In this document: piece after piece, positions 1 through 64,000 of the stretch | Position numbering within the stretch: position 1 is the first letter of the stretch | How the letters are laid out: each line of letters opens with the position of its first letter | Assembly (NCBI GenBank): GCA_963674745.2 | Contig: CAXXDV010000003.1 | Coordinates: 96,001 to 160,000 of the forward strand | Source: Desulfosudaceae bacterium | GTDB taxonomy: Bacteria; Desulfobacterota; Desulfobacteria; Desulfobacterales; Desulfosudaceae | DNA length: 64,000 nucleotides | Direction of reading: 5' to 3' | Program-made: the position numbers and the translations under genes | The notes under the pieces: generated by a model | Database searches by the model: none | Told to the model about the DNA's origin: nothing | The model's input: only the letters and a program-made list of their open reading frames with translations

Positions 1-75
1 ATTTCTGATGCTTCCAGAAAATTAGGATTGTTGTCCTGAAACGTTAGACAATTGGCAACAGCGGCATCCATGCCG

Positions 76-1479
76 TTATCGCTTCGGTGTAAGGTCGTGT
101 TTATTGATCAGACCGTAAATCCGGGATTTACTCATATCTGCAATTTTGACCATTTCCCGGATATCACCACCGGTGACAGCCAGCAGATTTTGGAAATATT
201 TCGCTTCGGCCGCTTCCAGCGCTGTTTTTCTGTAACCCTGCCAGCTTGTCATGTCCTGATCTGCGGTGAAGAGTGTTTCTTCCTCGTGTTCCGTAACGGG
301 CCTGGTTTGCTTGCGAATGACCGCCGACCGGATGTCCACCGGCAGATTTTTGTGAAACAAAGCCGGTGTCGATTTGGCCGAACAAATGACTTGATCCAGC
401 ACATTGACCAGTTCCCTGACGTTACCGGGCCATTCATAATCGTAAAGGCACTGCAGGAATTCCGGATGAATGGTTTTCGGGGGGATTGCCATACGGCGGC
501 AGATTCTGGCCTGGTAATGGTTGACCAGTTCCGGAATGTCTTCCTTCCGTTCCCTTAAGGGCGGTAACGTCAATTTTTGAGATTTGACGCGATACAGCAG
601 GTCACTTCGAAACGTACCCAGTTCAACCATTTCCTCCAGATTTCTGTTGGTCGCTGAAATTAATCGGAAGTCACTTTTTAATTCCGTCGTGCTGCCGACC
701 GGGCGAAATTTTTTATCTTCCAGCACTCTTAAGAATTTTTTCTGTATTTCCAGCGGCAATTCACCGATTTCATCTAAAAATAATGTTCCCTGGTGAGCCA
801 GCTTGATCAATCCGTCCCGGTCCCGGCCGGCGTCCGTAAAAGCGCCTTTAACATGGCCGAAAAGGCTGCTTTCGATCAGGGTTTCGCTGAGTGCTGTACA
901 ATCCACGACCATGAAGTGATTTTCCGCCCGCTGACTGTTCAGGTGGATGGCCCGGGCAAAAAGTTCTTTGCCGGTGCCTGTTTCTCCGGACAGAAGAACG
1001 CTGTGGTCGCCGTCAGCCGCTTCCGCCATCTGTCCCAGGCAGTCATTGATGGCCTGACTGTTGCCCACGATACCATTGCGTTTTAGAACCCGGCTTTTTT
1101 TGCTGATTTTTTTGGCCTCCCTGAATTGCAGGGCCCGTCGGATGGAGAGAATTATTTTTTTGATGTTGATCGGTTTTTCAACATAGTCCCAGGCGCCGTG
1201 TTCCAGGGCCAGGCCGGCGGCGTCCGAATGACCGTAGCCCGTAATGATAATGACTTCCGGGGAACCGGGGGCGTTGATAAAGGAGGAAATTGCCTCCAGT
1301 CCGCTGCCATCCGGGAGATTGATATCCAGAAGCACAATATCAATATTGTTGTCGGAAATTGTTTTGTGGGCTTCTGTCAGGGTGTGGGCGCTGACGGGGG
1401 TCCATCCTTCCTGGGATACGGTTTCCGTCAGCAGCAGGCAGATGGAAGGTTCGTCGTCTATAATCAGAATGGTTGCCAT
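76..1479 (-). CDS. Sigma-54-dependent response regulator (NtrC-type: REC-AAA+-HTH)
   Basis: N-terminal receiver (ILIIDDE, LLDINLPD), Walker A GETGTGKE, GAFTDA (GAFTGA-like) loop, LFLDEIGE, WPGNVREL. Confidence 0.95.
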   Translation of the reverse strand: MATILIIDDEPSICLLLTETVSQEGWTPVSAHTLTEAHKTISDNNIDIVLLDINLPDGSGLEAISSFINAPGSPEVIIITGYGHSDAAGLALEHGAWDYVEKPINIKKIILSIRRALQFREAKKISKKSRVLKRNGIVGNSQAINDCLGQMAEAADGDHSVLLSGETGTGKELFARAIHLNSQRAENHFMVVDCTALSETLIESSLFGHVKGAFTDAGRDRDGLIKLAHQGTLFLDEIGELPLEIQKKFLRVLEDKKFRPVGSTTELKSDFRLISATNRNLEEMVELGTFRSDLLYRVKSQKLTLPPLRERKEDIPELVNHYQARICRRMAIPPKTIHPEFLQCLYDYEWPGNVRELVNVLDQVICSAKSTPALFHKNLPVDIRSAVIRKQTRPVTEHEEETLFTADQDMTSWQGYRKTALEAAEAKYFQNLLAVTGGDIREMVKIADMSKSRIYGLINKHDLTPKR

Positions 1480-1497
1480 GTAGCCTCGTTTATAAGT

Positions 1498-4305
1498 TTA
1501 TCTGTGGTTTTTCCCTTCAAAAACCTGTTGTATGGCCTCTCGCAGCTGTTCCAGGGAGACGGGCTTCGATAACAACAGATCGATTGCGTCCGTTACTTTT
1601 TCTTCCGGTTCGAGCATGTCGCCGAACCCGGTCAGCATGATAACCGGCTTTCCCGGCGCAAATTTTTTGATGGCTCTGGCCAGGTCGTCCCCGTTCAGTT
1701 CCGGCATGGCATGATCTGTGATGACCAGGTCAAACCAGCCTTCATTGAATTTCCGCATGGCGTCCACACCGTCAACCGCGGTTTCCGTAAAGTGGTTGTC
1801 CTTTTTCAGGTATTCGTCCAGGAGGTATCGCTGACGCGCTTCATCATCAACGATCAGAATCCTCAATGCGTCGGGCCTTTGTCTGACAGGTTTGTTTTCC
1901 GTGGCCTTCGGCTCTTGGGGTCCGGCTTCGGGCAGTCGCAGAACGAAAGTCGTGCCTTTCCCCGGTTGACTGTGAATGTCAATCCGTCCCTGATGGCGTG
2001 TCATGATGCCCTGCACGGTTGCCAGCCCCAGGCCGCTGCCGGTTTCACCTTTGGTGGTGTAAAAAGGGTTCAGGCATTGGCGAAGAACCCCAGCCTCCAT
2101 GCCGATACCGTTATCACTGATTTCCAGGACGATCAGTCCCTGTTCACGACGGGTAACAAACCGGAGAATGCCACCTTCAGGCATGGCGTCTACAGCATTG
2201 AAAATCAGGTTGGTAATGACTTCATGCAGTTCGGTACGATTGCCGAGGGCCATTATTTCAGGCGTCAGTTGTTTTTCTATCGAGATGAAAGCGCCCCGGG
2301 TCTGGGCGTTGCTTTTCCAAATGGGCTCGGTCAGGGCCACGGCATCATCAATCAGCTGGTTGATATCAACCGGTTCGATAATTTCGTTGTCGCTGGGCCG
2401 GTAGAACTTCCGAAGCCGTCTGACGATCTGGGCCGCGTCTCTGGCCGAGGTGTTAATGAGCGTGATGTATTCTTTAACGGTATTGACATTGCTCATTTTT
2501 TTCGGGGTCTGGAGCAGCAGGTCGGAAAAACCCTGAATCGATGTCAGGGAGTTGTTAAAATCATGGGCAATGCCGCTTGCCATTTGAGACAGGGCTCTCT
2601 GCCGTTCATTGTCGACGATTCGGCGCTGGGTGCTTCGCAGTTCGTGGAGGGTTTTTTCCAGTTCATGCGTTTTCTGCTGAAGTTCCTGCTCATATCGTTT
2701 TCGGGTGGTGATGTCCCGACTGACACCGCCCACGGCCCACTGCTGGCCCTGTTTGTATATCGGATAAAGCGTATTCAGATAGGTAAACACCCCGTCTTTT
2801 TCTCTCTCATCATGTTCAAAAGAAGTGGGGTTGCCATGTTTGAAGACATGGGCGACCAGTCGTCGGAAACGGGTGGCGACATCCTGTGGATAAGCATCTT
2901 CCAGCTTTTTGCCGATCAGTGAGGCATTCCCGGGTAAAGCCTCTTGCTTGGCACGGTCATTGCTGAACAGGTATTCACCCTCCCGGTTGATCATGAAAAC
3001 ATGATCGGCTGAATATTCCACCAGCGCCCGGAATTTGGCTTCGCTTTCCCGTTGGGATTCTTCCGCCTGCATACGATCAGTTTCATCAACGTAAACGGCC
3101 ACGATTTCGTTGCCCGGCAGTTTGTAGACGTAGTTCCTTCGCCAGCTGGCAATCCGGTTGTCCTGGTAAAGGGCAACCGGGTGCTCTTCAGGCAGGCCGG
3201 TTTCGTTTACACGCTGAAAGACGTCAAGCAGGCCAAACGATTTGACGCCGGGAAAAACGTCTGTAACCTTTTTGTTGATGACGTCCGCTTTCGAGATTTT
3301 TTCGATCTTTTCGGCGGTTTCGTTAAAATCAATGATGACAAAGTCCTGTCCCCCGTCAACCGGCTGGAATACGGCCACGCCGACGGAAATATTGTTGAAC
3401 ATCGCCTGGTAACGCTGCTGGCTCCGGCGCAGGGCCATGGATGTTTTTTTGCGTTCGGTGACATCACTGATGGCCGTCAGAAAGCCGACCACCTGTCCCT
3501 GATCATCCATTTTGTAATTCCAGTCAACAATCACATCCACTGCTTTTCCGTTTTTGGTGAGGTTTCGCCCTTCCCATTGAAGCGGGGGGGGCTGCTCTTC
3601 GGCCAGTTGCTCAAGCAGTGTCAGCAGCCGCCGGCCTTCCTGTCGGGATTCAGACAGATCACTGATGCGCATTGTCTTCAAATCTTCGGTGGTATATCCA
3701 AATATTTTGGAATAGGCATTGTTGGTGAAAAGGAACTGTCCCTGCCGGTCAATTTCAGCAATTGGTGTCGGCACGGTGTCCACAATCGACCTGAGTCTTT
3801 GTTCGCTTTCCTTTAGGGCGGATTCCATGTCGATTATTTCTGTCATATCATCGCTGACACAGATGATCTTTTCCAGGTTCCCCTGTTCATCCCGGACCGC
3901 GTTAAATACCCCCCGGATATGTTTGACCTGGCCGTTACGATGGATGAGTCGGTAATATGCCTGGCGGCTGTCGTTTATCTCACCGGACAAGGCCTTGGTC
4001 AGCAACACCGACATGCGTTCTCTGTCTTCGGGATGAATGAGATCAAAACCGGTTTTCCCCAGCAGCTCTTCGGGTGCATAACCCAGTGCGTTTTTGTGGG
4101 ACGGGCTGAGATAGGTATATAATGCGTTTTTATCCAGAACGGCTACCATGGAACTGGTGACTTTCAGGACGAGTTCGGTATCCGCAACACTGCCCGGTAT
4201 CCGGGTAGTGCGCGGCTCTTGGCAACCGTTACTCAGGCGATTCCCGACAGATGCAAAAAACATCCGGTATACATGATTCATCGATCTGGTAAAAAAAGAT
4301 TTCAT
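1498..4305 (-). CDS. Hybrid sensor histidine kinase with multiple PAS domains and C-terminal receiver
   Basis: Several PAS/PAC repeats, H-box GIAHDFNN, N-box NLIFNAVDAM, G-boxes DNGIGM and GSGLGL, receiver ILIVDDE. No obvious TM segment. Exact start uncertain. Confidence 0.93.
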   Translation of the reverse strand: MKSFFTRSMNHVYRMFFASVGNRLSNGCQEPRTTRIPGSVADTELVLKVTSSMVAVLDKNALYTYLSPSHKNALGYAPEELLGKTGFDLIHPEDRERMSVLLTKALSGEINDSRQAYYRLIHRNGQVKHIRGVFNAVRDEQGNLEKIICVSDDMTEIIDMESALKESEQRLRSIVDTVPTPIAEIDRQGQFLFTNNAYSKIFGYTTEDLKTMRISDLSESRQEGRRLLTLLEQLAEEQPPPLQWEGRNLTKNGKAVDVIVDWNYKMDDQGQVVGFLTAISDVTERKKTSMALRRSQQRYQAMFNNISVGVAVFQPVDGGQDFVIIDFNETAEKIEKISKADVINKKVTDVFPGVKSFGLLDVFQRVNETGLPEEHPVALYQDNRIASWRRNYVYKLPGNEIVAVYVDETDRMQAEESQRESEAKFRALVEYSADHVFMINREGEYLFSNDRAKQEALPGNASLIGKKLEDAYPQDVATRFRRLVAHVFKHGNPTSFEHDEREKDGVFTYLNTLYPIYKQGQQWAVGGVSRDITTRKRYEQELQQKTHELEKTLHELRSTQRRIVDNERQRALSQMASGIAHDFNNSLTSIQGFSDLLLQTPKKMSNVNTVKEYITLINTSARDAAQIVRRLRKFYRPSDNEIIEPVDINQLIDDAVALTEPIWKSNAQTRGAFISIEKQLTPEIMALGNRTELHEVITNLIFNAVDAMPEGGILRFVTRREQGLIVLEISDNGIGMEAGVLRQCLNPFYTTKGETGSGLGLATVQGIMTRHQGRIDIHSQPGKGTTFVLRLPEAGPQEPKATENKPVRQRPDALRILIVDDEARQRYLLDEYLKKDNHFTETAVDGVDAMRKFNEGWFDLVITDHAMPELNGDDLARAIKKFAPGKPVIMLTGFGDMLEPEEKVTDAIDLLLSKPVSLEQLREAIQQVFEGKNHR

Positions 4306-4625
4306 TCAGACGCCTTCTTGAAGCCATTTATGTCGATATGCTCGGCTAATCCTGATTATCGTAACCGGCAATTTGACATCAACAGCCACAAAAATGACTA
4401 ATTTTTTACTTAACGTTGCCTGCCTGCCCCTTTTAAAAAACCATCATATCCAAATCATCATCAAAAAGCAATACGATCTGTTGGTTTTGCTGTTGTTGAA
4501 TATCGGCCCTATAATTATAACCTTGACAAAACAGCCGGTCACGGCGATTATTTGTTAAAAGTAAAAAGTTGAGCTTTTGACCTGTCCGGATACCAAACGG
4601 ATCACGAATAAAATTACGGCCGTTG

Positions 4626-5339
4626 ATGGTTTTTGACCAATTAAACAAAGGTTTTTTTCAGTTTTCCCAATTGCCTCCGGGAAAGGTTTTTCCCGGCATT
4701 GAGGGGGTTGATTTTGTTTCCCGGGTTGTTCCCCGGATCGGTTATGATGACGGCATTTCTGTCGCCAAAAAAGAACGTATCAGAACCATCATGCAATCCG
4801 GCTTGGACTCGGTCAGAATGAGCGGCATCACCCGCATGACTTCCATCGATGCCTGGGATAACGAAGGCCTGTCAGGCGGAGGACTGCAGATTAAAAGTCC
4901 GCAATGGGCAGGGGTCGTTTCCCGGATGACCGCACCGCGTCATTTAATCTGTTTCGTGCTGACACTGGGGGAAGCGTTCGACCGGATTAAGAAAGATAGG
5001 GCGCTTTTTGAAACCTATGTGCTTGACGGTTTGGGCTCGGAGCTGATCGAGACAGCCGCGCAGATGGCTGAAGAATATATTGCGGTTTGGGCCGAATCCA
5101 ATGCCATGGACTGCTCCCGAAGATTCAGTCCGGGATATTGCGACTGGCCGCTGCCGTCCGGCCAGAAGGCTGTTTTTAATTTTCTGCAACCGGACGCCAT
5201 CGGTGTCAAAGCGTTGTCCACCGGCGCCATGCTGCCTTCAAAATCCATCTCTGCCGTTATGATCACCGCCGATCAGGTGCCCCTGAAATGTCCCTGCCAA
5301 TTCTGCCCCCAACGGGATTGTGATCATCGACGTGTTTGA
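4626..5339 (+). CDS. Stand-alone B12-dependent methionine synthase activation-domain-like protein
   Basis: RRFSPGYCDW and MLPSKSISAV motifs with Cys-rich tail CPCQFCPQRDCDHRR. ATG at 4626 (TTG at 4623). Confidence 0.75.
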   Translation: MVFDQLNKGFFQFSQLPPGKVFPGIEGVDFVSRVVPRIGYDDGISVAKKERIRTIMQSGLDSVRMSGITRMTSIDAWDNEGLSGGGLQIKSPQWAGVVSRMTAPRHLICFVLTLGEAFDRIKKDRALFETYVLDGLGSELIETAAQMAEEYIAVWAESNAMDCSRRFSPGYCDWPLPSGQKAVFNFLQPDAIGVKALSTGAMLPSKSISAVMITADQVPLKCPCQFCPQRDCDHRRV

Positions 5340-5441
5340 CGGGTGTATCGGGAAGTCATTGATTGTTTTGATTGTTTGTGGTTTAGGATGAATTGCCATT
5401 ATCAGACGGGGCCTTAATATTTCGGGTTTAGGGAGATTGTC

Positions 5442-7277
5442 ATGGATAAATTATCACCAGACAAAGATATTGATCAACAGTTGTCCGACCTCAAACAGAA
5501 AATTGTTTCTTATGAAAAGAGTAACCAGTTTTTTGAAATGCTGGTGAGAAGCCTGCCCGGTTTGTTCTATCTTTTTGACAGTAGTTTTAATGTGCTCAAG
5601 TGGAATCGCAATGTGGAACAGATCACCGGTTATACCCGGGAGGACCTTCCCGCTCTGAAGCTGATTGATCTGTTTGATGGAGAAGACCTGATCAAAGTTC
5701 AAAAGGTCGTGAACGATGTTCTTAACGGTCACCAGGGTGAGGTCGAAGCCGAGCTGATTACCAAAACCGGAGAGCGTCGCCCGTTTCATTTTACCGGCGT
5801 GGGCGCCACGATTGATAATGAATCCTATCTGGTCGGTGTCGGTCTCGATATGAGCGTTTATAAACAAACGCTCAAAGAGTTGCAGGAGAATGAAGCGCTT
5901 TACCGGCTTCTGGCGGAACGGATGACCGAAGGCGTCGTGCTGCTGAAGAATTTCAAGATATTGTTTGCCAACAATGCTTTTCTCAGGATTTTCGGTTATA
6001 AAGATCCCCAATCCATAATCGGCAGTAATTTGAGAGAAATGATCGCCAAGGGTTTTGAGATTTATTTTCAGGATCTGTGCGACGCCCTTGAAACCGGCGT
6101 CTGTAACGAACGGTTTTTCCAGGCCCGGTGGCTGAATACAAACAAAGACGTATTGTGGGTTGAAGGCATCGGCAACCGCCTGGAGTGGAAGGGTGCACCG
6201 ACGGTTTTTCTGACCGTCCGGGATATTACCGAGGCTAAACAGAAAGAAATATCCATGCAGGAAGAAGCCGATAACCTTCGGCGGCAGAATGTCAAGCTGC
6301 GGTCTTCGATTCAGGAACGGTACCGGTTCGGGAAAATCGTCGGAAAAAGCCCTGCCATGCAGCGGATTTATGAGCAGATCCTCAATGCTTCCGGCACCCA
6401 TGCCAGTGTCGTGATCTACGGGGAGTCCGGCACGGGCAAGGAACTGGTGGCCCGGGCGATTCATGATATGAGCCGCAGGGCCGGAAAGAATTTCGTGCCG
6501 GTCAATTCTTCGGCCATTCCCGAGAATCTGCTGGAAAGTGAATTCTTCGGCCACAAGAAGGGCGCTTTTACCGGGGCTCATGCCGATAGGGCCGGATACC
6601 TGGACATGGCCAACGGGGGAACGTTGTTTCTGGATGAAGTGGGTGATTTGAACATCAATCTCCAGGCCAAACTTCTGCGCGCCCTGGAAGAAGGCACTTA
6701 TTCACCGGTCGGCAGCAGTGTCGTCAAGCATTCGGATTTCCGGCTTCTTTCCGCGACCAATAAAAATTTAAAGGCCATGATCCGCGAGGGAGAGCTGAGG
6801 GAAGATTTTTTTTACCGCATCCATATCCTGCCGATTACGCTGCCGCCTTTAAGAGATCGGAAAGAGGATATCCCGCTGATTGCGGAAGATTTCTTAAAAA
6901 GACTGGTCGTGGACAACAAAATTCAGATTCCGGGCCCGGTGCTGGAGGCCTTGATGGCCTATGCCTGGCCGGGCAATGTCCGTGAACTGCAGAATGTGAT
7001 TCAGCGTTACCTGGCGGTCGGCAGTGTGGATTTCCTGGAAACGGGTCAGGCTGAAAAGGACGCGTCGGTTGTGAATGAGTCCCCGGGGAAAGAAAAAATG
7101 GCATTAGGCGCTTCGGCGGAATTTGAAAGCCTTCAGGACAATGTCGATGCCCTGGAAAAAGCCCTGATTGAAAAAAGCCTGCGGGAATGTCGTGGTAATA
7201 AAAGCAAGGTTGCCCAGAAACTGAAAATTTCACGCAAAACCCTGTCAAGAAAAATGGAACGGCTACAGCTGGAATAG
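5442..7277 (+). CDS. PAS-domain sigma-54 enhancer-binding protein (Fis-type HTH), probable activator of the alkane operons
   Basis: Two PAS domains, GESGTGKE, GAFTGA, WPGNVRELQN, C-terminal HTH. Lies directly upstream of a -24/-12 promoter. Confidence 0.93.
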   Translation: MDKLSPDKDIDQQLSDLKQKIVSYEKSNQFFEMLVRSLPGLFYLFDSSFNVLKWNRNVEQITGYTREDLPALKLIDLFDGEDLIKVQKVVNDVLNGHQGEVEAELITKTGERRPFHFTGVGATIDNESYLVGVGLDMSVYKQTLKELQENEALYRLLAERMTEGVVLLKNFKILFANNAFLRIFGYKDPQSIIGSNLREMIAKGFEIYFQDLCDALETGVCNERFFQARWLNTNKDVLWVEGIGNRLEWKGAPTVFLTVRDITEAKQKEISMQEEADNLRRQNVKLRSSIQERYRFGKIVGKSPAMQRIYEQILNASGTHASVVIYGESGTGKELVARAIHDMSRRAGKNFVPVNSSAIPENLLESEFFGHKKGAFTGAHADRAGYLDMANGGTLFLDEVGDLNINLQAKLLRALEEGTYSPVGSSVVKHSDFRLLSATNKNLKAMIREGELREDFFYRIHILPITLPPLRDRKEDIPLIAEDFLKRLVVDNKIQIPGPVLEALMAYAWPGNVRELQNVIQRYLAVGSVDFLETGQAEKDASVVNESPGKEKMALGASAEFESLQDNVDALEKALIEKSLRECRGNKSKVAQKLKISRKTLSRKMERLQLE

Positions 7278-7636
7278 CCAGGGGCGTGCCGGGTCCGGGG
7301 GGTAAAGATTGATCAGTTCCCCTGCATGTCGGGTTGTTTGTATCCAAAATGGGGCGTTTGTTACCATTTTATATGTTGCCCCCCGGAAAAGTTACAAAAC
7401 GTCCATTCCGGATGCTTTCATGCCTTTTGTGTAAATACATGCATCATGAAGTACTACCTGAAAATGATAATAACCGTCTAAAATAAATATATATTTTAGT
7501 TCATTCCCGCCACTGATTCCTTTATCCCCACATTTTTCGACACGGTTGTCAAGTCTGGTTCCACACAATCGCTTCTTATATGTTTTTATTAGTAATAACA
7601 ATAATATAATTACTAACCGGCAACTATGATGGTTTC

Positions 7637-7652
7637 TGGCATTCTATTTGCT
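7637..7652 (+). promoter_or_regulatory. Sigma-54 (-24/-12) promoter for the mutase-meaB-...-assD operon
   Basis: TGGCATTCTATTTGCT matches TGGCAC-N5-TTGCW with correct GG/GC spacing, about 85 nt before the ATG, after an AT-rich tract. Confidence 0.8.
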
Positions 7653-7735
7653 TTGTTAAGGCCATACAGAACCGTACAAAGTTAGTTTTGTGAATTTATG
7701 ACAGGTCATTGTTAACAAACAGGATCGGAGGAATA

Positions 7736-8152
7736 ATGAACCAGGAACATAAAATTCGTGTCCTTGTCGCTAAACCGGGGCTGGATGGCCATGAAAGAGG
7801 TGCCAGGGTTGTCGCTTATGGACTTCGGGATGCCGGGTTCGAGGTGATTTACACCGGGTTACGTCAGACGCCGGGGCAGATCGCCAAAGCGGCGGTTGAT
7901 GAAGATGTGGACGTTATTGGATTGTCCATATTATCCGGTGCCCACCTGTTGCTTACCAGGGAGGTCATCAATAACCTTCGTGAACTCGAGGCCGACGATA
8001 TCATTGTTCTGGTGGGCGGAGTCGTTCCGGAAAACGATTTTTCAGAATTGAAGGAAATGGGGGTTACCGAAATCTTTACTTCCGGTACGCCCATATCCGC
8101 TATTGCAGAAACGATTCAAAACACAACTGCGGCCAGGCGGAATGCCTCATAG
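7736..8152 (+). CDS. Acyl-CoA mutase small (cobalamin-binding) subunit
   Basis: [10 protein letters not shown] (DxHxxG), [23 protein letters not shown] before ATG 7736. Confidence 0.95.
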
Positions 8153-8211
8153 AAAAGTAGTCCTGCCTTTAACTTTAACTGATTAAATACTCGGATATGT
8201 ACGAGGTGTTT

Positions 8212-9972
8212 ATGTTTCAAGATGATGAAAAAGAGATGGAAAAGATAAAGCATGCTGAAGAAAATTGGCGAAAAAACCTGCTTGAGAAACGGGTCGAGCG
8301 GTTTAATCTGGCCAAAAGTCCGACAACCTTTTACAGCCCGGCTGCTTTGACAAAACATGATTTTATGGAAAAGGTCGGTTTCCCCGGTGAGTATCCCTTT
8401 ACGGCCGGCAATAACCCTTTTGATTTCTGGCGGGCTTTTGCCGAAGACGCCGCTAAAATGGGATATCGCCCGGATTGGGGCGGAGCCGGAAAAGTCGGCA
8501 AGTACGGCGGATTCGGCACCCCGGCCGATTACCGCGACTACCTCTTTCGCATGCAGTCCATGGGAAGAAAAGGCGGTCCCAATATTGCTTTTGACCTGGC
8601 CACCCAGTGTGGCTATGATCCGGACAGCGCCCGGGCCATCGGCGAAATCGGACGCGTCGGCGTGTCGGTGGCTTCTTTCCGGGATTTTCAGATCATTTAT
8701 GAAGCCTATACCGGTGATCTTGATATTGACAAAGTGCCGTCCAATTTCACCATCAATGCGCCGGCAGCCGTTATTATCGCCATGTATGCCGTGCTGGCAA
8801 AAAAACGGGGTATCCCCCTGGAACACCTGGCCGGTACGCCTCAGAACGACATCCTCAAAGAGTTTATCGCCCGCGGCACCTATATTTTTCCGCCGCGGCA
8901 ATCCATGCGCCTGTTCCGGGACATCTGCGCTTTTTGCGTGGGACATATGCCCAGGCTCAACATCAATAGTATCGGGGGTTATCATATCCGTGAAGCCGGC
9001 GCCAGTCGGGTTCAGGACCTGGCCTTTTCCCTGGCCAACGGCAAAGCCTATATTCAGGCCGGCCTTGAAGCCGGGCTGGAAGTTGACGCGTTTGCCCCCC
9101 GGTTTACCTTTAATGCCTTTGGGGGCAGCATGGAAATGTACCAGGAGATCGCCTTTCAGAGGGCGGCCCGACGCATGTGGGCCAGAATGCTCAAAGAGGA
9201 ATTCGGGGCTAAGGATAAGCGCAGCATGATCATCCGCCAGCCCATTACCGCTCATATCGGTTGTTCTTCCACCACCCTCAACCGGCCGCTGAACAACCTG
9301 GCCCGGGCGGTTGTGGGCGGCCTGGCGGCCGGTATGTCCGGCGGCATGCCGGGTGTGTATCCGCCTTTTGATGAACCCCTGGGCCTGGGCCACAGCCAGG
9401 AGGCGGTTCAGTTGCAACTGGATGCCACGCGCATCATGATTTACGAAGCCAAAGTCGCCGATGTCAACGACCCCTGGGCCGGATCTTATTTTATGGAGTC
9501 CCTGACCGATGAAATCGAGACGGACGCACTGGCGGAGATGAAAAAAATCGACGACATGGGCGGCGCGGTGGCGGCCATCGAAAGCGGTTACATGCAACGG
9601 GCCGTGGCCAGAAGTGCTTATGAGCGGCAAAAACAGATCGAACGCCAGGAAACGTTCCTGGTCGGGGTCAACTGTTTTACCGGCGAGAACGAAATCACCG
9701 TCAACGTCAATCGCGAGGTCGAGGCCACCTATGACCCGGAACTGATGAAGACCGCCGAAGAGCGGCAGAAAGCGGCACTGGCACAGTTAAAACAGGAAAG
9801 AGATGATAAGGCCGTATCCGGTGCCCTGGCGACGTTAAAAGGCCATGCCGCCGATCCGGATAAAAACCTGATGCCGGGTATCTGTGACTGTGTTGAACAG
9901 GAGGCTACCCTGCAGGAGATATGCGATGTGCTCAGGGAGGTGTTTGGAGAGGCGGAGCCGGTCAAGCTCTAA
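8212..9972 (+). CDS. Methylmalonyl-CoA mutase-family large subunit, probably (1-methylalkyl)succinyl-CoA mutase
   Basis: PGEYPFT, QNDILKEFIARGTY, GGYHIREAG, DPWAGSYFMESLT, VGVNCF. RBS GAGGTG before ATG 8212. Substrate inferred from context. Confidence 0.9.
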   Translation: MFQDDEKEMEKIKHAEENWRKNLLEKRVERFNLAKSPTTFYSPAALTKHDFMEKVGFPGEYPFTAGNNPFDFWRAFAEDAAKMGYRPDWGGAGKVGKYGGFGTPADYRDYLFRMQSMGRKGGPNIAFDLATQCGYDPDSARAIGEIGRVGVSVASFRDFQIIYEAYTGDLDIDKVPSNFTINAPAAVIIAMYAVLAKKRGIPLEHLAGTPQNDILKEFIARGTYIFPPRQSMRLFRDICAFCVGHMPRLNINSIGGYHIREAGASRVQDLAFSLANGKAYIQAGLEAGLEVDAFAPRFTFNAFGGSMEMYQEIAFQRAARRMWARMLKEEFGAKDKRSMIIRQPITAHIGCSSTTLNRPLNNLARAVVGGLAAGMSGGMPGVYPPFDEPLGLGHSQEAVQLQLDATRIMIYEAKVADVNDPWAGSYFMESLTDEIETDALAEMKKIDDMGGAVAAIESGYMQRAVARSAYERQKQIERQETFLVGVNCFTGENEITVNVNREVEATYDPELMKTAEERQKAALAQLKQERDDKAVSGALATLKGHAADPDKNLMPGICDCVEQEATLQEICDVLREVFGEAEPVKL

Positions 9973-10095
9973 AAATTGCCTTTTGGCCCGATGTCGGCGT
10001 TGTGCTCAAATTTTAATCCTCGAAATACGCCAAGTATTCCTCCGGTTAAAATTTTCGCACGCCTTGACCTCGAACCAAAATTCAAATTTTTAGAG
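9967..10095. repeat. MITE-like element with 11-bp terminal inverted repeats
   Basis: CTCTAAAAATT (9967-9977) and AATTTTTAGAG (10085-10095). The left end contains the mutase TAA stop. Confidence 0.6.
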
Positions 10096-10110
10096 ATACC
10101 CTTAAGTACT

Positions 10111-10298
10111 AATGCTCTCGTTAAAAAAGAAGAATAGATGGCAAAGTACAAAGTTCTAGTCCGGCTTAAAATTGGGGGCGTGCAAATCCTGAGGAATGCA
10201 GAGTACTTAAAGTACGTGAAATCCCGAAGGGCGCGGCGCAACACAGATCTTGAACTTTTTACTTTGCCATCCCAGTTTCGACTTTTTACGAATGCATC
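10111..10298. repeat. Nested MITE-like repeat (GATGGC...GCCATC family)
   Basis: Inner ends GATGGCAAAGTACAAAGTTC / GAACTTTTTACTTTGCCATC (10137-10271). The body is the inverted homolog of 26608-26731. Confidence 0.7.
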
Positions 10299-10339
10299 AA
10301 AATTGCTTCGATGCAAAATGGATAACGAAGGGTCGTTTT

Positions 10340-11284
10340 ATGAATGATAACTGGGAAGCGCTGATTGAGGGATTGAAAAACGGCCGCCCGCGGGCGCTGT
10401 CACGCCTGATTACCCGGGTGGAAAACCGTGAGCCCGGCTGGGAAGAGGCCATGAGAACCATTTATCCCGCCACCGGCCGGGCCAGGATTTTCGGTATCAC
10501 CGGGTCTCCCGGGGCCGGGAAAAGTACCCTCACCAAGGAACTCTCACTGGTGCTTTTGGAAAAAGGCCTGTCTATCGGTATTATCGCGGTTGATCCGTCC
10601 AGCCCCTTTTCAGGAGGCGCTTTACTGGGTGACCGCTTGCGCATGCAGGCACTTTACGAAGTGCCTCAAGTGTTTATCCGCTCCATGGCGACGCGCGGCC
10701 GCATGGGCGGGCTGTGTCATGCCGCCCGGGATGTGACCCGCATCCTGGATGCCTTCGGCAAGGACATCATTCTGATTGAGACCGTGGGCGTGGGCCAGGA
10801 CGAGATCGAGATTGTCCGTGTTTCAGATTCGGTGATGGTGGTCTGCGTGCCCGGTCAGGGCGATGGCATTCAGGCCATCAAGGCCGGCATCATGGAAATC
10901 GCCGATTTTTTTGTGGTCAACAAGGCCGATCGTGACGGTGCCGATGAACTGGCCGCCGACATCAACGCCATGCTGGAATTATCAACCCAGGCCGACGGCG
11001 CTAAACCACCGGTGTTGAAAACATCGGCCCTTAAAAAACAGGGCATAGAAGCATTGGCTGACTTTATCCTGCGGCCGCGAGCTGAGAACCGGCATTTTGA
11101 GAGGAAAAATATCCGGGAAGAGATTATGGGGCTGCTGGAAGGTGATGTCTCACGGCGGTTGCGTAACAGTCTTGAAAACAACCAGCGGATGAACGACCTG
11201 GTAGAGAAAATCGCCCGCCGTGAAACCGATCCTTATTCCGTGATGGAAGAACTTTTAAACGATTTAATCGATAAGATACGTTAA
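10340..11284 (+). CDS. meaB: MeaB/ArgK GTPase, chaperone of B12 mutases
   Basis: GITGSPGAGKST, AVDPSSPFSGGALLGDRLRM, ETVGVGQDE, NKAD. ATG 10340 preferred because the upstream extension lies in a repeat. Confidence 0.93.
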   Translation: MNDNWEALIEGLKNGRPRALSRLITRVENREPGWEEAMRTIYPATGRARIFGITGSPGAGKSTLTKELSLVLLEKGLSIGIIAVDPSSPFSGGALLGDRLRMQALYEVPQVFIRSMATRGRMGGLCHAARDVTRILDAFGKDIILIETVGVGQDEIEIVRVSDSVMVVCVPGQGDGIQAIKAGIMEIADFFVVNKADRDGADELAADINAMLELSTQADGAKPPVLKTSALKKQGIEALADFILRPRAENRHFERKNIREEIMGLLEGDVSRRLRNSLENNQRMNDLVEKIARRETDPYSVMEELLNDLIDKIR

Positions 11285-11301
11285 TACCAAGGAGGTTTGA
11301 C

Positions 11302-11610
11302 ATGATGACGCTGATTGCCGCCTTTATTTCCGGCATGCTGCTGTTTAACGCCGTGCCCCACCTGGTTCAGGGGATCTGCGGTAAATCCCATATGACGCCT
11401 TTTGCCCGCCGTTCCCCCGCCTGGGTTAACATTGTCTGGGCCTGGATCAACATCATTGGCGGATTCGTGGTATATGGTTTTTTTGATTGCTGTCAACAGG
11501 GACCGTCAGCCTGGTACGCCTTCGGTTTGGGCGGATTCGTTATTTCCCTGTACCTGGCCATATTCTGGAGTAATCCGGATGCCAGACTGCCCTGGCACTC
11601 CAAGGACTGA
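11302..11610 (+). CDS. Small integral membrane protein of unknown function
   Basis: 102 aa, about 3 hydrophobic segments, strong RBS AAGGAGG, motif FNAVPHLVQG. Confidence 0.8.
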   Translation: MMTLIAAFISGMLLFNAVPHLVQGICGKSHMTPFARRSPAWVNIVWAWINIIGGFVVYGFFDCCQQGPSAWYAFGLGGFVISLYLAIFWSNPDARLPWHSKD

Positions 11611-11628
11611 GGGCAGCTTTAAATTATT

Positions 11629-11731
11629 GGTTATTCTCCAATTTTGTGGGTGAGCTGGGTCCAAGGATTCAAGGGGTCGAGGGCTCAAGGGGGATGAAGT
11701 CCCTATCCTGCAACTAATCGGGAGACGGACC
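11629..11731. mobile_element. Non-autonomous ~103-bp element with ISL3-like ends and internal 8-nt tandem repeats
   Basis: Left end GGTTATTCTCCAATTTTGTGGG and right end CAACTAATCGGGAGACGGACC resemble the adjacent ISL3 TIRs. Internal units GGGTCCAA-GGATTCAA-GGGGTCGA-GGGCTCAA. Confidence 0.6.
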
Positions 11732-11749
11732 TGATTACTTAAAAACGTT

Positions 11750-13083
11750 GGTTCTTCTCCCAATTAGTGGGAGGAGTTAAGCTGCTAATAAAAAATGGAC
11801 ATCATCAGTTCTTTCTTCTATCCAGAAAGTTGAGAGACAATTCTGGAAGAAAGGAGACCGATGATGTCCGCTATGAGTATAAAGCCCTATCTCCCTTTTT
11901 GTCGAGTCCGTTTTACAAAACAAACGGTTTCTGACGCCGGAGATATGGCGATGATAATTGCCGAGCCAGACGAGCGCTATCGCCCTATTTGTTATAGTTG
12001 CGGCAGCCCGGCTCAAGGCGTTCATGACCAGGCCAGACGTCCGTTGCGGGATTTGAACCTTGGGGCCGCAAATGTATGGATCAACTGCAGATATCGTAAA
12101 ATTTATTGCCCCCGTTGCCAGGGTATTCGGGTTGAAGACCTGGACTTTTTCAATCCGTACCAGCGGGTTACCAAAAGACTGGCCCTTTATATCCATGAGT
12201 TGTGTAAGATTTTGACGGTCTCTGAAGTGGCCGCGCATTTGGAGCTCAACTGGAAGACGGTCAAAAATATTGATAAAAACTTTTTGGAAGAATCGTTTGG
12301 AAGGACGGACTACAGCGACTTGAGCATACTGGCGGTTGATGAAATCGCCATCCATAAAGGCCATACGTATATGACTGTTGTTTTGGACTATCAAACCGGT
12401 CGGGTGGTATGGCTTGGCAGGGGCCGATCCGTGGAGACGCTTCAAGTCTTTTTCGCCGGCATGAGCCAGGAACAGAAACAGGCGCTGGAAGCCATCGCCA
12501 TGGATATGTGGGATCCTTACATTAAAACGGTTCGAGAGAATGTGCCTCATGTAAAGATCGTGTTTGATCTTTTTCATGTGGTTCACGCATTTAATAAGGT
12601 GATCGACAAAGTTCGAATAGAAGAGTTTAGAAAAGCGACGAAGCCGGACCAGGCGATATACAAAGGAACCAAGTATTTGCTGCTGTCCAATCCCCAGAAT
12701 ATTCATAGCAGTGAGGCCCGGCAGCATTTGCGGCAGCTTCTTGAAATTAATGAAACCATATCTACGGTCATGATTTTGAAAGATTGTCTGAAGCGAATAT
12801 GGGACTATCAAAAAAGGGGCTGGGCCAAAAAGAGATTGGATGAATGGTGTGCCCTGGCCAGAACGGTGAGCCACAGGCCCGTACAGAAATTTGCCGACAT
12901 GCTTGAAAGGCACGCTTACGGCATCCTGAACCATTGCGATTATCCGATTCATACCAGTAAAATAGAAGGTGTTAATAATAAAATTAAGGTCATAAAACGA
13001 AAATCCTATGGATTTCATGACGATAGATACTTTACATTAAAGGTCATACAGGCCTTTTCCTCCCACTAATTGGGAGAAGAACC
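11750..13083 (+). mobile_element. Complete ISL3-family insertion sequence (1334 bp)
   Basis: Perfect 26-bp TIRs GGTTCTTCTCCCAATTAGTGGGAGGA (11750-11775, 13058-13083). 8-bp target duplication AAAACGTT (11742-11749, 13084-13091). Confidence 0.96.
11861..13069 (+). CDS. ISL3-family DDE transposase
   Basis: Zinc-finger CYSC...CPRC, AVDE, AMDMWDPY, VFDLFHV, EGVNNKIKVIKRKSYGF. Stop lies inside the right TIR. Confidence 0.95.
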   Translation: MMSAMSIKPYLPFCRVRFTKQTVSDAGDMAMIIAEPDERYRPICYSCGSPAQGVHDQARRPLRDLNLGAANVWINCRYRKIYCPRCQGIRVEDLDFFNPYQRVTKRLALYIHELCKILTVSEVAAHLELNWKTVKNIDKNFLEESFGRTDYSDLSILAVDEIAIHKGHTYMTVVLDYQTGRVVWLGRGRSVETLQVFFAGMSQEQKQALEAIAMDMWDPYIKTVRENVPHVKIVFDLFHVVHAFNKVIDKVRIEEFRKATKPDQAIYKGTKYLLLSNPQNIHSSEARQHLRQLLEINETISTVMILKDCLKRIWDYQKRGWAKKRLDEWCALARTVSHRPVQKFADMLERHAYGILNHCDYPIHTSKIEGVNNKIKVIKRKSYGFHDDRYFTLKVIQAFSSH

Positions 13084-13119
13084 AAAACGTTAAAAGCCAT
13101 CAAAATAGAGGAGTTCATC

Positions 13120-14466
13120 ATGACAGAAAACGCATCGATCCCGGTAACCGAGAAAATAGCCGCTTTTGTGGCGGATACCCGGGCCGAAGATATTCCGGAA
13201 GAGATGTTCGCGCATGCCCGGGTTGCTTTTATGGACTGGGTGGCCGTCACCCTGGGCGGCAAAGACGACCCCCTGGTCGACAAGTTGATATCGTATACGA
13301 ACAAACTGGGCGGATTGCCCCAGGCCACGATTATCGGCCGGGGCGGAATGAAAAAAAGCGTAGCCGATGCGGCCCTTATCAACGGCGCTGCCTCGCACGC
13401 CCTGGATTACGATGATACCCTGGTTTCGTTTCTGGGACATCCATCGGTGACCCTGTTCCCGGCCCTGGTGGCCCTGTCCGAATGGCGGGAGGAAAGCGGC
13501 CGGGATTTTCTGACTGCTTATCTGATCGGCCTTCAGGCCGGCGCCGTGGTTGGTGCCTGTGCCAGCCTGGACCACTACATGGCCGGCTGGCACGCTACGG
13601 CCACATTGGGGCATATCGCCTCGGCCGCGGCCTGCGCCCGGCTGCTTGGCCTGGGAAAAACACAGGCGCAATACGCGCTGGGCATCGGTGCCACCCAGTC
13701 TTCCGGATTGAAACGCGTTTTCGGCACCATGTGCAAGCCGTTTCATGCCGGCCGGGCTTCTCAATCAGGACTGATGGCGGCATTACTGGCGGCTGATGAT
13801 TTTACCAGTGCCGAAGATATTCTGGAAGGTCCCCAGGGGTTTTTTCAGGCCCTGAAAGGCACCATCAATAAAGATGCCGTTGAACTGTTGGGCCTTGGTT
13901 GGGACGTGGTCAACCTGTCCCAGAAATATCATGCCTCCTGTCATGCCACCCATTCTCCTCTGGAAGCCGCCCTGGCAGTGGTGAATGAAGAAAGGCTGTC
14001 TCCGGACCGGATTGCCGCCATTACCGTTCATTCTTCCCAGCTGGCCCTGGACGCGGCCGGCAAGCTGAAACCGCAGACCGGGCTGGAAGGTAAATTCAGC
14101 ATTCCTTTCTGCGTGGCCAACGCCATTATTACCGGTGTGACCGGGACGCAGGCCTTTACCGACCAGCAGGTCAAAGATTTTCGCATACAGGACCTGATGG
14201 GGAAAATAACGGTCAAGCTGGATGCCGGTAAAACCGCTCTGGAATCAACGATTGTCGTGGAAGATACCGAAGGAAACCGGTTTGAGCGATCTTCCGATAT
14301 CCTGCAGGAGATTCCGCCGCTGGAGCTGAAAGAAACACGGGTACGGCAGAAATTTATCGATCTTTGCCAACCGGTCATCGGCGAAGACAAAACAAAAGAG
14401 GCCATGAAGGATATCGATAATCTGGAAACGTTGTCGTCCATGAAAATATTCGCGGAGAAATTCTGA
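13120..14466 (+). CDS. MmgE/PrpD family protein
   Basis: NGAASHALDYDD, GHPS, GWHATAT, CKPFHAG, KYHASCHATH, GKFS. Confidence 0.9.
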   Translation: MTENASIPVTEKIAAFVADTRAEDIPEEMFAHARVAFMDWVAVTLGGKDDPLVDKLISYTNKLGGLPQATIIGRGGMKKSVADAALINGAASHALDYDDTLVSFLGHPSVTLFPALVALSEWREESGRDFLTAYLIGLQAGAVVGACASLDHYMAGWHATATLGHIASAAACARLLGLGKTQAQYALGIGATQSSGLKRVFGTMCKPFHAGRASQSGLMAALLAADDFTSAEDILEGPQGFFQALKGTINKDAVELLGLGWDVVNLSQKYHASCHATHSPLEAALAVVNEERLSPDRIAAITVHSSQLALDAAGKLKPQTGLEGKFSIPFCVANAIITGVTGTQAFTDQQVKDFRIQDLMGKITVKLDAGKTALESTIVVEDTEGNRFERSSDILQEIPPLELKETRVRQKFIDLCQPVIGEDKTKEAMKDIDNLETLSSMKIFAEKF

Positions 14467-14515
14467 TGGTTTCGTAAAAAGTCCAATAAAGCCCGCTTTA
14501 GGCGAAGGAGTTGTC

Positions 14516-15496
14516 ATGAATGAAAAAACCTGCCTGGTGACGGATATACAGCGATACTCGGTCAATGACGGGCCGGGCTTTCGCACCAATGTTTATTTAA
14601 AAGGATGTCCCCTGAAATGCACCTGGTGCCACAACCCGGAAACCATTTCCCCGGAACCGGACATATACTGGAAGCGCCGTTTGTGTGTGCAGTGCGGCGC
14701 CTGCCTGGATGTCTGCGACCGGGATGCCATATCCCCTCCCATTCCACCGGAAGAAGCGCAGCAGGAAGGCGCGACCTATCAGAAGATTATCCGTGAACGT
14801 TGCAATCGTTGTCTCAAGTGTATTGATGCCTGTGCCTATGACGCCCTGGAGATTTCCGGCCTCCCCATGACGGTGGAATCCGTTATGGCGGAAGTGGAGG
14901 CGGACCGTATTTTTTATGATACGTCCGGCGGCGGTATGACCTTAAGCGGTGGTGAGCCCACTTCGCAACGGGAGTTCTCTCTGGCGCTGCTGGCCGAAGC
15001 CAAAAACAGGCGCATTCATACCTGTCTGGATACCAACGGATTTTGCAATTGGGATTCCCTGGCTTCATTGTTACCAATGACCGATATCGTTCTGTTTGAC
15101 CTCAAGCACATGGATCCGGAACGGCACAAAGCCGGGACCGGTGTCGACAATAAACGCATTCTTGAAAACCTGGCCAGGCTGGCCGCTTCCGGTAAGGAAT
15201 ACTGGATCCGGATCCCGGTGGTCCCCGCTTTTAATGATGGTCCGGAATTTCATAAAACAGCCGCCCGTTTTCTGGCTGATCTGCCATCCCATCCGGCCCG
15301 GATCGACCTTCTGCCGTTTCATAACTGGTGTGAAAACAAGTATGACTGGCTCGGCCGGGACTGGGCACTGAAATTCACCGAGGCCATGCAGCCGTTTTTT
15401 CTGGAGTTGCCGGCGGAAATCTACCGGGATCAGGGCTTGACCGTGACCATCGGCGGCTCCGGGTTTGAGGAAACCGGGAAAGTCCAGAGCGCTTGA
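14516..15496 (+). CDS. assD: Glycyl-radical enzyme activating enzyme (radical SAM) for alkylsuccinate synthase
   Basis: DGPGFRT, CPLKCTWCHNPE (CxxxCxxC), ferredoxin insert CVQCGACLDVC/CNRCLKCIDAC, SGGEP, DTNG. Located near assA. Confidence 0.92.
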   Translation: MNEKTCLVTDIQRYSVNDGPGFRTNVYLKGCPLKCTWCHNPETISPEPDIYWKRRLCVQCGACLDVCDRDAISPPIPPEEAQQEGATYQKIIRERCNRCLKCIDACAYDALEISGLPMTVESVMAEVEADRIFYDTSGGGMTLSGGEPTSQREFSLALLAEAKNRRIHTCLDTNGFCNWDSLASLLPMTDIVLFDLKHMDPERHKAGTGVDNKRILENLARLAASGKEYWIRIPVVPAFNDGPEFHKTAARFLADLPSHPARIDLLPFHNWCENKYDWLGRDWALKFTEAMQPFFLELPAEIYRDQGLTVTIGGSGFEETGKVQSA

Positions 15497-15743
15497 TGTT
15501 TGTTGACGGCCGGGCAGAAAACTGTTATTATTGTATTATTAAAGTGGTTAAAAAGATACATGGGGGGGCTGCAACTTGCTTTGGTGAATCAACCTGATCG
15601 AATATCTTCAACCGACCTTTTCCTTATTCAGACATCGCAGCCATAGATCTCAAATTGAAGCGGGTGACCACAGATAAAGCTTGTGCTTCCAATTTTGTGG
15701 TTTGAGATAACATACCTAACTGTCATCATGAAAGGGGAATGAA

Positions 15744-16205
15744 ATGTTTTACAAAAAAAAGACCGGGGTATGGCTGGTCTGGGCAGTCGGTGCAGCCTTG
15801 GTGTTCCTTACCGGTGTTTTGCAACCGGACATCGCCCAGGCCGAGGTGGCTGTCATTGCCAATCCCTCTGTGCCCATCAGCAAGATTTCCAGTGATGATT
15901 TGAAAAAAATCTTTACCGGAAAGATGGTGGTCTGGGAGGGTGGCCAGTCAATCAAACCGGCCACATTGAATGACGGATCAGTACATGAAGAGTTTGTTAA
16001 AAACTATACCGGTAAAACCACCGACCAGTTTAAAACCTATTGGCGAAGGATGATTTTTACCGGGCAGGGGATTCAACCCAGAAGTTTTTCCAGTTCCAGG
16101 GACCTGATTGAGTATGTTTCTGAAACACCGGGCGCCATTGGATATGTTTCGCCTTCGGACATTTCGGCGGATTTAAAAAAGCTTAATGTTTCAGGAAAAG
16201 AATAA
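15744..16205 (+). CDS. Exported small periplasmic-binding-like protein (single PstS-like lobe)
   Basis: Signal peptide ending AQA, VIANPS, YWRRMIFTGQG, PGAIGYV. A family usually paired with a porin gene. Confidence 0.75.
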   Translation: MFYKKKTGVWLVWAVGAALVFLTGVLQPDIAQAEVAVIANPSVPISKISSDDLKKIFTGKMVVWEGGQSIKPATLNDGSVHEEFVKNYTGKTTDQFKTYWRRMIFTGQGIQPRSFSSSRDLIEYVSETPGAIGYVSPSDISADLKKLNVSGKE

Positions 16206-16215
16206 GGAGATAACC

Positions 16216-17610
16216 ATGAAGAAATTTATATTGCTAAGCATCATCAGTCTGGGGCTGGCAGCCAATGCCGGTGCGGTGGAACTGTCCGGAGGAGAACTTC
16301 ACGGTTTCATATCCCAGGGCTATTTGAATTCCAGCCACAATAATTTTCTTTCCCATGACAGCAAAGAGGGTAGTTTTGAATACATGGAGATGGGTATAAA
16401 TTTTAACAGATGGCTTACCCCCAACCTTACCGCCGGGTTTCAATTGTTTGCCAAGGACCTGGGCAAGGCCGAAAACCAGGAGGTCAAACTGGACTGGGCC
16501 ATCCTGAACTATCGCTGGGAACCCTGGCTCAACGCCAAAGCGGGCCGGCTGAAATTAAAGACCGGTTTGTACAATGACACCCGGGATATCGATATGGTCC
16601 GGCCCTGGGCGCTTCTGCCCCAGAGCTGTTACCTGGAGTATTTCCGGGACGCGTCCCTGTCGCTTGACGGCGGCGCGTTTTACGGAAATCTGCCCGCCGG
16701 CAAAATAGGCGACCTGTCCTATGAAGTTTATTTGGGAACCAAGGACATCAACACAGATCGCGACGGCACCATGACCCGGTTTATTGAAGACAATACCACC
16801 TTTGTTAACGAAGACATCAATAAATATGATTTTGACAGTGTCTGGGGGCTGAACCTTGAATGGCAAACCCCGGTAGAAGGACTGATCATCGGCGCATCGC
16901 ACACCAAGACGGACTTAAGGGTTTCCGCAACTTTCCAGGAAGATACCTTCGGCGGACCGCCCATGGTCAATGTCAACCAGGGCTTTGACCCCGCCACGGG
17001 CACCACCACCATCACCACCACGGTTACCACCATGGCCGTCAATGCCGGTGATTTACTTAAAACCCGGTACACGGAATTTGATGAACAGTATTATTACATC
17101 AGATATATCCGTGGGAACCTGGAGCTCTCAGGTGAATGCTGGCACCAGCGTAATGAACAAGATATCACGACCTGGTCCACCGGTGATATCGTCGCCACCA
17201 CGGAAACAACCGTCATCCCTGCGGCCGGCCCGCCAACCACCTCCACGGCGGTCAATGTGCTGGCCAACAGTTGGGCCAACATCATGGTTCAAAAAAGAGA
17301 AGCCCTGGGCTATTATGTGGCCGCAGCTTACCGGTTCAGTCACTGGTTTCAACTGGCCGGTTATTATTCGGTAGCCTTTCCGGATAAGGATGATAAGAGC
17401 GGTATTGATCAGGAAAAGGCCGGAAATAATGATTATGAAGCCTGGCTGAAAGATTATTGTATCACCCTGCGGTTTGATGTGGGCACCAACTGGACCTTCA
17501 AGCTGGAAAACCACTTTATGGACGGCGTCGCCTACCTCAACCGTGCTATCAACGGCGACCTCGAACAGCACTGGAACCTGTTTGTTGCCAAGGCCACATA
17601 TATGTTTTAG
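16216..17610 (+). CDS. Outer-membrane beta-barrel (porin-like) protein
   Basis: Signal peptide, HGFISQGY, LDWA, AGRLK, amphipathic beta strands, C-terminal TYMF. RBS AAGGAG before ATG 16216. Confidence 0.8.
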   Translation: MKKFILLSIISLGLAANAGAVELSGGELHGFISQGYLNSSHNNFLSHDSKEGSFEYMEMGINFNRWLTPNLTAGFQLFAKDLGKAENQEVKLDWAILNYRWEPWLNAKAGRLKLKTGLYNDTRDIDMVRPWALLPQSCYLEYFRDASLSLDGGAFYGNLPAGKIGDLSYEVYLGTKDINTDRDGTMTRFIEDNTTFVNEDINKYDFDSVWGLNLEWQTPVEGLIIGASHTKTDLRVSATFQEDTFGGPPMVNVNQGFDPATGTTTITTTVTTMAVNAGDLLKTRYTEFDEQYYYIRYIRGNLELSGECWHQRNEQDITTWSTGDIVATTETTVIPAAGPPTTSTAVNVLANSWANIMVQKREALGYYVAAAYRFSHWFQLAGYYSVAFPDKDDKSGIDQEKAGNNDYEAWLKDYCITLRFDVGTNWTFKLENHFMDGVAYLNRAINGDLEQHWNLFVAKATYMF

Positions 17611-17652
17611 GTGGTTATGTGGTTAAGTGATTAAGTGTTTAGGTGATTATGT
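17611..17652. repeat. 8-nt tandem repeat, five units
   Basis: GTGGTTAT-GTGGTTAA-GTGATTAA-GTGTTTAG-GTGATTAT. Confidence 0.75.
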
Positions 17653-17702
17653 AGCGGAGGGCTTTCCAGCATGTCCCACAACTCATCATTCCGGCTCGCC
17701 CT

Positions 17703-17727
17703 GTAGGGGCGACCGGCTGGTCGCCCT
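17703..17727 (+). repeat. GTAG-type REP-like palindrome
   Basis: GTAGGGGCGACCGGCTGGTCGCCCT. Confidence 0.6.
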
Positions 17728-17898
17728 CGTCCGAATGAGGATTGTTTAGGGTTATTAGACAGCCTGTTTCCATCCTCCGTAGCAGGCTACTGCGGAGGAC
17801 GGGTAGCCTTCCAGAGATAAGAGCAGGTTTTAGGTTTTATTGTTTTAGAAGCTTCTTATTTGGTGCTTCACTAATGAAATGACAAGCTCCGGTATAAT

Positions 17899-17945
17899 AA
17901 AAAAAGCCCCCCATTGCATTGATTCTGTCATGGGGGGCTTTTTTT
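17899..17945 (+). terminator. Intrinsic, probably bidirectional, terminator
   Basis: AAAAAAAGCCCCCCAT...ATGGGGGGCTTTTTTT. Confidence 0.85.
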
Positions 17946-18204
17946 ATGCCCATAGGCACGAACAAATGTATGCACACGTCCTCGATGCCCTCTCGTGCTT
18001 TGCGGCCGGATGATCGTTCCTCTCGGAAATCGGGTCATTGTGACCCAATTCTGCCCGCCCCCGTTATTTTAAAAATAAACCATTAAATTTTAGCATATTA
18101 TATTTTTTAAGCCAAATAATTGATCCCTTTTGGCGCAATTTGCCGTTTATGTCAAAATGAAAAATAATACTTATATTACAAGTATTTATAATATAATTAG
18201 CTCT

Positions 18205-18220
18205 TGGCATATAAATTGCT
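18205..18220 (+). promoter_or_regulatory. Sigma-54 promoter for the assC-assA operon
   Basis: TGGCATATAAATTGCT, about 75 nt upstream of assC, after an AT-rich tract. Confidence 0.8.
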
Positions 18221-18293
18221 CATAATTAAAACCAAGGGCAATATGAGACGTATCGTCACAGATTAAAACAGTTACTTAAATAAGGAGGCTATC

Positions 18294-18458
18294 ATGGCTG
18301 TATGTAATGAATGTAAACGTTTTTTCGCGCAGGATGAACAACCGGAAAAAGGTGACTGCGTCAGAAGAGGGGAAGATCCCCGGCAGGCGTTTTATACAGC
18401 CAGGCCGGTGACTGCCGAACAGGATGCGTCATCCTGTCCCGATTTTCAGAAGAAATAA
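18294..18458 (+). CDS. assC: Alkylsuccinate synthase gamma subunit (BssC/MasC-like), 54 aa, absent from the ORF track
   Basis: Hand translation MAVCNECKRFFAQDEQPEKGDCVRRGEDPRQAFYTARPVTAEQDASSCPDFQKK. CxxC..FF, KGDCV and C-x2-F pattern as in BssC. RBS AAGGAGG. Confidence 0.88.
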   Translation: MAVCNECKRFFAQDEQPEKGDCVRRGEDPRQAFYTARPVTAEQDASSCPDFQKK

Positions 18459-18513
18459 TGACCGGCTCAAGGGACATCACCTTTGACAACATAAAAAAGG
18501 CAAGGAGAACATT

Positions 18514-21012
18514 ATGTACGAAGCGGCCAAAACAATAGAAGAACTTGAGGAAAAGCAGCAGTGGTGGTGGGCGGCTGAAAAAAAACGTTCCAAGCGGCTG
18601 GACTACCTGAGAAAAGCCATCTGGAAAAAAGGCGCCGTGGGTGGCCTTTACAATCCCGGCGTGAAAGTTGAGCTGGAAAGGCCTCAGCTCCAGACCCAGA
18701 AAGCCAGGGAACTGGAAATGTCGCCCGATCCCTGGGTAATGAAATTCGCTCACATGTTCGCCCATGTGCTGGACAACAAAACCATTTTTATTACCGATCA
18801 TTCGCAGCTGGTGGGATATAACGCCGACCTTCCCAACACCATCGGCTGGGACCCGTCGATCGCTTCAATCCTCAATGAAGAGGTCTTTAACGACCCCTCT
18901 TCCCTGCCCGAACCGATCGAAGAATCCCAGAAAATCATCGCCGATATTAAGAATTACTGGGCAGGTAAGTCCGACCTGGACAAGATTATGCCGTATCTTG
19001 ATCTGGATGACATGATGAAGGTCCTGTCCGGCGCGGTCGGTTGGGGCGTTCCCCTGGCCCGGGGCGGTTATTCCGGCAAGGATTACGAGTATATCATGAC
19101 CGGCAAGCGCGGGTTCGAAGAGGTTATTGCCGAGCTTGACAAAAATATCGACGAAGCCGACGCCAAGGTTCATGAACCCGCGGCCAGCCAGGAAATCATG
19201 GAACTTTATGACAAGATGAACAACTGGGAGGCCATGCAGATCTGTCTGGAAGCCTGTATCCGGCATGCCAAGCGATATGCCCGCCTGGCCCGGATCATTG
19301 CTGAAAATTTTGAGACCGATGAAAAACGCAAACAGGAACTCCTGCAGATCGCCGAAGTGTGTGAGCGCGTTCCGGCCCAGCCGCCGAGAACCCTTCAGGA
19401 ATCCCTGCAGTACGATCTTTTTATTCAGCTTTTCAGCCGCACCGAAGCCATTGAAGGCGCCTGGCCGGCTCGCCCGGACTATTATCACGGACCTTACTAT
19501 CAAAAGGATGTTGTCGAGGATAAACGACTTACTCACGAAGAAGCCGTGGAACTGGCCGGCGAATTTCTCATCCGGGCGGCGGAAGTGGAACAGTACAAGC
19601 CCAAGTTTGCGCGGGAAGGGCTTCAGGGCATCAGCGGTACCTGGGTCTGGACACTGGGTGGGGTCAACAAGGACGGAAGCGATGCCTGCAACGGCATGAC
19701 CATTGCCCTGCTTCAGGCGGCCCGGTTGGTGCGGGTGGCCAATCCCACCTTTGCCTTCCGCTGGCATCCCAAGGTGTCCGATGAAGTCATGAAAGAGTGC
19801 TTTGAATGCATCCGTCAGGGACTGGGATACCCTTCCATGCGCAATGACCCCATTCTGATCGCCAATGCCATGAACTGGCACGGTCATCCCATCGATGAGG
19901 CCAGGACCTGGGTACACCAGGCCTGCATGTCACCGGCGCCGACCACCAAGCACGGATTCCAGCCCATGCGCATGGCCAATGCCACCGTCAACTGCGCCAA
20001 GATTATTGAATATGTTTTTTCCAGCGGGTTTGACAATGTGTTTAATATACAGATCGGTGCGGAAACACCGCCGGTGGAGGATTTGACCGATTTTGAAAAA
20101 GTTTACGAGGCCTGGGAAACCCAGATGAAAACCCTTTTCAGCCTGTTGGTGCGGCCGGTCAACCGGGCCCGTTCTTTGGCCCCGACCATGACCCCCCGGC
20201 CCTTTTTGTCCGGTATCTCCGAACGGTCGGTTGAAAGCGGCAAGGATGTCTGCGACCCCTCCGTCAGCCGGGGGAATTCCTGGATTACGGCCTTCACCTG
20301 GGTAGAGAACGCCGACAGTCTGGCAGCCGTAAAGAAGTTGGTTTTTGACGAAAAGAAATATACCCTGGCCGAACTCAAGGAAGCCATGGACGCCAACTGG
20401 GAAGGCAAAGAAGATATGCGGCTGGATTTTGTCAAGAACACACCCAAATGGGGCAACGACGACGATTATGTGGATGATATCATGCTGCGCTGCCTGCGTT
20501 CGGCGGCCAAGTTCTCCCGGGAAATAAAAGATCCCATGGGCAACAACTGGCCGATTTTGCCCGAGAACGTCAGCGGTAACATCCATTATGCCAACGTGGT
20601 CGGCGCCCTGCCCAACGGCCGGCGCCTGGGTGATGCCCTGTATGATGGCGGTATCTCTCCGGGTCCGGGACTGGACAAAAAAGGTCCCACGGCAGTACTC
20701 AAGTCCTGCGGTAAAATCGACCATATCTCCGACGGCCGGGCGTTTCTCTTGAATCAGCGGCTTTCGCCGACCCAACTGGCCGGCGAAAAAGGCTTCCAGA
20801 TGTGGAAGGCCTATATGCGTGCCTGGGCGGATCTGGGTATTGACCATGTGCAGTTCAACATGGTCGATGACACCACCTTGCGGGCTGCCCAGAAAGATCC
20901 CGAGGATTATCAGGAAGTGATTGTGCGGGTGGCCGGATACAGCGCCCATTTTGTGGATATCAGCCGGAAAACCCAGGATAATATTATTCAACGAACCATT
21001 CAGGGATTGTAA
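18514..21012 (+). CDS. assA: Alkylsuccinate / (1-methylalkyl)succinate synthase alpha subunit (glycyl radical enzyme)
   Basis: N-terminus WWWAAEKKRSKRLDYLRK, thiyl loop HQACMSP, FECIRQGLGYP, glycyl loop RVAGYSAHF. Flanked by small Fe-S subunits. Confidence 0.95.
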   Translation: MYEAAKTIEELEEKQQWWWAAEKKRSKRLDYLRKAIWKKGAVGGLYNPGVKVELERPQLQTQKARELEMSPDPWVMKFAHMFAHVLDNKTIFITDHSQLVGYNADLPNTIGWDPSIASILNEEVFNDPSSLPEPIEESQKIIADIKNYWAGKSDLDKIMPYLDLDDMMKVLSGAVGWGVPLARGGYSGKDYEYIMTGKRGFEEVIAELDKNIDEADAKVHEPAASQEIMELYDKMNNWEAMQICLEACIRHAKRYARLARIIAENFETDEKRKQELLQIAEVCERVPAQPPRTLQESLQYDLFIQLFSRTEAIEGAWPARPDYYHGPYYQKDVVEDKRLTHEEAVELAGEFLIRAAEVEQYKPKFAREGLQGISGTWVWTLGGVNKDGSDACNGMTIALLQAARLVRVANPTFAFRWHPKVSDEVMKECFECIRQGLGYPSMRNDPILIANAMNWHGHPIDEARTWVHQACMSPAPTTKHGFQPMRMANATVNCAKIIEYVFSSGFDNVFNIQIGAETPPVEDLTDFEKVYEAWETQMKTLFSLLVRPVNRARSLAPTMTPRPFLSGISERSVESGKDVCDPSVSRGNSWITAFTWVENADSLAAVKKLVFDEKKYTLAELKEAMDANWEGKEDMRLDFVKNTPKWGNDDDYVDDIMLRCLRSAAKFSREIKDPMGNNWPILPENVSGNIHYANVVGALPNGRRLGDALYDGGISPGPGLDKKGPTAVLKSCGKIDHISDGRAFLLNQRLSPTQLAGEKGFQMWKAYMRAWADLGIDHVQFNMVDDTTLRAAQKDPEDYQEVIVRVAGYSAHFVDISRKTQDNIIQRTIQGL

Positions 21013-21027
21013 CAAGATTGAATCAGT

Positions 21028-21052
21028 GCCCGCGCCGGGAAACGGCGCGGGC
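21028..21052 (+). other. Intercistronic GC-rich stem-loop after assA
   Basis: GCCCGCGCCG-GGAAA-CGGCGCGGGC, a 10-bp stem with no U tract. Confidence 0.7.
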
Positions 21053-21094
21053 CTGTTCACTACAAAATCAATCCCGGGAGGGAGGAGGCTGATT

Positions 21095-21457
21095 ATGGCA
21101 AGAAAAAGTCGACAGGAGTTCGCCAATGCGTCCGGTGTTTTTGGGGTACAACAGACCCAGCCGGTGGAACAGGGAAAAGAGGTGCCGGATAAGCCCTGTG
21201 GTATGTGCGTGCATTTTTCCGAAAGTGCCTTTTCCAGCGACGGTCGAGGTGCCTGCAAGAAACTCAAGGAAGGCTCCAATATCAAGGTGGATCCGCCGGT
21301 TTACGTACTGGAAGGTAAAAACGGTTACATGATCAGGGCGTTGACCGACGCGGCCGGGTGCAAATATTATGAAAAAATGAAGTTCGTGGATAAAGACGGA
21401 TATGAATGCAGTGATCCGCAATTCAGGCGGACGTTGCGGCAGTTCCAGGACAAATAA
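21095..21457 (+). CDS. assB: Alkylsuccinate synthase small subunit (AssB/MasB-like), 120 aa
   Basis: RBS GGAGGAGG before ATG 21095. CGMCVHF...GRGAC...GCKYY Cys pattern of Fe-S small subunits. Confidence 0.8.
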   Translation: MARKSRQEFANASGVFGVQQTQPVEQGKEVPDKPCGMCVHFSESAFSSDGRGACKKLKEGSNIKVDPPVYVLEGKNGYMIRALTDAAGCKYYEKMKFVDKDGYECSDPQFRRTLRQFQDK

Positions 21458-21478
21458 AGTTTGATAGGAGGATAAAAT

Positions 21479-21715
21479 ATGAAATGTACAGAATGCAGCC
21501 ATGAAGCACCGATGGCGGATTTTCGCTATCTTTACAATGCCCGTATTGATGCTTCGGTCAGTATCCGGCAGTGCACCAGCTGTGGAGCACACCTTGCAGT
21601 AGATGAAATTAAGGGAGAAGTCGTCCAGACGCTGGCCGATGGGGTTGCCCCCTGGGGTAAATCCACTGGTATAGAGGGCCTGGCGGATGACGTAACCGGC
21701 CAGGCGAGCGCTTGA
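21479..21715 (+). CDS. masE: MasE-like small subunit (rubredoxin/zinc-ribbon type)
   Basis: MKCTECSH...FRYLYNARID...RQCTSC. RBS AGGAGG. Confidence 0.78.
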   Translation: MKCTECSHEAPMADFRYLYNARIDASVSIRQCTSCGAHLAVDEIKGEVVQTLADGVAPWGKSTGIEGLADDVTGQASA

Positions 21716-21804
21716 GTCACGGTTCCGATAGACAAACGCAATATGTAGAACAGGTACTTTGCCAAAGGCGCAGGGTGCCTGTTTTATTTTAAAAGGAGGA
21801 CGGC

Positions 21805-22146
21805 ATGGAGTTTTCTTGCACGGCCTGCGGTCATACCGATGACCATATGCTGTTTCCCTATCTATGCCGCAACGGCTGACCGGCCACCGGAGAATCGGAA
21901 CTCCGGCAGTGTCCCAGGTGCGGGCAGGAACTTGTATTTTCAAAAACCGAGGCCCTGAGCCGGGAAGAATCGTTGATCGATCGGCTGGTGACCGACATCA
22001 GCCGCGTCAGTCGGGGTGATGATGACGCAACACGGCAGGCCGCCATCGAGAACATGAAGAAACTTTACCGGATCAATCAGCGCTGGAACCTGCCCGGCGT
22101 AAGGGAATTTATTTTAAAGAAACAAAAGGAACTGATGGGCTGGTAA
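21805..22146 (+). CDS. MasE-paralogous 113-aa protein with in-frame TGA at codon 25 (candidate selenoprotein)
   Basis: RBS AAAAGGAGG. MEFSCTACGHTDDHMLFPYLCRNG-(TGA 21877-21879)-PATGESELRQCPRCGQEL...KELMGW-TAA. The frame fills the masE-assE gap and a hairpin follows the TGA. Confidence 0.75.
21882..21914 (+). promoter_or_regulatory. Putative bacterial SECIS element
   Basis: Stem CCGGAG (21887-92)/CTCCGG (21901-06), loop AATCGGAA with GG 18-19 nt after the TGA. Possible lower stem GGCCAC/GTGTCC. Confidence 0.6.
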
Positions 22147-22174
22147 ATCTCATTATCAGATAAGGAGACAGGCA

Positions 22175-23020
22175 ATGAACCAGGCAGAAGGCCTGACCGT
22201 ACCGGAACACGAGAAGTATTTTTTTCTGCCCCGGCCGGTAACCGAGAATCTGGACAGGATTAAACTGCTGGCCGAGCGGCATCCGGTCAATGTGCTGGTG
22301 ACCGGCCGCCAGGGTTGCGGTAAATCAACCATGGTGCGTCAGTTTGCCGCCCGCAACAATCGCCCCCTGGCCACCTTTCAGGTCGGCATGCTGTCCGAGC
22401 CCGGCCAGTTGTTCGGTGAATACCGGCTCCGCGACGGCCGGACCGAATACCAGGAATTTCTTTTTCCCAAAGCCGTGCGCACCCCCGGATGTGTGGTTCA
22501 TTTAGAAGAAATCAACCGCCCGGAACACCCCAAGGCCTTAAACATGCTGTTTTCCATTTTGTCCGATGACCGGGCCATATGGACTGATGAACTGGGGTTG
22601 GTCAAGGTTGCCCCGGGGGTTGTTTTTTTCGCCACCCTTAACGAGGGCGAGGAATTTGCCGGTACGGAGATGCTGGATGCCGCCCTGGCCGACCGGTTTT
22701 ATGTGACCATGCTGGATTATCTGCCGCCGGCCGTGGAAACCGAAGTGCTGCGCGAAAAAGGCGGTATCAGCGAGGCCGACGCCTTGACGCTGGTCAATAT
22801 CGCCAATAAACTACGGGCCAACGCCCAGGAACCCATCGTTGTTTCCACCCGTCATACGCTGATGATGGCTGAAATGATCGCCGTCGGCGCCTCGGTTCGG
22901 GAAGCCATCACTTACAGTCTTCAGATCGACCGGGATGTGCTGGAGTCGGCCCTGTTGTCTTTGCACCTTGAAACCGGTGCCACCGACAGTGGGCGGGAGG
23001 ATGATTATCAGTCCTATTAA
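22175..23020 (+). CDS. assE: MoxR-type AAA+ ATPase (AssE/BssE/MasF-like)
   Basis: GRQGCGKS, LEEINR, FATLN, ALADRF. Precedes a vWA gene. Confidence 0.85.
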   Translation: MNQAEGLTVPEHEKYFFLPRPVTENLDRIKLLAERHPVNVLVTGRQGCGKSTMVRQFAARNNRPLATFQVGMLSEPGQLFGEYRLRDGRTEYQEFLFPKAVRTPGCVVHLEEINRPEHPKALNMLFSILSDDRAIWTDELGLVKVAPGVVFFATLNEGEEFAGTEMLDAALADRFYVTMLDYLPPAVETEVLREKGGISEADALTLVNIANKLRANAQEPIVVSTRHTLMMAEMIAVGASVREAITYSLQIDRDVLESALLSLHLETGATDSGREDDYQSY

Positions 23021-24698
23021 ACCGGAAGCCTGTTCGCCGACAGCAACCGAACTGTCACGGTTCTGGGCCAGAAACCGGGGACTGTCGGAGGCCTCCGCCC
23101 TGGCCAATCTGCTCAAGTCACTGCGAAAAGTGGCCGGCCATCTGGGGCCCAATGTCGGCCAGGTCCTTTTCCCGGGCATGTCTTTTGCCGATGCCGCGGC
23201 TATTATGATTGACCCTTCACCGGCCCGTGACTCGGATTACCCTCTGAACTTCCATATTATTGATGCCCTGGTAGGCCAGGTCGTCCATGAGGCTTTTCGC
23301 AGAGTCGAATGGAGCCAACGGGTCTGGATCCTTCTGGAAGATTTTATGGGCACCATAACCGGCCGTCAGCGGGTCAGCTTTCAGAAGCTGGTCGATATGG
23401 CGGAAACGATTTATGTGGATTATGCCGCCGGCCACACAACCGCCGGTCTTTATACCCACAAAGCCCGTCACGACGCCTTGCATCAATTATTATCGCAGCA
23501 CTTCAGAACAGATACGCTGGATTTTTTTCTGCTGGCCTGGCTGCAGTCCGCCTGGCCGGATTCCGGGGAACAGATACCGGTCCTTGACGGCATACCTGCT
23601 GAACTGCTCCAGTCTTTGCGTCCGGTGCTTCAGGCATTGAAAACCATTTCCGCTTCACCTGTCCGTCCCATGGAGCGTTGCCGGCAAAGAGCCGATTTGT
23701 ATCAGCGCCAATGGCAGGCGCTGGGGTCACAAATAATGACGTTGCCGGTCAAGGACAAAACCCTTTTTTATTATCCTGAATACGGCGTTTCAAAGAAACC
23801 GGGTAAAGTTTCCGCCGGAAAAAGTCTGCCGCCTTTGCCGGCATCCTTGATTCGGGATATGGAGCTGCAGTTGACGACCGGTGCCATGGACCTGACGCCG
23901 ATTGTCCATTCCGTGGCCGGTTATGACAACCCGGATGTTGTTCGAATGTCCCGCTGGGACTACAGTCAGCCCTGCCGGCCGGTGATCGATCGCCGGATGG
24001 TGTCGCGGCTGAAATCGATTTTTCTCAACTACGGTCCCCATCGCAAAGTTACCAGTACCGGCTTGAGCTCGGGGAAGGTTGATCCCCGGCGTCTTTATCG
24101 GGCCCCTTTGACGGGTAAATGTTTCCGGCAGCGGTATACGGTGGCCGAGGACCGCTGGCAGATATGCCTGCTGATCGATGCCAGCGGATCCATGCGGGGT
24201 AATAAAATGCGGATCGTGGAAAACACCATGGCCAACCTGAACAAGGCGATTTACGGCGGCCGGAATCGACTGTCGGTCTATGCCTATTTTGAAGTCAACA
24301 ATATCTGCATGTTTTCCAGCCTTCTGTCCGATAACCGGTTGCTGACCGTGCCGCCGGCCGGCAAGACGGCCTCGGGCCAGGCGATTATCGCCGCTGCCTG
24401 GCTTATGGAAAGAGGCCATGGACGACAACGTAACCTGATCGTGCATATTACCGATGGAGAATCAAACTTCGGTTGTGATGTCCGTTATGGCATTGATTAC
24501 TGTCGCCGTGAAAAAGTATCTCTGGTTACCCTGGGGTGCGGTTGTCAGGACGTGACGGCCATGAGAAAACAATACGGGCATACGATTCAGTTTTTAAAAA
24601 GCTACGAACAACTTCCCCCGGCCATGGAGCGGCTGTTCAAACGCCTGTTTCTCCATGCTGATCCAAGTGCTGTTCCAGTAAACCAGGTAAGTAAATAA
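23001..24698 (+). CDS. assF: vWA-domain protein (AssF/BssF-like)
   Basis: SGKVDPRRLYR, MIDAS DASGSM, ITDGE. RBS GGGAGG before ATG 23001. Confidence 0.8.
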   Translation: MIISPIKPEACSPTATELSRFWARNRGLSEASALANLLKSLRKVAGHLGPNVGQVLFPGMSFADAAAIMIDPSPARDSDYPLNFHIIDALVGQVVHEAFRRVEWSQRVWILLEDFMGTITGRQRVSFQKLVDMAETIYVDYAAGHTTAGLYTHKARHDALHQLLSQHFRTDTLDFFLLAWLQSAWPDSGEQIPVLDGIPAELLQSLRPVLQALKTISASPVRPMERCRQRADLYQRQWQALGSQIMTLPVKDKTLFYYPEYGVSKKPGKVSAGKSLPPLPASLIRDMELQLTTGAMDLTPIVHSVAGYDNPDVVRMSRWDYSQPCRPVIDRRMVSRLKSIFLNYGPHRKVTSTGLSSGKVDPRRLYRAPLTGKCFRQRYTVAEDRWQICLLIDASGSMRGNKMRIVENTMANLNKAIYGGRNRLSVYAYFEVNNICMFSSLLSDNRLLTVPPAGKTASGQAIIAAAWLMERGHGRQRNLIVHITDGESNFGCDVRYGIDYCRREKVSLVTLGCGCQDVTAMRKQYGHTIQFLKSYEQLPPAMERLFKRLFLHADPSAVPVNQVSK

Positions 24699-24919
24699 AA
24701 TATTACGACCGGTTGCTGTTGAGCCGGAATATCGGTCAGCGTGAGGTGGGGTGTTTTGTCTGTTGTCATCATCGATACGCCCGGATTGCTACGTTTTGTC
24801 CCATTTCGTGGCGTTTCTCCCCAGAATTAAAATCCGCCGTGTTTTTATTTTCGATTTACCCCACGGTATTATTATTGAAAATCCTATAAAAATAATAGTT
24901 TACGAAAAAACAGATTTAT

Positions 24920-24935
24920 TGGCACCTCTCTTGCA
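24920..24935 (+). promoter_or_regulatory. Sigma-54 promoter for the acyl-CoA ligase/carboxyltransferase operon
   Basis: TGGCACCTCTCTTGCA, an exact consensus match. Confidence 0.85.
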
Positions 24936-25040
24936 GAATATCTTGCAGTTAAAGGCGGTCGCAGACTGTATGCATCTAATGCATAAAAGGTAAAACGCGT
25001 CAGTATCACGAAGAACGGATAAACAAACAAGGAGCATACC

Positions 25041-26609
25041 ATGGCAATTGAATGGAACGTCGGATACATCGCATATAAAAGGGCTTTGATGATGCCGGAC
25101 AAGGTAGCGGTTATTTATGAGGATGAGCCGGTGACCTATCAGCAGCTGAACGAGGGAGTGAATCGGTGCGCCCATATGTTGCAGCAGAAGGGTTTAAAAA
25201 AAGGCGATCGCATCTGTGCTGTTCTGCTGAACTGCATGGAGTTTCTGGAGCTGTATTTTGCGGCCGCCAAGCTGGGCATTATTTTTGTGCCCCTCAACTG
25301 GCGCATGGTCGGGCCGGAACTGGAATACCAGATCAATGATTGCGGTGCCAAGCTGCTGGCCTTTCATGACTCATTTCTGGGCAGCATTGATTTAATTCGT
25401 TCCAGCCTGAATGTCGACGCGGACAAGTTTGTCTTTCTGAAAAGCGGCAGCCCGGAACTGCCCGGCTTCAAACTGCCGGACTGTCCGGAATGGGCGGAAG
25501 ATTATCCGCTTCTGGTAAAGGACCAGAGCGACGCCGAACCGGTTCCTGAAGAACCGGTCCTGATGTCCGATCCGTTAAGCATTGTCTATACATCCGGCGT
25601 CACCGGGGATCCCAAAGGCGCGATGCTCTCACACGAACAGACCTATTACAAGAACGCCCAGGTCGGATATTATACGGATTGCACTTCGGAAGACGTACTG
25701 ATCGCCCAGATGCCGCTGTTTCATTCCGGGGGGTTGTTTATCGTGACCACACCGGGATTGTCCGCCGGCCTGACCCTGGTCATGCGGCGCGGGTTTGACG
25801 CCAATGAATTTGCCGAAGACATTCAACGTTATCGCGGTACCATTGTTTTCGCCCTGACCACCATGTGGCGGCTGATCCTGGAGACCGGCAAGCTGGATGA
25901 AATCGATGTCGGCAGTGTCCGCTGTGTGGTCGGCGGCGGCGAGCGAACACCGCCCGTTCTGTTTGATGAACTGGCCAGGCGCGGTCTTTACCTGCAGCAG
26001 GGATTCGGCCAGACGGAGAATTCGGCCATGATGGTTGTCCCCAAGGCGGACATCAAGCGGAAAATGGGGTCCATCGGAAAACCCGGCTTTTTTACCGATA
26101 TCTGGATTGCCGGACCTTCCGGCGAACGGCTGCCGCCCGGTGAAATCGGTGCGATTGTCGCCAAGGGGCCGACGGTGATGAGCGGCTACTGGAATAAGCC
26201 GGAAGAAACCGCCAGGGCCATCGTCAACGGCGTATTGGATACGGGTGATCTGGGATACATGGATGAGGAAGGCTTCTTTTATATTGTCGACCGGGCCAAA
26301 GACATGTATCGCAGCGGCGGTGAAAATGTTTATCCGGCAGAGATCGAAAAAGTGCTGCTGGGTCATCCCAAAATCAACAATATCGCTATATTCGGGGTCC
26401 CTGATAGAAAATGGGGTGAAGTGGGTATGGCCTGCGTGGTGCCGGAAAAGGGAGAGACCATTACCAAAGAAGAGATCCATCAGTTTTTAACGGAAAAGGT
26501 CGCCAAATACAAATACCCGGCCCACCTGGAGATCGTTGATGAACTTCCCATGACGGCTACCATGAAGGTGAAGAAAGGGGCCTTAAAGGAACAGTTCGCC
26601 CAGAATTGA
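25041..26609 (+). CDS. AMP-forming acyl-CoA ligase (candidate alkylsuccinate-CoA ligase)
   Basis: YTSGVTGDPKG, GFGQTE, TGDLG, SGGENVYPAEIE. Confidence 0.9.
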   Translation: MAIEWNVGYIAYKRALMMPDKVAVIYEDEPVTYQQLNEGVNRCAHMLQQKGLKKGDRICAVLLNCMEFLELYFAAAKLGIIFVPLNWRMVGPELEYQINDCGAKLLAFHDSFLGSIDLIRSSLNVDADKFVFLKSGSPELPGFKLPDCPEWAEDYPLLVKDQSDAEPVPEEPVLMSDPLSIVYTSGVTGDPKGAMLSHEQTYYKNAQVGYYTDCTSEDVLIAQMPLFHSGGLFIVTTPGLSAGLTLVMRRGFDANEFAEDIQRYRGTIVFALTTMWRLILETGKLDEIDVGSVRCVVGGGERTPPVLFDELARRGLYLQQGFGQTENSAMMVVPKADIKRKMGSIGKPGFFTDIWIAGPSGERLPPGEIGAIVAKGPTVMSGYWNKPEETARAIVNGVLDTGDLGYMDEEGFFYIVDRAKDMYRSGGENVYPAEIEKVLLGHPKINNIAIFGVPDRKWGEVGMACVVPEKGETITKEEIHQFLTEKVAKYKYPAHLEIVDELPMTATMKVKKGALKEQFAQN

Positions 26610-26731
26610 TGGCTTCGTAAAACGTCCAGGCTCTTCGTTGCGCTGCATCCTTCGGAATTTCACGTACTGCCATGTACGCTGCATTCCTCAGGATTTGCGC
26701 GTCTCGATCCTGAACCTTTTACTTTGTCATC
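26608..26731. repeat. MITE-like repeat, inverted homolog of 10137-10271
   Basis: GATGGCTTCGTAAAACGTCC...CTTTTACTTTGTCATC. Shares CTGCATTCCTCAGGATTTGC with the reverse complement of the 10.2-kb copy. Confidence 0.72.
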
Positions 26732-26769
26732 ATAACGTTGGTTTTTTACAAGTATTCTAGAAACGATCT

Positions 26770-27342
26770 ATGCTTGAGAGCAAAGAAGCCCTGATTGAAG
26801 GGATTGTCGATCTGGAAGAAGCCATGTTTGTGGCCGTAGTCCCGGAAACGCCGGCTCCCTGCCAGCAGGACACGACCACCTTTCGGATCATGCGCCGGGC
26901 CCAGTTCTCCGCCTGGCCTCAGGATGCCCTGGAAAGTTATCACGGTGATCTGTGCGAGGCGCGGAAAAACGGCAAGAACCTGATGACGCTCAAGTACGCC
27001 CGTATGGACGATCGGATTCCCCCGATCAATACCGGTCCTTTGATCGATAAGATCGTGACCATTCAGGTCGAATGGCAGTACCGGCTGTTTCAAAAATATC
27101 CGGCCCTGATCGCTCGCGGCCGTTCGGTGGAAAAAGCGGTCATGGGGGTGTCCTTTAAACGATACCTGGCCGGAGAACTTGAGACCTATTCCAGCCGTAC
27201 CCTGGCCTGTCTAAGCCGTTATGTAAAAGCGGTTTATCGAGATGGCGGCAATATGTCGGAGCAGGTATACCTGTCGATGGTCATGGGCCTGGGGTATGCG
27301 TCGCTCGAAGAAGCCGAACAAGCGGCAAAAAACAACCCATAA
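26770..27342 (+). CDS. DUF4125-like protein
   Basis: CQQD..TFRIMR.AQF..W, NLMTLKYARM, YLAGELETYS, GYASLEEAE. Confidence 0.75.
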   Translation: MLESKEALIEGIVDLEEAMFVAVVPETPAPCQQDTTTFRIMRRAQFSAWPQDALESYHGDLCEARKNGKNLMTLKYARMDDRIPPINTGPLIDKIVTIQVEWQYRLFQKYPALIARGRSVEKAVMGVSFKRYLAGELETYSSRTLACLSRYVKAVYRDGGNMSEQVYLSMVMGLGYASLEEAEQAAKNNP

Positions 27343-27383
27343 TGTGGCAAGCATTTTGAAAATTATACGGTAAGGAGATTATT

Positions 27384-28961
27384 GTGGAAGAACATCTGGC
27401 TAAACGGTTGGCGGAGTTGGAATCGGTTCGGGAACGGGTCCGGGCGGGCGGTGGACCCGATAAAACAGAAAAACAGCATGCGGCCGGCAAGCTGACCGCC
27501 CGTGAACGGCTGGACCTGCTGCTGGACAAGGATAGCTTTTTTGAGATCAATATGCTGGCCGGACACGCGGTCAACATGCCGGGCGACGGACTGGTCTGCG
27601 GCAGCGGCGCGATTAACGGCCGGCAGGTGTTTGTTTATTCCCAGGACAAGACCGTTCGGGGTGGTTCGGTCGGTGTCGAGCACGGTTACAAGATGTATCG
27701 CGCCGTGGAGCGGGCCCTGGAAATGCAGGTGCCGCTCATCGGTCTCCATGATTCGCCGGGCGCGCGATTGCCCAGCGCGGCGGAACTGGAATGGCTGGGC
27801 GCCAACAAGCGGGCCATATTTTCCAATATATCCGCCAAACACGGCGGTTCCATTTTTTATCCCAATACGCATGCCTCGGGCGCGATACCTCAATTGTCAG
27901 CCATTCTCGGTACCTGCGCCGGCATATCCGTATATTCGCCGGCCTTGAATGATTTTATCTTCATGGTGGACAATATCAGCCAGATGTTTATCACCGGTCC
28001 CATGGTGGTCAAGATGGTTACCGGTGAGGATATCAGTATCGAAGATCTGGGCGGTGCCAGGGTGCACGCCCAGAAAACCGGTTCCTGCGATTTCCGCTGC
28101 CCGGACGAGCGTTTTTGCCTGTTGGAAATGCGTCGTTTGCTCGGTTTTCTGCCGGCCAACTGCGATGAAGCACCGCCTGTCTATCAGCCCGGCGACGATC
28201 CTGACCGGTCATGCGATGAACTCAACGACATCATGCCGGCCCAGCCCAATCAGCCCTATGATATGCGTCGGGTTATCGACGCCATCGTCGACAATCATGA
28301 TTTTATGGAAGTCAAAAAAGAATTTGCCGGGGAAATGATCACCGGTTTCGCCCGGCTGGACGGTAAATCTGTGGGCATCGTGGCCAACCAGCCCATGGTC
28401 ATGGCAGGATCACTGACCGTTGACAGCTCGGACAAGCAGGCCCGATTTATCCGGTTCTGTGACGCCTTTAATATTCCCTTGCTGATCCTGGCCGATACCC
28501 CGGCCTATATGCCGGGTTCGGGTCAGGAGCATAACGGTATCATCCGTCACGGGGCCAAGGTATTGTACGCCCTGTGCGAGGCCACCGTGCCCCGGATTTG
28601 TATCGCGTTGCGCAAGGCATACGGCGGCGGTAACCTGGGCATGGGGATTCTGCCGGGCCTGGGTACCGACATGGTTCTTTACTGGCCGACCATGGAAACC
28701 GGGATCCTGGGCGCCGAACAGTCCGTGATGTTGCTGTTCGGAAGTCATGAACGGGCCGGTGAACCGGGTTTTCTTGATGAGAAGCTCAAGGAATACCGTG
28801 AGTCCTACGCGAATCCTATTTATGATATTTCCTCGAATATCAATGTCGAAGATGTTATTACCCCGGCGGAAACCCGCAGCTATGTCATCCGGGCCTTTGA
28901 CATGTTGGCTTCAAAGAAAAGACCCCGTGCAGACAAGCGGCACGGAAACATTCCGCTTTAA
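27384..28961 (+). CDS. Acyl-CoA carboxyltransferase beta-type subunit (candidate alkylmalonyl-CoA decarboxylase/transcarboxylase)
   Basis: GKLTARERL, FITGP, GIVANQP, RFIRFCDAFNIP, RKAYGG, KRHGNIPL. GTG start with RBS AAGGAG. Confidence 0.9.
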   Translation: MEEHLAKRLAELESVRERVRAGGGPDKTEKQHAAGKLTARERLDLLLDKDSFFEINMLAGHAVNMPGDGLVCGSGAINGRQVFVYSQDKTVRGGSVGVEHGYKMYRAVERALEMQVPLIGLHDSPGARLPSAAELEWLGANKRAIFSNISAKHGGSIFYPNTHASGAIPQLSAILGTCAGISVYSPALNDFIFMVDNISQMFITGPMVVKMVTGEDISIEDLGGARVHAQKTGSCDFRCPDERFCLLEMRRLLGFLPANCDEAPPVYQPGDDPDRSCDELNDIMPAQPNQPYDMRRVIDAIVDNHDFMEVKKEFAGEMITGFARLDGKSVGIVANQPMVMAGSLTVDSSDKQARFIRFCDAFNIPLLILADTPAYMPGSGQEHNGIIRHGAKVLYALCEATVPRICIALRKAYGGGNLGMGILPGLGTDMVLYWPTMETGILGAEQSVMLLFGSHERAGEPGFLDEKLKEYRESYANPIYDISSNINVEDVITPAETRSYVIRAFDMLASKKRPRADKRHGNIPL

Positions 28962-28973
28962 GGGGGTGATGAG

Positions 28974-29939
28974 ATGAAACCGATGACGAACCGGGTGACC
29001 GAAATCTTCGGTACCGCTTACCCGATTTCGCTGGGGCCCATGCGACAGATCACTCTTGGCACCATGGCCGGGGCCGTGTCCGCAGCCGGTGGCTTCGGAC
29101 AGGTGGCCGCATCCGGCCTGGGAAAAGCGGATCTGATAAAAGAGATTGAAACCGCCCGGGCCATTACCGACCGGCCGGTGGGTGTTAATATTCCCGTTTA
29201 TCGTTCCAATGCCCCGGAAATGCTGGAAGCCGCCATTGAATTGGGCGTGCGGACCATTACCACTTCAGCCGGTAATCCCGCCAAGATAATGGAACAGGCC
29301 AAACAGGCCGGTTTGCGGGTGGCGCATAAAGTGTCCACCGTGGCCATGGGCAGAAAAGCCGAGGCCGCCGGAGTTGATGCCGTTATCGGCATGGGATTTG
29401 AAGCCGGCGGGCATGTGGGGCGGGAAAAAATCACCACCATGTGCCTGGTACCGCAGCTGGTCGACGCCCTGTCTATTCCGGTGATTGCCGCCGGCGGCAT
29501 CGCCGATGCCAGGGGAGTTGTCGCGGCTTTTGCCCTGGGTGCTGAAGGCGTTGAAATTGGTACCCGCTTTGTGGCTACTGCCCAGGCGCCGGTGCCTGAT
29601 TTTTTCAAGAACCTGGTCATCGATGCCGAATGTGACGCGACGCTGTTGCTGGGCAAGGACGCCATGCCCATCCGGGTCCTGCGTAACGCGGTGACCGCCA
29701 TGGTGTCCGGGATGGACGAGGCCGAGGCCGACCGGCAGATGGTTTCAAAAGGCGATGCCACCTATATTCAGTCCGGTGGAAATGCCGACACCGCCGTTAT
29801 GCCCTGCGGGCAGATCGCCGGCCTGGTCCGGACGATTACCGATGTGGCGGGGATATTTGAAGAAATTACAACCGGCGCGGCCGCTGTTTCTCGACATGTG
29901 GCCGCGTTATTCCATTCAGAGGATGATCATGACGGATAA
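28974..29939 (+). CDS. FabK/nitronate monooxygenase-family FMN oxidoreductase
   Basis: GFEAGGH, PVIAAGGIAD, GTRF, GQIAGL. Confidence 0.88.
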   Translation: MKPMTNRVTEIFGTAYPISLGPMRQITLGTMAGAVSAAGGFGQVAASGLGKADLIKEIETARAITDRPVGVNIPVYRSNAPEMLEAAIELGVRTITTSAGNPAKIMEQAKQAGLRVAHKVSTVAMGRKAEAAGVDAVIGMGFEAGGHVGREKITTMCLVPQLVDALSIPVIAAGGIADARGVVAAFALGAEGVEIGTRFVATAQAPVPDFFKNLVIDAECDATLLLGKDAMPIRVLRNAVTAMVSGMDEAEADRQMVSKGDATYIQSGGNADTAVMPCGQIAGLVRTITDVAGIFEEITTGAAAVSRHVAALFHSEDDHDG

Positions 29940-30720
29940 TTATATTCTTACGGAAACAAAAAATCATGTCGCCTGGATCACGCTTAACCGGCCTGAGCGA
30001 TACAACGCTTTTGGCGGTTACATGCGTCAGCAGATTGTTCAGGCATTACAGGCGGCGGCCGAAGACAATGACGTGCGGGTGGTGGTGATTACCGGTACCC
30101 AAAAGTGGTTCTGTACCGGCGGCGATGTTCAGGAATTTGCCGACGGTGACACCAAGGCCCTGGAAGAGACCGCCTCCAACCGGCGGCCGGCCATGTGCGA
30201 GGCCGTCCTGGCGATTAATCAGATGGAAAAACCGGTTATTGCCTCGGTGAACGGAATGGCTGCCGGCGGTGGGTGTAACCTGGCCCTGGCCTGTGACATC
30301 CGGATTGCCGGAGACCAGGCCCGGTTCGCCCAGGTATTTACCCGTCGGGGTGTCCATCCCGACTGGGGCGGCATTTATTTTCTGCCCCGGTTGGTGGGTT
30401 ATGCCAAGGCCGCAGAGCTGATTTTCAGTGGTGATATCGTCAAGGCCGAGGACGCTTTTCAGATGGGAATGGTCAACAAGCTGGTACCCCAGGACCAATT
30501 GACCGGGGCCACCCGGGAGATGGCTGAGCGGATTGCCGGTAATGCCCCCATCCCGGTTGCTTTTGCCAAACGCGGCCTGCAGAATTTTCATCGCTGGGAC
30601 CTGTCCCAGGCACTGGATTATGAATGCTATGTGCTTGAAATGTGCCGCAAGACGGAAGATATCATCGAAGGATTCGGTGCTTTTCTGGAAAAACGGGAGC
30701 CGCAATTCAAGGGCCGGTAA
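29929..30720 (+). CDS. Enoyl-CoA hydratase/isomerase
   Basis: ITLNRPERYNA, FCTGGD, AAGGGCNLALACD, AFLEKREPQFKGR. Confidence 0.92.
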   Translation: MTDNYILTETKNHVAWITLNRPERYNAFGGYMRQQIVQALQAAAEDNDVRVVVITGTQKWFCTGGDVQEFADGDTKALEETASNRRPAMCEAVLAINQMEKPVIASVNGMAAGGGCNLALACDIRIAGDQARFAQVFTRRGVHPDWGGIYFLPRLVGYAKAAELIFSGDIVKAEDAFQMGMVNKLVPQDQLTGATREMAERIAGNAPIPVAFAKRGLQNFHRWDLSQALDYECYVLEMCRKTEDIIEGFGAFLEKREPQFKGR

Positions 30721-30772
30721 CCGGAAGCCTTTTAAATTCATATGGCGTACATTCAAGAAGCAAGGAGACATA

Positions 30773-31183
30773 ATGAAAGTCAGTGATGCCGTAAAGCAGT
30801 TTTTTTCGAGCCGGGAGCGCACCAATATTCTGGCCACTACCGGGACCGACGGAAAAGTGAATGTGGCCGCTTTCGGTTCCCCCGCTCTGGACGGGGAGGA
30901 CCGCGTCAGCATGCTGCTGGGGGACAACCGCACCTGGGCCAACCTGAATCATAATCCCCACGGCGCCTTTCTCATTATCATGCACGGCAGCACGGGCATG
31001 GGCATGCAGGGATGCCGGCTGTATGTAAAAGCCATACAGATGTCGGATTCCGGACCTGAGTTTGACGCCCGCATGGATGAAATCCGCGCCCGCATCGGTG
31101 ACGCGGCCGACATGCTCAAACACCTGGTCGTTTTCGAGGTGCTGGAGGTCCGGCCCATCCTGGATCTGGGACAGGGTGTCTGA
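30773..31183 (+). CDS. Pyridoxamine 5'-phosphate oxidase-like flavin-binding protein
   Basis: ILATTGTDGKVNVA, TWANLNHNP, GCRLY. RBS AAGGAG. Confidence 0.75.
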   Translation: MKVSDAVKQFFSSRERTNILATTGTDGKVNVAAFGSPALDGEDRVSMLLGDNRTWANLNHNPHGAFLIIMHGSTGMGMQGCRLYVKAIQMSDSGPEFDARMDEIRARIGDAADMLKHLVVFEVLEVRPILDLGQGV

Positions 31184-31205
31184 TGATGAAAAAACATTGT
31201 TTACC

Positions 31206-32132
31206 ATGCAGGGCCTGACATTATCCGGAAAATACTTTGAGACCTTTGGCCGGCCCCTGATCGAGCGCCGGTTCGGTCATGTCCGCGACCGGATTGCCGT
31301 CGGACTGGTGGGAGACGGTTCGGAATGTTACGGTTTTGATGATGAGATTTCCCGGGACCATGACTGGGGTCCGGGGTTCTGCGTCTGGTTGACGGCTGAA
31401 GATTACCGGGCATTCGGACCGGCATTGCAGGCGGCCATCGACGGGCTGCCACCGGTGTTCGAGGGATTCGGCCCCCGTTGTCAGAGCCGGTGGGGGCAGG
31501 GCCGTGTCGGCGTATTTGAGATCGGGGCGTTCTATCGACACTTTATCGGTCGGGAATCGGCGCCTGAATATCCTGAAGAATGGCTGCTGCTGCCGGAAAC
31601 GGCACTGGCGGCCTGCACCAACGGTGAGGTTTTTACCGATCCCGCGGGTGAATTCACCCGCTGCCGCCGGGCCCTGTTGGATTTTTATCCGGAAGACGTC
31701 CGGCTGAAAAAGATCGCTTCCCGCTGCATGACCATCGGTCAGTCCGGCCAGTACAATTACCCCCGATGCGTCAAAAGAGGCGACACTTTCGGCGCCCGTT
31801 ATGCCATCATTAAATTCTGTGCCGACTATTTTTCAGCCATATTTCTGTTCAATAAACGATACATGCCCTTTTATAAATGGGTTGCCCGGGCAGCGGAAAC
31901 GCTGCCGCTGCTGGGCCGCACCAGCCGGGAAAGAATCATCCGGCTGCTGAATGAAATCAATCCGGTCGATTGTGAGGAAATCATTGACTCCCTTTGCGCC
32001 GACCTCGTCGGCGCCCTTCAGGCCGAAACCTGGACGGACAGCAACAGTGATTTTCTTGTTGATCACGGTCCTGAAATCCAGCGCCGTATAAAGCATCCGG
32101 CCCTTCGGGCCCGTGATGTCTGGATCGGCTGA
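31206..32132 (+). CDS. DUF4037-like protein
   Basis: AVGLVGDGSECYGFDDEISRDHDWGPGF, NGEVFTDP, QSGQYNYPRC, YMPFYKW. Confidence 0.78.
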   Translation: MQGLTLSGKYFETFGRPLIERRFGHVRDRIAVGLVGDGSECYGFDDEISRDHDWGPGFCVWLTAEDYRAFGPALQAAIDGLPPVFEGFGPRCQSRWGQGRVGVFEIGAFYRHFIGRESAPEYPEEWLLLPETALAACTNGEVFTDPAGEFTRCRRALLDFYPEDVRLKKIASRCMTIGQSGQYNYPRCVKRGDTFGARYAIIKFCADYFSAIFLFNKRYMPFYKWVARAAETLPLLGRTSRERIIRLLNEINPVDCEEIIDSLCADLVGALQAETWTDSNSDFLVDHGPEIQRRIKHPALRARDVWIG

Positions 32133-32148
32133 AAGGAAAAAACAGAGC

Positions 32149-33063
32149 ATGAAACCACCGTTGCTGATCATCGGCGGTAGCTATTTTGCCGGCCGGGTTT
32201 TGGTCGAAGAATTGCTTAAAACCGATGACTTCCGGATATCTGTGCTCAACCGCGGGAACCAGCCCCTCAACCGCGAGGGGGTTACCGAAATCCGGGCTGA
32301 CCGGCACGACGCTGATGCCTTGGGGCAGGTGATTCCTGACGAGCCGTGGGCCGGAGTGATCGATTTCTGCGGGTATGACGACCAGGAGGTGGAAGTTCTG
32401 CTGTCAACACCGGGCGTCCAATTTGCATCCCGATATATTTTTATCAGCACGGCCAGTGTTTACGAAAACAGCCGAAAATTGCCGTTGCTTGAATCTTCCG
32501 GCCTGTTAACGGCTCCGCAGCCGGAACTGGGGTCGGCCGCAAATTATGGTTTTGACAAGTGCCGGGCGGAAGCAGCGGTGATTGAAAAGTGCCAGACAGC
32601 GGGGATTGCCTGGACCATCCTGCGGCCGTCAATCGTTTACGGCCGTTACAATTACGCGCCCCGTGAAAGCTATTTTTTTGATCTGGTTCGAAAAGGGGAG
32701 ACGGTGGTGGTCCCGCAAAATGATCTGCCCCTTTTTCAGTTTCTGCTGGTTGATGACCTGGCCCGGATTATCCGTTGCTGCCTGGAGGCCGAATCAGCCC
32801 GCGACACGATTTTTAACGCGGCCGCCCCGGACTTGGTATCCTATGCCCGATACTTGGATGTCATAGAAGAGATAACCGGCGAACGCATCCCCGTGCTGCC
32901 CATGTCCGTTCAGGAGATTGACGCCCGCCGTATCCCTCTGCCGTTTCCACTGGACAGCCACATTATTATTTCTACCGAAAAGCTGGTGCGTACCCTGGGT
33001 TTTGAATATACGGAATTTACGGAAGGCATGCGTCGTACGTGGGAATGGTTTAAAGGCCGATAA
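32149..33063 (+). CDS. NAD-dependent epimerase/dehydratase (extended SDR)
   Basis: IGGSYFAG, FISTASVY, YGFDK, LRPSIVYG. Confidence 0.85.
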   Translation: MKPPLLIIGGSYFAGRVLVEELLKTDDFRISVLNRGNQPLNREGVTEIRADRHDADALGQVIPDEPWAGVIDFCGYDDQEVEVLLSTPGVQFASRYIFISTASVYENSRKLPLLESSGLLTAPQPELGSAANYGFDKCRAEAAVIEKCQTAGIAWTILRPSIVYGRYNYAPRESYFFDLVRKGETVVVPQNDLPLFQFLLVDDLARIIRCCLEAESARDTIFNAAAPDLVSYARYLDVIEEITGERIPVLPMSVQEIDARRIPLPFPLDSHIIISTEKLVRTLGFEYTEFTEGMRRTWEWFKGR

Positions 33064-33144
33064 CCCCGCCCATCCACTCAATTGGAGAAGCGCTCGTTTT
33101 TGTAATTTGTCACGTCAGTAAAGAGATATCGCGCCTGTGAGAAA

Positions 33145-34161
33145 CTATGTTTTGAGGATAGTCTCTACTTCCCGGGATTGATAGAACGACTCCAGGTGGG
33201 ACCTTAAGAGCCGTTCAAGACGACCCGATTCCCGAAGTGTTTTTATGACCGGCGCTAATGACTGATAGCCTTCTTCGACCAGGATGGATTTCGTAAAGCC
33301 CAGGTCGACGAGCATTTCAGGTACGGAAAAGTCCTGGTACATTTCAAAAACAATATGCACGATTTCAGTATATACTTCTTCAAAAAAAGGGGTTTTGCGA
33401 AATTTCGTCCAGAATTCATAGCCGAAGACAATAAAGTCTTCCATGTCGTCTTCGCTTATTTGACCGAAATGTTCGGCCAGCGGAATGTTAAAGGTGTTTT
33501 CCCAGATTTCATCCCCGTAGTCCATCAACCGGTCCTTGGTGAAAAATTGAGATACATATTTTTCACTGCGCTGAATTTTTCTTTCAATGTTATCGGCGAT
33601 AAAACGTTTGATGCTTTCCTGGACGGTAGATTCAACTTCAGGCCGGCCTTTTAAAGCGGTTTTTTTCCCCTGCTGAAGAAAAGACGATAGCTGTGGAAAG
33701 GCCTTCATCAGAAGATTCTCCTCCAGCAGGTAACTTTTGATGCCATTGTAGATCGCATCGGAAAGGGTTTCGGTGAAAACCTGACTGTTCGTAATCCGGT
33801 GAAACTGGCTTTCCCTGAAAGATTCCATGGAGGCTGATTTTTCAACGATATAGTCCCATAATTCACGGTCAAAAATATCTTTTAAATGTGTTTTTGAATG
33901 GATCGGAAAGGAAAGGAACCGGCGGCTGCATTCACCGATAATTTCCGTGATCGCGCCTGATATGGGAAAATCCACCACATATCGTTTCATATAAAACAGC
34001 AACAGTTCTGCTGATACCCATTCGCGTACCGGAACATTCTCCAGGTTTTCCCATGCGGCATTGATTCGTGTTTCAATGGTCTGTCGTAATTTGTCTTCTT
34101 TGAGCAGGTTCATTTCAAAATCAATGTGAGCGTCAAGAAGCCTGGAGGCGGTTTCGTTCAT
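33145..34161 (-). CDS. Hypothetical, probably alpha-helical protein co-oriented with the fabR-like gene
   Basis: 338-aa ORF with protein-like composition. No motif recognised. Confidence 0.7.
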   Translation of the reverse strand: MNETASRLLDAHIDFEMNLLKEDKLRQTIETRINAAWENLENVPVREWVSAELLLFYMKRYVVDFPISGAITEIIGECSRRFLSFPIHSKTHLKDIFDRELWDYIVEKSASMESFRESQFHRITNSQVFTETLSDAIYNGIKSYLLEENLLMKAFPQLSSFLQQGKKTALKGRPEVESTVQESIKRFIADNIERKIQRSEKYVSQFFTKDRLMDYGDEIWENTFNIPLAEHFGQISEDDMEDFIVFGYEFWTKFRKTPFFEEVYTEIVHIVFEMYQDFSVPEMLVDLGFTKSILVEEGYQSLAPVIKTLRESGRLERLLRSHLESFYQSREVETILKT

Positions 34162-34186
34162 TTTTTATCCGAAAATTGATGGTGTG

Positions 34187-34864
34187 TTACTGCGCCTGTT
34201 TTGACAGTGCGCCGAGAAAAAGGAGTTCGGTCTTTTCTAAAATTCGACCAACCGTATTCGCTTTGTCGTAATCCTGGTCAAGGATTTCCAGCCCTGCTTT
34301 GATTATCAGCTCCAGGAATGTTTCAGATATTGTAGGGATGAGGTTTCTGGTCGTTTCATTTTCAGTCAGATTCAGCAGGTGTATGGTGTAATCCCGGGTA
34401 AGCTCTCCCAGAATGCGGTTAACCGCGCCTCTTAATACGGCCAGGCTTCCCACCCGCACCTGAAAGAAAAAATGAAACAGGTGAAGGTTGTCTGATACAC
34501 CGTCGAGAAAATGTTCAATAAAAATTTTAACGACTTGCTGGTAGTCTGAAAAGGCATCCCGGGCAGAAGGAAGCGTGTGTTCTTCTATCGAATTCCGGAT
34601 TTTATCCAGATATTCATTTAAAACAAGCTCGACCTCATCTACCAGTTCAAGCCCGAGTTCGTCCATGTCTCGAAAATGGCGGTAAAATGAGGTCGGTGCA
34701 ATTCCGGCTTCCCGCGCCACCGACCGCAGGCTTAAGCTTGCGAATCCGTTCTCAGCACTTAATTCCAATGCGGCCTTTATCAAGGTCTGGCGGGTTTTTT
34801 GGGTCTGTTCCCTGCTGTGTCTGCGAGAAGCCATAGCTGTAATTGTTTTTTCCCGTTTATTCAT
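34187..34864 (-). CDS. fabR: TetR-family regulator, FabR-like
   Basis: HTH FASLSLRSVAREAGIAPTSFYRHFRDMDELGL is nearly identical to the FabR HTH as I recall it. A matching operator lies upstream. Confidence 0.75.
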   Translation of the reverse strand: MNKREKTITAMASRRHSREQTQKTRQTLIKAALELSAENGFASLSLRSVAREAGIAPTSFYRHFRDMDELGLELVDEVELVLNEYLDKIRNSIEEHTLPSARDAFSDYQQVVKIFIEHFLDGVSDNLHLFHFFFQVRVGSLAVLRGAVNRILGELTRDYTIHLLNLTENETTRNLIPTISETFLELIIKAGLEILDQDYDKANTVGRILEKTELLFLGALSKQAQ

Positions 34865-34947
34865 TCATAAACCATATCAGGCGTACTGACAAGTAGCGAT
34901 TGCTGTTTTACCACACCGAGGCTCGAGCGGATATGGTCAGCCGGCCA

Positions 34948-35163
34948 TCATAAGCTCATCATGGCGATGATTGCCGTAAAGTACCCGGCAACCGTAAACA
35001 GACGCAATTTCGAAAAGAATCTGATATCTTCTGAAAGCCGGGGATTTACGTCGGCAGTACCGGGCATCCTGGCCAGGGAAGGCAGACGGCTCCTGCCGGT
35101 GTCGTTACCGGCCGTGTTCTGCCCGGCCTCTGTCAGTATATTCATCTGTTTGTTCTGCTCCAT
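34948..35163 (-). CDS. Small hypothetical protein with C-terminal hydrophobic helix (71 aa)
   Basis: RBS AAGGA before MEQNKQ..., ends LFTVAGYFTAIIAMMSL. Confidence 0.45.
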   Translation of the reverse strand: MEQNKQMNILTEAGQNTAGNDTGRSRLPSLARMPGTADVNPRLSEDIRFFSKLRLFTVAGYFTAIIAMMSL

Positions 35164-35366
35164 AACCGGAGTCCTTCTTGGCGGAGAAAGATTGACAGTA
35201 CCTTCTTTGTGCCCCTTGATTAAAACAGCCATGGCAGGGTAAAAACTACAACTGAACTCACTTTTTTGGGTTTGTAAATTGAACATGTCAGCCGCCTTTG
35301 TTTTGGGAGTTATGTTGATTGAAACTGTCATTTTCTAACTGTACGTTTATTTGTTAAAATATATGT

Positions 35367-35382
35367 GCGTACACATGTACGC
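35367..35382. promoter_or_regulatory. FabR/DesT-type operator palindrome
   Basis: GCGTACA-CA-TGTACGC, just downstream of a minus-strand TTGACA-N17-TAATTT promoter (35396-35425). Confidence 0.75.
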
Positions 35383-35529
35383 TTAACTGTAAATACAAAT
35401 TATCCATTCTTGTCTGCCTTGTCAAGTAAAAAAATAGTACACCGGGCGATTTATTTATTTTTGGCTCGTCTATCGATTCGTTGTAATAATCGAATTGGAT
35501 AATTTTCAGAACAGTAGAGGGCCTTGGAA

Positions 35530-35794
35530 GGGTTCAAGAATTCAAGGATTCGAGGGGTCAAGTGAACTACTATAAACAAAGAACTGACGAATTTCTAAGA
35601 GTTCGGTTTGTGGGTTGGAACCCGGATATTATTCACTGGCAATTCAATCCTCCTTGGAAAGAATAATTTGCAAGTAAAAGGGAATATAGCAGGAATAGAA
35701 AATATGCTAAAAACTTTCATAAATCCTCTTAATAACAAACCCTTGACCCCTTGGAGCCTTCGATCCTGTGAGCCCACTAAATTGGAGAAGAACC
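35530..35794 (+). pseudogene. Decayed four-helix-bundle (IVP-like) gene cassette with 8-nt repeats and an ISL3-like end
   Basis: Repeats GGGTTCAA-GAATTCAA-GGATTCGA-GGGGTCAA, inverted copies at 35743-35766, remnant IAGIENMLKTFINPLNNKPL, end CCCACTAAATTGGAGAAGAACC. Confidence 0.5.
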
Positions 35795-36280
35795 TTAATC
35801 TTTAAGGCTGATCAGAAAGTCGACCATGGCGGGGACATCGGATCGGGGCAGAACGGGCAGATCGGTTTCAATCGGGTCATCGGTGATCACCGCCTGAACT
35901 TCCCGTCGTTCTTTAAAGAGGGGCTCTTTCCCGACTTCAGCCCGCCAGACCTCGATTTTTTTGCCGGGGCCGTCGATGTATCCTTCAACCAGGATAATAT
36001 TGCAGTCAATAAAAAGAGCGGACAGGCGGTCAAAGGGATTTTCTGACGGTTCATAGGGGAGAAAGACGGCCAGCTGGTTGGTGGTGGAGACAGCCACCGG
36101 AACCGCACCGGCCTGGCGGTGCCGGTAGGAATCCTTGCCGGGTTTGTCCAGTTCGTGGGCGTGTCCGCTGTGCTTCAGGGTACCGACTTTCAGCCCCCGG
36201 CGCGTTATTTCTTGAATAAGTTCAACAATCAGGGTTGTTTTGCCGTTCTTGGAACGGCCCGTGATATGGACAATATGCAT
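35795..36280 (-). CDS. mobB: Molybdopterin-guanine dinucleotide biosynthesis protein B
   Basis: GRSKNGKTTL, LKHSGH, DKPGKDSYRHRQAGA, ILVEGY. Confidence 0.88.
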   Translation of the reverse strand: MHIVHITGRSKNGKTTLIVELIQEITRRGLKVGTLKHSGHAHELDKPGKDSYRHRQAGAVPVAVSTTNQLAVFLPYEPSENPFDRLSALFIDCNIILVEGYIDGPGKKIEVWRAEVGKEPLFKERREVQAVITDDPIETDLPVLPRSDVPAMVDFLISLKD

Positions 36281-36360
36281 TAAAAGGCCTTTCCGGACGC
36301 TAAGAATTGAGCCCGACGGTCGTAAAGCCCGGTGTTTTTGCAACCGGCTGCGTCATTACA

Positions 36361-37950
36361 TCAAAACGGTACCACATTTTCAGCGTCAGGTGAAAATACG
36401 TCTTTGAGCAGCCGTGCCAGGTGCTTCTCCGAACTGGACTTGGGTATTTCATCCACCAGCTGAAAATAGGAGGGGAAAGAGTTGGCCTCCAGCCCCTTGC
36501 GGCACAACTCACGAACACCGTCCAGGTCAACGGTGGCACCTTCAAAGGGCGTTACAGCCACCACGATGTCGCTTTCGCCGGGGGCGCCGGAGGCGGCTGG
36601 AATGCCGTAAACGCAGGCTTCCGAAACCGTTTCATGTTCACCCACGACCCGTTCCACAAAATCGGGTTGAACAAAATCGCCCTGCCGGCGAAGCCCCCCG
36701 CCTTTGCGGAAGTCAAAATAGAGATAACCTTTTTTATCCTTGTGGCAGATATCACCGCTGCGAAGCCAGCCGCCACGGGTTTTCTCACTGGATTCTTTCT
36801 TCTTTCCGAAATAATTCACCTGGGTAGGACCGAAAGTCATGCGGCTGATCAACTCGCCCCGTTCGCCCGCAGGCAATTCATTATCTTTTTCATCCACGAT
36901 TTTCATACGGTAGAGAATGGGGTTGGGCTTCCCGAAAGAACCGATGGGACCGCCTTTACCGGGCGGGTTATGGCACAGGCCGCCCTCAATGGCAGCGTAC
37001 CATTCATGAATCTGAACGTTAAAACGTTTTTCAAAATCCTGCCAGATGGCCTGGGGCGTGCCGGCACTGACCACCCGGCGCACGGGGTTGTCGGCGTCGT
37101 TTTCTTTGACCGGTTCATTGAAAATACCGGCCATCATGCCGCCCAACAGAGAAAAAGTGGTGCAGCCGTATTTGCGGCAGATGTCCCAGATGCGGCTCTT
37201 GGTGAATTTTTCACTGACCACGGCATGAATATTCGGGCGGGCCAGCGCCGGGAATACCGTTACCGCCTGGGCGTTGCCATGGGTCATGGACAGGCCGGTA
37301 TAGGGGATTTCATCGTTCTGGTATTTCCAGACCAGTTTATCCAGTAAAGCGTAATTTTTGAAACGGTCGGCCTTGAGAACGACACCCTTGGGATCACCGG
37401 TGGTCCCGGAAGTATGGATGATCTGGACGGGGCTCTTTTTTGAAAAGGGGAAGATTTTGTCCGGCAGATCGGGTGACGCCTGGGCCATTTCATCGGCCAG
37501 CGACGGCCATTCCTTGACAATGTCTATCTGGTGATGGTCTTTGTACAAGACTCCGGCGACCCGGGTATTCGTGATCTTATCTTCGATTTCCCGGATGCTT
37601 TGAATAAACTCATCACTGATCAACAGGGCTTTGGATTTGGTGTTGTTGATTTGAAAGGCCAGTTTTTCTCCCTTGGAACGCGGGTCGACCGGCACCGCGA
37701 TGGCACCGATGGAAAGGGCTGAAAACAGGGCGTAAAGAAACTCCGGATAATTCCGCATGATCATGGTAAACGTGTCACCCGGACCGATGCCGTTTTTAAG
37801 CAGCACATGGGAGAGCCGGTTGGTCTGTTCAAAAATATTTCCGTAAGTGACTTTTTCATCCGATCCATCGGAATTGACGAATATGTAAGCCAGTCGATCC
37901 GGATCGATCTTTTTGATTTTCATGCAACTGAATATGGGCAGTTTACGCAT
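36361..37950 (-). CDS. AMP-forming acyl-CoA ligase (CaiC-like)
   Basis: HTSGTTGDPKG, WYAAIEG, SGDIC. Confidence 0.88.
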   Translation of the reverse strand: MRKLPIFSCMKIKKIDPDRLAYIFVNSDGSDEKVTYGNIFEQTNRLSHVLLKNGIGPGDTFTMIMRNYPEFLYALFSALSIGAIAVPVDPRSKGEKLAFQINNTKSKALLISDEFIQSIREIEDKITNTRVAGVLYKDHHQIDIVKEWPSLADEMAQASPDLPDKIFPFSKKSPVQIIHTSGTTGDPKGVVLKADRFKNYALLDKLVWKYQNDEIPYTGLSMTHGNAQAVTVFPALARPNIHAVVSEKFTKSRIWDICRKYGCTTFSLLGGMMAGIFNEPVKENDADNPVRRVVSAGTPQAIWQDFEKRFNVQIHEWYAAIEGGLCHNPPGKGGPIGSFGKPNPILYRMKIVDEKDNELPAGERGELISRMTFGPTQVNYFGKKKESSEKTRGGWLRSGDICHKDKKGYLYFDFRKGGGLRRQGDFVQPDFVERVVGEHETVSEACVYGIPAASGAPGESDIVVAVTPFEGATVDLDGVRELCRKGLEANSFPSYFQLVDEIPKSSSEKHLARLLKDVFSPDAENVVPF

Positions 37951-38032
37951 GATCCCTCCTTATCCCGCGTAATAATTTCTGATAAAGGTTTAAGGCAACC
38001 CCGTGAACCCAAAATAAAGGGCCTGAGCTGAA

Positions 38033-39151
38033 CTATAATATCTCTTTTATAAGCCGGATTTTTTTCATGGGAAAATTGCCCAGAAAGGCCTGAATCTGGC
38101 CGGCGTCACGAAACCGTTTTTCCTGGCCGAAATCTTTCATGTATCCCACGCCGCCCATGGCCTGGATGCCGTCCGTTGCCAGGGCCGTTGCTGTTGAAAG
38201 TACATGCAGCGCGGCTGCCTGGACTTTTTGCGGCCAGTTTTTCTCCTTTTCCGTCATGGCCAGGCATGCCTGCGCCACCAGCATGTCAGCCACCTGCATC
38301 TGGATGGCCATGTTGGCCAGCAGCATCTGCATTTCAGACCAGTCCGCGATTTTTCTTCCGCCCTGGCTGCGTTGACGGCAGTAGCCCACGGCTTCATTAA
38401 AAGAGCCCTTCATGATGCCGCAGGACATGGCCGCGGCCACCAGTTGCATGGTTTCGGCCGTCTTTTCAAAATACGCGGCACCTTCACCGGTGTTGCCCAC
38501 CGGTTGACCGACAGCTTTATTCAGCTTGATATCAACTGCCGGACAGGCATGCAGGCCGTGACTCATGATGGGTTCGCCTCTGGTAACGGTTGCATCGGCA
38601 AGGCCTACCAGAAACCAGGTATAGCTGTTTTCCCCTTGAATCATGGCCGGAATCAGCGCCTGTGACGCCACACCGCCCATTACCAGATAATCCACCGATC
38701 CGGACAGGAGATAGCTTTCTCCTTCCTTGACAGCATCAGCAGCGAGGGGCACTTCCGAAGGATTGCATAAAACCGGGCAGGCGATTAAAAAGTCTTCCGG
38801 TGTTTTCTGGTCATCGGCAATTGTTTTGAGCAATCCCTCGGCACCGGCAGCCAGGATGATCTGTTGCGCGTAAGCGTTGGTGAAAATAATTCCGCCCAGG
38901 CTACTGTCTTCCTGGCAGATATTATCCAGAATCAGGCATAACGCTTCCAGCCCGTGGCCGACCCCGCCCAGTTCCTCGGGAAGGGTGATATGAAAGAAAT
39001 CAAGGTCGAATGCTTTTTCAATGATGTGGCTGAAAAACGGTCCAAACGGAAACTTGTCGGTCTCTTCCCGTTCCGGCGCCAGCATTTTTTTCGCGAATTC
39101 CCGGGACGCGTTGTCCAGAAGTTTCAGCTCTTTGTTATTCGCTGCGCTCAT
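38033..39151 (-). CDS. Acyl-CoA dehydrogenase-like protein lacking the C-terminal YEG motif
   Basis: LPEELGG, RSQGGRKI, GIQAMGGVGYMKDFGQEKRFRDA, followed by IQAFLG. Confidence 0.85.
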   Translation of the reverse strand: MSAANNKELKLLDNASREFAKKMLAPEREETDKFPFGPFFSHIIEKAFDLDFFHITLPEELGGVGHGLEALCLILDNICQEDSSLGGIIFTNAYAQQIILAAGAEGLLKTIADDQKTPEDFLIACPVLCNPSEVPLAADAVKEGESYLLSGSVDYLVMGGVASQALIPAMIQGENSYTWFLVGLADATVTRGEPIMSHGLHACPAVDIKLNKAVGQPVGNTGEGAAYFEKTAETMQLVAAAMSCGIMKGSFNEAVGYCRQRSQGGRKIADWSEMQMLLANMAIQMQVADMLVAQACLAMTEKEKNWPQKVQAAALHVLSTATALATDGIQAMGGVGYMKDFGQEKRFRDAGQIQAFLGNFPMKKIRLIKEIL

Positions 39152-39213
39152 GGTGAGCCTCCTATGGTGTCATCGTTATCAGGTGATGGTTTCTTATGTT
39201 TTTATTAAATTCT

Positions 39214-40725
39214 TTATATACTGTCTTCCGAGAAAACGGCTGAACCCGGACAATTCCTGGCAATCAACCGCTTAAACAGGTTGATGCGATTAACCTGGTT
39301 GGTGCCTTCGTAAATTTGAAGCAGCTTGGCGTCCCGTAACATTTTTTCAGCCCATTCGTTCTGTCGCACGCCGGCCTGCCCCATGAGCTCCAGCGCCATG
39401 CGGCAGTTGGTGACGCCGGCGTCGGTCCCGGCCACTTTGGCCAGGGAACCCCAGCCGTCTACGCGATCAATTTCAGCATCGGTTTGCATGTCAAAATTGA
39501 GCTTCCGCATCAACCAGGTGTTGAGCGGTTTGGAATTGAACCATTTGTTGAGACCGGCGAACAGACCGGCCGGCATGAACTTCAACATATAATAGGTGGG
39601 TTTGCTGTTTAACAGCTTCATCAGGCCGTGTAAACCATTGGCATAGTTGGCCTCGGAGTAAGCGATCCTGGCCAGGGCCACGTTTTTATACATTTCCGCC
39701 AGCATGCTCTGGCACCATTCATAGTCCACCATTTTCCGGCCTTCCAGTTGGTGCTCAGAGGCAAAACGCAGGGCGGTTTCAAAGGCGCCTCTGGCCGCGC
39801 CTGTGCCGAATGCGCCTACCCCCATACGGGAGGCGCCCCAGATATAGGCAAAAATCTGGGCGTTGGTGTCGTGACAGCATCGTTTGAGTTTGTCGATATG
39901 GGTATTGTCAATACAGACATTTTCATCCGGCACAAAGCAGTCACTGAAAATCAATTCACTGGCAATACTGCCTTTTTGTCCCATTTTCTTTTCGGTCTTA
40001 CCGAAGGAAAACCCTTTATCCCCTGTTTTTACGGCCAGCATGACGGTGTTCTCCGCGGCCCGATCCAGGTCCGTATAAGCGTGTACCAGGTGCCAGGTCG
40101 ACATATGGCCCATGGAGATGAAAATTTTAGTGCCGTTCAATACATACCCGCCGTCGACTTTTTTGGCGTGACAGCGAAGGTTGCCGGAATTCATGAACTC
40201 CACGTTTTGTGAATCCGTTCCGGCATCCGGTTCGGTCATGGCCAGCGAAAGCAGGCAGGGATTGCCGGTTTTTTCGCCCTCGACCACTTCCCGGAGAATA
40301 CGGTCCACGATTTTGATATTCCACGAGGAGGATATCTTGGTTACGCCCAGATAATGAACCCCGATAATGTTGGCGATGGCCAGGCAGCGGGAGGCAATCT
40401 CTTCCAGAAAGAATCCGATAGCGGACATGGAATAGCCTTTGCCACCGAAGAGTTTGGGCAGAAACAGGGTATAAAACCCCCATTCATTGGCTTTCTGCAC
40501 ATAATCCCAGGCCAGATGATCATGGTCCTCGTGCATTTTTCTGTCCAGCTCAAGCGCCCCGGGGATGGTAACTTCCTGGTTGAATTTTCTGGCAAGAGCA
40601 ATCAACATTCGGGTTTCTTTGATAATGCCTTTAGGCTGTTTTCCCGTCGCGTTGAGACTTAACATGATGTCATCAAAGGCAGGCTCCTTGTTTGTCCACA
40701 TCTTTATTTCTGACCGGGAAATCAT
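39214..40725 (-). CDS. Acyl-CoA dehydrogenase with internal insertion
   Basis: AMTEPDAGTD, LNGTKIFIS, KKMGQK, RDAKLLQIYEGTNQ. Confidence 0.9.
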   Translation of the reverse strand: MISRSEIKMWTNKEPAFDDIMLSLNATGKQPKGIIKETRMLIALARKFNQEVTIPGALELDRKMHEDHDHLAWDYVQKANEWGFYTLFLPKLFGGKGYSMSAIGFFLEEIASRCLAIANIIGVHYLGVTKISSSWNIKIVDRILREVVEGEKTGNPCLLSLAMTEPDAGTDSQNVEFMNSGNLRCHAKKVDGGYVLNGTKIFISMGHMSTWHLVHAYTDLDRAAENTVMLAVKTGDKGFSFGKTEKKMGQKGSIASELIFSDCFVPDENVCIDNTHIDKLKRCCHDTNAQIFAYIWGASRMGVGAFGTGAARGAFETALRFASEHQLEGRKMVDYEWCQSMLAEMYKNVALARIAYSEANYANGLHGLMKLLNSKPTYYMLKFMPAGLFAGLNKWFNSKPLNTWLMRKLNFDMQTDAEIDRVDGWGSLAKVAGTDAGVTNCRMALELMGQAGVRQNEWAEKMLRDAKLLQIYEGTNQVNRINLFKRLIARNCPGSAVFSEDSI

Positions 40726-40795
40726 TGTCTCCTCCTGGTCCGGACATGCCGGAAAAGATTAAAAAAGTTAATTGTTTAAAATACGTATATGCCGG

Positions 40796-41605
40796 TTAGA
40801 CCCCTTTAACCATCATCTCTGTTATGGCGTTTATCATTCGTTTAGGTGTGAAGCGGTTCATGACAAAGAAAAGGAACCACAGGTTGGGCTCTGGTATATA
40901 CACTGACTTTCCTTTGATAAATGCCTGAACGCCTTTTCCGGCAATGGTGGCGGGGTCGCTTTTTCCGGCAAAACGATAAAATCTTAATTTCTCGGGGAAA
41001 CCGTCACCTTTAAGCAACGGGGTATCCGTGTACCCGGGGTTAAGGGTAAATATTTTGACATGGGTACCTTTAAGCTCCTGTTGCACCGCCTCACTGAGAC
41101 TCTGGACAAACGCCTTGGTGGCACCGTAAACAGCATGACGGGGCGTGGGAACGAAAGCGGAAACGGAGACAACGTTAAAGATGTATCCGGAATCGCGCTT
41201 GACCATGTCGGGCAGAAAATAGTGCATCATCAACATATAGGCCCTTGCGTTCACGGCTAAGACCCTTTCATGGGCGGCTACGGAAGTCTCATGAAACTTC
41301 CCGAAGGAAATGGTGCCGGCATTATTTACCAGCACATCAATTTGGGGGGAGAGTCTCTTGACCCGGTTATATATATCGTCCGGACCTTCGGGGCCGGACA
41401 GATCACCGGTGAGCGTGGAGACATTGATGCGATAAGTGCTTTTCAGCTCTTCACCCCAGGCTTCCAGGGTTTCCTTTTCTGCTTCCAGGGCCACGATAAT
41501 CAGGTTGGCGCCTTCCGCGGCAAAACACCGTGACAGTTCCTTGCCGATACCCGAGGACCCCCCGGTGATAAAAACGGTTTTCCCCTTCAGGTTGATTATC
41601 GCCAT
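40796..41605 (-). CDS. Short-chain dehydrogenase/reductase
   Basis: TGGSSGIG, VNNAG, YGATK. Confidence 0.92.
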   Translation of the reverse strand: MAIINLKGKTVFITGGSSGIGKELSRCFAAEGANLIIVALEAEKETLEAWGEELKSTYRINVSTLTGDLSGPEGPDDIYNRVKRLSPQIDVLVNNAGTISFGKFHETSVAAHERVLAVNARAYMLMMHYFLPDMVKRDSGYIFNVVSVSAFVPTPRHAVYGATKAFVQSLSEAVQQELKGTHVKIFTLNPGYTDTPLLKGDGFPEKLRFYRFAGKSDPATIAGKGVQAFIKGKSVYIPEPNLWFLFFVMNRFTPKRMINAITEMMVKGV

Positions 41606-41640
41606 ATTTCTGTCCTTAATTATGATGCCTGTAACGAAAA

Positions 41641-42939
41641 CTACAGGTAATAGATTTTTGACATATCTCCTTCTTTGACAATCTTTCTGTCTTCAGGCAC
41701 TTCTACCAGAACATCGGCTTTGGCCATGGGACTGAAAACACCGGACCGCTGTTCGGGGATGATCCATACGGTCTGCCGGTTATTTTCGGTTTTCAATTGA
41801 CCTCTTAAAAATTTCCGCCGCCCCGGCTGCAGGATGATGCTGTTCTGAACCGTTGCTGTTCCGGTCTTAAGGCCCCACCGGTTTTTACCGGACATTTTGT
41901 CAATAACGGGTCTTACAAATAAGTAGAAATTATTAACCGAGGAGACCGGGTTGCCCGGCAGCCCGAATATCAGGGTATGGCCCATTGTGCCGAAAAAGAG
42001 GGGCTTGCCCGGTTTTACTTTTACACGCCAGAAAATTTCCCGGACCCCGGCCCTTTGCAGGGTTTCGTGTACAATATCATAATCACCGACCGAAACACCG
42101 CCGGATAACAGCAAAATGTCAAAATGACGTCCGTCGTTGAGGGTTTTTAACAGATCATCCGACTTGTCCTGTACCACGCCCAGAAAAGTCGTATCCGCGC
42201 CACTTTCGGTAGTCAGCCCGTAAAGTGAATAACCGTTGATATCATAAATCCGGCCCGGCCCGGCAACGTCTCCGGGGCTGACCAGCTCACTCCCGGTGGA
42301 TATAATACCAATTTTCGGCCGGCAGGAGACCTCGACTTCCGCGACCCCGCAACTGGCCAGTACGCCCATAAGAAGCGCCGTAACCGTAGTACCCGTCTCG
42401 GCGATGCGCTGACCCGGCAGAATGTCCTGTCCTTTGTGGATGATATAATGATTGTCACCGACGGAATCAAAAATCAGGACGGTAGCACGATCCTCGGAAA
42501 GCGTATTTTCGATTTTGATGATTGCGTCCGCGCCTTCCGGCACCGGTGCCCCGGTCATGATCCTGGCCGCCTGGCCGGTCTTGACGATTTTGTCGGACAT
42601 GCTGCCGGCGGGAATTTCATCGATTACGGTTAATGGGACGGGGTTTTCCTTTGTTGCCGATTGAACGTCGTCACTTTTAACGGCATATCCGTCCATAGTG
42701 GACTTGTTGAATGGCGGGATGGCAATATCGCTTTCCACATCCTGCCGCAGAATCCGTCCCAAACTGTCTGCCAGTGCTACTGCTTCAGTGGCGATCTTTT
42801 GATCAGGCACATTTTCAAGACAGAGCTCGAGCGCGTTTTCATAATCCACCAGGCGTCGTTCAAAAACCGGTGGGACTTTTCTTTTTTCTAGCCCACTCAA
42901 ATCTGGAATCTGCTCGCTCGTGTTGTGGCTAAGTGTCAT
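41641..42939 (-). CDS. moeA: Molybdopterin molybdotransferase
   Basis: STMDGYAV, IMTGAPVP, STGSEL, SGGVSVGDYD, KPGKP, GLPGNP. Confidence 0.95.
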   Translation of the reverse strand: MTLSHNTSEQIPDLSGLEKRKVPPVFERRLVDYENALELCLENVPDQKIATEAVALADSLGRILRQDVESDIAIPPFNKSTMDGYAVKSDDVQSATKENPVPLTVIDEIPAGSMSDKIVKTGQAARIMTGAPVPEGADAIIKIENTLSEDRATVLIFDSVGDNHYIIHKGQDILPGQRIAETGTTVTALLMGVLASCGVAEVEVSCRPKIGIISTGSELVSPGDVAGPGRIYDINGYSLYGLTTESGADTTFLGVVQDKSDDLLKTLNDGRHFDILLLSGGVSVGDYDIVHETLQRAGVREIFWRVKVKPGKPLFFGTMGHTLIFGLPGNPVSSVNNFYLFVRPVIDKMSGKNRWGLKTGTATVQNSIILQPGRRKFLRGQLKTENNRQTVWIIPEQRSGVFSPMAKADVLVEVPEDRKIVKEGDMSKIYYL

Positions 42940-42981
42940 TCGTTTTCCTGTTCGATCAACAATGTCGATATCAAGGGGTTT

Positions 42982-45645
42982 CTATTTTTCATCTTCAGCC
43001 TCGTAGAGCTCCTTACCTTTTTCCAATGCCTCATCTTTCGTAAACGCAATGGGTTTGTAGCCGGCAATCGACAGAGCGGGATCATCAAGGCCGTCATAAA
43101 TAAGTTTGCCTATCTGATTTTCGTCAGTTGTTTCCCAGTAACAGTTACGGGCGGTTATCTCTTCGACGGTTTTCGCGTTCTGGTTGAACAGTTGAACCCC
43201 GGAGTTCTGCCTGATGACATTGCCGCCAAAGGACATTTTTCCGTTCATGAACACGCCACCGGTATTGCCGGTGCCGGAGGCTGTATTGTCTTCAATAATA
43301 TTGCCGCAGAACTTTTTGTTGTGCATGCTGATGCCCCAGTAATTGAGGAAGGCGCCGCCGCCCATTTTTCCGTTTATGCTGTTGCCGGCAATGATATTGC
43401 CATAGATCGTGCTGTTGGCTTCGACAAAAAGGCCGCCGCCCTTTCGCGCCTGGTTGTCGTTAATCAGATTTTCGTTAATACGCGAGAAACTGGCAAAGAT
43501 TCCACCACCTTTTGCTTCAGTGTGATTGTTGACGATTTTATTGTCGACCACTGCCGTTCGTGATGTCCAGATACCACCACCATCACCCTGACTGGTGTTG
43601 TTTTCTATGACATTGTTCCGGATATCGACCGCCACGTTGGTAAGATAACCATAGGCGAAGATACCGCCTCCATCAGCTGCGGTATTACCGGTTAAGCGAT
43701 TGTCATGAATAAGAACGTTTTTGCTGCCATAAACGTAAATACCGCCGCCGTCTGTATCGCTGACATTGTTTTGAATGGTGCAACCCTTGATGGTCGCGAT
43801 TGACTCTTTGATACGGATGCCGGTACCGCTGTTGTTTTTTATAATGCAGTCAACCACGTCGGTACCGTAACCATCCATCAGCAGGCCGCTGCCGTTTTCA
43901 ATAATACAACAGCGTAGCATGTTCTCTGTCTTGGCCGTGACGGCCTGATCCGCGACGTCCAGGCTGCGGCTTTCAAAAAATATTCGGCCCCAGGGACGCT
44001 GACGGTCTCCGGTAAACCGGATCATTTCCGCTTTGTTCCCGACAGCCGTTAATTGCCCGCGAATTCTGATGGTGGCCCCTTCATCCAGATACAATTCACT
44101 CCCGGGAACGATATCCAGCCGGGCACCTTCCAGAATCAGCAGGTTTCCGATAACCTTATAACGTTTTGCCTCGTTCTGTCCCAGGGTTGTATCGGTCTCG
44201 ATCGTTCCCCGTATCATACCCGGTTCGAGGGTTTCGGCAGTTACGCCGGTTGTCAGCTTTTGGATGTCCAATACGGCGTATGCCTTTTCACTCGGCAGCC
44301 GGCGATAGGGCTTCCAGCTGACCAGCCCGACCTCCGAATCTTCCAGCCAGTCGTAAACCAGTTTTTCAATAACATTTTCGTCGTCGGTTCCCCAGTAATT
44401 ACCGGTTGCCTTCAAGTCCGGTGAAAGGCTGTGAGACAGGAATTCAAGGGCGTATCCGCTCGATGCAATGATGTTGTTATCTTCCAGTGAAGGATTGCCG
44501 GACAGCGTGATGGCGGAATTGATGCCGGGTTGCAGGCCTTTGTTGCCGATCACTGTATTGCCCCGGATAATACCATCGCCCAGATGATAAAGCCCGGTAC
44601 CGTTGTCGGCGGCATTGTTCTCCAGCAGATTGTATTCCAGTTCGCAATTTTCAGAGTAAACGCCGCCGCCGTGATGGGATTGGTTACCGGACACGACATT
44701 GTTTTTCAACACCGAGCTGATGGTGAAGATGCCGCCGCCGAAAAGTTCGGACCGGTTATTACGAACGGTATTGCCCGTTACTTCAGACGCAAAGGCGAAT
44801 ATGCCGCCTGCCTTACGATCGCTGATGTTGTTTCTGACAACGTTATTTTTCACCACCACTTTACCGTCATTATAGGCAAAGGCATAAATACCGCCGCCCC
44901 CGTCACGGCCGCCGTGGGAAAAATTATCATAAACCTCATTGTCTTCGATGCGGACAGAAGAATCCGTATAGACATTGATGCCGGCGCCGTTTCCGGTTTC
45001 CGTCTGGCGCTCGGTAGAATTGTTGTATATCTTGTTTCCGGCAATAATGCCTGAGGCATATTCAAACTTGATAGCAGTTGAAATATGTTCCCGGAAAATG
45101 CACCGGGATATTTCTGCCCCGCTGGAATTGACGTTTATCCCTTTTCCGTATTCGATGATACAGTGTTCAAGCACGACACGGGAGTTTTCAGAATGCGGGT
45201 TTGGAATACAGTTGTTAAACTCGACCGCTTCCCAGTGTTCGCCTTCCTTTTCATGCGTAAAAACAATCGGTTCTGCTTCAGTCCCTCTGGCGATGACGAT
45301 CCCCTGGCAGCGGAACATGTCATCTTTTTTCAATATGATTTTTACGCCAGGGTCGATGGTCAGGGTAACCCCGGGAAGCACCAGTATGTTACCGGTGGCA
45401 TAAAAGGGACTGTCCTTTTTTTTCCAGTGTGTGTCCTTATAAACCAACTGATCATAATGGGGAATTTTCGGTTTCTTAATTTTAACGTAAAGATTCACCC
45501 AGAAGGAGTTGGCCACTTCGGCATAATCTTCATAGTTGTTCAGGTTGGTGACCTTGCTGAGAGAACAGGCCGAAAAACAGCATGTTAAAAACAGAAGAAC
45601 AGCAAGACGGATCAGGGGATTAGCGGTTAAAGGATAGTTTTTCAT
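42982..45645 (-). CDS. Lipoprotein with two tandem right-handed beta-helix modules
   Basis: Lipobox FSAC, many N-x-x-x-GGGI repeats, visible internal duplication. RBS GGAGG before ATG 45645. Confidence 0.8.
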   Translation of the reverse strand: MKNYPLTANPLIRLAVLLFLTCCFSACSLSKVTNLNNYEDYAEVANSFWVNLYVKIKKPKIPHYDQLVYKDTHWKKKDSPFYATGNILVLPGVTLTIDPGVKIILKKDDMFRCQGIVIARGTEAEPIVFTHEKEGEHWEAVEFNNCIPNPHSENSRVVLEHCIIEYGKGINVNSSGAEISRCIFREHISTAIKFEYASGIIAGNKIYNNSTERQTETGNGAGINVYTDSSVRIEDNEVYDNFSHGGRDGGGGIYAFAYNDGKVVVKNNVVRNNISDRKAGGIFAFASEVTGNTVRNNRSELFGGGIFTISSVLKNNVVSGNQSHHGGGVYSENCELEYNLLENNAADNGTGLYHLGDGIIRGNTVIGNKGLQPGINSAITLSGNPSLEDNNIIASSGYALEFLSHSLSPDLKATGNYWGTDDENVIEKLVYDWLEDSEVGLVSWKPYRRLPSEKAYAVLDIQKLTTGVTAETLEPGMIRGTIETDTTLGQNEAKRYKVIGNLLILEGARLDIVPGSELYLDEGATIRIRGQLTAVGNKAEMIRFTGDRQRPWGRIFFESRSLDVADQAVTAKTENMLRCCIIENGSGLLMDGYGTDVVDCIIKNNSGTGIRIKESIATIKGCTIQNNVSDTDGGGIYVYGSKNVLIHDNRLTGNTAADGGGIFAYGYLTNVAVDIRNNVIENNTSQGDGGGIWTSRTAVVDNKIVNNHTEAKGGGIFASFSRINENLINDNQARKGGGLFVEANSTIYGNIIAGNSINGKMGGGAFLNYWGISMHNKKFCGNIIEDNTASGTGNTGGVFMNGKMSFGGNVIRQNSGVQLFNQNAKTVEEITARNCYWETTDENQIGKLIYDGLDDPALSIAGYKPIAFTKDEALEKGKELYEAEDEK

Positions 45646-45806
45646 GATAATATCCTCCTGAAAAGTCGATATAAACCGGATGACCGGGCAGGTGTTTCGG
45701 GCCCCCATCAGGCCTGATGGGTTTTAATCCGGTCAGGCCTGGCGGATTATCAGACCGTTTCCTGCGGATAACGGCCATCCTATATTTAACCAGTAATCCT
45801 ATTATA

Positions 45807-48041
45807 TTAGTAATTACTGAAATCAAAAGTCTTAACTTCGCGTTGTTTCTCTTCTTCTTTTACGGGTTCGGGTACTTCTTCCATAAACATCAAAAAAAGC
45901 GTTGTCCGTTCCATCCAGGTCTCAGGGTCAGGGATGCGCGGCACCTTGTCCGGGGTGTAAAAAACATAGGGCATCCTGGTCTGGATACCGGCGTAAACTC
46001 CCGGATCCCGCAGAAAGTTGATGATCCATTGATATCTCAGCCGCTTTTTGGACAACATCAGGTCTATTGACATGTCTTCCAGCTTTTTGCCTTCAGGTGG
46101 TTCCCCGGTAAAATTGATCGGATGGCATTGCATGCACTTATCATTTCTGAACCGGTATTTACCCATTTCAAGGGTTTTATCATCATAATCTGTTTTGACC
46201 AGTTCCGGTTCATATGGGATGGTGGCCCCAGTCTGTTTGTCTTCTGACATGAGTGCGTGCAGGTACTCGATCAACAAAGTCAATTCGTTATAAGAAAAAT
46301 CAAAGGTCGGCATTCGGATCTGCAGCCAGGGCCTCATGGCGGTCGGTCGTTTCAGGTAGTTAAACAGCCAGTCGGGCTGAACTTTTTCAGGCTCATCGAT
46401 AATCATGGGCGGAACCATGGTTTTCCTGTCAAGGTACCCATCAATCCGGGGTTTAGCCGCATCTTTGAGCATCTGGTGGCACCCCTGGCAATTAAAATGT
46501 CGAAGCATCCAGTCGCCCCGTTCTTTCATGCGGTCCGACCCGGAGGCCCGGGCAATAAAGTTTTCGGGGGCATTCAGCAGCCGGTTATACAGATAGAAAA
46601 TTACCAGCTGGTCAAGTTCGTCCTCGGACATGACATAATTCGGCATATACATGGGCATGTCTTCGGTCTGATAAATCTCCGGTTTGGCGATTTTATTCCG
46701 CAGCCAGTCCCACTTGGTATGGGAAACATCCGAATAGCCGAAGGGCAATTCCTCCATGCGCTTGTCAGCGACATCCATAACGCTTACACCGACTTTGGCC
46801 GGGTCCGCTTTGTCCTTGATTTTGTGGCAGCCCAGGCACCCCAGGCTCTGAATCAGCGCTTTGCCCTCTTCGCTGTTGCCCGGTGGAACGTCTTCTTTTA
46901 TTAACGATTTAGCTTCGCTGTCCTTTAAAGAGGCCACATAGGCCGTCAGATTGTTAACATCATCCGCAGTCAACTCGACATTCGGCATCCAGGTGTCAGG
47001 ATTGACGGCTTTGGGGTTGTCAATCCAGTTATAGAGCCAGTCGGTTTTCATTTTTAAACCGGCATCGGACAGTAAGGGTACCCGGCGGGAATAGCCGGGC
47101 TTGTCGCGCTCCTGGCTGTGGCAGGCGATGCAGCCTTTATCTGTAAACAATTGACGTCCGGTTTTAACAACGCCTTTGGGGTTGTTGTCTTTCTCAAGCA
47201 TTAAAGCCTCATCAGGCAGTGAGTAGATATAGTCGGTAATATCCCGGATCTGTTCGGGACTGATTCTGAATTTCGGCATGAGCGTGGCCGGGCGGACCGC
47301 TTCCGGATTTTCGATCCATGTGGCCACCCAGTTCCGGTCTTGGATTTTTTTCGCCAACCCGGAGAAAGGTGCTGAATATTTTGGCAACTCTTCCATAACA
47401 TTGGCATCATGACATCCGTAGCACCCCATTTCTACAAAATTTGTCCTGCCTTGGGAAGCTTTTTCTGCGCCCTCGAGCCCGAAGACCACCTCATGACATT
47501 CAAGGCAGGTACTTTGCGCGTACTTTAAGGGCAGCCTGGGCAGTTCCCAGTTTTCTTCATGTCCGTGCGCTTTTTCGACGGTCAGGCCGACGCCCTGACC
47601 ATGATGGCACAGGGTACAGCCGAAATTATCAATTTTATGGGTTTTTAATATTTCCGGCGGATGGGCCTTGAGCGGGTTTTCTGAATCAGTGAAAAGGCTG
47701 TTTTTCATCCCGATATGGCAGGTCATGCACAGGTCACGGGTCTGTGATCCGGGCAGGAACACCTGCCGCATCTTGACGGCCTGTGACCGCTCCTGGTCGG
47801 CCTTCAGTTTCGCCCATTTTTTCAGGCTGATTTCATCACCGGCCTGTTCCGCTTCCTGGATTTTTACATTCAGTTTTTCAATATACCGGCTGTTATATTC
47901 AGCCTGATATTTTTTCCATTTGTTCCGGTTATTCTGTTCTCTTACCACGACGCCGATAATCGTCATTAGAATCAGCACAGAAACAACGCCAAACAGCACC
48001 CTTAACTTGAATTTCGCCTGGATAAATTTCGTCTTTTTCAT
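45807..48041 (-). CDS. Membrane-anchored octaheme cytochrome c
   Basis: N-terminal TM helix and eight CxxCH motifs: CMTCH, CTLCH, CLECH, CYGCH, CIACH, CLGCH, CQGCH, CMQCH. Confidence 0.92.
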   Translation of the reverse strand: MKKTKFIQAKFKLRVLFGVVSVLILMTIIGVVVREQNNRNKWKKYQAEYNSRYIEKLNVKIQEAEQAGDEISLKKWAKLKADQERSQAVKMRQVFLPGSQTRDLCMTCHIGMKNSLFTDSENPLKAHPPEILKTHKIDNFGCTLCHHGQGVGLTVEKAHGHEENWELPRLPLKYAQSTCLECHEVVFGLEGAEKASQGRTNFVEMGCYGCHDANVMEELPKYSAPFSGLAKKIQDRNWVATWIENPEAVRPATLMPKFRISPEQIRDITDYIYSLPDEALMLEKDNNPKGVVKTGRQLFTDKGCIACHSQERDKPGYSRRVPLLSDAGLKMKTDWLYNWIDNPKAVNPDTWMPNVELTADDVNNLTAYVASLKDSEAKSLIKEDVPPGNSEEGKALIQSLGCLGCHKIKDKADPAKVGVSVMDVADKRMEELPFGYSDVSHTKWDWLRNKIAKPEIYQTEDMPMYMPNYVMSEDELDQLVIFYLYNRLLNAPENFIARASGSDRMKERGDWMLRHFNCQGCHQMLKDAAKPRIDGYLDRKTMVPPMIIDEPEKVQPDWLFNYLKRPTAMRPWLQIRMPTFDFSYNELTLLIEYLHALMSEDKQTGATIPYEPELVKTDYDDKTLEMGKYRFRNDKCMQCHPINFTGEPPEGKKLEDMSIDLMLSKKRLRYQWIINFLRDPGVYAGIQTRMPYVFYTPDKVPRIPDPETWMERTTLFLMFMEEVPEPVKEEEKQREVKTFDFSNY

Positions 48042-48769
48042 ATCGAGAAATAGGGAGTAACAATAATATATTTAACATGAAAGAAAAGCCGGAGAACGAT
48101 TTTAATAATCGTTCCGAACATCAGCAGGATCATCACCATTGTCGTAAAATACCGGAAAGGCCCCAGGGTTTTGTAAAACTGTTTTTTAAGCAGGGCCGGC
48201 AGGCCGATGCCCAGTGTAAAATAGAGCACGACCAGGGTATAGCCCAGGATGGCGGGCAGGTTGACCAATTGTTCTTCAGCGTCCTTGGCAATGGACCAGT
48301 CCTCCCAGGGCCAGTAAAAGTGCCAGTTGGGGCCTCTGAAAAACTGGCCGAAAACGATCAGCACGAACCACAGGGTGTAACCGACCATAAACATTGAAAC
48401 GGACAGTTTCCGGTCTTTAAGGTTATATTCGCCAACGCCTTTGGGATTGGGGTCAATATAAGGAATGATCATCAACCCGACAATGATCAGTCCGGGTAAC
48501 ATGACACCGGCGATCCAGGGATCGAAATAAACCAGCATTTCCTGCAGGCCGATGAAATACCAGGGCGCCTTGGCGGGATTTTCCGTCCAGTTGGGATCGG
48601 CGATTGCTTTTAAAGGCGCGTCAATTCCCATTGACCAGATGGAAAGAACCATGATCGCTATAAGAATCGCAATGAACTCTCTGGAAACCAGATCCGGGAT
48701 GGTGAAGACATATTCCTCTTTCAATTCACCACCTGATTGTTCCATTTGTTTGTTTTCAGCCGTTTCCAT
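48038..48769 (-). CDS. Cytochrome b C-terminal part (subunit IV/PetD-like)
   Basis: NPAKAPWYF (PEWY equivalent), IPYID, multiple TM helices. Confidence 0.85.
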   Translation of the reverse strand: METAENKQMEQSGGELKEEYVFTIPDLVSREFIAILIAIMVLSIWSMGIDAPLKAIADPNWTENPAKAPWYFIGLQEMLVYFDPWIAGVMLPGLIIVGLMIIPYIDPNPKGVGEYNLKDRKLSVSMFMVGYTLWFVLIVFGQFFRGPNWHFYWPWEDWSIAKDAEEQLVNLPAILGYTLVVLYFTLGIGLPALLKKQFYKTLGPFRYFTTMVMILLMFGTIIKIVLRLFFHVKYIIVTPYFSI

Positions 48770-48778
48770 TTTATTTCC

Positions 48779-49540
48779 TTACAGGGGCCTTGAAATTCCG
48801 CCGTCTTTTCTGATGCGCCAGAAGTGAACGGCCATCAAGAGGACACAGGCGACCGGCAACAGGACACAATGAAGCACGTAGAAACGCAGCAAGGCGTTGC
48901 CGCCCACCTGGTTGTCACCCAGCAGCAGAAACTGCATGTCGTTGTATTGCGTAATGCCGAGCAATTGGTGAAAGGGCCCTTCGTTTCCCAGAAAGGGCGT
49001 GGCCGCTGCCATCTTGGTGCCCACCGTGATGGCCCAGAAGGCAATCTGGTCCCAGGGCAGCAGATAACCGGTAAAGCTGAGCAGCAGCGTTATGACCAGC
49101 AGAAATACCCCGATGACCCAGTTGAACTCTCTGGGTGGTTTATAAGAGCTGGTCAGAAAAACGCGAAGCATGTGCAGCATCACCAGGATAACCATGGCAT
49201 GAGCCGCCCAGCGGTGCATATTTCTTAAAAACATGCCGAACAGCACCGTGTGCTCAATCAGCTTCATGTCCAGATAGGCATATTCCGGAACCGGCCGGTA
49301 ATAAAACATGAGCAGAATACCGGTAATGGTTTCGATGATGAACATCAGCATGGTCAGGCCGCCCAGGCAGAACGTGAACCGGAATTTCAGCGCCGAGGCT
49401 TTTATCTGCACCGGATGAAGATGCATAAAAACATTGGCGGTAACGGCCAGGGCCTTGTTCCTGGGTGTATCTGTAAACTTGTGCCTGAAAATCGAGCGCC
49501 AGGCCGCGCTTTCCGTAATTTTATTCAGCTTCATGTCCAA
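48779..49540 (-). CDS. Cytochrome b6-like subunit
   Basis: [14 protein letters not shown]...[29 protein letters not shown]...VHF, GISRPL. Confidence 0.93.
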
Positions 49541-50296
49541 TTAATCCGCCAGGGTGTTTTTCAGATAAGTAAAGTCGGCGGTGATAAAGCGGTCAAGGAT
49601 ATTGATCAGATCAACATAAAACACCACAGCCGCGTCAGGTTCGGCTATTTCACTTACGACACCCTGCATCCGTTCTGCCAGGCTTGATGCCCATTTGACC
49701 GTATGGTGTTCCATAAAATCTTTCTGGGCCAGAAAATAACCATTTGTTTCCTTCTCGTCCTGCATGGCCCTTAAGGTTAAAAAAGCCAGGTAATGCATGA
49801 ATTCCAGTTCGTAGGTAATATGGTCGGGCCGGTCTTCCTGGGGGCCTTCTTTATAACTCAGCCCGAAATTGTTATAAAAGCGGATCAAATCTTCGAAAAT
49901 GGCCCGGCGATTGGCGTCTTTATTGTATTTTCCTTCAATCAGGGGGCAGGGCGGATCTCCCGGCCCGGCTTCGAACAAACGGATAAATTCAGCTTCAACA
50001 TCATCATCACTCAGGTTTTCGGGGAAGACCAGCGCCTTTTTTTCCTTGTCGGTGAGTTCATACGCAAAGGGCAGTGCTGAAATGATGTCGGTCAGACCGT
50101 CAACCAGTTCGCCATTCCGGACAAAATTCCGGAAAGCCTCGTCCGGGTAACGGAAAACATCGGCCATTAAGGCATACATGTTACTTCTTGCCGCAGTTTC
50201 TTTTTCATTGTCGGTTTTCAATGTGTCGGTTTGAAAAACCTCGCTGAAGACATCACCGTTCTGCTCGACTGTTTTTTTCTCCGCAACTTGATTCAT
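49541..50296 (-). CDS. Molybdoenzyme chaperone (EbdD/TorD family), AhyD-like
   Basis: RFYNNFGL, PDHITYELEFMHYL, DFMEHH. Confidence 0.88.
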   Translation of the reverse strand: MNQVAEKKTVEQNGDVFSEVFQTDTLKTDNEKETAARSNMYALMADVFRYPDEAFRNFVRNGELVDGLTDIISALPFAYELTDKEKKALVFPENLSDDDVEAEFIRLFEAGPGDPPCPLIEGKYNKDANRRAIFEDLIRFYNNFGLSYKEGPQEDRPDHITYELEFMHYLAFLTLRAMQDEKETNGYFLAQKDFMEHHTVKWASSLAERMQGVVSEIAEPDAAVVFYVDLINILDRFITADFTYLKNTLAD

Positions 50297-50351
50297 TGGC
50301 TTATCCTGTAAGGGATTATCGTATTTTACCGATTTGTTTATCGGAGGGATT

Positions 50352-50384
50352 TATCCGCCGACCGGAAAGACCGGCCGGCGGATA
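50352..50384 (-). other. Intercistronic stem-loop after the beta-subunit gene
   Basis: Minus-strand RNA UAUCCGCCGGCCGG-UCUUU-CCGGUCGGCGGAUA. One pair works as G-U only on the minus strand. Confidence 0.65.
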
Positions 50385-50395
50385 GAGAAAGCTTA

Positions 50396-51559
50396 TTATT
50401 TTGTTCCCGGCCGGTCATAGGTCACGCCTTTGGGCTGTACCCGGTTCATGATGGCGGGATCTTTATTGAACTGGTCGAACATCTTGGTCCATTCCTTGGC
50501 AATCAGGATTTCCATGAGTTCGGAACGGCCGCCGTTTCTGACCTTTTCCAGTTCCTTATTCATGATATCCAGGGCGTTGTCCACTTCCGGGCCGAACAGG
50601 TAACGCAGGTATTCCCGGGGGATTCTCGGTTTGGACGTGTCCACCTTTCCGTTTGTGTCCAGTCTGGGCGGGGCAAACGGTGGAACGTAAAAGACGTTGG
50701 GGTTGGTGCCGAACTCGGCATGAAGCGGCAGAGCGACTTTCCACACCTTGACCAGTTTGTAAATGAGGCTTTCGGGTTTGTCCACGAAACCGACCCAGCG
50801 GACCCTGCCCGTACACTGCCGGGCACAGGCATTGGCTACGTTTTGTTCCAGCCGGGGATAGCAGAAAATGCATTTCATGCTTTTTTCGGTGATGAAGTTA
50901 AAATAGATCACCTTATAGGGACATGCTTCCAGGCAGAACCGATAGCCCTTGCAACGATCCTGGTCAATGACGACCGCACCGTCTGATTCCCGCTTATAAA
51001 TGGCGTTTCTCGGGCAGGCATCCAGACAGGCCGGGTAGGCGCAATGGTTACAAATTCTGGGCAGGTAAAAATAGAACGAGTTGGGATAGGTGCCGGCACC
51101 CTGGTCTTCATCCCAGTTCATGCCCCATTCCGGGATGCTGCCGTCTTCCTTGTTTCTGGCCTGGAGGTGCACTTCCCCGGCTTTGTTGTTGACAACCTCG
51201 TTCCAGTTGTAATCCCAGTCATCTCCAAACTCTTTTTTGGTGGGATGCTTGCCGCGGACCGGTTCCATGACCTCGCCGCCGAATTTTACCTTGTAGCCGC
51301 CGCCCATCTTCTGCCAGTCTTTGGGGGATCCCAAACCGGGCATGGTGTTGACTTTGTTCCACCACATGTATTCACGACCTTCAAAACTGGTCCACAGGGT
51401 TTTGCAGGCCATGGAACAGAGCTGGCAGCCGATGCATTTGTTCAGGTCCATGACCATGCCGACCTGGTGATCACATTTTCGAAGATTCTCCTTGGTCGCC
51501 TCAAAGGCCTGGGCCAGTTCTTTTTCCCTGTCTGTAAGTTTTTTTTCTTCAACAGCCAT
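50396..51559 (-). CDS. Type II DMSO-reductase-family Fe-S beta subunit (EbdB/AhyB-like)
   Basis: DLNKCIGCQLCSMACK, PRICNHCAYPACLDACP, CKGYRFCLEACPY, KCIFCYPR. Confidence 0.93.
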   Translation of the reverse strand: MAVEEKKLTDREKELAQAFEATKENLRKCDHQVGMVMDLNKCIGCQLCSMACKTLWTSFEGREYMWWNKVNTMPGLGSPKDWQKMGGGYKVKFGGEVMEPVRGKHPTKKEFGDDWDYNWNEVVNNKAGEVHLQARNKEDGSIPEWGMNWDEDQGAGTYPNSFYFYLPRICNHCAYPACLDACPRNAIYKRESDGAVVIDQDRCKGYRFCLEACPYKVIYFNFITEKSMKCIFCYPRLEQNVANACARQCTGRVRWVGFVDKPESLIYKLVKVWKVALPLHAEFGTNPNVFYVPPFAPPRLDTNGKVDTSKPRIPREYLRYLFGPEVDNALDIMNKELEKVRNGGRSELMEILIAKEWTKMFDQFNKDPAIMNRVQPKGVTYDRPGTK

Positions 51560-51618
51560 GGGTATATCTCCTTATATTAAATTTTGTTGTTCGCAAAAAG
51601 GGTATCTGCCGGCCGTTG

Positions 51619-52284
51619 TCAAGCTTCGATTTCCAGGAGCCGCCATTCTTTACTGAAAGCCTTGACACCGCCCCGTTCTCCATTGGCCCCTTCCCAGACG
51701 GCGAAACCGAAACCGATTTTTCCGCCCGGCGCCAGGTCAACGGTCTCTTCGCCGGCACGGTTGGCTTTTAAGGGGCGACCCATGACCACATACCATTTTC
51801 CGTTTTCCCATTTAGAGTTCGAGGTAATGGATGATTTTTCCGTATACAGCGAGGTGGAAAGACCATGGGCCACCTGGTTTTTGGGCTTTTCATCAAAGTC
51901 GGGTCGCCAGTACCAGGCGTTGGTCGGATAATCCTTGGTGCCCATTTCGGTGATAGGTGTTTTTTCGATGTCTTTCATCGGCATCAGCAGGGCGATGCCG
52001 TCGGCGAAGATATTGATGTCTTCAATTTTCAGATTGGGTTTGGCGCTTTCCCATTCCAGATAAAAGAAAATCGAGTCGGCGTTGTGAACGGATTTTAACC
52101 AGACCTTTTTCACCGCCCCGATTTTTTCTTCATCATAAACGCCCTTGATGTACGGAGATGGCTGGTTGGCCAGCGGAGTGGCCGCGGTCTCGATCACCTC
52201 CGTGCCTGATTTCCAGATTGTGTTTGCGCAGTTCAGCAGGTCCTTGGTGGATGCTGAAACTTTTTTACAGATGATATTTGCCAT
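51619..52284 (-). CDS. Heme b gamma subunit (EbdC/AhyC-like)
   Basis: LEW, FADGIA, EMG, NAWYW, FAVWEGANGERGGVK (Met/Lys heme ligation pattern). Confidence 0.88.
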   Translation of the reverse strand: MANIICKKVSASTKDLLNCANTIWKSGTEVIETAATPLANQPSPYIKGVYDEEKIGAVKKVWLKSVHNADSIFFYLEWESAKPNLKIEDINIFADGIALLMPMKDIEKTPITEMGTKDYPTNAWYWRPDFDEKPKNQVAHGLSTSLYTEKSSITSNSKWENGKWYVVMGRPLKANRAGEETVDLAPGGKIGFGFAVWEGANGERGGVKAFSKEWRLLEIEA

Positions 52285-52337
52285 TTGACACCTCTATATT
52301 ATTTTAAAATATTGTTAGTCCGCATCTTCTGCTCCGG

Positions 52338-55313
52338 TCAAATTTTGGCTACTTCCACGGCGATACCGCGGTCAACGGGCTGCGCGCACCAGTTCCAGCG
52401 CCAGTAGCGGAGATGGCCGTAGTCATTGATCAGGTCAAGCCATTTGATCATACCCGGAATGGCTGTATCGTAGCTCTTCCAGCCGGGAAACATGAACGGT
52501 TCCCAGGCATGGTAAATAATGACCTGTCCCGGCAGGGCCGCGCCTTTGTTCGGTCTGGCCGCGGGCGTTACCTTGACATGGATTTTGAAATCATCAAAAT
52601 CGTTGAAGACATGAACCAGTTCACCATCCTTGATGCCCCGGCTTTCGGCATCCTCTTTGCTCATGAACATGAACGGCCGGCCCTGGTGGGTTCGCAGGAG
52701 CTGTTCATTACTGATCCAGATGGAATGAATACTCCAGCGCTGATGTCCGCTTGTCAGCCGCAGAGGGAAGTTGCCGCCGATTTGGGGGTTGTCCTTGTGG
52801 ACCGGCAGCTGTTCTTCGGCTTCCAGGAACCAGGGATGATCGATGTAGAACTGAATTCGCCGGTTGTATGTGGGGTAGGGTACCTTCTTTTCACCGGTAT
52901 GCCATGTCAGCGGAATGATCGGTTCATCGGGCTTGATATCCGTGGCCAGGTTCATGGTGACCGGGTCAAAAATGGACACATCGACAAAGCGGACGATACC
53001 TTCTTTGCGCATGAATTTCAGGTCGGTCCCCGGCGGCAGGTTACCCAGCAGAACACTGGACTGCAGGGCGTCGTCCATGACTTCCTCAAAATTATCGGCC
53101 CCCATCCGCTGCCAGTCGCCGAAATTTTCAAGGGTTACGTTGGCATCCTTGTCCCGGACGGAAAAATGTTTTAAGAATTGCATGTACTCTTTCTGCGGAG
53201 GCGTTTTGGGCGGGAAGGTGAGTTTTCCCTTCTTTTTGGCCGCCTCTTCTACTTTCTGGCCCAGCATGCGGCAGATTTCCCATTCCGTCTTGGATTCTCC
53301 GATCGGCTTGACCGCTTCATCGGTCAGCGTCAGCCAGGGAACATGAGGTGTCGGGAAACGGGTGTCAGTTTTTTCGTAAAAACCGGCACAGGGCAGGGCA
53401 TAGTCGCCGTAAAGCAGGGTGGTTGTCCAGCGGGTTTCAAACCCGAAGATGAGTTTATATTTTTTCCACAGAGAGTGGAGAATGTTCTTATTCCAGCCTC
53501 TGTTTTTACGGGCCGGGTTGGTGCCCATCCAGGCGTAAACAGTCGGTGTCTGGTCCGGGGCGGGCTTGACATAACCGTCCCACCAGCCTTTACCGATCGC
53601 TTCGTCATAGTACTCTTTAAACTCCCTTTTCATGGTCGGGCAGTGCCAGGATTTGTTGTCCCAGGCTTTCTTGTAGTCGGAGTGGTTATAGTAGAGATGG
53701 GCGGGAATGGTATAGTTGACCAGGTTGCGGTCAAGCACCCGTTCCTGCTCGATGGAACACATTTCCAGTGAACGCGTGGGATCCTCCTGTTTTTTCCGGT
53801 TGAAGATACCCTGCATAATAGGCAGTTGCGTTCTCAAGTTCTCAAGGCCGATGGTTTGTTTGAAAATCTGGGTAAAGGCCCCTTCAAACAGGGATTCGTT
53901 CCAGCCCCGGATACCGCAGCCTTTCTTACCGTAACTGCCGGTCAGGGCCAGTATCAGGCACATAACCCGTTCAATCAGGTCGCCATGATAATACTTGGGT
54001 GAGTTCCAGCCCACCATGACCTGAATACCGCCGCTGGCCTTGTAACATTTTTCGGCCAGCCGTCGAATGGTGTCGGGATTGGTGCCGCAGCTTTGGGATG
54101 CTTGTTCCGGTTTGTAATCTTTGTTGAGCAGATCTTTCAGGTTCTGGAATACCGGCCGGACGGAAACGGTTTTGCCGTCCAGTAATTTCACTGTATAGGT
54201 TCCTTCCAGGGCCGGGTCACACGGCAGCTTCAGTGTCTCAAGCGGGGCCTTGACGGCTTCATTTTTCTTGCTGTCCCAGAAACAGAACTGATCCGCCCGG
54301 CCGCGTTTGTCAATGTCGGCGGCACTTAAGAACCGGTTGTTGTCGGTTCTGACCAGCAGCGGCAGGTCGGTCTGTTCCTTGACAAAGGGAACATCCACCC
54401 AGCCCTTTTCAATGAGGATCTGACAGACGCCCAAGCCCAGGGCCGCATCCGATCCCATTTCCACCGGGATATATTCATCGGCATGCATGGTGCTGGGGTT
54501 ATAGTCCGGTGCGATGGAAACGATATCCGCGCCGTTGTATCTGGCTTCTGAAATAAAATGGTAGGAAGGAATCCGGGTATAAACCGGGTTCATGTGCCAG
54601 ATCAGGAGCAGTTTGCCGAAATACCAGGCGTCAACTGAATCCATGAACTGGAATTTGCCGAAGGTTTCGTAAATGCCGCGGTTGAAGTCGCCGATGGTGG
54701 AGTCCAGGTCCAGAATGGTGGCGCCCAGGCCGACAAACAACCGGTGCACGGCCATGACATGAATATAACCGCCGTTGCCGGGGCCGCTTTCAAAAATAAT
54801 GGATTCCGGTCCCTGATCGGCCAGACCATCGACAATGCCTTCGGCGATTTCGGTCAAACACTGATCCCAGGATATCCGTTTCCATTTGCCGCTGCCCCTG
54901 CCGCCGGTCTGCTTCATGGGGTATTTGAGCCGGTCGGGGTTATACATCTGAATGCTGTAGGAGGCGCCTTTCTGGCATCCCCGGGGATTGAAATCCGGGC
55001 CGGAAGCATCGATAACCGGATATTTCGCGGCCTGTTCTTCTCTGAAAACCACCCCGTCCTTGGCATAGACGCGCCACAGGCAGTTGCCCGGGTAGCAGTC
55101 CACCAGATGGGTGCCGTAGGTGACTTGATCCCAGGTCCATTCTTTCCGGTGAAGATCTTCCCACCCGGCGTATTTCCAGTCCTCGATGACTTTTTCCGTG
55201 GCATTGGCAATGCCGTTTCCTCCCAGAAAGCCTAGAGAATTCAAGGACAGCAACGCCACCGTCGCGCTTGTTCCCTTTAAGAAAGTCCTTCGGGAGATTC
55301 TCATTTCCTTCAT
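52338..55313 (-). CDS. ahyA: Ethylbenzene-dehydrogenase-type Mo-bisPGD alpha subunit, resembling putative alkane C2-methylene hydroxylase
   Basis: Tat signal SRRTFLK, FS0 motif GTHLVDCYPGNC...NPRGCQKG, Asp ligand region STIGDF, GHQRWSIHS. N-terminus resembles Desulfococcus oleovorans AhyA from memory, not from a search. Confidence 0.8.
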   Translation of the reverse strand: MKEMRISRRTFLKGTSATVALLSLNSLGFLGGNGIANATEKVIEDWKYAGWEDLHRKEWTWDQVTYGTHLVDCYPGNCLWRVYAKDGVVFREEQAAKYPVIDASGPDFNPRGCQKGASYSIQMYNPDRLKYPMKQTGGRGSGKWKRISWDQCLTEIAEGIVDGLADQGPESIIFESGPGNGGYIHVMAVHRLFVGLGATILDLDSTIGDFNRGIYETFGKFQFMDSVDAWYFGKLLLIWHMNPVYTRIPSYHFISEARYNGADIVSIAPDYNPSTMHADEYIPVEMGSDAALGLGVCQILIEKGWVDVPFVKEQTDLPLLVRTDNNRFLSAADIDKRGRADQFCFWDSKKNEAVKAPLETLKLPCDPALEGTYTVKLLDGKTVSVRPVFQNLKDLLNKDYKPEQASQSCGTNPDTIRRLAEKCYKASGGIQVMVGWNSPKYYHGDLIERVMCLILALTGSYGKKGCGIRGWNESLFEGAFTQIFKQTIGLENLRTQLPIMQGIFNRKKQEDPTRSLEMCSIEQERVLDRNLVNYTIPAHLYYNHSDYKKAWDNKSWHCPTMKREFKEYYDEAIGKGWWDGYVKPAPDQTPTVYAWMGTNPARKNRGWNKNILHSLWKKYKLIFGFETRWTTTLLYGDYALPCAGFYEKTDTRFPTPHVPWLTLTDEAVKPIGESKTEWEICRMLGQKVEEAAKKKGKLTFPPKTPPQKEYMQFLKHFSVRDKDANVTLENFGDWQRMGADNFEEVMDDALQSSVLLGNLPPGTDLKFMRKEGIVRFVDVSIFDPVTMNLATDIKPDEPIIPLTWHTGEKKVPYPTYNRRIQFYIDHPWFLEAEEQLPVHKDNPQIGGNFPLRLTSGHQRWSIHSIWISNEQLLRTHQGRPFMFMSKEDAESRGIKDGELVHVFNDFDDFKIHVKVTPAARPNKGAALPGQVIIYHAWEPFMFPGWKSYDTAIPGMIKWLDLINDYGHLRYWRWNWCAQPVDRGIAVEVAKI

Positions 55314-55410
55314 AGTGCCCCCTTTAATTGCATTTTAGGTCCTTGGTCTGATTCGTTCCCTTTTTGACAAACTGCAACAGTAATAAATTTTTTGCGCCTT
55401 TTTTAATAAT

Positions 55411-55701
55411 TTATGTTACCGGCAGCAGCTGAATCGCGTTCCAGGGGCAGCCGGTCAGCATGGTTCCTTTTGAACCGCTGCTGACGCAGGCGCCGCAACC
55501 GACACAGTTGCCGCTGTCGACCGACATTTTTTTAAACGGATAATTTTCCTCATCATTCACCAGGTGAAGGGCATCAAATTTACAGAAGACCTGGCAGACG
55601 GGAACGCCTCCGCAGCCCGTACACCAGTCCAGAATCCGGGCGATTCTTTTGACCCGTGTACGTTTGGCCGGTTTTTCTTTTGTTGTAGCCGTATTCAACA
55701 T
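55411..55701 (-). CDS. 2x[4Fe-4S] ferredoxin
   Basis: CTGCGGVPVCQVFC and CVGCGAC...GCP. No export signal seen. Confidence 0.85.
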   Translation of the reverse strand: MLNTATTKEKPAKRTRVKRIARILDWCTGCGGVPVCQVFCKFDALHLVNDEENYPFKKMSVDSGNCVGCGACVSSGSKGTMLTGCPWNAIQLLPVT

Positions 55702-56273
55702 TACGTTACTTCGATATAGATTTTCTGGTCTTCAAATTCCTGCTTGGAATACACCAGGGCCGTATCCACGATTACATTGCCTTCGCTGTCAAGGGTAATA
55801 TGGTGCCTGTCAAGCGGGCGCGGGGCAGGCCCGGCGAATTCCACGCCGTTGGAGTGAAATTCGCTGCCGTGGCAGGGGCATTTAAAAATATTCAGGTCTT
55901 CGAACCAGTTGACCGTGCAGCCCAGATGGGTGCAACGGGCAAAAAGAGCGAAAACCCGGTCTTTGTCCCTGACCACAAAGAAACGGTGATTTTTTTTGAA
56001 ACGGGAGTCGATAAAGATGACACCGTACTGGTCGGGTTTTTTGTCGGTGATAAAATCGTTAACCTGGCCGATAACATACTTGCTGGGGGGGTGAAACACC
56101 ACCGAAGGGTATAAAAACTTCAACCCCTGATACATTCCCGCCCCCAGGCCTGTAAAGACAATCCCCCAACCGGCGACTGATATACCCTTGTTGAGAAATT
56201 CCCTTCTGTTCAGGGTGGTTTTCCCTTCCAGTTGATCCGCTGTTACATTGCCTGAATTCGAGCTTTCTGACAT
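55701..56273 (-). CDS. Rieske [2Fe-2S] protein
   Basis: Tat motif NRREFL with TM helix, CTHLGC, CPCHGS, GPAPRPL. Confidence 0.95.
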   Translation of the reverse strand: MSESSNSGNVTADQLEGKTTLNRREFLNKGISVAGWGIVFTGLGAGMYQGLKFLYPSVVFHPPSKYVIGQVNDFITDKKPDQYGVIFIDSRFKKNHRFFVVRDKDRVFALFARCTHLGCTVNWFEDLNIFKCPCHGSEFHSNGVEFAGPAPRPLDRHHITLDSEGNVIVDTALVYSKQEFEDQKIYIEVT

Positions 56274-56331
56274 TTTTTACTCACTTCTTATAAATATTGT
56301 TTAGTTGTCAGCGTCTGTGAGACATTGAAAA

Positions 56332-56550
56332 CTACTCTTTTTTTAAAAAGTTCCGAAACATTTCAAAAATAAAGGCCGCCACAAACATCATGCCGGTACC
56401 TTCAGCGTAGGGGACCCAGAAATAATAATGAATGTTTTCCCACATGGTCGTGTGCATGTTGTATCGCCAGTAGCAGTAATTGACGACGATAAAATGCAGC
56501 AGCGTAATGATTACGGCGGCAACAAGACTTCTTAAAATTTTTTTGATCAT
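56332..56550 (-). CDS. Small two-TM membrane protein
   Basis: 72 aa, two hydrophobic helices, RBS AGGGGGAG. First gene of the minus-strand run. Confidence 0.7.
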   Translation of the reverse strand: MIKKILRSLVAAVIITLLHFIVVNYCYWRYNMHTTMWENIHYYFWVPYAEGTGMMFVAAFIFEMFRNFLKKE

Positions 56551-56647
56551 GGCTCCCCCTTAATTTGTGTTGAAAAATGTTCCGTCGATGATTTTAATGC
56601 GATCATTCAGCTGCCTAAAATCAAAAGTTTAACTTTCAACTTTTAAA

Positions 56648-56677
56648 ATAATAAAGGCTCCAGCGGACAAAAGTCAA
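56648..56677 (-). promoter_or_regulatory. Possible sigma-70 promoter of the Rieske/ahy operon
   Basis: Minus strand TTGACT-N18-TATTAT. Confidence 0.4.
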
Positions 56678-56996
56678 GGTTTTTTTTCCGGTTCTGAAAA
56701 TAAAAAAAGATTTGTTTGTCTTAAGACGGTTGCCAAAGCAAAAAAACAGCTTGTATCAATTTAAACAACTGTTTTCATTGTTATTAAATTTTGCGTAGGT
56801 GTTTTTTTATGGCTTTTTAAGTATGTCGTCGTGTTTGGATAAAAGGTCTGAAAGGATCGGTGCAGAAAAAAATAAAGTGAATAGTTTGACTTTTTACTTT
56901 TTGTGTGCATAATAATATTTTTACCCGGAAAAAATTCAGGGAAAAAATCATTTTGGATAACAGATTTTCAATTGCCCATAGACAAGGAGAAGAAAG

Positions 56997-57563
56997 ATGA
57001 TCTGCGGGAGAACGCGGGAAGAATTGCTGACCGAGATCCGGAATTTCCATGGTTTTGTGGCGCCCGGGCTGTTGATCGGCGCTTTTATGGTTGACCTGAC
57101 CTATGACTGTCTGGAAAAACAAGGCGAGTATGATGCCATTGTGGAAACTCGGAGCTGCCTGCCGGATGCCATTCAGATATTGACCCCATGTACCATCGGC
57201 AACGGTTGGCTGAAGATTCTTGATCTCGGCAAATTCGCTATTACCATGTATGACCGGAATACCTTTGAAGGATGCAGAACATGGCTTGACCTGCAAAAGG
57301 CCCAGGCGCATCAGACGGTTTATAAATGGTTCAACGGGCTGGTTTCAAAAAAAGACCTGCCCATCGAAGTTTTGCAGGAAGCCATTTTTGAAGCGGGTAA
57401 GGCCATTCTTTCTACAGCCAGGGTGAAAGTCGTTGAATACGCCGAACGCCAGAAAAAAGGCGAGATTCGGTTATGTGAAAATTGTAATGAAGCCTATCTG
57501 GCGGCCCAGGGGACACCCTGCCTGGCCTGCCAGGGCAAGACCTACTATCAGAAAATCAATTAA
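56997..57563 (+). CDS. FmdE-family protein with C-terminal zinc finger
   Basis: FHGFVAPG, ETRSCLPDAIQILTPCTIGN, CENCNE...CLAC. Confidence 0.85.
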   Translation: MICGRTREELLTEIRNFHGFVAPGLLIGAFMVDLTYDCLEKQGEYDAIVETRSCLPDAIQILTPCTIGNGWLKILDLGKFAITMYDRNTFEGCRTWLDLQKAQAHQTVYKWFNGLVSKKDLPIEVLQEAIFEAGKAILSTARVKVVEYAERQKKGEIRLCENCNEAYLAAQGTPCLACQGKTYYQKIN

Positions 57564-57578
57564 ATCGGGATCTTTAAA

Positions 57579-58334
57579 ATGGTGGACAACAGCCGTGCCC
57601 GTCAAGCCAGAAAACAGTCCGGCAGGAGACGGCACCTGAAAATGAAAGACCTGTCCGAGGCCACCGGTGTAAACGGGGCCACCATCCGTTATTACATCAA
57701 CGAAGGATTATTGCCTAAACCCTATAAGCCTTTCCGAAACATGGCTTATTATGACGAGTCGTTTATCGATAAAGTCAAATTTATCAAAACCCTGCAAAAG
57801 GAGTATTTTCTTCCGCTGGAAGTGATCAGGGTCGGTATCAAAGAAAGTGGATACGACCTGCAGGCCGTCATCAACAAGCTTGACCGGGCCAAGGAAATGC
57901 CCTGGCTGTCTGAACCGGAATCCGAAGCCAACGGACCTGAAGCTGTGACCAGGGAAAAGCTGTCAGAAGTTACCGGCATGTCGCCTGAAGATTTAAAGGC
58001 GGCCATTGCCCATGGTGTTGTTTTCCCTGACGAGAACGGCCTGTTTCATGAAAAAGAAATTGAGATTGCCCGTCATATCGGCCGTATCCGGGCTTTTATG
58101 ACCGATGCCCGGGGATTTACGTTTGATTTGTTCGTTCAACATTACAAAATGTTTGAGTCTCTGGTGGATCTGGAGTTCGAGGCTTTCTTAAGAAATGTGA
58201 TCAATAACAAGATTACGGTTGAAGAAGCCAATGAAATGGCTGAACTGATCTTGGACGTCCTCAAAGACCTGTTCCCGCTGATTCACCGGCGACGGTTGCG
58301 TAAAAAAATCAGAGAATCTCTGGTAATAAAATAA
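57579..58334 (+). CDS. MerR-family transcriptional regulator
   Basis: MKDLSEATGVNGATIRYYINEGLLP. No Cys metal-binding motif. Confidence 0.85.
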   Translation: MVDNSRARQARKQSGRRRHLKMKDLSEATGVNGATIRYYINEGLLPKPYKPFRNMAYYDESFIDKVKFIKTLQKEYFLPLEVIRVGIKESGYDLQAVINKLDRAKEMPWLSEPESEANGPEAVTREKLSEVTGMSPEDLKAAIAHGVVFPDENGLFHEKEIEIARHIGRIRAFMTDARGFTFDLFVQHYKMFESLVDLEFEAFLRNVINNKITVEEANEMAELILDVLKDLFPLIHRRRLRKKIRESLVIK

Positions 58335-58340
58335 GTGCTT

Positions 58341-59069
58341 TTATTTTCCCCGGGCGCAGAACCGCGGCCATCCCATCAGGTCGGCCACGCCGGCAATCGT
58401 TGTTCCGTAAAACAGGACCGGCTTACCCGTCAAAAACGGTTCGATGGTACCATTGACGATGGTCGTTCCGGTTACCAGGAGCAGATCCGCCCAGTCAATG
58501 GCATCCTTTGTCGCTTCCGGTCCTTCAATGCGGGCGCCCCGCTTTTCCGTGCCGATATTCTCCGGATCCAGGTCCAGGATGCGATATGAAAATTTCCGGT
58601 TCAAGGCTTCCACCATGGCAGGCTGAAAGCCAACCTGGGTTATTTTTACAGAACCGTATTCCTTTTCAATAAAATCGGCCAGCTCTGAGGCACACTCAAC
58701 GGGCTCTTGATCCCGGCAATGAATGGTTCGACCGGTTTGGTTTAAATGACTGAGGACCGCATTCAAGGTTGCGATAAAAATGGCCCGGCGGAAATTATTG
58801 GTCAGGGGCATAGCGATGATGTCTCTCAGCCGTCCTTCATAATCGCCGAAACGATCCGTGAATGCCTGACCGGATGAACCGAGAAAATCAGCCTGCATCA
58901 GGCGCTCCTTTCCCTGCTGGAGCGGGAAATCATCCGCTTCGGGATCACCGATGGCCTCTTGAACGCTGAGCACCCTGGCCTTGACCTGGACGGGCTGATT
59001 CATCAGGTCGTGCGCCATGCAGAGCTGGGAAAACTTGTCTTTTATCTGTTCGTAGATCGTGTCAGCCAT
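58341..59069 (-). CDS. DUF364-like Rossmann-type protein (putative metal chelation)
   Basis: RAIFIATLNA, VGFQP, LLVTGTTIVNGT. Confidence 0.7.
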   Translation of the reverse strand: MADTIYEQIKDKFSQLCMAHDLMNQPVQVKARVLSVQEAIGDPEADDFPLQQGKERLMQADFLGSSGQAFTDRFGDYEGRLRDIIAMPLTNNFRRAIFIATLNAVLSHLNQTGRTIHCRDQEPVECASELADFIEKEYGSVKITQVGFQPAMVEALNRKFSYRILDLDPENIGTEKRGARIEGPEATKDAIDWADLLLVTGTTIVNGTIEPFLTGKPVLFYGTTIAGVADLMGWPRFCARGK

Positions 59070-59175
59070 TTTTTTCTCCTTGCGGCCTGGTCCGGATATT
59101 TCATGAAAATAAGGAACAGGCTTGATAAAAAAAAGTTCTGTTCAAGTTGTGTTTTCAACCCCGGATCAGCACAGG

Positions 59176-59925
59176 TCAATTCAGCTTTATGGATACTTTG
59201 CGGCCGAATTTTTGTATGACCGGCGTGCCGGTACCGTGGCGGATGGCCCGGAAGGTCCCTTCCTTATCAACCGGAACGGTCCCGGCCAGAAAGTTGATGG
59301 CATAAGGATCAAAGACGTCTCTCACCAAAGGTGTACTGGGACCCAGCATGACCGATTTTGCTTCTTTGTTAATGTGCCCTAAAATTTCTTCAGCGGTATT
59401 GTTCAGCAGAGAGGTCGAAGTTAAAATCAGTACCTGTGCCCATTGGCCAAGTTTTTCATAAAAAGAGTGTTTTTCCCCGACCTGTTTTCCAATGTCATAA
59501 ATCGTCAGGTCGCTGCCGCGATTTTTGATCAGATGGATCAAGGGCTTAAAAGCGCCGACCATGGCAACCCGTGTCCCTTCTTTGATGCCAAGGTCGTCTA
59601 GAAGTACCTGGTTGTCCGGCTCTTCGGGTATGCTCCCGGCCGTATCAAAGTTCAAGGCATTGATCGCGGCCAGGGCCATGCTTTTTTCCAAGGGGACGTC
59701 GCTTAAGATTTTTTCCACCAGTCCAATGGCGGGTTTGCCCTCCGGGTTGTCGTAGTTTTTGTGCATCATGCAGGCATTTTTGGTGTCAAAATAGGAATAG
59801 GCGATACCGATGCCGCCATCGGAGGTAGATACCGCTGTATAACCCAGTCCCACGCAGAGCCGATCAACGGTTACCCGACGCGCTTTGTCTTCAAACAGGT
59901 CATATAAATGTTGGAGTAACATCAT
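59176..59925 (-). CDS. DUF4213/DUF364-like protein
   Basis: VGLGYTAV, LAAINAL, VAMVGAFKP, TSTSLLNNT, LGPSTP. Confidence 0.75.
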   Translation of the reverse strand: MMLLQHLYDLFEDKARRVTVDRLCVGLGYTAVSTSDGGIGIAYSYFDTKNACMMHKNYDNPEGKPAIGLVEKILSDVPLEKSMALAAINALNFDTAGSIPEEPDNQVLLDDLGIKEGTRVAMVGAFKPLIHLIKNRGSDLTIYDIGKQVGEKHSFYEKLGQWAQVLILTSTSLLNNTAEEILGHINKEAKSVMLGPSTPLVRDVFDPYAINFLAGTVPVDKEGTFRAIRHGTGTPVIQKFGRKVSIKLN

Positions 59926-60201
59926 GGCGAATATCCTGAATCCCCGGGTCAAAAACGGTTGTTGAATAAAGGCGCTTTCTGTTCCGCAGCGCTTTTGCAA
60001 TAAAACGACTTTTCATTTTAATAACAGGTCTGTTGTTTAAGGCAATAATTTTTGTTATGAGTATACCAAATTCAAATCAAAGTTCTCTGCGTCGACTGCT
60101 TCGCTTCCTTTTGTTTGTTCCGGTTATCTCTTTGATTTGAATCGGAGACGGCAAGGCCTTTCTAGGGGAAAACTTATCTTCAGTTCCAGGGGAAAACAAT
60201 A

Positions 60202-61563
60202 ATGGTTAAAAAAGTTGATATTCTGGCCATGGGTATAAATCCCGGGGAAACAAAACAACTGGCCGATGAGTTGAGCCGCATCGATGATGTGACAATTGAA
60301 TGCAGGGTCTATGATCTGTTTAAACCCTTTGAAATGATTCGGGCCCGGCTGAGGATTGAAACCGCCCGGGCGGATATCGTTATATTTTACTGGGACATTA
60401 ATGCCCGGCCGGCCCGGCTGATCATGGACCTGGTATTCCCCCTGTACGGACACCTGGGGTTGCAATACGATATGCTGTCAAGGGTTCGCGTTCCCCTGAT
60501 TGTATTGCCGCACCACTCGACCGGCTATTTCCTTCATGCTGATATCGTGGCTTTTTGCCGGCTGTCGCAAAAAAACGCCTGCCTGGCTGAGTCGAGGGAT
60601 GATCTTAAAGAGCACGTTCGTCTTCTTTGCCACCCGCCGGTATGGGGCGGGAAAAAAATCTGCATCTTCGGCAAACCGTTCAAGTCATCCACTATCCGGC
60701 CGTTTCGATTAACGGCAGATTTTGTTCGCCGCCGGACCGGTGTGGAGGTGCAGTATCGGCCACTAAAATCACTTGCTACGGGAATGGCCGATGTCGATGA
60801 ACAACGTGCCAGGATTGAAGCCGATAGGTGGAAAAATGAGGCGCAAGCCATCAACGGTGCGACTGACGGGGATATATTGACATCATCCAAAATGTATCTT
60901 TATCTGGAAGATCTGGTCGCTGCTGAAGGCTTTCATGGCATATCGATCAACTGTATCAGTAAATCGTTCCCGGAACACCCGGAAATGCCGTTTCCCTGCC
61001 TGGCTTTTTCAAGATTCCGGGACAGGGGTATCGCCGCTGTTTGTGAGGCTGATGTTTGCGCCCTGTTGTCGGCTATTTTGATGGAGTGCGTTGCCGGTAA
61101 GCCCTCCTATATGGGGAATGTGGTCTTTGTAGACCGGCAAACCGGCCGGGTGACGTTAACGCATTGCGTGACCGGGCTGAAGGTGGCGGGTTATGAGATG
61201 CCGGACATGGATTATTCCCTTCAGGATTATCATGACACAGGGCATGGGGCGGTACCGGCGGTAACCTTTCCTGTCAACCGGCCGGTAACGCTGGGGCTTC
61301 TCGCTAAAGACCTGCAGCATTTTGTCCTCTGGCCGGGAACGATCGTCGAAACCGGGAAGGACTTCTGCGCCAATATGGTCCGCGTACAGATACCGGATCC
61401 CGACGGTTTCAAGCAGGCCATCGTCGGCTGTCATTATATCATGGTATACGGGAACGTTGTCCGGGAGATACATGACGTGTTGATGAAATTGAATATCACG
61501 CCCATCGGGCCGGTGCAGAATCCGGTTGGTCGGCAGGAGGCGGACGATGTCGCTCAGGCCTAA
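60202..61563 (+). CDS. L-fucose/L-arabinose isomerase-like protein (divergent)
   Basis: ISINC, PCLAFS, CEAD, LTHC, HYIMVYG. Confidence 0.6.
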   Translation: MVKKVDILAMGINPGETKQLADELSRIDDVTIECRVYDLFKPFEMIRARLRIETARADIVIFYWDINARPARLIMDLVFPLYGHLGLQYDMLSRVRVPLIVLPHHSTGYFLHADIVAFCRLSQKNACLAESRDDLKEHVRLLCHPPVWGGKKICIFGKPFKSSTIRPFRLTADFVRRRTGVEVQYRPLKSLATGMADVDEQRARIEADRWKNEAQAINGATDGDILTSSKMYLYLEDLVAAEGFHGISINCISKSFPEHPEMPFPCLAFSRFRDRGIAAVCEADVCALLSAILMECVAGKPSYMGNVVFVDRQTGRVTLTHCVTGLKVAGYEMPDMDYSLQDYHDTGHGAVPAVTFPVNRPVTLGLLAKDLQHFVLWPGTIVETGKDFCANMVRVQIPDPDGFKQAIVGCHYIMVYGNVVREIHDVLMKLNITPIGPVQNPVGRQEADDVAQA

Positions 61564-62533
61564 GATATTATTGATTTTGTGCGGTCTGGTGTTGATTTTT
61601 CAGACAGGTTGTTTCCGTCAATCAACTTTTGATCTCATCCCCGGGACCACCACCACGACTAAAATCCGGAAAGAACCATTGATGGATATGCCTTTTGTAT
61701 GGGTGCCGGGCGGGTGTTATCAGATGGGACAGACCCGGGCGGAAAAAGCGGAACTGATTGCTGCCCTGGGTGAGGCGCAGTATCGGCAATGGTTTTCCAA
61801 AGAGCTGCCCCGTCATCGGGTCTGTGTAGATGGTTTCTGGATGGGGCAGTACGAGGTGACCGTTGCCCAATTCCGGCAATTTGTGAGTACAACCGGTTAT
61901 CAGCCGACGGCAGCAAAGCGTGACTGGTCATGGTGTATGACCGACAGATTTGAAAGAAAGACGGGTGTTTATCATCAACAACCCGGTTTCGAACAGGACG
62001 AGCGGTTTCCGGTCGTCCATGTCTCCTGGTTTGACGCACAGGCCATGGCGGCCTGGCTGACCGAAAACAGCACCATGACGTTTCGTCTGCCCACAGAAGC
62101 GGAGTGGGAGTGGGCCTGTCGCAGCGATACTGATACCATCCGTTTCTGGGGGAACGATTTAAAATCCGCCTGTGATTACGCCAATGGGCATGATATCACC
62201 ACCAATAGCGACCGGGAATTTTTCTGGCCGCATCATGATTGCCGGGACGGATATGCCCTGACTGCGCCGGTAGGCAGTTTTAAGCCCAATGCCTTTGGGC
62301 TTTACGATATGCTGGGTAATGTCTCGGAATGGTGCCGGGATGTTTTCAGCGAAACGGCTTACGGTCAGCATGAAACGAACAATCCATTGTACAGCCGGGA
62401 AGGTGGTATGCGGGTCGTCCGGGGCGGTGGTTGGTACAGTGCACCTGCGGACATGCGCTGCGCGGTCCGCCGCGGCAATTGCCCCATGAACACCGACGAT
62501 GCGCTGGGGTTCCGGCTGATCATCGAGGAATGA
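61547..62533 (+). CDS. Lipoprotein with FGE-sulfatase (SUMF1-like) domain
   Basis: Lipobox QTGC, YEVT, PVVHVSWFDA, RLPTEAEWE, GLYDMLGNVSEW, RGGGW, LGFR. Confidence 0.88.
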   Translation: MSLRPKILLILCGLVLIFQTGCFRQSTFDLIPGTTTTTKIRKEPLMDMPFVWVPGGCYQMGQTRAEKAELIAALGEAQYRQWFSKELPRHRVCVDGFWMGQYEVTVAQFRQFVSTTGYQPTAAKRDWSWCMTDRFERKTGVYHQQPGFEQDERFPVVHVSWFDAQAMAAWLTENSTMTFRLPTEAEWEWACRSDTDTIRFWGNDLKSACDYANGHDITTNSDREFFWPHHDCRDGYALTAPVGSFKPNAFGLYDMLGNVSEWCRDVFSETAYGQHETNNPLYSREGGMRVVRGGGWYSAPADMRCAVRRGNCPMNTDDALGFRLIIEE

Positions 62534-62603
62534 AAAGACGGGGCACCGCGGGAGAATGGCTTTGGGGCAGGTCGCTCAAGGGAGCTGAAAACAGCGGCAA
62601 TGG

Positions 62604-62783
62604 CTATTTTTCGTTGTTTTCCAGTTTTTCCGTTTTGTCTTCTTCAACTTCAGAAGTGGCCTTTTTGAAATTCTGAATCCCTTTGCCGATGCCCGAACCG
62701 ATCTCCGGCAGTTTGCGGGCGCCAAAAAGCACCACGATGATGATCAGAATAATTAACAGTTCCGGAAAGCCGAGTCCAAACAT
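62604..62783 (-). CDS. tatA: Twin-arginine translocase subunit
   Basis: [51 protein letters not shown]. Confidence 0.95.
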
Positions 62784-62914
62784 TGGGGTCCTCCTGTCCG
62801 GCCTTGAGCCGGACCATATATGTGGTCTTGTCGGGCGGGATGACTTATGCCCGAATATTTCATCACCCCTTACCATCATCCATTTACGAAAGTCAATACC
62901 TGATGGTAACGTAT

Positions 62915-63997
62915 CTATAACCTTGGTGGTGGAACAAAGACCTCCCGCTGTCCGGTCCTTTCCAGGTGCAGTGCTTCGCTGGAACAATGATAGGCGCAAA
63001 GACCGCATCCGATACATCTGGTTTCGTCAATCCGCGCGATGTCGTTCGCCATTTCGATCGCTTCCATGGGGCAGATATCCACACACACTTCACAGCCACT
63101 GCAGGTGTCGTCGTCAATCCTGGCGATATAAGCGGTATATGTCACGGTCGGAGAACTGCCGCGATAATAGGATTGAAACGTTTCACAACAGCATTTGCAG
63201 CAGTTGCAGACGGCCATTTCGTCTTTTTCGGTATCGTATTTTTCGTGAAACGCCTTGTGAACCAGTCCGTCTTTTTCAGCCTTTTCCAGGATCTGTTTGG
63301 CCTGGTCTTTGGAAATCGGCTCCGCGAATTTGTGGTCAATATAGAATTGGGCTGATTTGCCGAACAGCAGGCAATTCTTCCTGTCATCGGTCACTTTGCA
63401 GGATCTGTCCAGCAGGTCTTTCTGATGGCGGCAATAACAATAGGCAACCGCTATAGTATCAAAACGGTCGACCAGTTTTTTTACGTCCTCGCAGGGCATA
63501 ACCGTGTCGAATTTTTGATCGACCTGTTTCTCTACGGGTACGATCCGGGTCATGGCGGGAATGTTTTTAAATGCCGGGACAATGGTGTCATAGTTTTCCT
63601 GGACCAGGCCGGACAGTTCTTCAAAAAGGTCCTCAAATAATTGTGCCAGTTTTTTCTGCTTTTCACCCCGTTCCCCGCGCATCATGGTGGACTCGAATAT
63701 TCCCGGAAGGGGAGGCAGTAAGCGGTAGACCATGATGCCGGTACTTTTGCCGGGCATGCCGAAAACGACGCCGTTGTCCATCAGGTCGTTAAGCATACGA
63801 TCCAGTTCGGGCTCATCAAGTCCTGACCTTTCCTTGATCTCATCCCTGTTCAAGGGCCGGTCAAACAACTGGATAAATCCTGCCTGATCGACAGTGATAA
63901 GGTGTTTTAATATGTCGATTACACTGTCGGTCGGAAAGGGAATTCCCCCTGCTGAAATAAGGGCTGATGCCGCCGCCCGGTATTGTTGATCATTCAT
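62915..63997 (-). CDS. 4Fe-4S binding protein with N-terminal wHTH-like region
   Basis: [35 protein letters not shown]. The start is at the window edge. Confidence 0.85.
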
Positions 63998-64000
63998 TGT

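Follow-up and report, generated by a model that had tools for sequence, protein, structure and literature searches.

Complete gene sets for both of the proposed oxygen-free routes of alkane attack adjoin one another in one genome of the sulfate-reducer type. In the window, a stretch of 64,000 nucleotides from a Desulfosudaceae bacterium, the plus strand carries an alkylsuccinate synthase (ass) block and the minus strand a block (ahy) encoding a putative molybdenum hydroxylase. The distance from the end of assA to ahyA is 31,326 bases, in agreement with an original prediction of about 31 kb on opposite strands, and all ass and ahy genes that it named were found at the sites it gave (Table 1). 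We consider it probable that these are two complete hydrocarbon-activation modules, seemingly separately regulated and with different evolutionary histories. Both systems would be active, presumably on different substrates, distinguished by chain length or as alkanes versus alkenes or other alkyl chains. Gene content, orthology, synteny, distribution, continuity and promoter motifs were established from the sequence. The components were already known; the novelty lies in how they are combined and where the combination occurs, and full-text literature searches found no printed report of ass and ahy occurring together.

Table 1. Features of the ass and ahy blocks and their surroundings, in window coordinates.
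Feature	Position	Strand	Evidence
PAS-domain sigma-54 enhancer-binding protein	5442..7277	+	Pfam Sigma54_activat 216 bits, PAS_9, HTH_8
Sigma-54-type promoter upstream of mcmS	7637..7652	+	TGGCAT-N5-TTGCT; same motif before mcmS in G129
B12 mutase small subunit (mcmS)	7709-8152	+	Pfam B12-binding
B12 mutase large subunit	8197-9972	+	Pfam MM_CoA_mutase 457 bits
MeaB GTPase	10250-11284	+	Pfam MeaB 271 bits
ISL3 transposase, between orf102 and prpD	11861..13069	+	Pfam DDE_Tnp_ISL3
MmgE/PrpD-family protein	13120..14466	+	Pfam; adjoins assD in G129 and G338 too
assD, glycyl-radical activating enzyme	14516-15496	+	TIGR02494 335 bits (cut-off 174); Radical_SAM and 4Fe-4S domains
Exported PBP-like and porin-like proteins, between assD and assC	15744..17610	+	Signal-peptide-like N-termini
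Sigma-54-type promoter upstream of assC	18205..18220	+	Conserved before assC in G129, G271
assC, Cys-rich small subunit	18294-18458	+	Small ORF
assA, alkylsuccinate synthase catalytic subunit	18514-21012	+	PFL-like 429 bits, Gly_radical 102 bits
assB, Cys-rich small subunit	~21095-21457	+	Small ORF
masE, Cys-rich small subunit	21479-21715	+	Small ORF
MoxR-type AAA ATPase (assE/assF-type pair)	22175-23020	+	Pfam AAA_5, CbbQ_C
VWA protein (assE/assF-type pair)	22935-24698	+	Pfam VWA
Sigma-54-type promoter upstream of CoA ligase	24920..24935	+	Exact consensus match; conserved in G129, G243, G338, G271
AMP-forming CoA ligase	25041-26609	+	Pfam
Carboxyltransferase	27384-28961	+	Pfam
CoA ligase, DUF4125, carboxyltransferase, NMO-type oxidoreductase, enoyl-CoA hydratase, DUF4037, epimerase-family	25041..33063	+	Pfam
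Junction genes: orf338, TetR regulator, orf127	33145..35331	-	Pfam TetR_N; G+C 0.44 (low)
Distal ahy block: MobB, CoA ligase, two acyl-CoA dehydrogenases, SDR, MoeA	35795..42939	-	Pfam
Beta-helix (NosD-like) lipoprotein	42982..45708	-	Pfam Beta_helix, NosD; lipobox-like N-terminus
Membrane-anchored 8-haem cytochrome c, ExtQ-like membrane subunit, b6-type cytochrome b	45807..49540	-	8 CxxCH motifs
ahyD, delta chaperone	49541-50296	-	Profile and Hxd3 comparison
ahyB, Fe-S beta	50396-51559	-	Profile and Hxd3 comparison
ahyC, haem-b gamma	51619-52284	-	EB_dh domain
ahyA, Mo-bisPGD catalytic alpha subunit, Tat signal	52338-55313	-	N-terminal SRRTFLK motif
Rieske 2Fe-2S protein, first ahy operon gene	55701-56273	-	Pfam Rieske; CTHLGC...CPCHGS
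MerR-family regulator, divergent from ahy operon	57579..58334	+	Pfam MerR_1

AssA has an RVAGYS motif close to its C-terminus and, in direct comparison, shares 69% identity with AssA1 of Desulfatibacillum AK-01 (ACL03428.1). Its identity is 68% to the representative of the cluster to which the D. alkanexedens alkylsuccinate synthase ADJ51097.1 belongs, and at most 35% to the other glycyl-radical paralogues of the genome. The small ORFs beside assA encode 4-5 Cys each and are kept in four family genomes; the MoxR/VWA pair likewise follows masE in the congener, G129, and in G243, G271 and G338. G129 also has the B12 mutase subunits and MeaB (76-90% identical) and, in the same order, the genes from the CoA ligase to the epimerase-family gene (71-90%). 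The PBP-like/porin-like pair, whose sole Pfam match is PBP_like_2 on the first protein, is unmatched in the ass blocks of the relatives. We propose that AssA, together with AssB, AssC and MasE, would form an alkylsuccinate synthase activated by AssD. The (1-methylalkyl)succinate would be processed onward by the CoA ligase, the B12 mutase with MeaB, and the carboxyltransferase, with the mutase and MeaB predicted to carry out the carbon-skeleton rearrangement of (1-methylalkyl)succinyl-CoA.

The hydroxylase had been described as an ABCD system; its gene order is A-C-B-D, likewise in Hxd3, and the operon extends about 14 kb past ahyD, from cytochrome b through MobB, a correction to that description. 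Over 992 residues, AhyA has 84% identity to Hxd3 AhyA WP_012173623.1, to which the protein in the Hxd3 genome (G067) is identical; AhyA is also 81% identical to a second published reference, OQX63933. In a tree, the window AhyA and copy 1 of G129 fall within the clade of Hxd3 AhyA (SH-aLRT 95-99). These comparisons identify the alpha subunit as orthologous to AhyA, which bears out the earlier likening to AhyA. AhyA scores below the NCBIfam subfamily cut-off (882 vs 985), as does AhyC (135 vs 170), and AhyC has no recognisable signal peptide. The Rieske gene occupies the same position in Hxd3, at 70% identity; the cytochrome c, ExtQ-like and cytochrome b genes (Pfam Cytochrome_B 140 bits; NF040969 281 bits vs a cut-off of 290) are 62-86% identical there. 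Identity of the beta-helix lipoprotein is 52% in Hxd3 and 43-58% in relatives, and MobB, both acyl-CoA dehydrogenases and MoeA are syntenic in Hxd3 (62-68%).

Ahy would thus be composed as a Tat-exported EBDH-like molybdenum hydroxylase of alpha, beta and haem-b gamma subunits with a delta chaperone, with MoeA and MobB, encoded within the block, as candidates for Moco maturation. The SDR may oxidize the secondary alcohol, and two predicted acyl-CoA dehydrogenases and a CoA ligase are co-encoded with Ahy. To our knowledge, a sulfate reducer has no high-potential acceptor; for this reason we infer that the Rieske/cytochrome b/octahaem c module would carry the high-potential electrons from C-H hydroxylation to the menaquinone pool by pmf-driven reverse flow. 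Genes for this module accompany every fully visible AhyA-like operon at ≥56% identity and are missing at ≤50%. We found no ketone carboxylase candidate for ahy; neither Hxd3 nor G129 has Hydantoinase_B.

Passages in two papers (PMC3653055, PMC7803848) describe Hxd3 as the sole fumarate-independent alkane-degrading sulfate reducer and treat the two routes as alternatives, as the original prediction had assumed. That Hxd3 lacks ass genes, also assumed there, agrees with the absence of an AssA match from G067. Because no Ahy-type enzyme has been shown to hydroxylate an alkane, the phrase "two alkane-activation chemistries" makes an unproven assignment. A passage in a 2026 paper (PMC13515206) still calls the Hxd3 reaction unresolved, and that passage and one in PMC3653055 leave Ahy without biochemical proof. 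It is conceivable, although we regard it as rather unlikely, that Ahy hydroxylates another alkyl chain (1-alkenes or products, long-chain ketones or alcohols, isoprenoid or lipid side chains), that Ass is the sole alkane chemistry, and that the adjacency reflects a grouping of hydrocarbon and lipid catabolism. The proline of AhyA at the EbdA His192 position and the seemingly separate regulation of ahy are consistent with this, as is the occurrence of the ahy cluster irrespective of ass within the family, and its presence in three further families of the order, where the genomes that carry it (72-77% identity) have no assA. Orphan extra alpha subunits (the C1 copy in this genome, C6 in G129, and five other loci) suggest an enzyme family with varied substrates and a common electron module. 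However, Hxd3 grows on alkanes with the ahy cluster and no AssA match. In addition, proteomics of alkane-grown Hxd3 implicate the enzyme, according to a 2012 meeting abstract cited in a passage of the review PMC3653055, and a passage in PMC7803848 describes an oil reservoir sample in which 2-acetylalkanoates and ahyA were both found. We prefer two hydrocarbon-activation modules. With ass and ahy together in one genome, there is a natural test of the never-proven Ahy hydroxylase, and Ahy function becomes testable.

The two systems had been presented as one island. Their co-occurrence is not a singular case: among 13 family species genomes, ahyA is present in 12 and assA in 5, and all 5 have both. 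No genome outside the family has both in an order-wide sample of 401 genomes. In an RpoB tree (a single-marker FastTree, with support of only 0.83 for the ass-bearing clade), all five ass-bearing genomes fall in the clade g4+(g5,g1), compared with none of six in the Hxd3 clade; the AhyA gene tree places g4+g5 with Hxd3, not with g1. We conclude that Ahy is an ancestral, family-wide trait, and that Ass is a trait of one of two subclades and came to lie next to the ahy locus in this genus. The notion of a single island fails on these histories, since the ahy locus is syntenic with that of Hxd3 and ass is confined to one subclade, and also on the arrangement in G129, where the ass block is on the opposite side of the ahy block. 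The junction genes have no match in G129 region 165001-245000 or the compared Hxd3 region.

To judge by promoter motifs, ass and ahy seem to be under separate control. Each of mcmS, assC and the CoA ligase gene is preceded by a sigma-54 motif at a distance of 60-120 nt, and the motif positions are conserved for all three in G129 and, where contigs reach, in G243, G338 and G271. By number, the motifs in the window do not exceed chance (4 found vs 2.45 expected), so support comes only from their positions and conservation. The ahy blocks that we scanned, those of the window, Hxd3 and G243, yielded none. The sigma-54 enhancer-binding protein, an 82% identical copy of which adjoins mcmS in G129, is the probable activator of the ass regulon; the ass block may be described as a putative sigma-54 regulon, served by three promoters and by a PAS-domain activator of its own. 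The MerR-family protein is a candidate ahy regulator, found beside the ahy cluster in G129 (78% identical), Hxd3 (42%) and several more distant loci (32-44%). The RNA runs found were sediment metatranscriptomes only, with relatives' fragments at 90-95% likeness.

It seems improbable that one system is a silent or decaying leftover and that a single route is used in practice. Some relatives in the family are free of ass, two MAGs of the ass-bearing clade (only 71% and 79% complete) have no assA match, and an ISL3 element is inserted within the ass block. This element is one of three identical copies in the genome, and neither the G129 and Hxd3 regions nor the G338 contig contain a match to it; located between the mutase genes and prpD-assD, it could disturb assD transcription. 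However, the insertion is intergenic, the promoters are conserved, and every gene in both blocks is an intact open frame. Identity to the congener is equally high for ass (74-93%) and ahy (58-92%), as expected under purifying selection on both.

We consider it very improbable that the Mo enzyme is a respiratory reductase of the chlorate, selenate or nitrate type, fed by Rieske/cytochrome b, rather than a hydroxylase. The architecture is that of the type II DMSO reductase family, and the cytochrome b and ExtQ-like subunit resemble ExtP/ExtQ of a selenite/tellurite reduction operon at scores below cut-offs. However, the best solved-structure match of AhyA is EbdA (2ivf_A, 740 bits), far ahead of perchlorate reductase (428) and NarG (179); the enzyme is orthologous to that of Hxd3, and its operon includes the SDR, acyl-CoA dehydrogenases and CoA ligase.

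The assembly is not chimeric. Continuity over 33-36 kb, which the original prediction had singled out for checking, is bridged by a 13,820-base Logan contig of run X1, which matches 31001-40491 with 0 differences and reaches 4.3 kb further left, and by a contig of run X2 over 33217-37297, also with 0 differences; both runs are from one sample, probably the assembly source, and so represent a second assembly of the same data, not an independent sample. The window contig is 2.72 Mb long in a three-contig genome (99.96% complete, 0.63% contamination), both blocks lie on one 346-kb contig with the same flanking genes in G129, a different species, and the nearest relatives of AssA and AhyA are in the same family. 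A joining of two organisms is thus barely credible, despite source runs that look mixed (millions of contigs) and a depth step in X1 from 12.7 to 9.1 at ~40.47 kb; depth in X2 is flat (8.3-8.9).

The ass block resembles those of AK-01 and Desulfoglaeba alkanexedens ALDC in the glycyl-radical domain and motif of AssA, and in grouping the activase, Cys-rich small subunits and MoxR/VWA pair with the CoA ligase, the mutase and the carboxyltransferase in a single block. It differs in adjoining an ahy locus and in holding the ISL3 element and the PBP-like/porin-like pair; assA has a single copy per genome here, whereas most assA-bearing genomes of family f6 have two matches. Ahy shares with EbdABCD of Aromatoleum aromaticum (PDB 2ivf) the Mo alpha subunit with a Tat signal, Fe-S beta, haem-b gamma and delta chaperone, and the Mo-ligand Asp and Lys of EbdA align to invariant D209 and K440 of AhyA. 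Nevertheless, AhyA is not EbdA (801 bits vs an equivalog cut-off of 2000), and Ahy differs in gene order and in having its own Rieske/cytochrome b/cytochrome c module, which more distant EBDH-like operons lack. The closest system is Ahy of Desulfosudis (Desulfococcus) oleivorans Hxd3, an organism of the same family: beta, gamma and delta are 82%, 74% and 60% identical, and 13 genes are in the same order at 52-86% identity (Rieske-A-C-B-D-cyt b-ExtQ-cyt c-beta-helix-MoeA-ACAD-ACAD-MobB). Relative to Hxd3, the window organism adds the SDR and CoA ligase (both also in G129, the SDR also in G243) to the ahy block, an orphan ahyA paralogue elsewhere, and the ass block alongside.

Profile scans (Pfam and NCBIfam) combined with the ORF listing place two large facing gene blocks in the window, one for alkylsuccinate synthase (ass) on the + strand and one for an ethylbenzene dehydrogenase (EBDH)-like putative alkane hydroxylase (ahy) on the - strand, in a 5.55-Mb genome (G000) of three contigs and 99.96% completeness, where the window occupies C3:96001-160000. 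The distance between assA and ahyA, 31.3 kb, agrees with the original prediction; the hydroxylase subunits, written there as ABCD, are encoded in the order A-C-B-D.

Features of the ass and ahy blocks, with the orphan ahyA genes on other contigs
Feature	Position	Strand	Basis or remark
ass block	7.7-33 kb	+	ORF listing, Pfam/NCBIfam
B12 mutase small and large subunits, MeaB (block start)		+	Pfam
ISL3 transposase	11861-13069	in + block	Pfam; intergenic between orf102 and prpD
PrpD-family protein, then glycyl-radical activase AssD		+	profile scans
Exported PBP-like protein and 474-aa porin-like protein	15744-17610	+	between assD and assC; porin-like protein without Pfam family
AssC, AssA (832 aa), AssB, MasE		+	ORF listing, Pfam
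MoxR-type AAA ATPase, VWA protein		+	Pfam
AMP-forming CoA ligase, DUF4125, carboxyltransferase, NMO-type oxidoreductase, enoyl-CoA hydratase, DUF4037, epimerase-family protein		+	Pfam
Junction genes orf338, TetR, orf127	33145-35331		low G+C
ahy block	35.8-56.3 kb	-	ORF listing, Pfam/NCBIfam
Rieske, Mo alpha (991 aa), haem-b gamma (EB_dh domain), Fe-S beta, delta chaperone		-	transcription order
Haem-b gamma, AhyC	51619-52284	-	begins 53 nt past ahyA
b6-type cytochrome b, ExtQ-like membrane protein, membrane-anchored cytochrome c with 8 CxxCH motifs		-	transcription order, continued
Beta-helix (NosD-like) lipoprotein, 908 aa	42982-45708	-	transcription order, continued
MoeA, SDR, two acyl-CoA dehydrogenases, CoA ligase, MobB		-	transcription order, continued
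Orphan ahyA, this genome	G000:C1:1746830-1749802		locus L098:8830-11808
Orphan ahyA, congener G129	C6:79255-82224		

Several genes within the blocks merit comment. The ISL3 transposase is one of three identical copies in the genome, has no match in the ass blocks of a congener (G129) or of another ass-bearing genome of the family (G338), and may cut assD off from the promoter of mcmS, the B12 mutase small subunit gene. The PBP-like/porin-like pair likewise has no match in relatives' ass blocks, and about 14 kb of other DNA stands in its place in G129. On the opposite strand, the beta-helix lipoprotein is kept within the ahy operon down to ~71% AhyA identity. The alpha subunit carries a Tat signal, but inspection of the AhyC N-terminus gave no recognisable signal peptide; AhyC may be exported by hitch-hiking. 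The SDR gave no specific phenylethanol dehydrogenase match, its best solved relatives being generic secondary-alcohol SDRs.

AssA matches the glycyl-radical enzyme profiles PF02901 (PFL-like, 429 bits) and PF01228 (Gly_radical, 102 bits) and carries the RVxG motif, as RVAGYS, within its last 30 residues. Direct comparison gave 69% identity to AssA1 of AK-01 (ACL03428.1). Among cluster representatives, AssA is 68% identical to the one holding alkylsuccinate synthase ADJ51097.1 and 68-76% identical to representatives named for Desulfoglaeba alkanexedens, Desulfothermus naphthae and Smithella; the other glycyl-radical paralogues of the genome are at most 35% identical. By pairwise identity, the predicted AssA groups with named AssA/MasD proteins and apart from other glycyl-radical enzymes. 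The activase AssD scores 335 bits against TIGR02494, and the CoA ligase, mutase and carboxyltransferase of the block were identified by Pfam matches. The small subunits correspond to ORFs of 54, ~120 and 78 aa with 4-5 cysteines each, and these ORFs are conserved in G129 and in three other ass-bearing Desulfosudaceae genomes (G243, G271 and G338). The genome's glycyl-radical set is unusually large: ten further matches, 27-35% identical to AssA, are spread over several contigs (loci L084-L090), together with several further activases.

For the hydroxylase, a resemblance to Ahy had been proposed, and the alpha subunit proves to be a true Ahy. A closest-cluster look-up returned AhyA of Desulfosudis oleivorans Hxd3 (WP_012173623.1/ABW66004.1), to which the window protein is 84% identical over 992 residues by direct comparison; identity to the second published AhyA reference, OQX63933, is 81%. 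In a quick IQ-TREE analysis of 25 sequences, with Hxd3 AhyA and OQX63933 as the only named references, the window protein pairs with the G129 copy inside a seven-row clade that includes Hxd3 AhyA (SH-aLRT 95), and a nine-row clade also takes in two orphan paralogues (SH-aLRT 99). An affiliation with respiratory reductases finds no favour in the alpha subunit's scores, which are 740 bits against EbdA (2ivf_A), 428 against perchlorate reductase (PcrA) and 179 against NarG. Nor is it ethylbenzene dehydrogenase proper, because its 801 bits fall below the cut-off of 2000 for the EbdA equivalog NF042978. In one study, the two AhyA references are 84.7% identical and cluster apart from EbdA, CmdA and S25dA (PMC7803848); separation of AhyA from the named CmdA and S25dA rests on that tree. 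The 80 loci considered as a source of named references are all MAG contigs, and the control genomes contained no EBDH.

Scores against the NCBIfam type II DMSO reductase families, compared with their cut-offs, were 482.7/480.7 for beta, 152.5/152.3 for delta, 882/985 for alpha and 135/170 for gamma. The alpha subunit has a twin-arginine motif, SRRTFLK. Its D209 aligns to EbdA D223, which we take to be the Mo ligand, and its K440 to the EbdA lysine; both are invariant among 17 relatives, as are H69, C73, C78 and C113, which we take to form the FS0 His/Cys motif known from EBDH. AhyA has a proline where EbdA has His192; the roles assumed for all these residues are those described for EBDH.

Logan contigs of two sequencing runs (X1 and X2) cover positions 31001-51000 with 0 differences, and in both runs a contig spans the 33-36 kb junction that had been singled out for checking (a 13,820-base contig in X1; 33217-37297 in X2). 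At ~40.47 kb, within the ahy block, contigs end in both runs. Because X1 and X2 derive from one sample, which is probably the source of the assembly, the Logan contigs represent a second assembly rather than a second sample.

With AhyA 86% and AssA 93% identical, the congener G129 is a separate species. Its two blocks share a 346-kb contig, on which 27 kb separate assA from ahyA, and it has flanking response-regulator, histidine-kinase and B12-domain genes in common with the window. Comparison of window positions 5442-60000 with G129:C3:182937-261540 showed that relative orientation and outer flanks are kept and that block order is swapped. The junction genes orf338, TetR and orf127 have no match in G129 region 165001-245000. 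Adjacency was seen in two of the three genomes of this genus, the third being 71% complete and without an AssA match, and only in this genus, because ass and ahy lie on separate contigs in G243, G271 and G338; no ahy gene occurs within ~29 kb of ass in G243. Of the original proposal of two chemistries in one island, the co-location is real and the single island is not upheld.

The ahy block also aligns with that of Hxd3, whose genome (G067) encodes an AhyA identical to the reference protein P0127 (WP_012173623.1). Thirteen genes, from the Rieske gene to MobB, are in common order at 52-86% identity, and MerR, orf164 and DUF364 genes are also found near the Hxd3 operon, which lacks the SDR and ligase of the window's block.

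Co-occurrence of the two systems is not a unique case. An ahyA-like gene is present in 12 of the 13 species genomes of the family (the missing one is 79% complete) and assA in 5 of 13, all five also with ahyA. In an evenly drawn sample of 401 genomes of the order, 20 have ahyA-like genes and 35 have assA, and none outside the family has both. Within that sample, genomes of three other families have AhyA-like genes at 72-77% identity and no assA, and a Desulfatibacillum-like family has assA in 10 of 12 genomes, mostly in two copies, but lacks AhyA. The family falls into two halves in a rooted tree of a single marker, RpoB, built without one row, a wrong long ORF from G005. One clade of genera, g4+(g5,g1) (support 0.83), contains all of the ass-bearing genomes (5/7), and the other, g3+(g6+g2) (support 0.95), which includes Hxd3, contains none (0/6). 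Such a topology agrees with a single gain, or a single loss, of ass. A raw rise in G+C was dismissed as evidence of transfer: with G+C and GC3 values of 0.61-0.67, the ass genes are within the genome range (0.608 +/- 0.076, 973 long ORFs), and hence give no sign of recent transfer.

The two blocks appear to be separately regulated, to judge from their upstream regions. A PAS-domain sigma-54 activator heads the ass block, and mcmS, assC and the CoA ligase gene are preceded, at 60-120 nt, by sigma-54-type motifs, although the window's motif count is not above chance (4 versus 2.45 expected). The motif recurs at the corresponding three positions in G129 and at the visible positions in G243, G338 and G271. 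Even when two mismatches were allowed, no such motif turned up ahead of the Rieske gene or ahyA, and an exact-motif scan of the examined Hxd3 and G243 ahy regions likewise gave none. Divergent from the ahy operon is a MerR-family gene with conserved counterparts in G129, Hxd3 and more distant loci. Expression was looked for in contigs of sediment metatranscriptomes: run X3 has short exact fragments only, and in X4 the genes for cytochrome c, cytochrome b, ahyD and ahyB are matched by pieces of 90-95% likeness, which derive from relatives and are no proof of transcription here.

We propose that the activase generates the glycyl radical with which AssA would add an alkane to fumarate, and that the CoA ligase, the mutase with MeaB and the carboxyltransferase would turn the product into a branched acyl-CoA that enters beta-oxidation. 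These steps follow the established scheme as outlined in PMC3653055, and formation of alkylsuccinates from n-alkanes and fumarate is the predicted activity. The periplasmic EBDH-like Ahy would hydroxylate a methylene carbon of a putative substrate with water, and the SDR would oxidise the resulting alcohol; C2 hydroxylation of n-alkanes is described as unproven even for Hxd3 by two sources (PMC13515206, PMC3653055). On leaving through haem b, electrons would reach the octahaem cytochrome and the Rieske/cytochrome b complex. Since sulfate reducers lack a high-potential acceptor, we infer that this module runs in reverse, driven by membrane potential, to reduce menaquinone. The electron module stands beside all 11 fully visible AhyA-like operons of at least 56% identity (L006-L010, L012, L013, L018, L020, L030 and Hxd3), and operons of 50% or less lack it, with the exception of L075, which has the Rieske gene only. 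Locus L013, an uncultured Thermodesulfobacteriota MAG contig, encodes a glycyl-radical enzyme 31% identical to AssA less than 10 kb from its AhyA-like operon (68%), and is a further case, different in kind, of a Mo hydroxylase beside a radical enzyme. A Hydantoinase_B ketone carboxylase was rejected as an ahy partner: it occurs in this genome, G243 and G210, but does not track ahy, because it was not found in Hxd3 or G129.

Elsewhere in the genome is a second, intact ahyA paralogue, 81% identical and with a Tat motif, between a GntR-family gene and a FecR-domain gene. No beta, gamma or delta genes lie beside it, and the genome has a single ahyBCD set. G129 likewise has an orphan copy, and other phyla, too, contain orphan alpha genes (L019, L025, L026, L028, L056). 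These observations suggest that catalytic alpha subunits may be interchangeable. We offer tentatively, with the balance of probability somewhat against it, a reading that joins these results: Hxd3-type hydroxylation is the original hydrocarbon chemistry of the entire family, one subclade added and keeps fumarate addition, substrates differ, and Ahy is modular. Each system would be retained, with its own regulator, for the sake of a different substrate, and exchangeable alphas (operon copy and orphan) would attach to a single beta/gamma/bc-type electron module by which electrons are driven uphill to the quinone pool.

Alkane activation by Hxd3 without fumarate addition has been disputed for more than 20 years. 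In metagenomics, Ahy commonly serves to mark anaerobic hydroxylation of alkanes, a function not known to be biochemically proven. Close relatives of Hxd3 with orthologous ahy and canonical ass under different promoters offer a direct experimental handle, and this organism makes the long-standing Ahy question testable. If the joint reading is true, this organism is a natural double-system strain in which expression differences would reveal the true substrate of Ahy. That ahy spans the family and ass one subclade also warns against equating ahyA and assA counts in metagenomes with numbers of different organisms. We found no published report of ass and ahy in one genome in openly available full texts, and, by titles and abstracts, none of the papers searched that name Desulfosudaceae concerns alkane activation. 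The observation behind the original prediction is confirmed, and its interpretation is partly supported: the co-location is real and the enzyme is a true Ahy, but the blocks do not form a single island and the case is not unique. Either divided substrates or an Ahy acting on another substrate than assumed may lie behind it. Both systems are of known kinds; what is new is their presence together in 5 of the 13 species genomes of the Hxd3 family, their lying next to each other in one genus, the occurrence of ahy across the family, and the orphan second alpha subunit.

Follow-up and report, generated by a model that had tools for sequence, protein, structure and literature searches.

In the 64,000-nt stretch of DNA analyzed here (the window), genes of an alkylsuccinate synthase (ass) operon lie on the + strand, and all features below are given in window coordinates on that strand. 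They encode a glycyl radical activating enzyme (AssD-like, 14516-15496; Pfam Radical_SAM and ferredoxin-type domains), the gamma subunit of the BssC/TutF family (18294-18458; Pfam PF08201, 1.9e-17), the catalytic glycyl radical subunit AssA (18514-21012; Pfam PFL-like, 4.1e-128, and Gly_radical, 3.6e-29) and orthologues of two small subunits, MasB/MASS-beta (120 aa, 21095-21457; 9o8u_B, E 9.5e-25) and the canonical MasE/MASS-delta (78 aa with TGA as its stop, 21479-21715; 9o8u_D, E 8.1e-24). Further downstream are a MoxR/CbbQ-type AAA ATPase (AssE-like, 22175-23020; Pfam AAA_5, 1.5e-20, and CbbQ_C, 4.7e-8) and its VWA-domain partner (AssF-like, 22935-24698; Pfam VWA, 1.9e-7, and the ORF list). 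The listed VWA frame overlaps the ATPase gene, so its true start may be further downstream. The gene studied here is located directly upstream of the ATPase, with the small-subunit genes on one side and the MoxR-type ATPase/VWA pair on the other, inside the operon as the original prediction had placed it. A terminator-like hairpin with a U-run is present between masE and this gene in the window.

The reading frame (21805-22146) opens at ATG 21805, 5 nt after a Shine-Dalgarno sequence read as AGGAGG (21794-21799), and continues for 113 codons to TAA (22144-22146), with a single TGA at codon 25 (21877-21879) in the context C-R-N-G-U-P-A-T. The strong ribosome-binding site and the 113-codon frame with one TGA were thus correctly described before. 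Translation with TGA as U gives a protein whose orthologues at 71-79% identity share the identical lone in-frame TGA. Contigs from RNA libraries over 21791-21896, 21947-22124 and 22063-22213 derive from relatives, and transcription is not implied by them; the shares in two RNA-library runs were small (0.10 and 0.05).

The N-terminal part of the read-through protein (codons 1-46, 21805-21942) is a domain related to MasE, probably of rubredoxin type, as indicated by phmmer, hhalign and Foldseek. The phmmer comparison with MasE of the solved enzyme (9o8u_D) gave an E-value of 5.6e-4 (23.2 bits), and hhalign against the window's own MasE gave 85% probability and an E-value of 5.8e-6 over 41 columns. 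Cys5, Cys8, Cys36 and Cys39, invariant in 25 sequences, align with Cys3, Cys6, Cys32 and Cys35 of 9o8u_D. It follows from this alignment that the second CxxC (Cys36/Cys39) sits past the TGA and that, as had been claimed, read-through is needed to complete the four-Cys site. Sec25 aligns with none of the four metal ligands; it is located in the inter-knuckle loop, which exceeds that of MasE by 2 residues and carries Cys21-x3-Sec25. Most relatives continue this motif with -x2-Cys28, residue 28 being Thr here, and in the tree the Thr28 forms are found in basal groups. The remainder of the protein (codons 47-113, 21943-22143) was predicted by AlphaFold to form a three-helix domain (helices 47-66, 74-94 and 99-111), which agrees with the helical C-terminal extension proposed earlier and includes the columns N91, R93, W94 and N95, invariant in the 25-sequence alignment. 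The mean pLDDT of the model is 84.3, and its weakest part is the Sec loop (residues 21-30, pLDDT 57). The top Foldseek match of this model was again 9o8u_D (probability 1.00, rmsd 2.1 A, 47 columns, 32% identity), although the match is a weak one by E-value (0.14) and TM-scores (0.35 and 0.55). Searches of the protein against Pfam yielded a sub-threshold zinc-ribbon match only, NCBIfam yielded no match above cut-offs, and in a protein atlas all matches of P0021, a natural Cys homologue, were below 0.9 and carry no weight. The suggestion of a MasE paralogue agrees with all three comparisons with MasE, which support the view that the N-terminal 45 residues are a distant paralogue and not an orthologue, the orthologue being the neighbouring gene.

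To examine the TGA codon across genomes, we searched two sets of 401 genomes, one from the order and one sampled from the phylum, in a way that tolerates stop codons. In the order, homologues of the main group were found at 28 places in 26 genomes, and 22 of these places had TGA at codon 25; the other six had Cys (five) or Leu (one). The phylum sample added 12 genomes with a homologue, 11 with TGA and one with Cys (codon position verified in eight of the TGA loci and in the Cys locus). A more distant subgroup, present in six genomes, also has one TGA, at an equivalent position in the four that were verified, and database relatives have Cys-Cys there. Overall, codon 25 is TGA in 30 aligned homologues, TGC or TGT in the Cys forms and TTA in one. 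Cys occupies this position in G017 (2 copies), G102 (2 copies), G194 and G711, as well as in 21 loci from a scan of a genome collection; the pattern used for that scan had Cys at the Sec column, so that it could find Cys forms only and served as a control set from which no Sec:Cys ratio can be taken. The single Leu homologue (TTA) comes from a 65%-complete metagenome-assembled genome (G109). It had been asked whether codon 25 aligns with Cys or with a conserved TGA, and the answer is both, Cys being found in the Desulfatibacillum-type homologues; Trp, Arg or Gly, which would have spoken against selenocysteine, was seen at this site in none of the aligned order and phylum homologues. Distant full-length relatives (e.g. 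P0033, P0035 and P0046) have Ile or a loop without Cys, which implies that the Sec/Cys site is dispensable across the wider family. We also considered that the Cys forms might reflect loss of the Sec trait, and rejected this since selA was present in all five of the five non-Sec genomes tested.

Selection on the codons behind the TGA was estimated from five TGA forms of the family. The dN/dS ratio was 0.08 upstream of the TGA, while codons 26-110 gave 0.22 and codons 41-110 gave 0.20; purifying selection therefore extends downstream of the TGA, contrary to one way in which the gene could have been refuted. Invariant residues (A27, G29, E30, R34, C36, P37, C39 and G40) occur within residues 26-43, 5' of any start codon: no ATG, GTG or TTG is in frame between the TGA and codon 57, where a TTG offers the first possible internal start (ORF 21973-22146). 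It was also foreseen that gene callers would miss such a gene, and 34 of the 49 database representatives are indeed C-terminal fragments that start past the TGA, while the homologues retrieved by word search are C-terminal gene calls of 63-70 aa. If the TGA were a true stop, the locus would yield a 24-residue peptide together with a second protein begun at an internal start further downstream, or it would be a gene killed by nonsense mutation or sequencing error. Gene calls that treat the TGA as a stop, the in-frame TTG at codon 57 and the use of TGA as a normal stop in this genome fit this reading, but we find it scarcely credible, because 39 genomes retain the TGA, even where protein identity falls to ~35%, and the frame stays open before and after it, because the invariant residues and the dN/dS values argue against it, and because the Cys36-x2-Cys39 knuckle requires Cys5-x2-Cys8 on the same chain for the MasE metal site. 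A base-call error in particular is ruled out by the conservation of the TGA in other genomes. A public sequencing run contains an identical contig of 8887 nt, which points the same way, although that run may be the source sample and the contig is hence not independent support.

A SECIS-like hairpin was identified immediately downstream of the TGA (21887-21906), with a 6-bp stem (21887-21892/21901-21906) and an 8-nt loop (21893-21900), as a consensus of 22 TGA forms. It begins 7 nt past the TGA, and its loop contains GG (21897-21898) at 18-19 nt past the TGA, as noted previously. The apical loop begins 14 nt past the UGA, which is near the lower limit of the spacings published for bacterial SECIS elements. 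Among the 22 TGA forms of the order, 95.5% of pair cells are paired, versus 35-51% with the partner slid, and one pair is compensatory (G-C in 14, C-G in seven and other in one), which may represent a single evolutionary event. We further compared the folding of these regions with that of synonymous-codon shuffles. The TGA forms (n=30) had a mean dG of -14.8 and a mean z of -2.55, with 21 of the 30 at or below the 5% level. The corresponding values were a mean z of -0.31 and one of five for the non-Sec forms (n=5), and a mean dG of -9.0, a mean z of -0.10 and two of 21 for the Cys forms of the genome-collection scan, four of which are also within the n=5 non-Sec set. The Cys forms compared encode nearly the same peptide as the TGA forms; synonymous codon choice preserves the hairpin in the TGA forms and not in the Cys forms. 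The window's hairpin alone is unexceptional (z -0.89 against dinucleotide shuffles, 39 of 200 of which fold equally well or better; z -1.8 against synonymous-codon shuffles, with a fraction of 0.067 reaching it), and its significance comes from the cross-genome comparison. When 21700-22200 was compared with Rfam, three matches at chance level were obtained (E 2.7-8.5), none of them SECIS-related; this result has little weight, as Rfam is not known to include a general bacterial SECIS model.

The genome was also searched for the machinery of Sec insertion, and all four components were detected above curated cut-offs: tRNA-Sec (75.1 bits), selA (607.9 bits), selB (369.8 bits) and a Sec-type selD (368.6 bits) that carries an in-frame TGA of its own. 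Of the 38 other genomes with TGA forms, 36 gave a selA match; completeness is 75% and 83% for the two that did not. In the window, TGA is the ordinary stop of four of 15 neighbouring genes, masE among them.

One might still suppose that the UGA is read through by other means, either by a near-cognate tRNA that inserts Trp or Cys or by SelB-free local recoding. In favour of this, the identity of residue 25 comes from sequence, the hairpin sits near the UGA, the window's copy is unremarkable when taken alone, and one homologue tolerates Leu. Against this, the codon alternates with Cys codons in the classic Sec/Cys pattern, the hairpin is maintained in TGA forms only, the Sec machinery of the genome is complete and accompanied by selA in nearly all other TGA-form genomes, and neighbouring genes are terminated by TGA. 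We regard such read-through as very improbable. It is most likely, and in our judgment with high confidence, that 21805-22146 is a real and intact selenoprotein gene as well as a MasE paralogue and a component of the ass operon. From the comparison of genomes, the organism's SelA, SelB, SelD and tRNA-Sec would decode UGA25 as selenocysteine, with insertion presumably directed by the SECIS-type hairpin that starts 7 nt past the UGA.

The genomic context of the gene is well conserved on its 3' side. In 23 of 26 other loci, a MoxR gene is located directly 3' of the Sec/Cys gene, and the gene on the upstream side may be either MasE or MasB. Within the 401 genomes examined for co-occurrence, 32 contain an AssA-like enzyme with at least 43% identity and 32 contain a member of the family, with an overlap of 30. 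In the distant subgroup, the adjoining genes encode a VWA protein and radical SAM proteins. At loci where no MasE gene is found between AssA and MoxR, the Sec protein could have been a replacement for MasE; this was rejected, as canonical MasE is present elsewhere in all five of the five genomes checked. The role of accessory subunit or redox partner of the enzyme, which the original prediction assigned to the protein, is suggested by its operon position, its co-occurrence with the enzyme and its paralogy to MasE.

A selenoprotein of this kind could also belong to the MoxR/VWA module as a free factor with a redox or metal-handling role, for example by supplying the small Fe and Fe-S subunits with iron or checking it; it would then be no subunit of the enzyme, and its contact with AssA would be transient or nil. 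The constancy of the MoxR ATPase and the variable upstream gene fit such a factor, as do the terminator-like hairpin that separates the gene from masE in the window, the VWA and radical SAM neighbours of the distant subgroup and, according to the part of the structural report covered here, the completeness of the solved HxN1 enzyme without such a protein (PMC12358834). On the other hand, the N-terminal domain is paralogous to a subunit that binds the alpha subunit, and the protein co-occurs nearly one to one with AssA-like enzymes. We see this as a serious possibility, though one to which we would give somewhat less than even chances.

Returning to a protein that acts at the enzyme itself, we tentatively propose the following model. 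Cys5, Cys8, Cys36 and Cys39 occupy the places of the four Fe ligands of MasE, and the delta-like domain would dock the protein on AssA or on the assembling complex. The Sec/Cys pair could form a redox-active site, by way of a selenenylsulfide, or a site that touches the metal, and the protein may join the MoxR/VWA chaperone in the assembly, activation or repair of an oxygen- and radical-sensitive enzyme. The combination of docking, a redox or metal site and MoxR/VWA-assisted maturation is possible, and we put it forward with reserve. A bolder extension, which we consider rather doubtful, is that the protein is a fifth, Sec-bearing component of the enzyme system, in which the delta-like module sits at the activase/glycyl-radical-domain face of AssA and the Cys/Sec pair takes part in radical or redox control, and that most sulfate-reducing or syntrophic alkane degraders that use alkylsuccinate synthase need selenium for this enzyme. 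Under this extension, the Cys/Sec pair might quench, re-arm or protect the glycyl radical, or pass electrons or iron during maturation driven by MoxR/VWA.

In oil reservoirs, seeps and contaminated sediments, the anaerobic degradation of alkanes begins with alkylsuccinate synthases, enzymes whose accessory proteins are just starting to be resolved, with the first structure in 2025. Since gene callers stop at the UGA, a conserved member of the operon has been invisible and is left out of operon inventories, comparative genomics and heterologous expression. The selenoprotein reading would link selenium to anaerobic oil degradation. If the protein is needed for activity, selenium supply would be a factor in anaerobic alkane degradation, and hosts with a different SECIS requirement would fail to express it unless supplied with a Cys form or with a variant in which Cys replaces Sec. 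Selenoprotein biology would gain a family with a clear genomic context and an unusually clean natural control in the Cys forms, which encode nearly the same peptide without the hairpin. Should the protein prove to be a fifth component, it would be the first selenoprotein to be connected with a glycyl radical enzyme and with the activation of hydrocarbons under anaerobic conditions.

Within the families and literature searched, neither a curated family nor a paper describing this gene was found, in line with the statement that no description was known. Literature searches on selenoproteins in connection with alkylsuccinate synthase, with fumarate addition or alkanes and with glycyl radical enzymes returned nothing relevant by title or abstract, and searches with the locus tags Dalk_1732-1734 and Dalk_2200-2202 returned no paper. 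The stem "selen" is absent from PMC12358834, PMC13685792 and PMC7180275, and a 2026 review of selenoproteomes has no mention of alkylsuccinate, glycyl radical, rubredoxin, zinc ribbon, hydrocarbon or MoxR.

Two NCBIfam selenoprotein families bear some resemblance to the protein. NF049953 (zinc ribbon-containing (seleno)protein DG) also describes a zinc-ribbon selenoprotein and is the only selenoprotein model that P0004 matches at all, but at 14.5 bits (E 0.024) against a cut-off of 130 bits P0004 is not a member. NF041197 (dual CXXC motif small (seleno)protein) corresponds to "hypothetical protein OS_HP3 / DW" and, as far as the consulted portions of its descriptions go, is likewise small, has two CxxC knuckles with Sec between them and occurs in Desulfosarcina-type hydrocarbon degraders (PMC12013277; PMC13188914). 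It differs in its length of ~54 aa, in having no helical domain and in that those portions report no link to an ass operon; P0004 gave no match to its HMM at E-values up to 0.1 (cut-off 40 bits).

The closest characterized relative is MasE (MASS-delta), the rubredoxin-like delta subunit of (1-methylalkyl)succinate synthase (PDB 9o8u chain D; Andorfer et al., 2025; PMC12358834). In the sections of that report considered here, the HxN1 enzyme was solved as alpha2-beta-gamma2-delta, and MasE is a single-Fe subunit of ~70 aa whose tail lies on the glycyl radical domain (PMC12358834). The Sec protein resembles MasE in its CX2C...CX2C at matching positions, in sequence, as its best structural match and in belonging to the same operon. 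It differs in the presence of Sec25 and Cys21 in the longer loop, in its occurrence alongside canonical MasE, in its absence from the HxN1 complex as described in those sections (PMC12358834), and in its length of 113 aa, with a three-helix domain of ~65 residues instead of the ~20-residue tail of MasE. The Desulfatibacillum Cys homologues (ACL03430.1 / WP_012610864.1 cluster, annotated as "hypothetical protein") are of equal length, share 39-45% identity with the Sec protein and are likewise located between MasE and MoxR; they have Cys (TGC/TGT) in place of Sec within the motif C-x3-C-x2-C, and the hairpin has been lost in most Cys forms.

The Sec gene occupies positions 21805-22146 of the forward strand. 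A Shine-Dalgarno-like AGGAGG read from the sequence (21794-21799, +) lies 5 nt ahead of the ATG at 21805, and the frame runs through 113 codons to a TAA at 22144-22146 with a sole in-frame TGA (21877-21879) at codon 25, exactly as the original prediction had described it. No in-frame start codon is available after the TGA ahead of codon 57, and the table 11 ORF list contains here just a 57-codon remnant beginning with TTG (21973-22146). On the same strand, Pfam identified an activating enzyme (14516-15496), a gamma subunit of the BssC/TutF type (18294-18458) and the glycyl radical enzyme AssA (18514-21012) upstream, as well as a MoxR/CbbQ-type ATPase (22175-23020) and a VWA protein (22935-24698) downstream, while orthologues of MasB (21095-21457; 9o8u_B, E 9.5e-25) and MasE (21479-21715; 9o8u_D, E 8.1e-24) were recognized by structure-database search. 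As listed, the VWA ORF begins 86 nt within the MoxR ORF (overlap 22935-23020); its real start is probably further downstream. The interval between the activase and gamma subunit genes (15744-17610) holds two ORFs, one of which (153 aa) had a weak periplasmic-binding-protein match, and the other (474 aa) belonged to no family in Pfam or NCBIfam. The 89-nt spacer between masE and the Sec gene (21716-21804) contains a strong hairpin followed by UUUUAUUUU (21745-21790), immediately 5' of the ribosome-binding site of the Sec gene. The folding energy of this spacer is -28.3 kcal/mol (z -3.12; equalled by none of 200 shuffles), and a terminator scan marks 21766-21782. The hairpin could terminate transcription in part, or be processed, and thereby lower the level of the Sec-MoxR-VWA part of the operon.

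The main evidence for a Sec codon came from stop-tolerant searches of whole genomes. In a set of 61 relatives, orthologues with one TGA each (71-78% identity) occurred in four members of the window's family, and one genome of another family has two stop-free copies. A profile search of 401 genomes of the order gave matches in 32, including main-group homologues at 28 places in 26 genomes. Twenty-two of these places have one TGA, which translation put in one shared column throughout; the six places without TGA have Cys (five, in three Desulfatibacillum-type genomes) or Leu (one, TTA, in a 65%-complete MAG). The remaining six genomes, which carry a weaker subgroup, have one TGA each, at the equivalent position in all four loci translated, and database relatives of this subgroup have Cys-Cys at the corresponding spot. 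In a phylum-wide sample (also 401 genomes), 12 more genomes from other orders were found, 11 with TGA and one with Cys; here the codon-25 column was checked at eight TGA loci and the Cys locus. With respect to individual orthologues, the TTA of the Leu form (L043, genome G109) is one base from TGA and its hairpin is mostly intact. Another orthologue (L040, genome G186) has an extra TAA at codon 105 beside the TGA, which could mean that the C-terminus is shortened, that the copy is decaying or that the assembly is wrong.

A hairpin is common to the 22 TGA forms of the order, with a stem that starts 7 nt 3' of the TGA (columns 11-17 with 24-30). Its pair cells were paired in 95.5% of cases, versus 35-51% when the partner strand was slid by 1-3 columns, and the observed pairing was matched by none of 500 shuffles. 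One stem pair alternates (G-C in 14 forms, C-G in seven and unpaired in one), linking position 2 of codon 28 (Cys TGC or Thr ACC) with the synonymous position 3 of an Arg codon (CGC or CGG). Since the Thr28 forms are in basal groups of the protein tree, this compensatory switch may represent one event rather than several. A sharper comparison is provided by a synonymous-codon test, in which the peptide was fixed, codons were redrawn from the codon usage of the operon and the 33 nt after the TGA were folded. Among TGA forms, 21 of 30 fold better than 95% of the redraws (mean dG -14.8, mean z -2.55), versus one of five non-Sec forms (mean z -0.31). A genome-collection scan, whose pattern demanded Cys at the Sec column and which hence recovered Cys forms only, yielded 21 loci encoding nearly the same peptide (PACGESDLR-type), four of which coincide with places in the set of five; their mean dG was -9.0 and mean z -0.10, with two of the 21 below 5%. 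This contrast implies that the hairpin is kept by RNA-level selection only where the codon is TGA, although the genomes are related and the independent observations are therefore fewer than these counts. The hairpin of the window itself is marginal, both in the synonymous test (0.067) and against dinucleotide shuffles (z -0.89; 39 of 200 fold as well).

Constraint extends beyond the TGA. Pooled over the five TGA forms from the window's family, dN/dS was 0.08 ahead of the TGA (codons 1-24) and 0.22 beyond it (codons 26-110), or 0.20 over codons 41-110, and residues A27, G29, E30, R34, C36, P37, C39 and G40, directly past the TGA, are invariant in 25 sequences. The window genome possesses tRNA-Sec (75.1 bits), selB (369.8 bits), selA (607.9 bits) and selD (368.6 bits). 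Its selD (L032, G000:C1:326061-326981) also encodes a selenoprotein, and the single in-frame TGA falls within the usual glycine-rich motif. selA was detected in 36 of 38 other genomes with TGA forms, and both genomes without a match are incomplete (75% and 83%). Reassignment of TGA in the window genome is contradicted by its use as an ordinary stop in four of 15 genes around the locus, including masE. Loss of the Sec trait does not account for the Cys forms, since selA is present in all five non-Sec genomes. In a 34-row tree, which was built with the Sec column masked and the extra-TAA copy and one duplicate left out, TGA forms are interrupted by Cys forms at two separate points and by the Leu form at a third; at least three state changes at codon 25 would thus be needed, their direction being unpolarised under the midpoint root. 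Taken together, the conserved codon, its alternation with Cys, the hairpin restricted to TGA forms, the constraint downstream and the complete Sec machinery bear out the proposed reading of the TGA as Sec, and it is very likely that this is a selenoprotein gene.

The predicted relationship to MasE also held. The read-through protein matched 9o8u_D (E 5.6e-4), with Cys5, Cys8, Cys36 and Cys39 aligned to Cys3, Cys6, Cys32 and Cys35, which are given as the four Fe ligands of MasE in the structural report (PMC12358834), and the family profile matched the window's own MasE over 41 columns (85% probability, E 5.8e-6). An AlphaFold model based on 25 sequences (mean pLDDT 84.3) has five short strands in residues 2-46, followed by helices at 47-66, 74-94 and 99-111; its top PDB match was again 9o8u_D (rmsd 2.1 A over 47 columns, 32% identity, probability 1.00), yet with a weak E-value of 0.14. 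The Sec-bearing loop between the knuckles is two residues longer than in MasE and was modelled with low certainty (pLDDT 57). Across the family Sec25 is always near at least one Cys: Cys21 and Cys28 in most forms, Cys21 alone in the window (where residue 28 is Thr), Cys21 and Cys24, or Cys28 alone. Such a pattern would suit a Sec/Cys redox pair; as most forms have seven Cys/Sec residues, a second metal site or cluster is a possible alternative. In secreted-looking proteins of 226-270 aa (P0060, P0070 and P0080), three to four repeats matching profile positions 15-48 (H-Y-x-C-x-N-G-C-x-G ... C-P-x-C-G ... H-N-x-A-Y-H) pair a C-x3-C knuckle with CxxC, implying that Cys21-x3-Sec25 might itself be a metal-binding knuckle. 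More distant full-length relatives have no Cys at the Sec site, so the scaffold has a role independent of Sec.

The gene, a paralogue of masE, is a constant component of the alkylsuccinate synthase operon in Thermodesulfobacteriota-type alkane degraders. An AssA-like enzyme (at least 43% identity) and a family member were each found in 32 of the 401 genomes of the order, and both in 30. The two enzyme-only genomes are fragmented assemblies; one protein-only genome is 65% complete and in the other AssA is cut at a contig end. At the other 26 main-group loci, MasE or MasB is encoded next upstream, and the 1.5-kb flank includes the AssA C-terminus in 16; MoxR and then VWA genes follow directly 3' in 23, and the downstream flanks of the other three comprise about 220 nt, about 600 nt and 1500 nt without a match. 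Three Desulfatibacillum-type loci (L035, L018 and L037) have no MasB-like gene in the AssA-MasE interval, unlike the window, indicating that lineages vary in the order of their small-subunit genes. Enzymes of 43-47% identity occur in exactly the six genomes that have the distant subgroup, and three genomes with enzymes of 37-38% identity gave no match to the Sec-protein query. Loci of this subgroup (L056-L059, L060 at G071:C1:1291000-1310900, and L061) lie next to genes for radical SAM proteins, a VWA protein or an activase-like protein, and in G071 this 43-47%-identity glycyl radical enzyme is about 8 kb from the subgroup gene. There may thus be a second X-succinate-synthase-like system here, so far uncharacterised, that has a Sec protein of its own.

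Replacement of MasE by the Sec protein is ruled out: canonical MasE is also present in all five genomes checked, so the Sec protein is an extra component. The solved HxN1 enzyme is alpha2-beta-gamma2-delta, and its delta subunit is at the binding place of the activating enzyme and contacts the glycyl radical domain (PMC12358834). Based on this position, the MasE paralogy and the operon context, we infer that the delta-like domain of the Sec protein would dock on AssA or the assembling complex and act jointly with the MoxR/VWA chaperone, where the Sec/Cys pair might provide redox or metal chemistry in assembly, activation or repair. An alternative in which the protein is part of the chaperone module rather than a stable subunit appears about equally probable.

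The original prediction had also stated that gene callers would miss this gene, and homologues in sequence collections are indeed mostly truncated. Of 49 database representatives, 34 start no earlier than profile position 29, 11 have full length but no Sec, one is N-terminal only and three are unrelated-looking secreted repeat proteins; in a word-based search all five close matches (63-70 aa) cover the C-terminal 56-62% only. Cys homologues of Desulfatibacillum are deposited as 'hypothetical protein'. No NCBIfam model reached its cut-off, and the two selenoprotein models for which a match was seen or anticipated lay far below theirs. The Sec protein was not described in the literature searched, a scope that excludes the BSepDB family table and Haft and Tolstoy 2025: 'selen' does not occur in three published accounts of these operons (PMC12358834, PMC13685792 and PMC7180275), a 2026 review of prokaryotic selenoproteins has none of six terms relevant to these operons and proteins, and none of the model identifiers given per family in the accessible part of its table matches. 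Within this literature, the protein appears to be undescribed so far, and its novelty lies in a glycyl-radical-enzyme accessory protein that bears selenocysteine. 'Hypothetical protein DW' of the deep-Sep study, a dual-CXXC selenoprotein of 54 residues (NF041197; PMC12013277, PMC13188914), resembles the Sec protein in layout but belongs to a different family.
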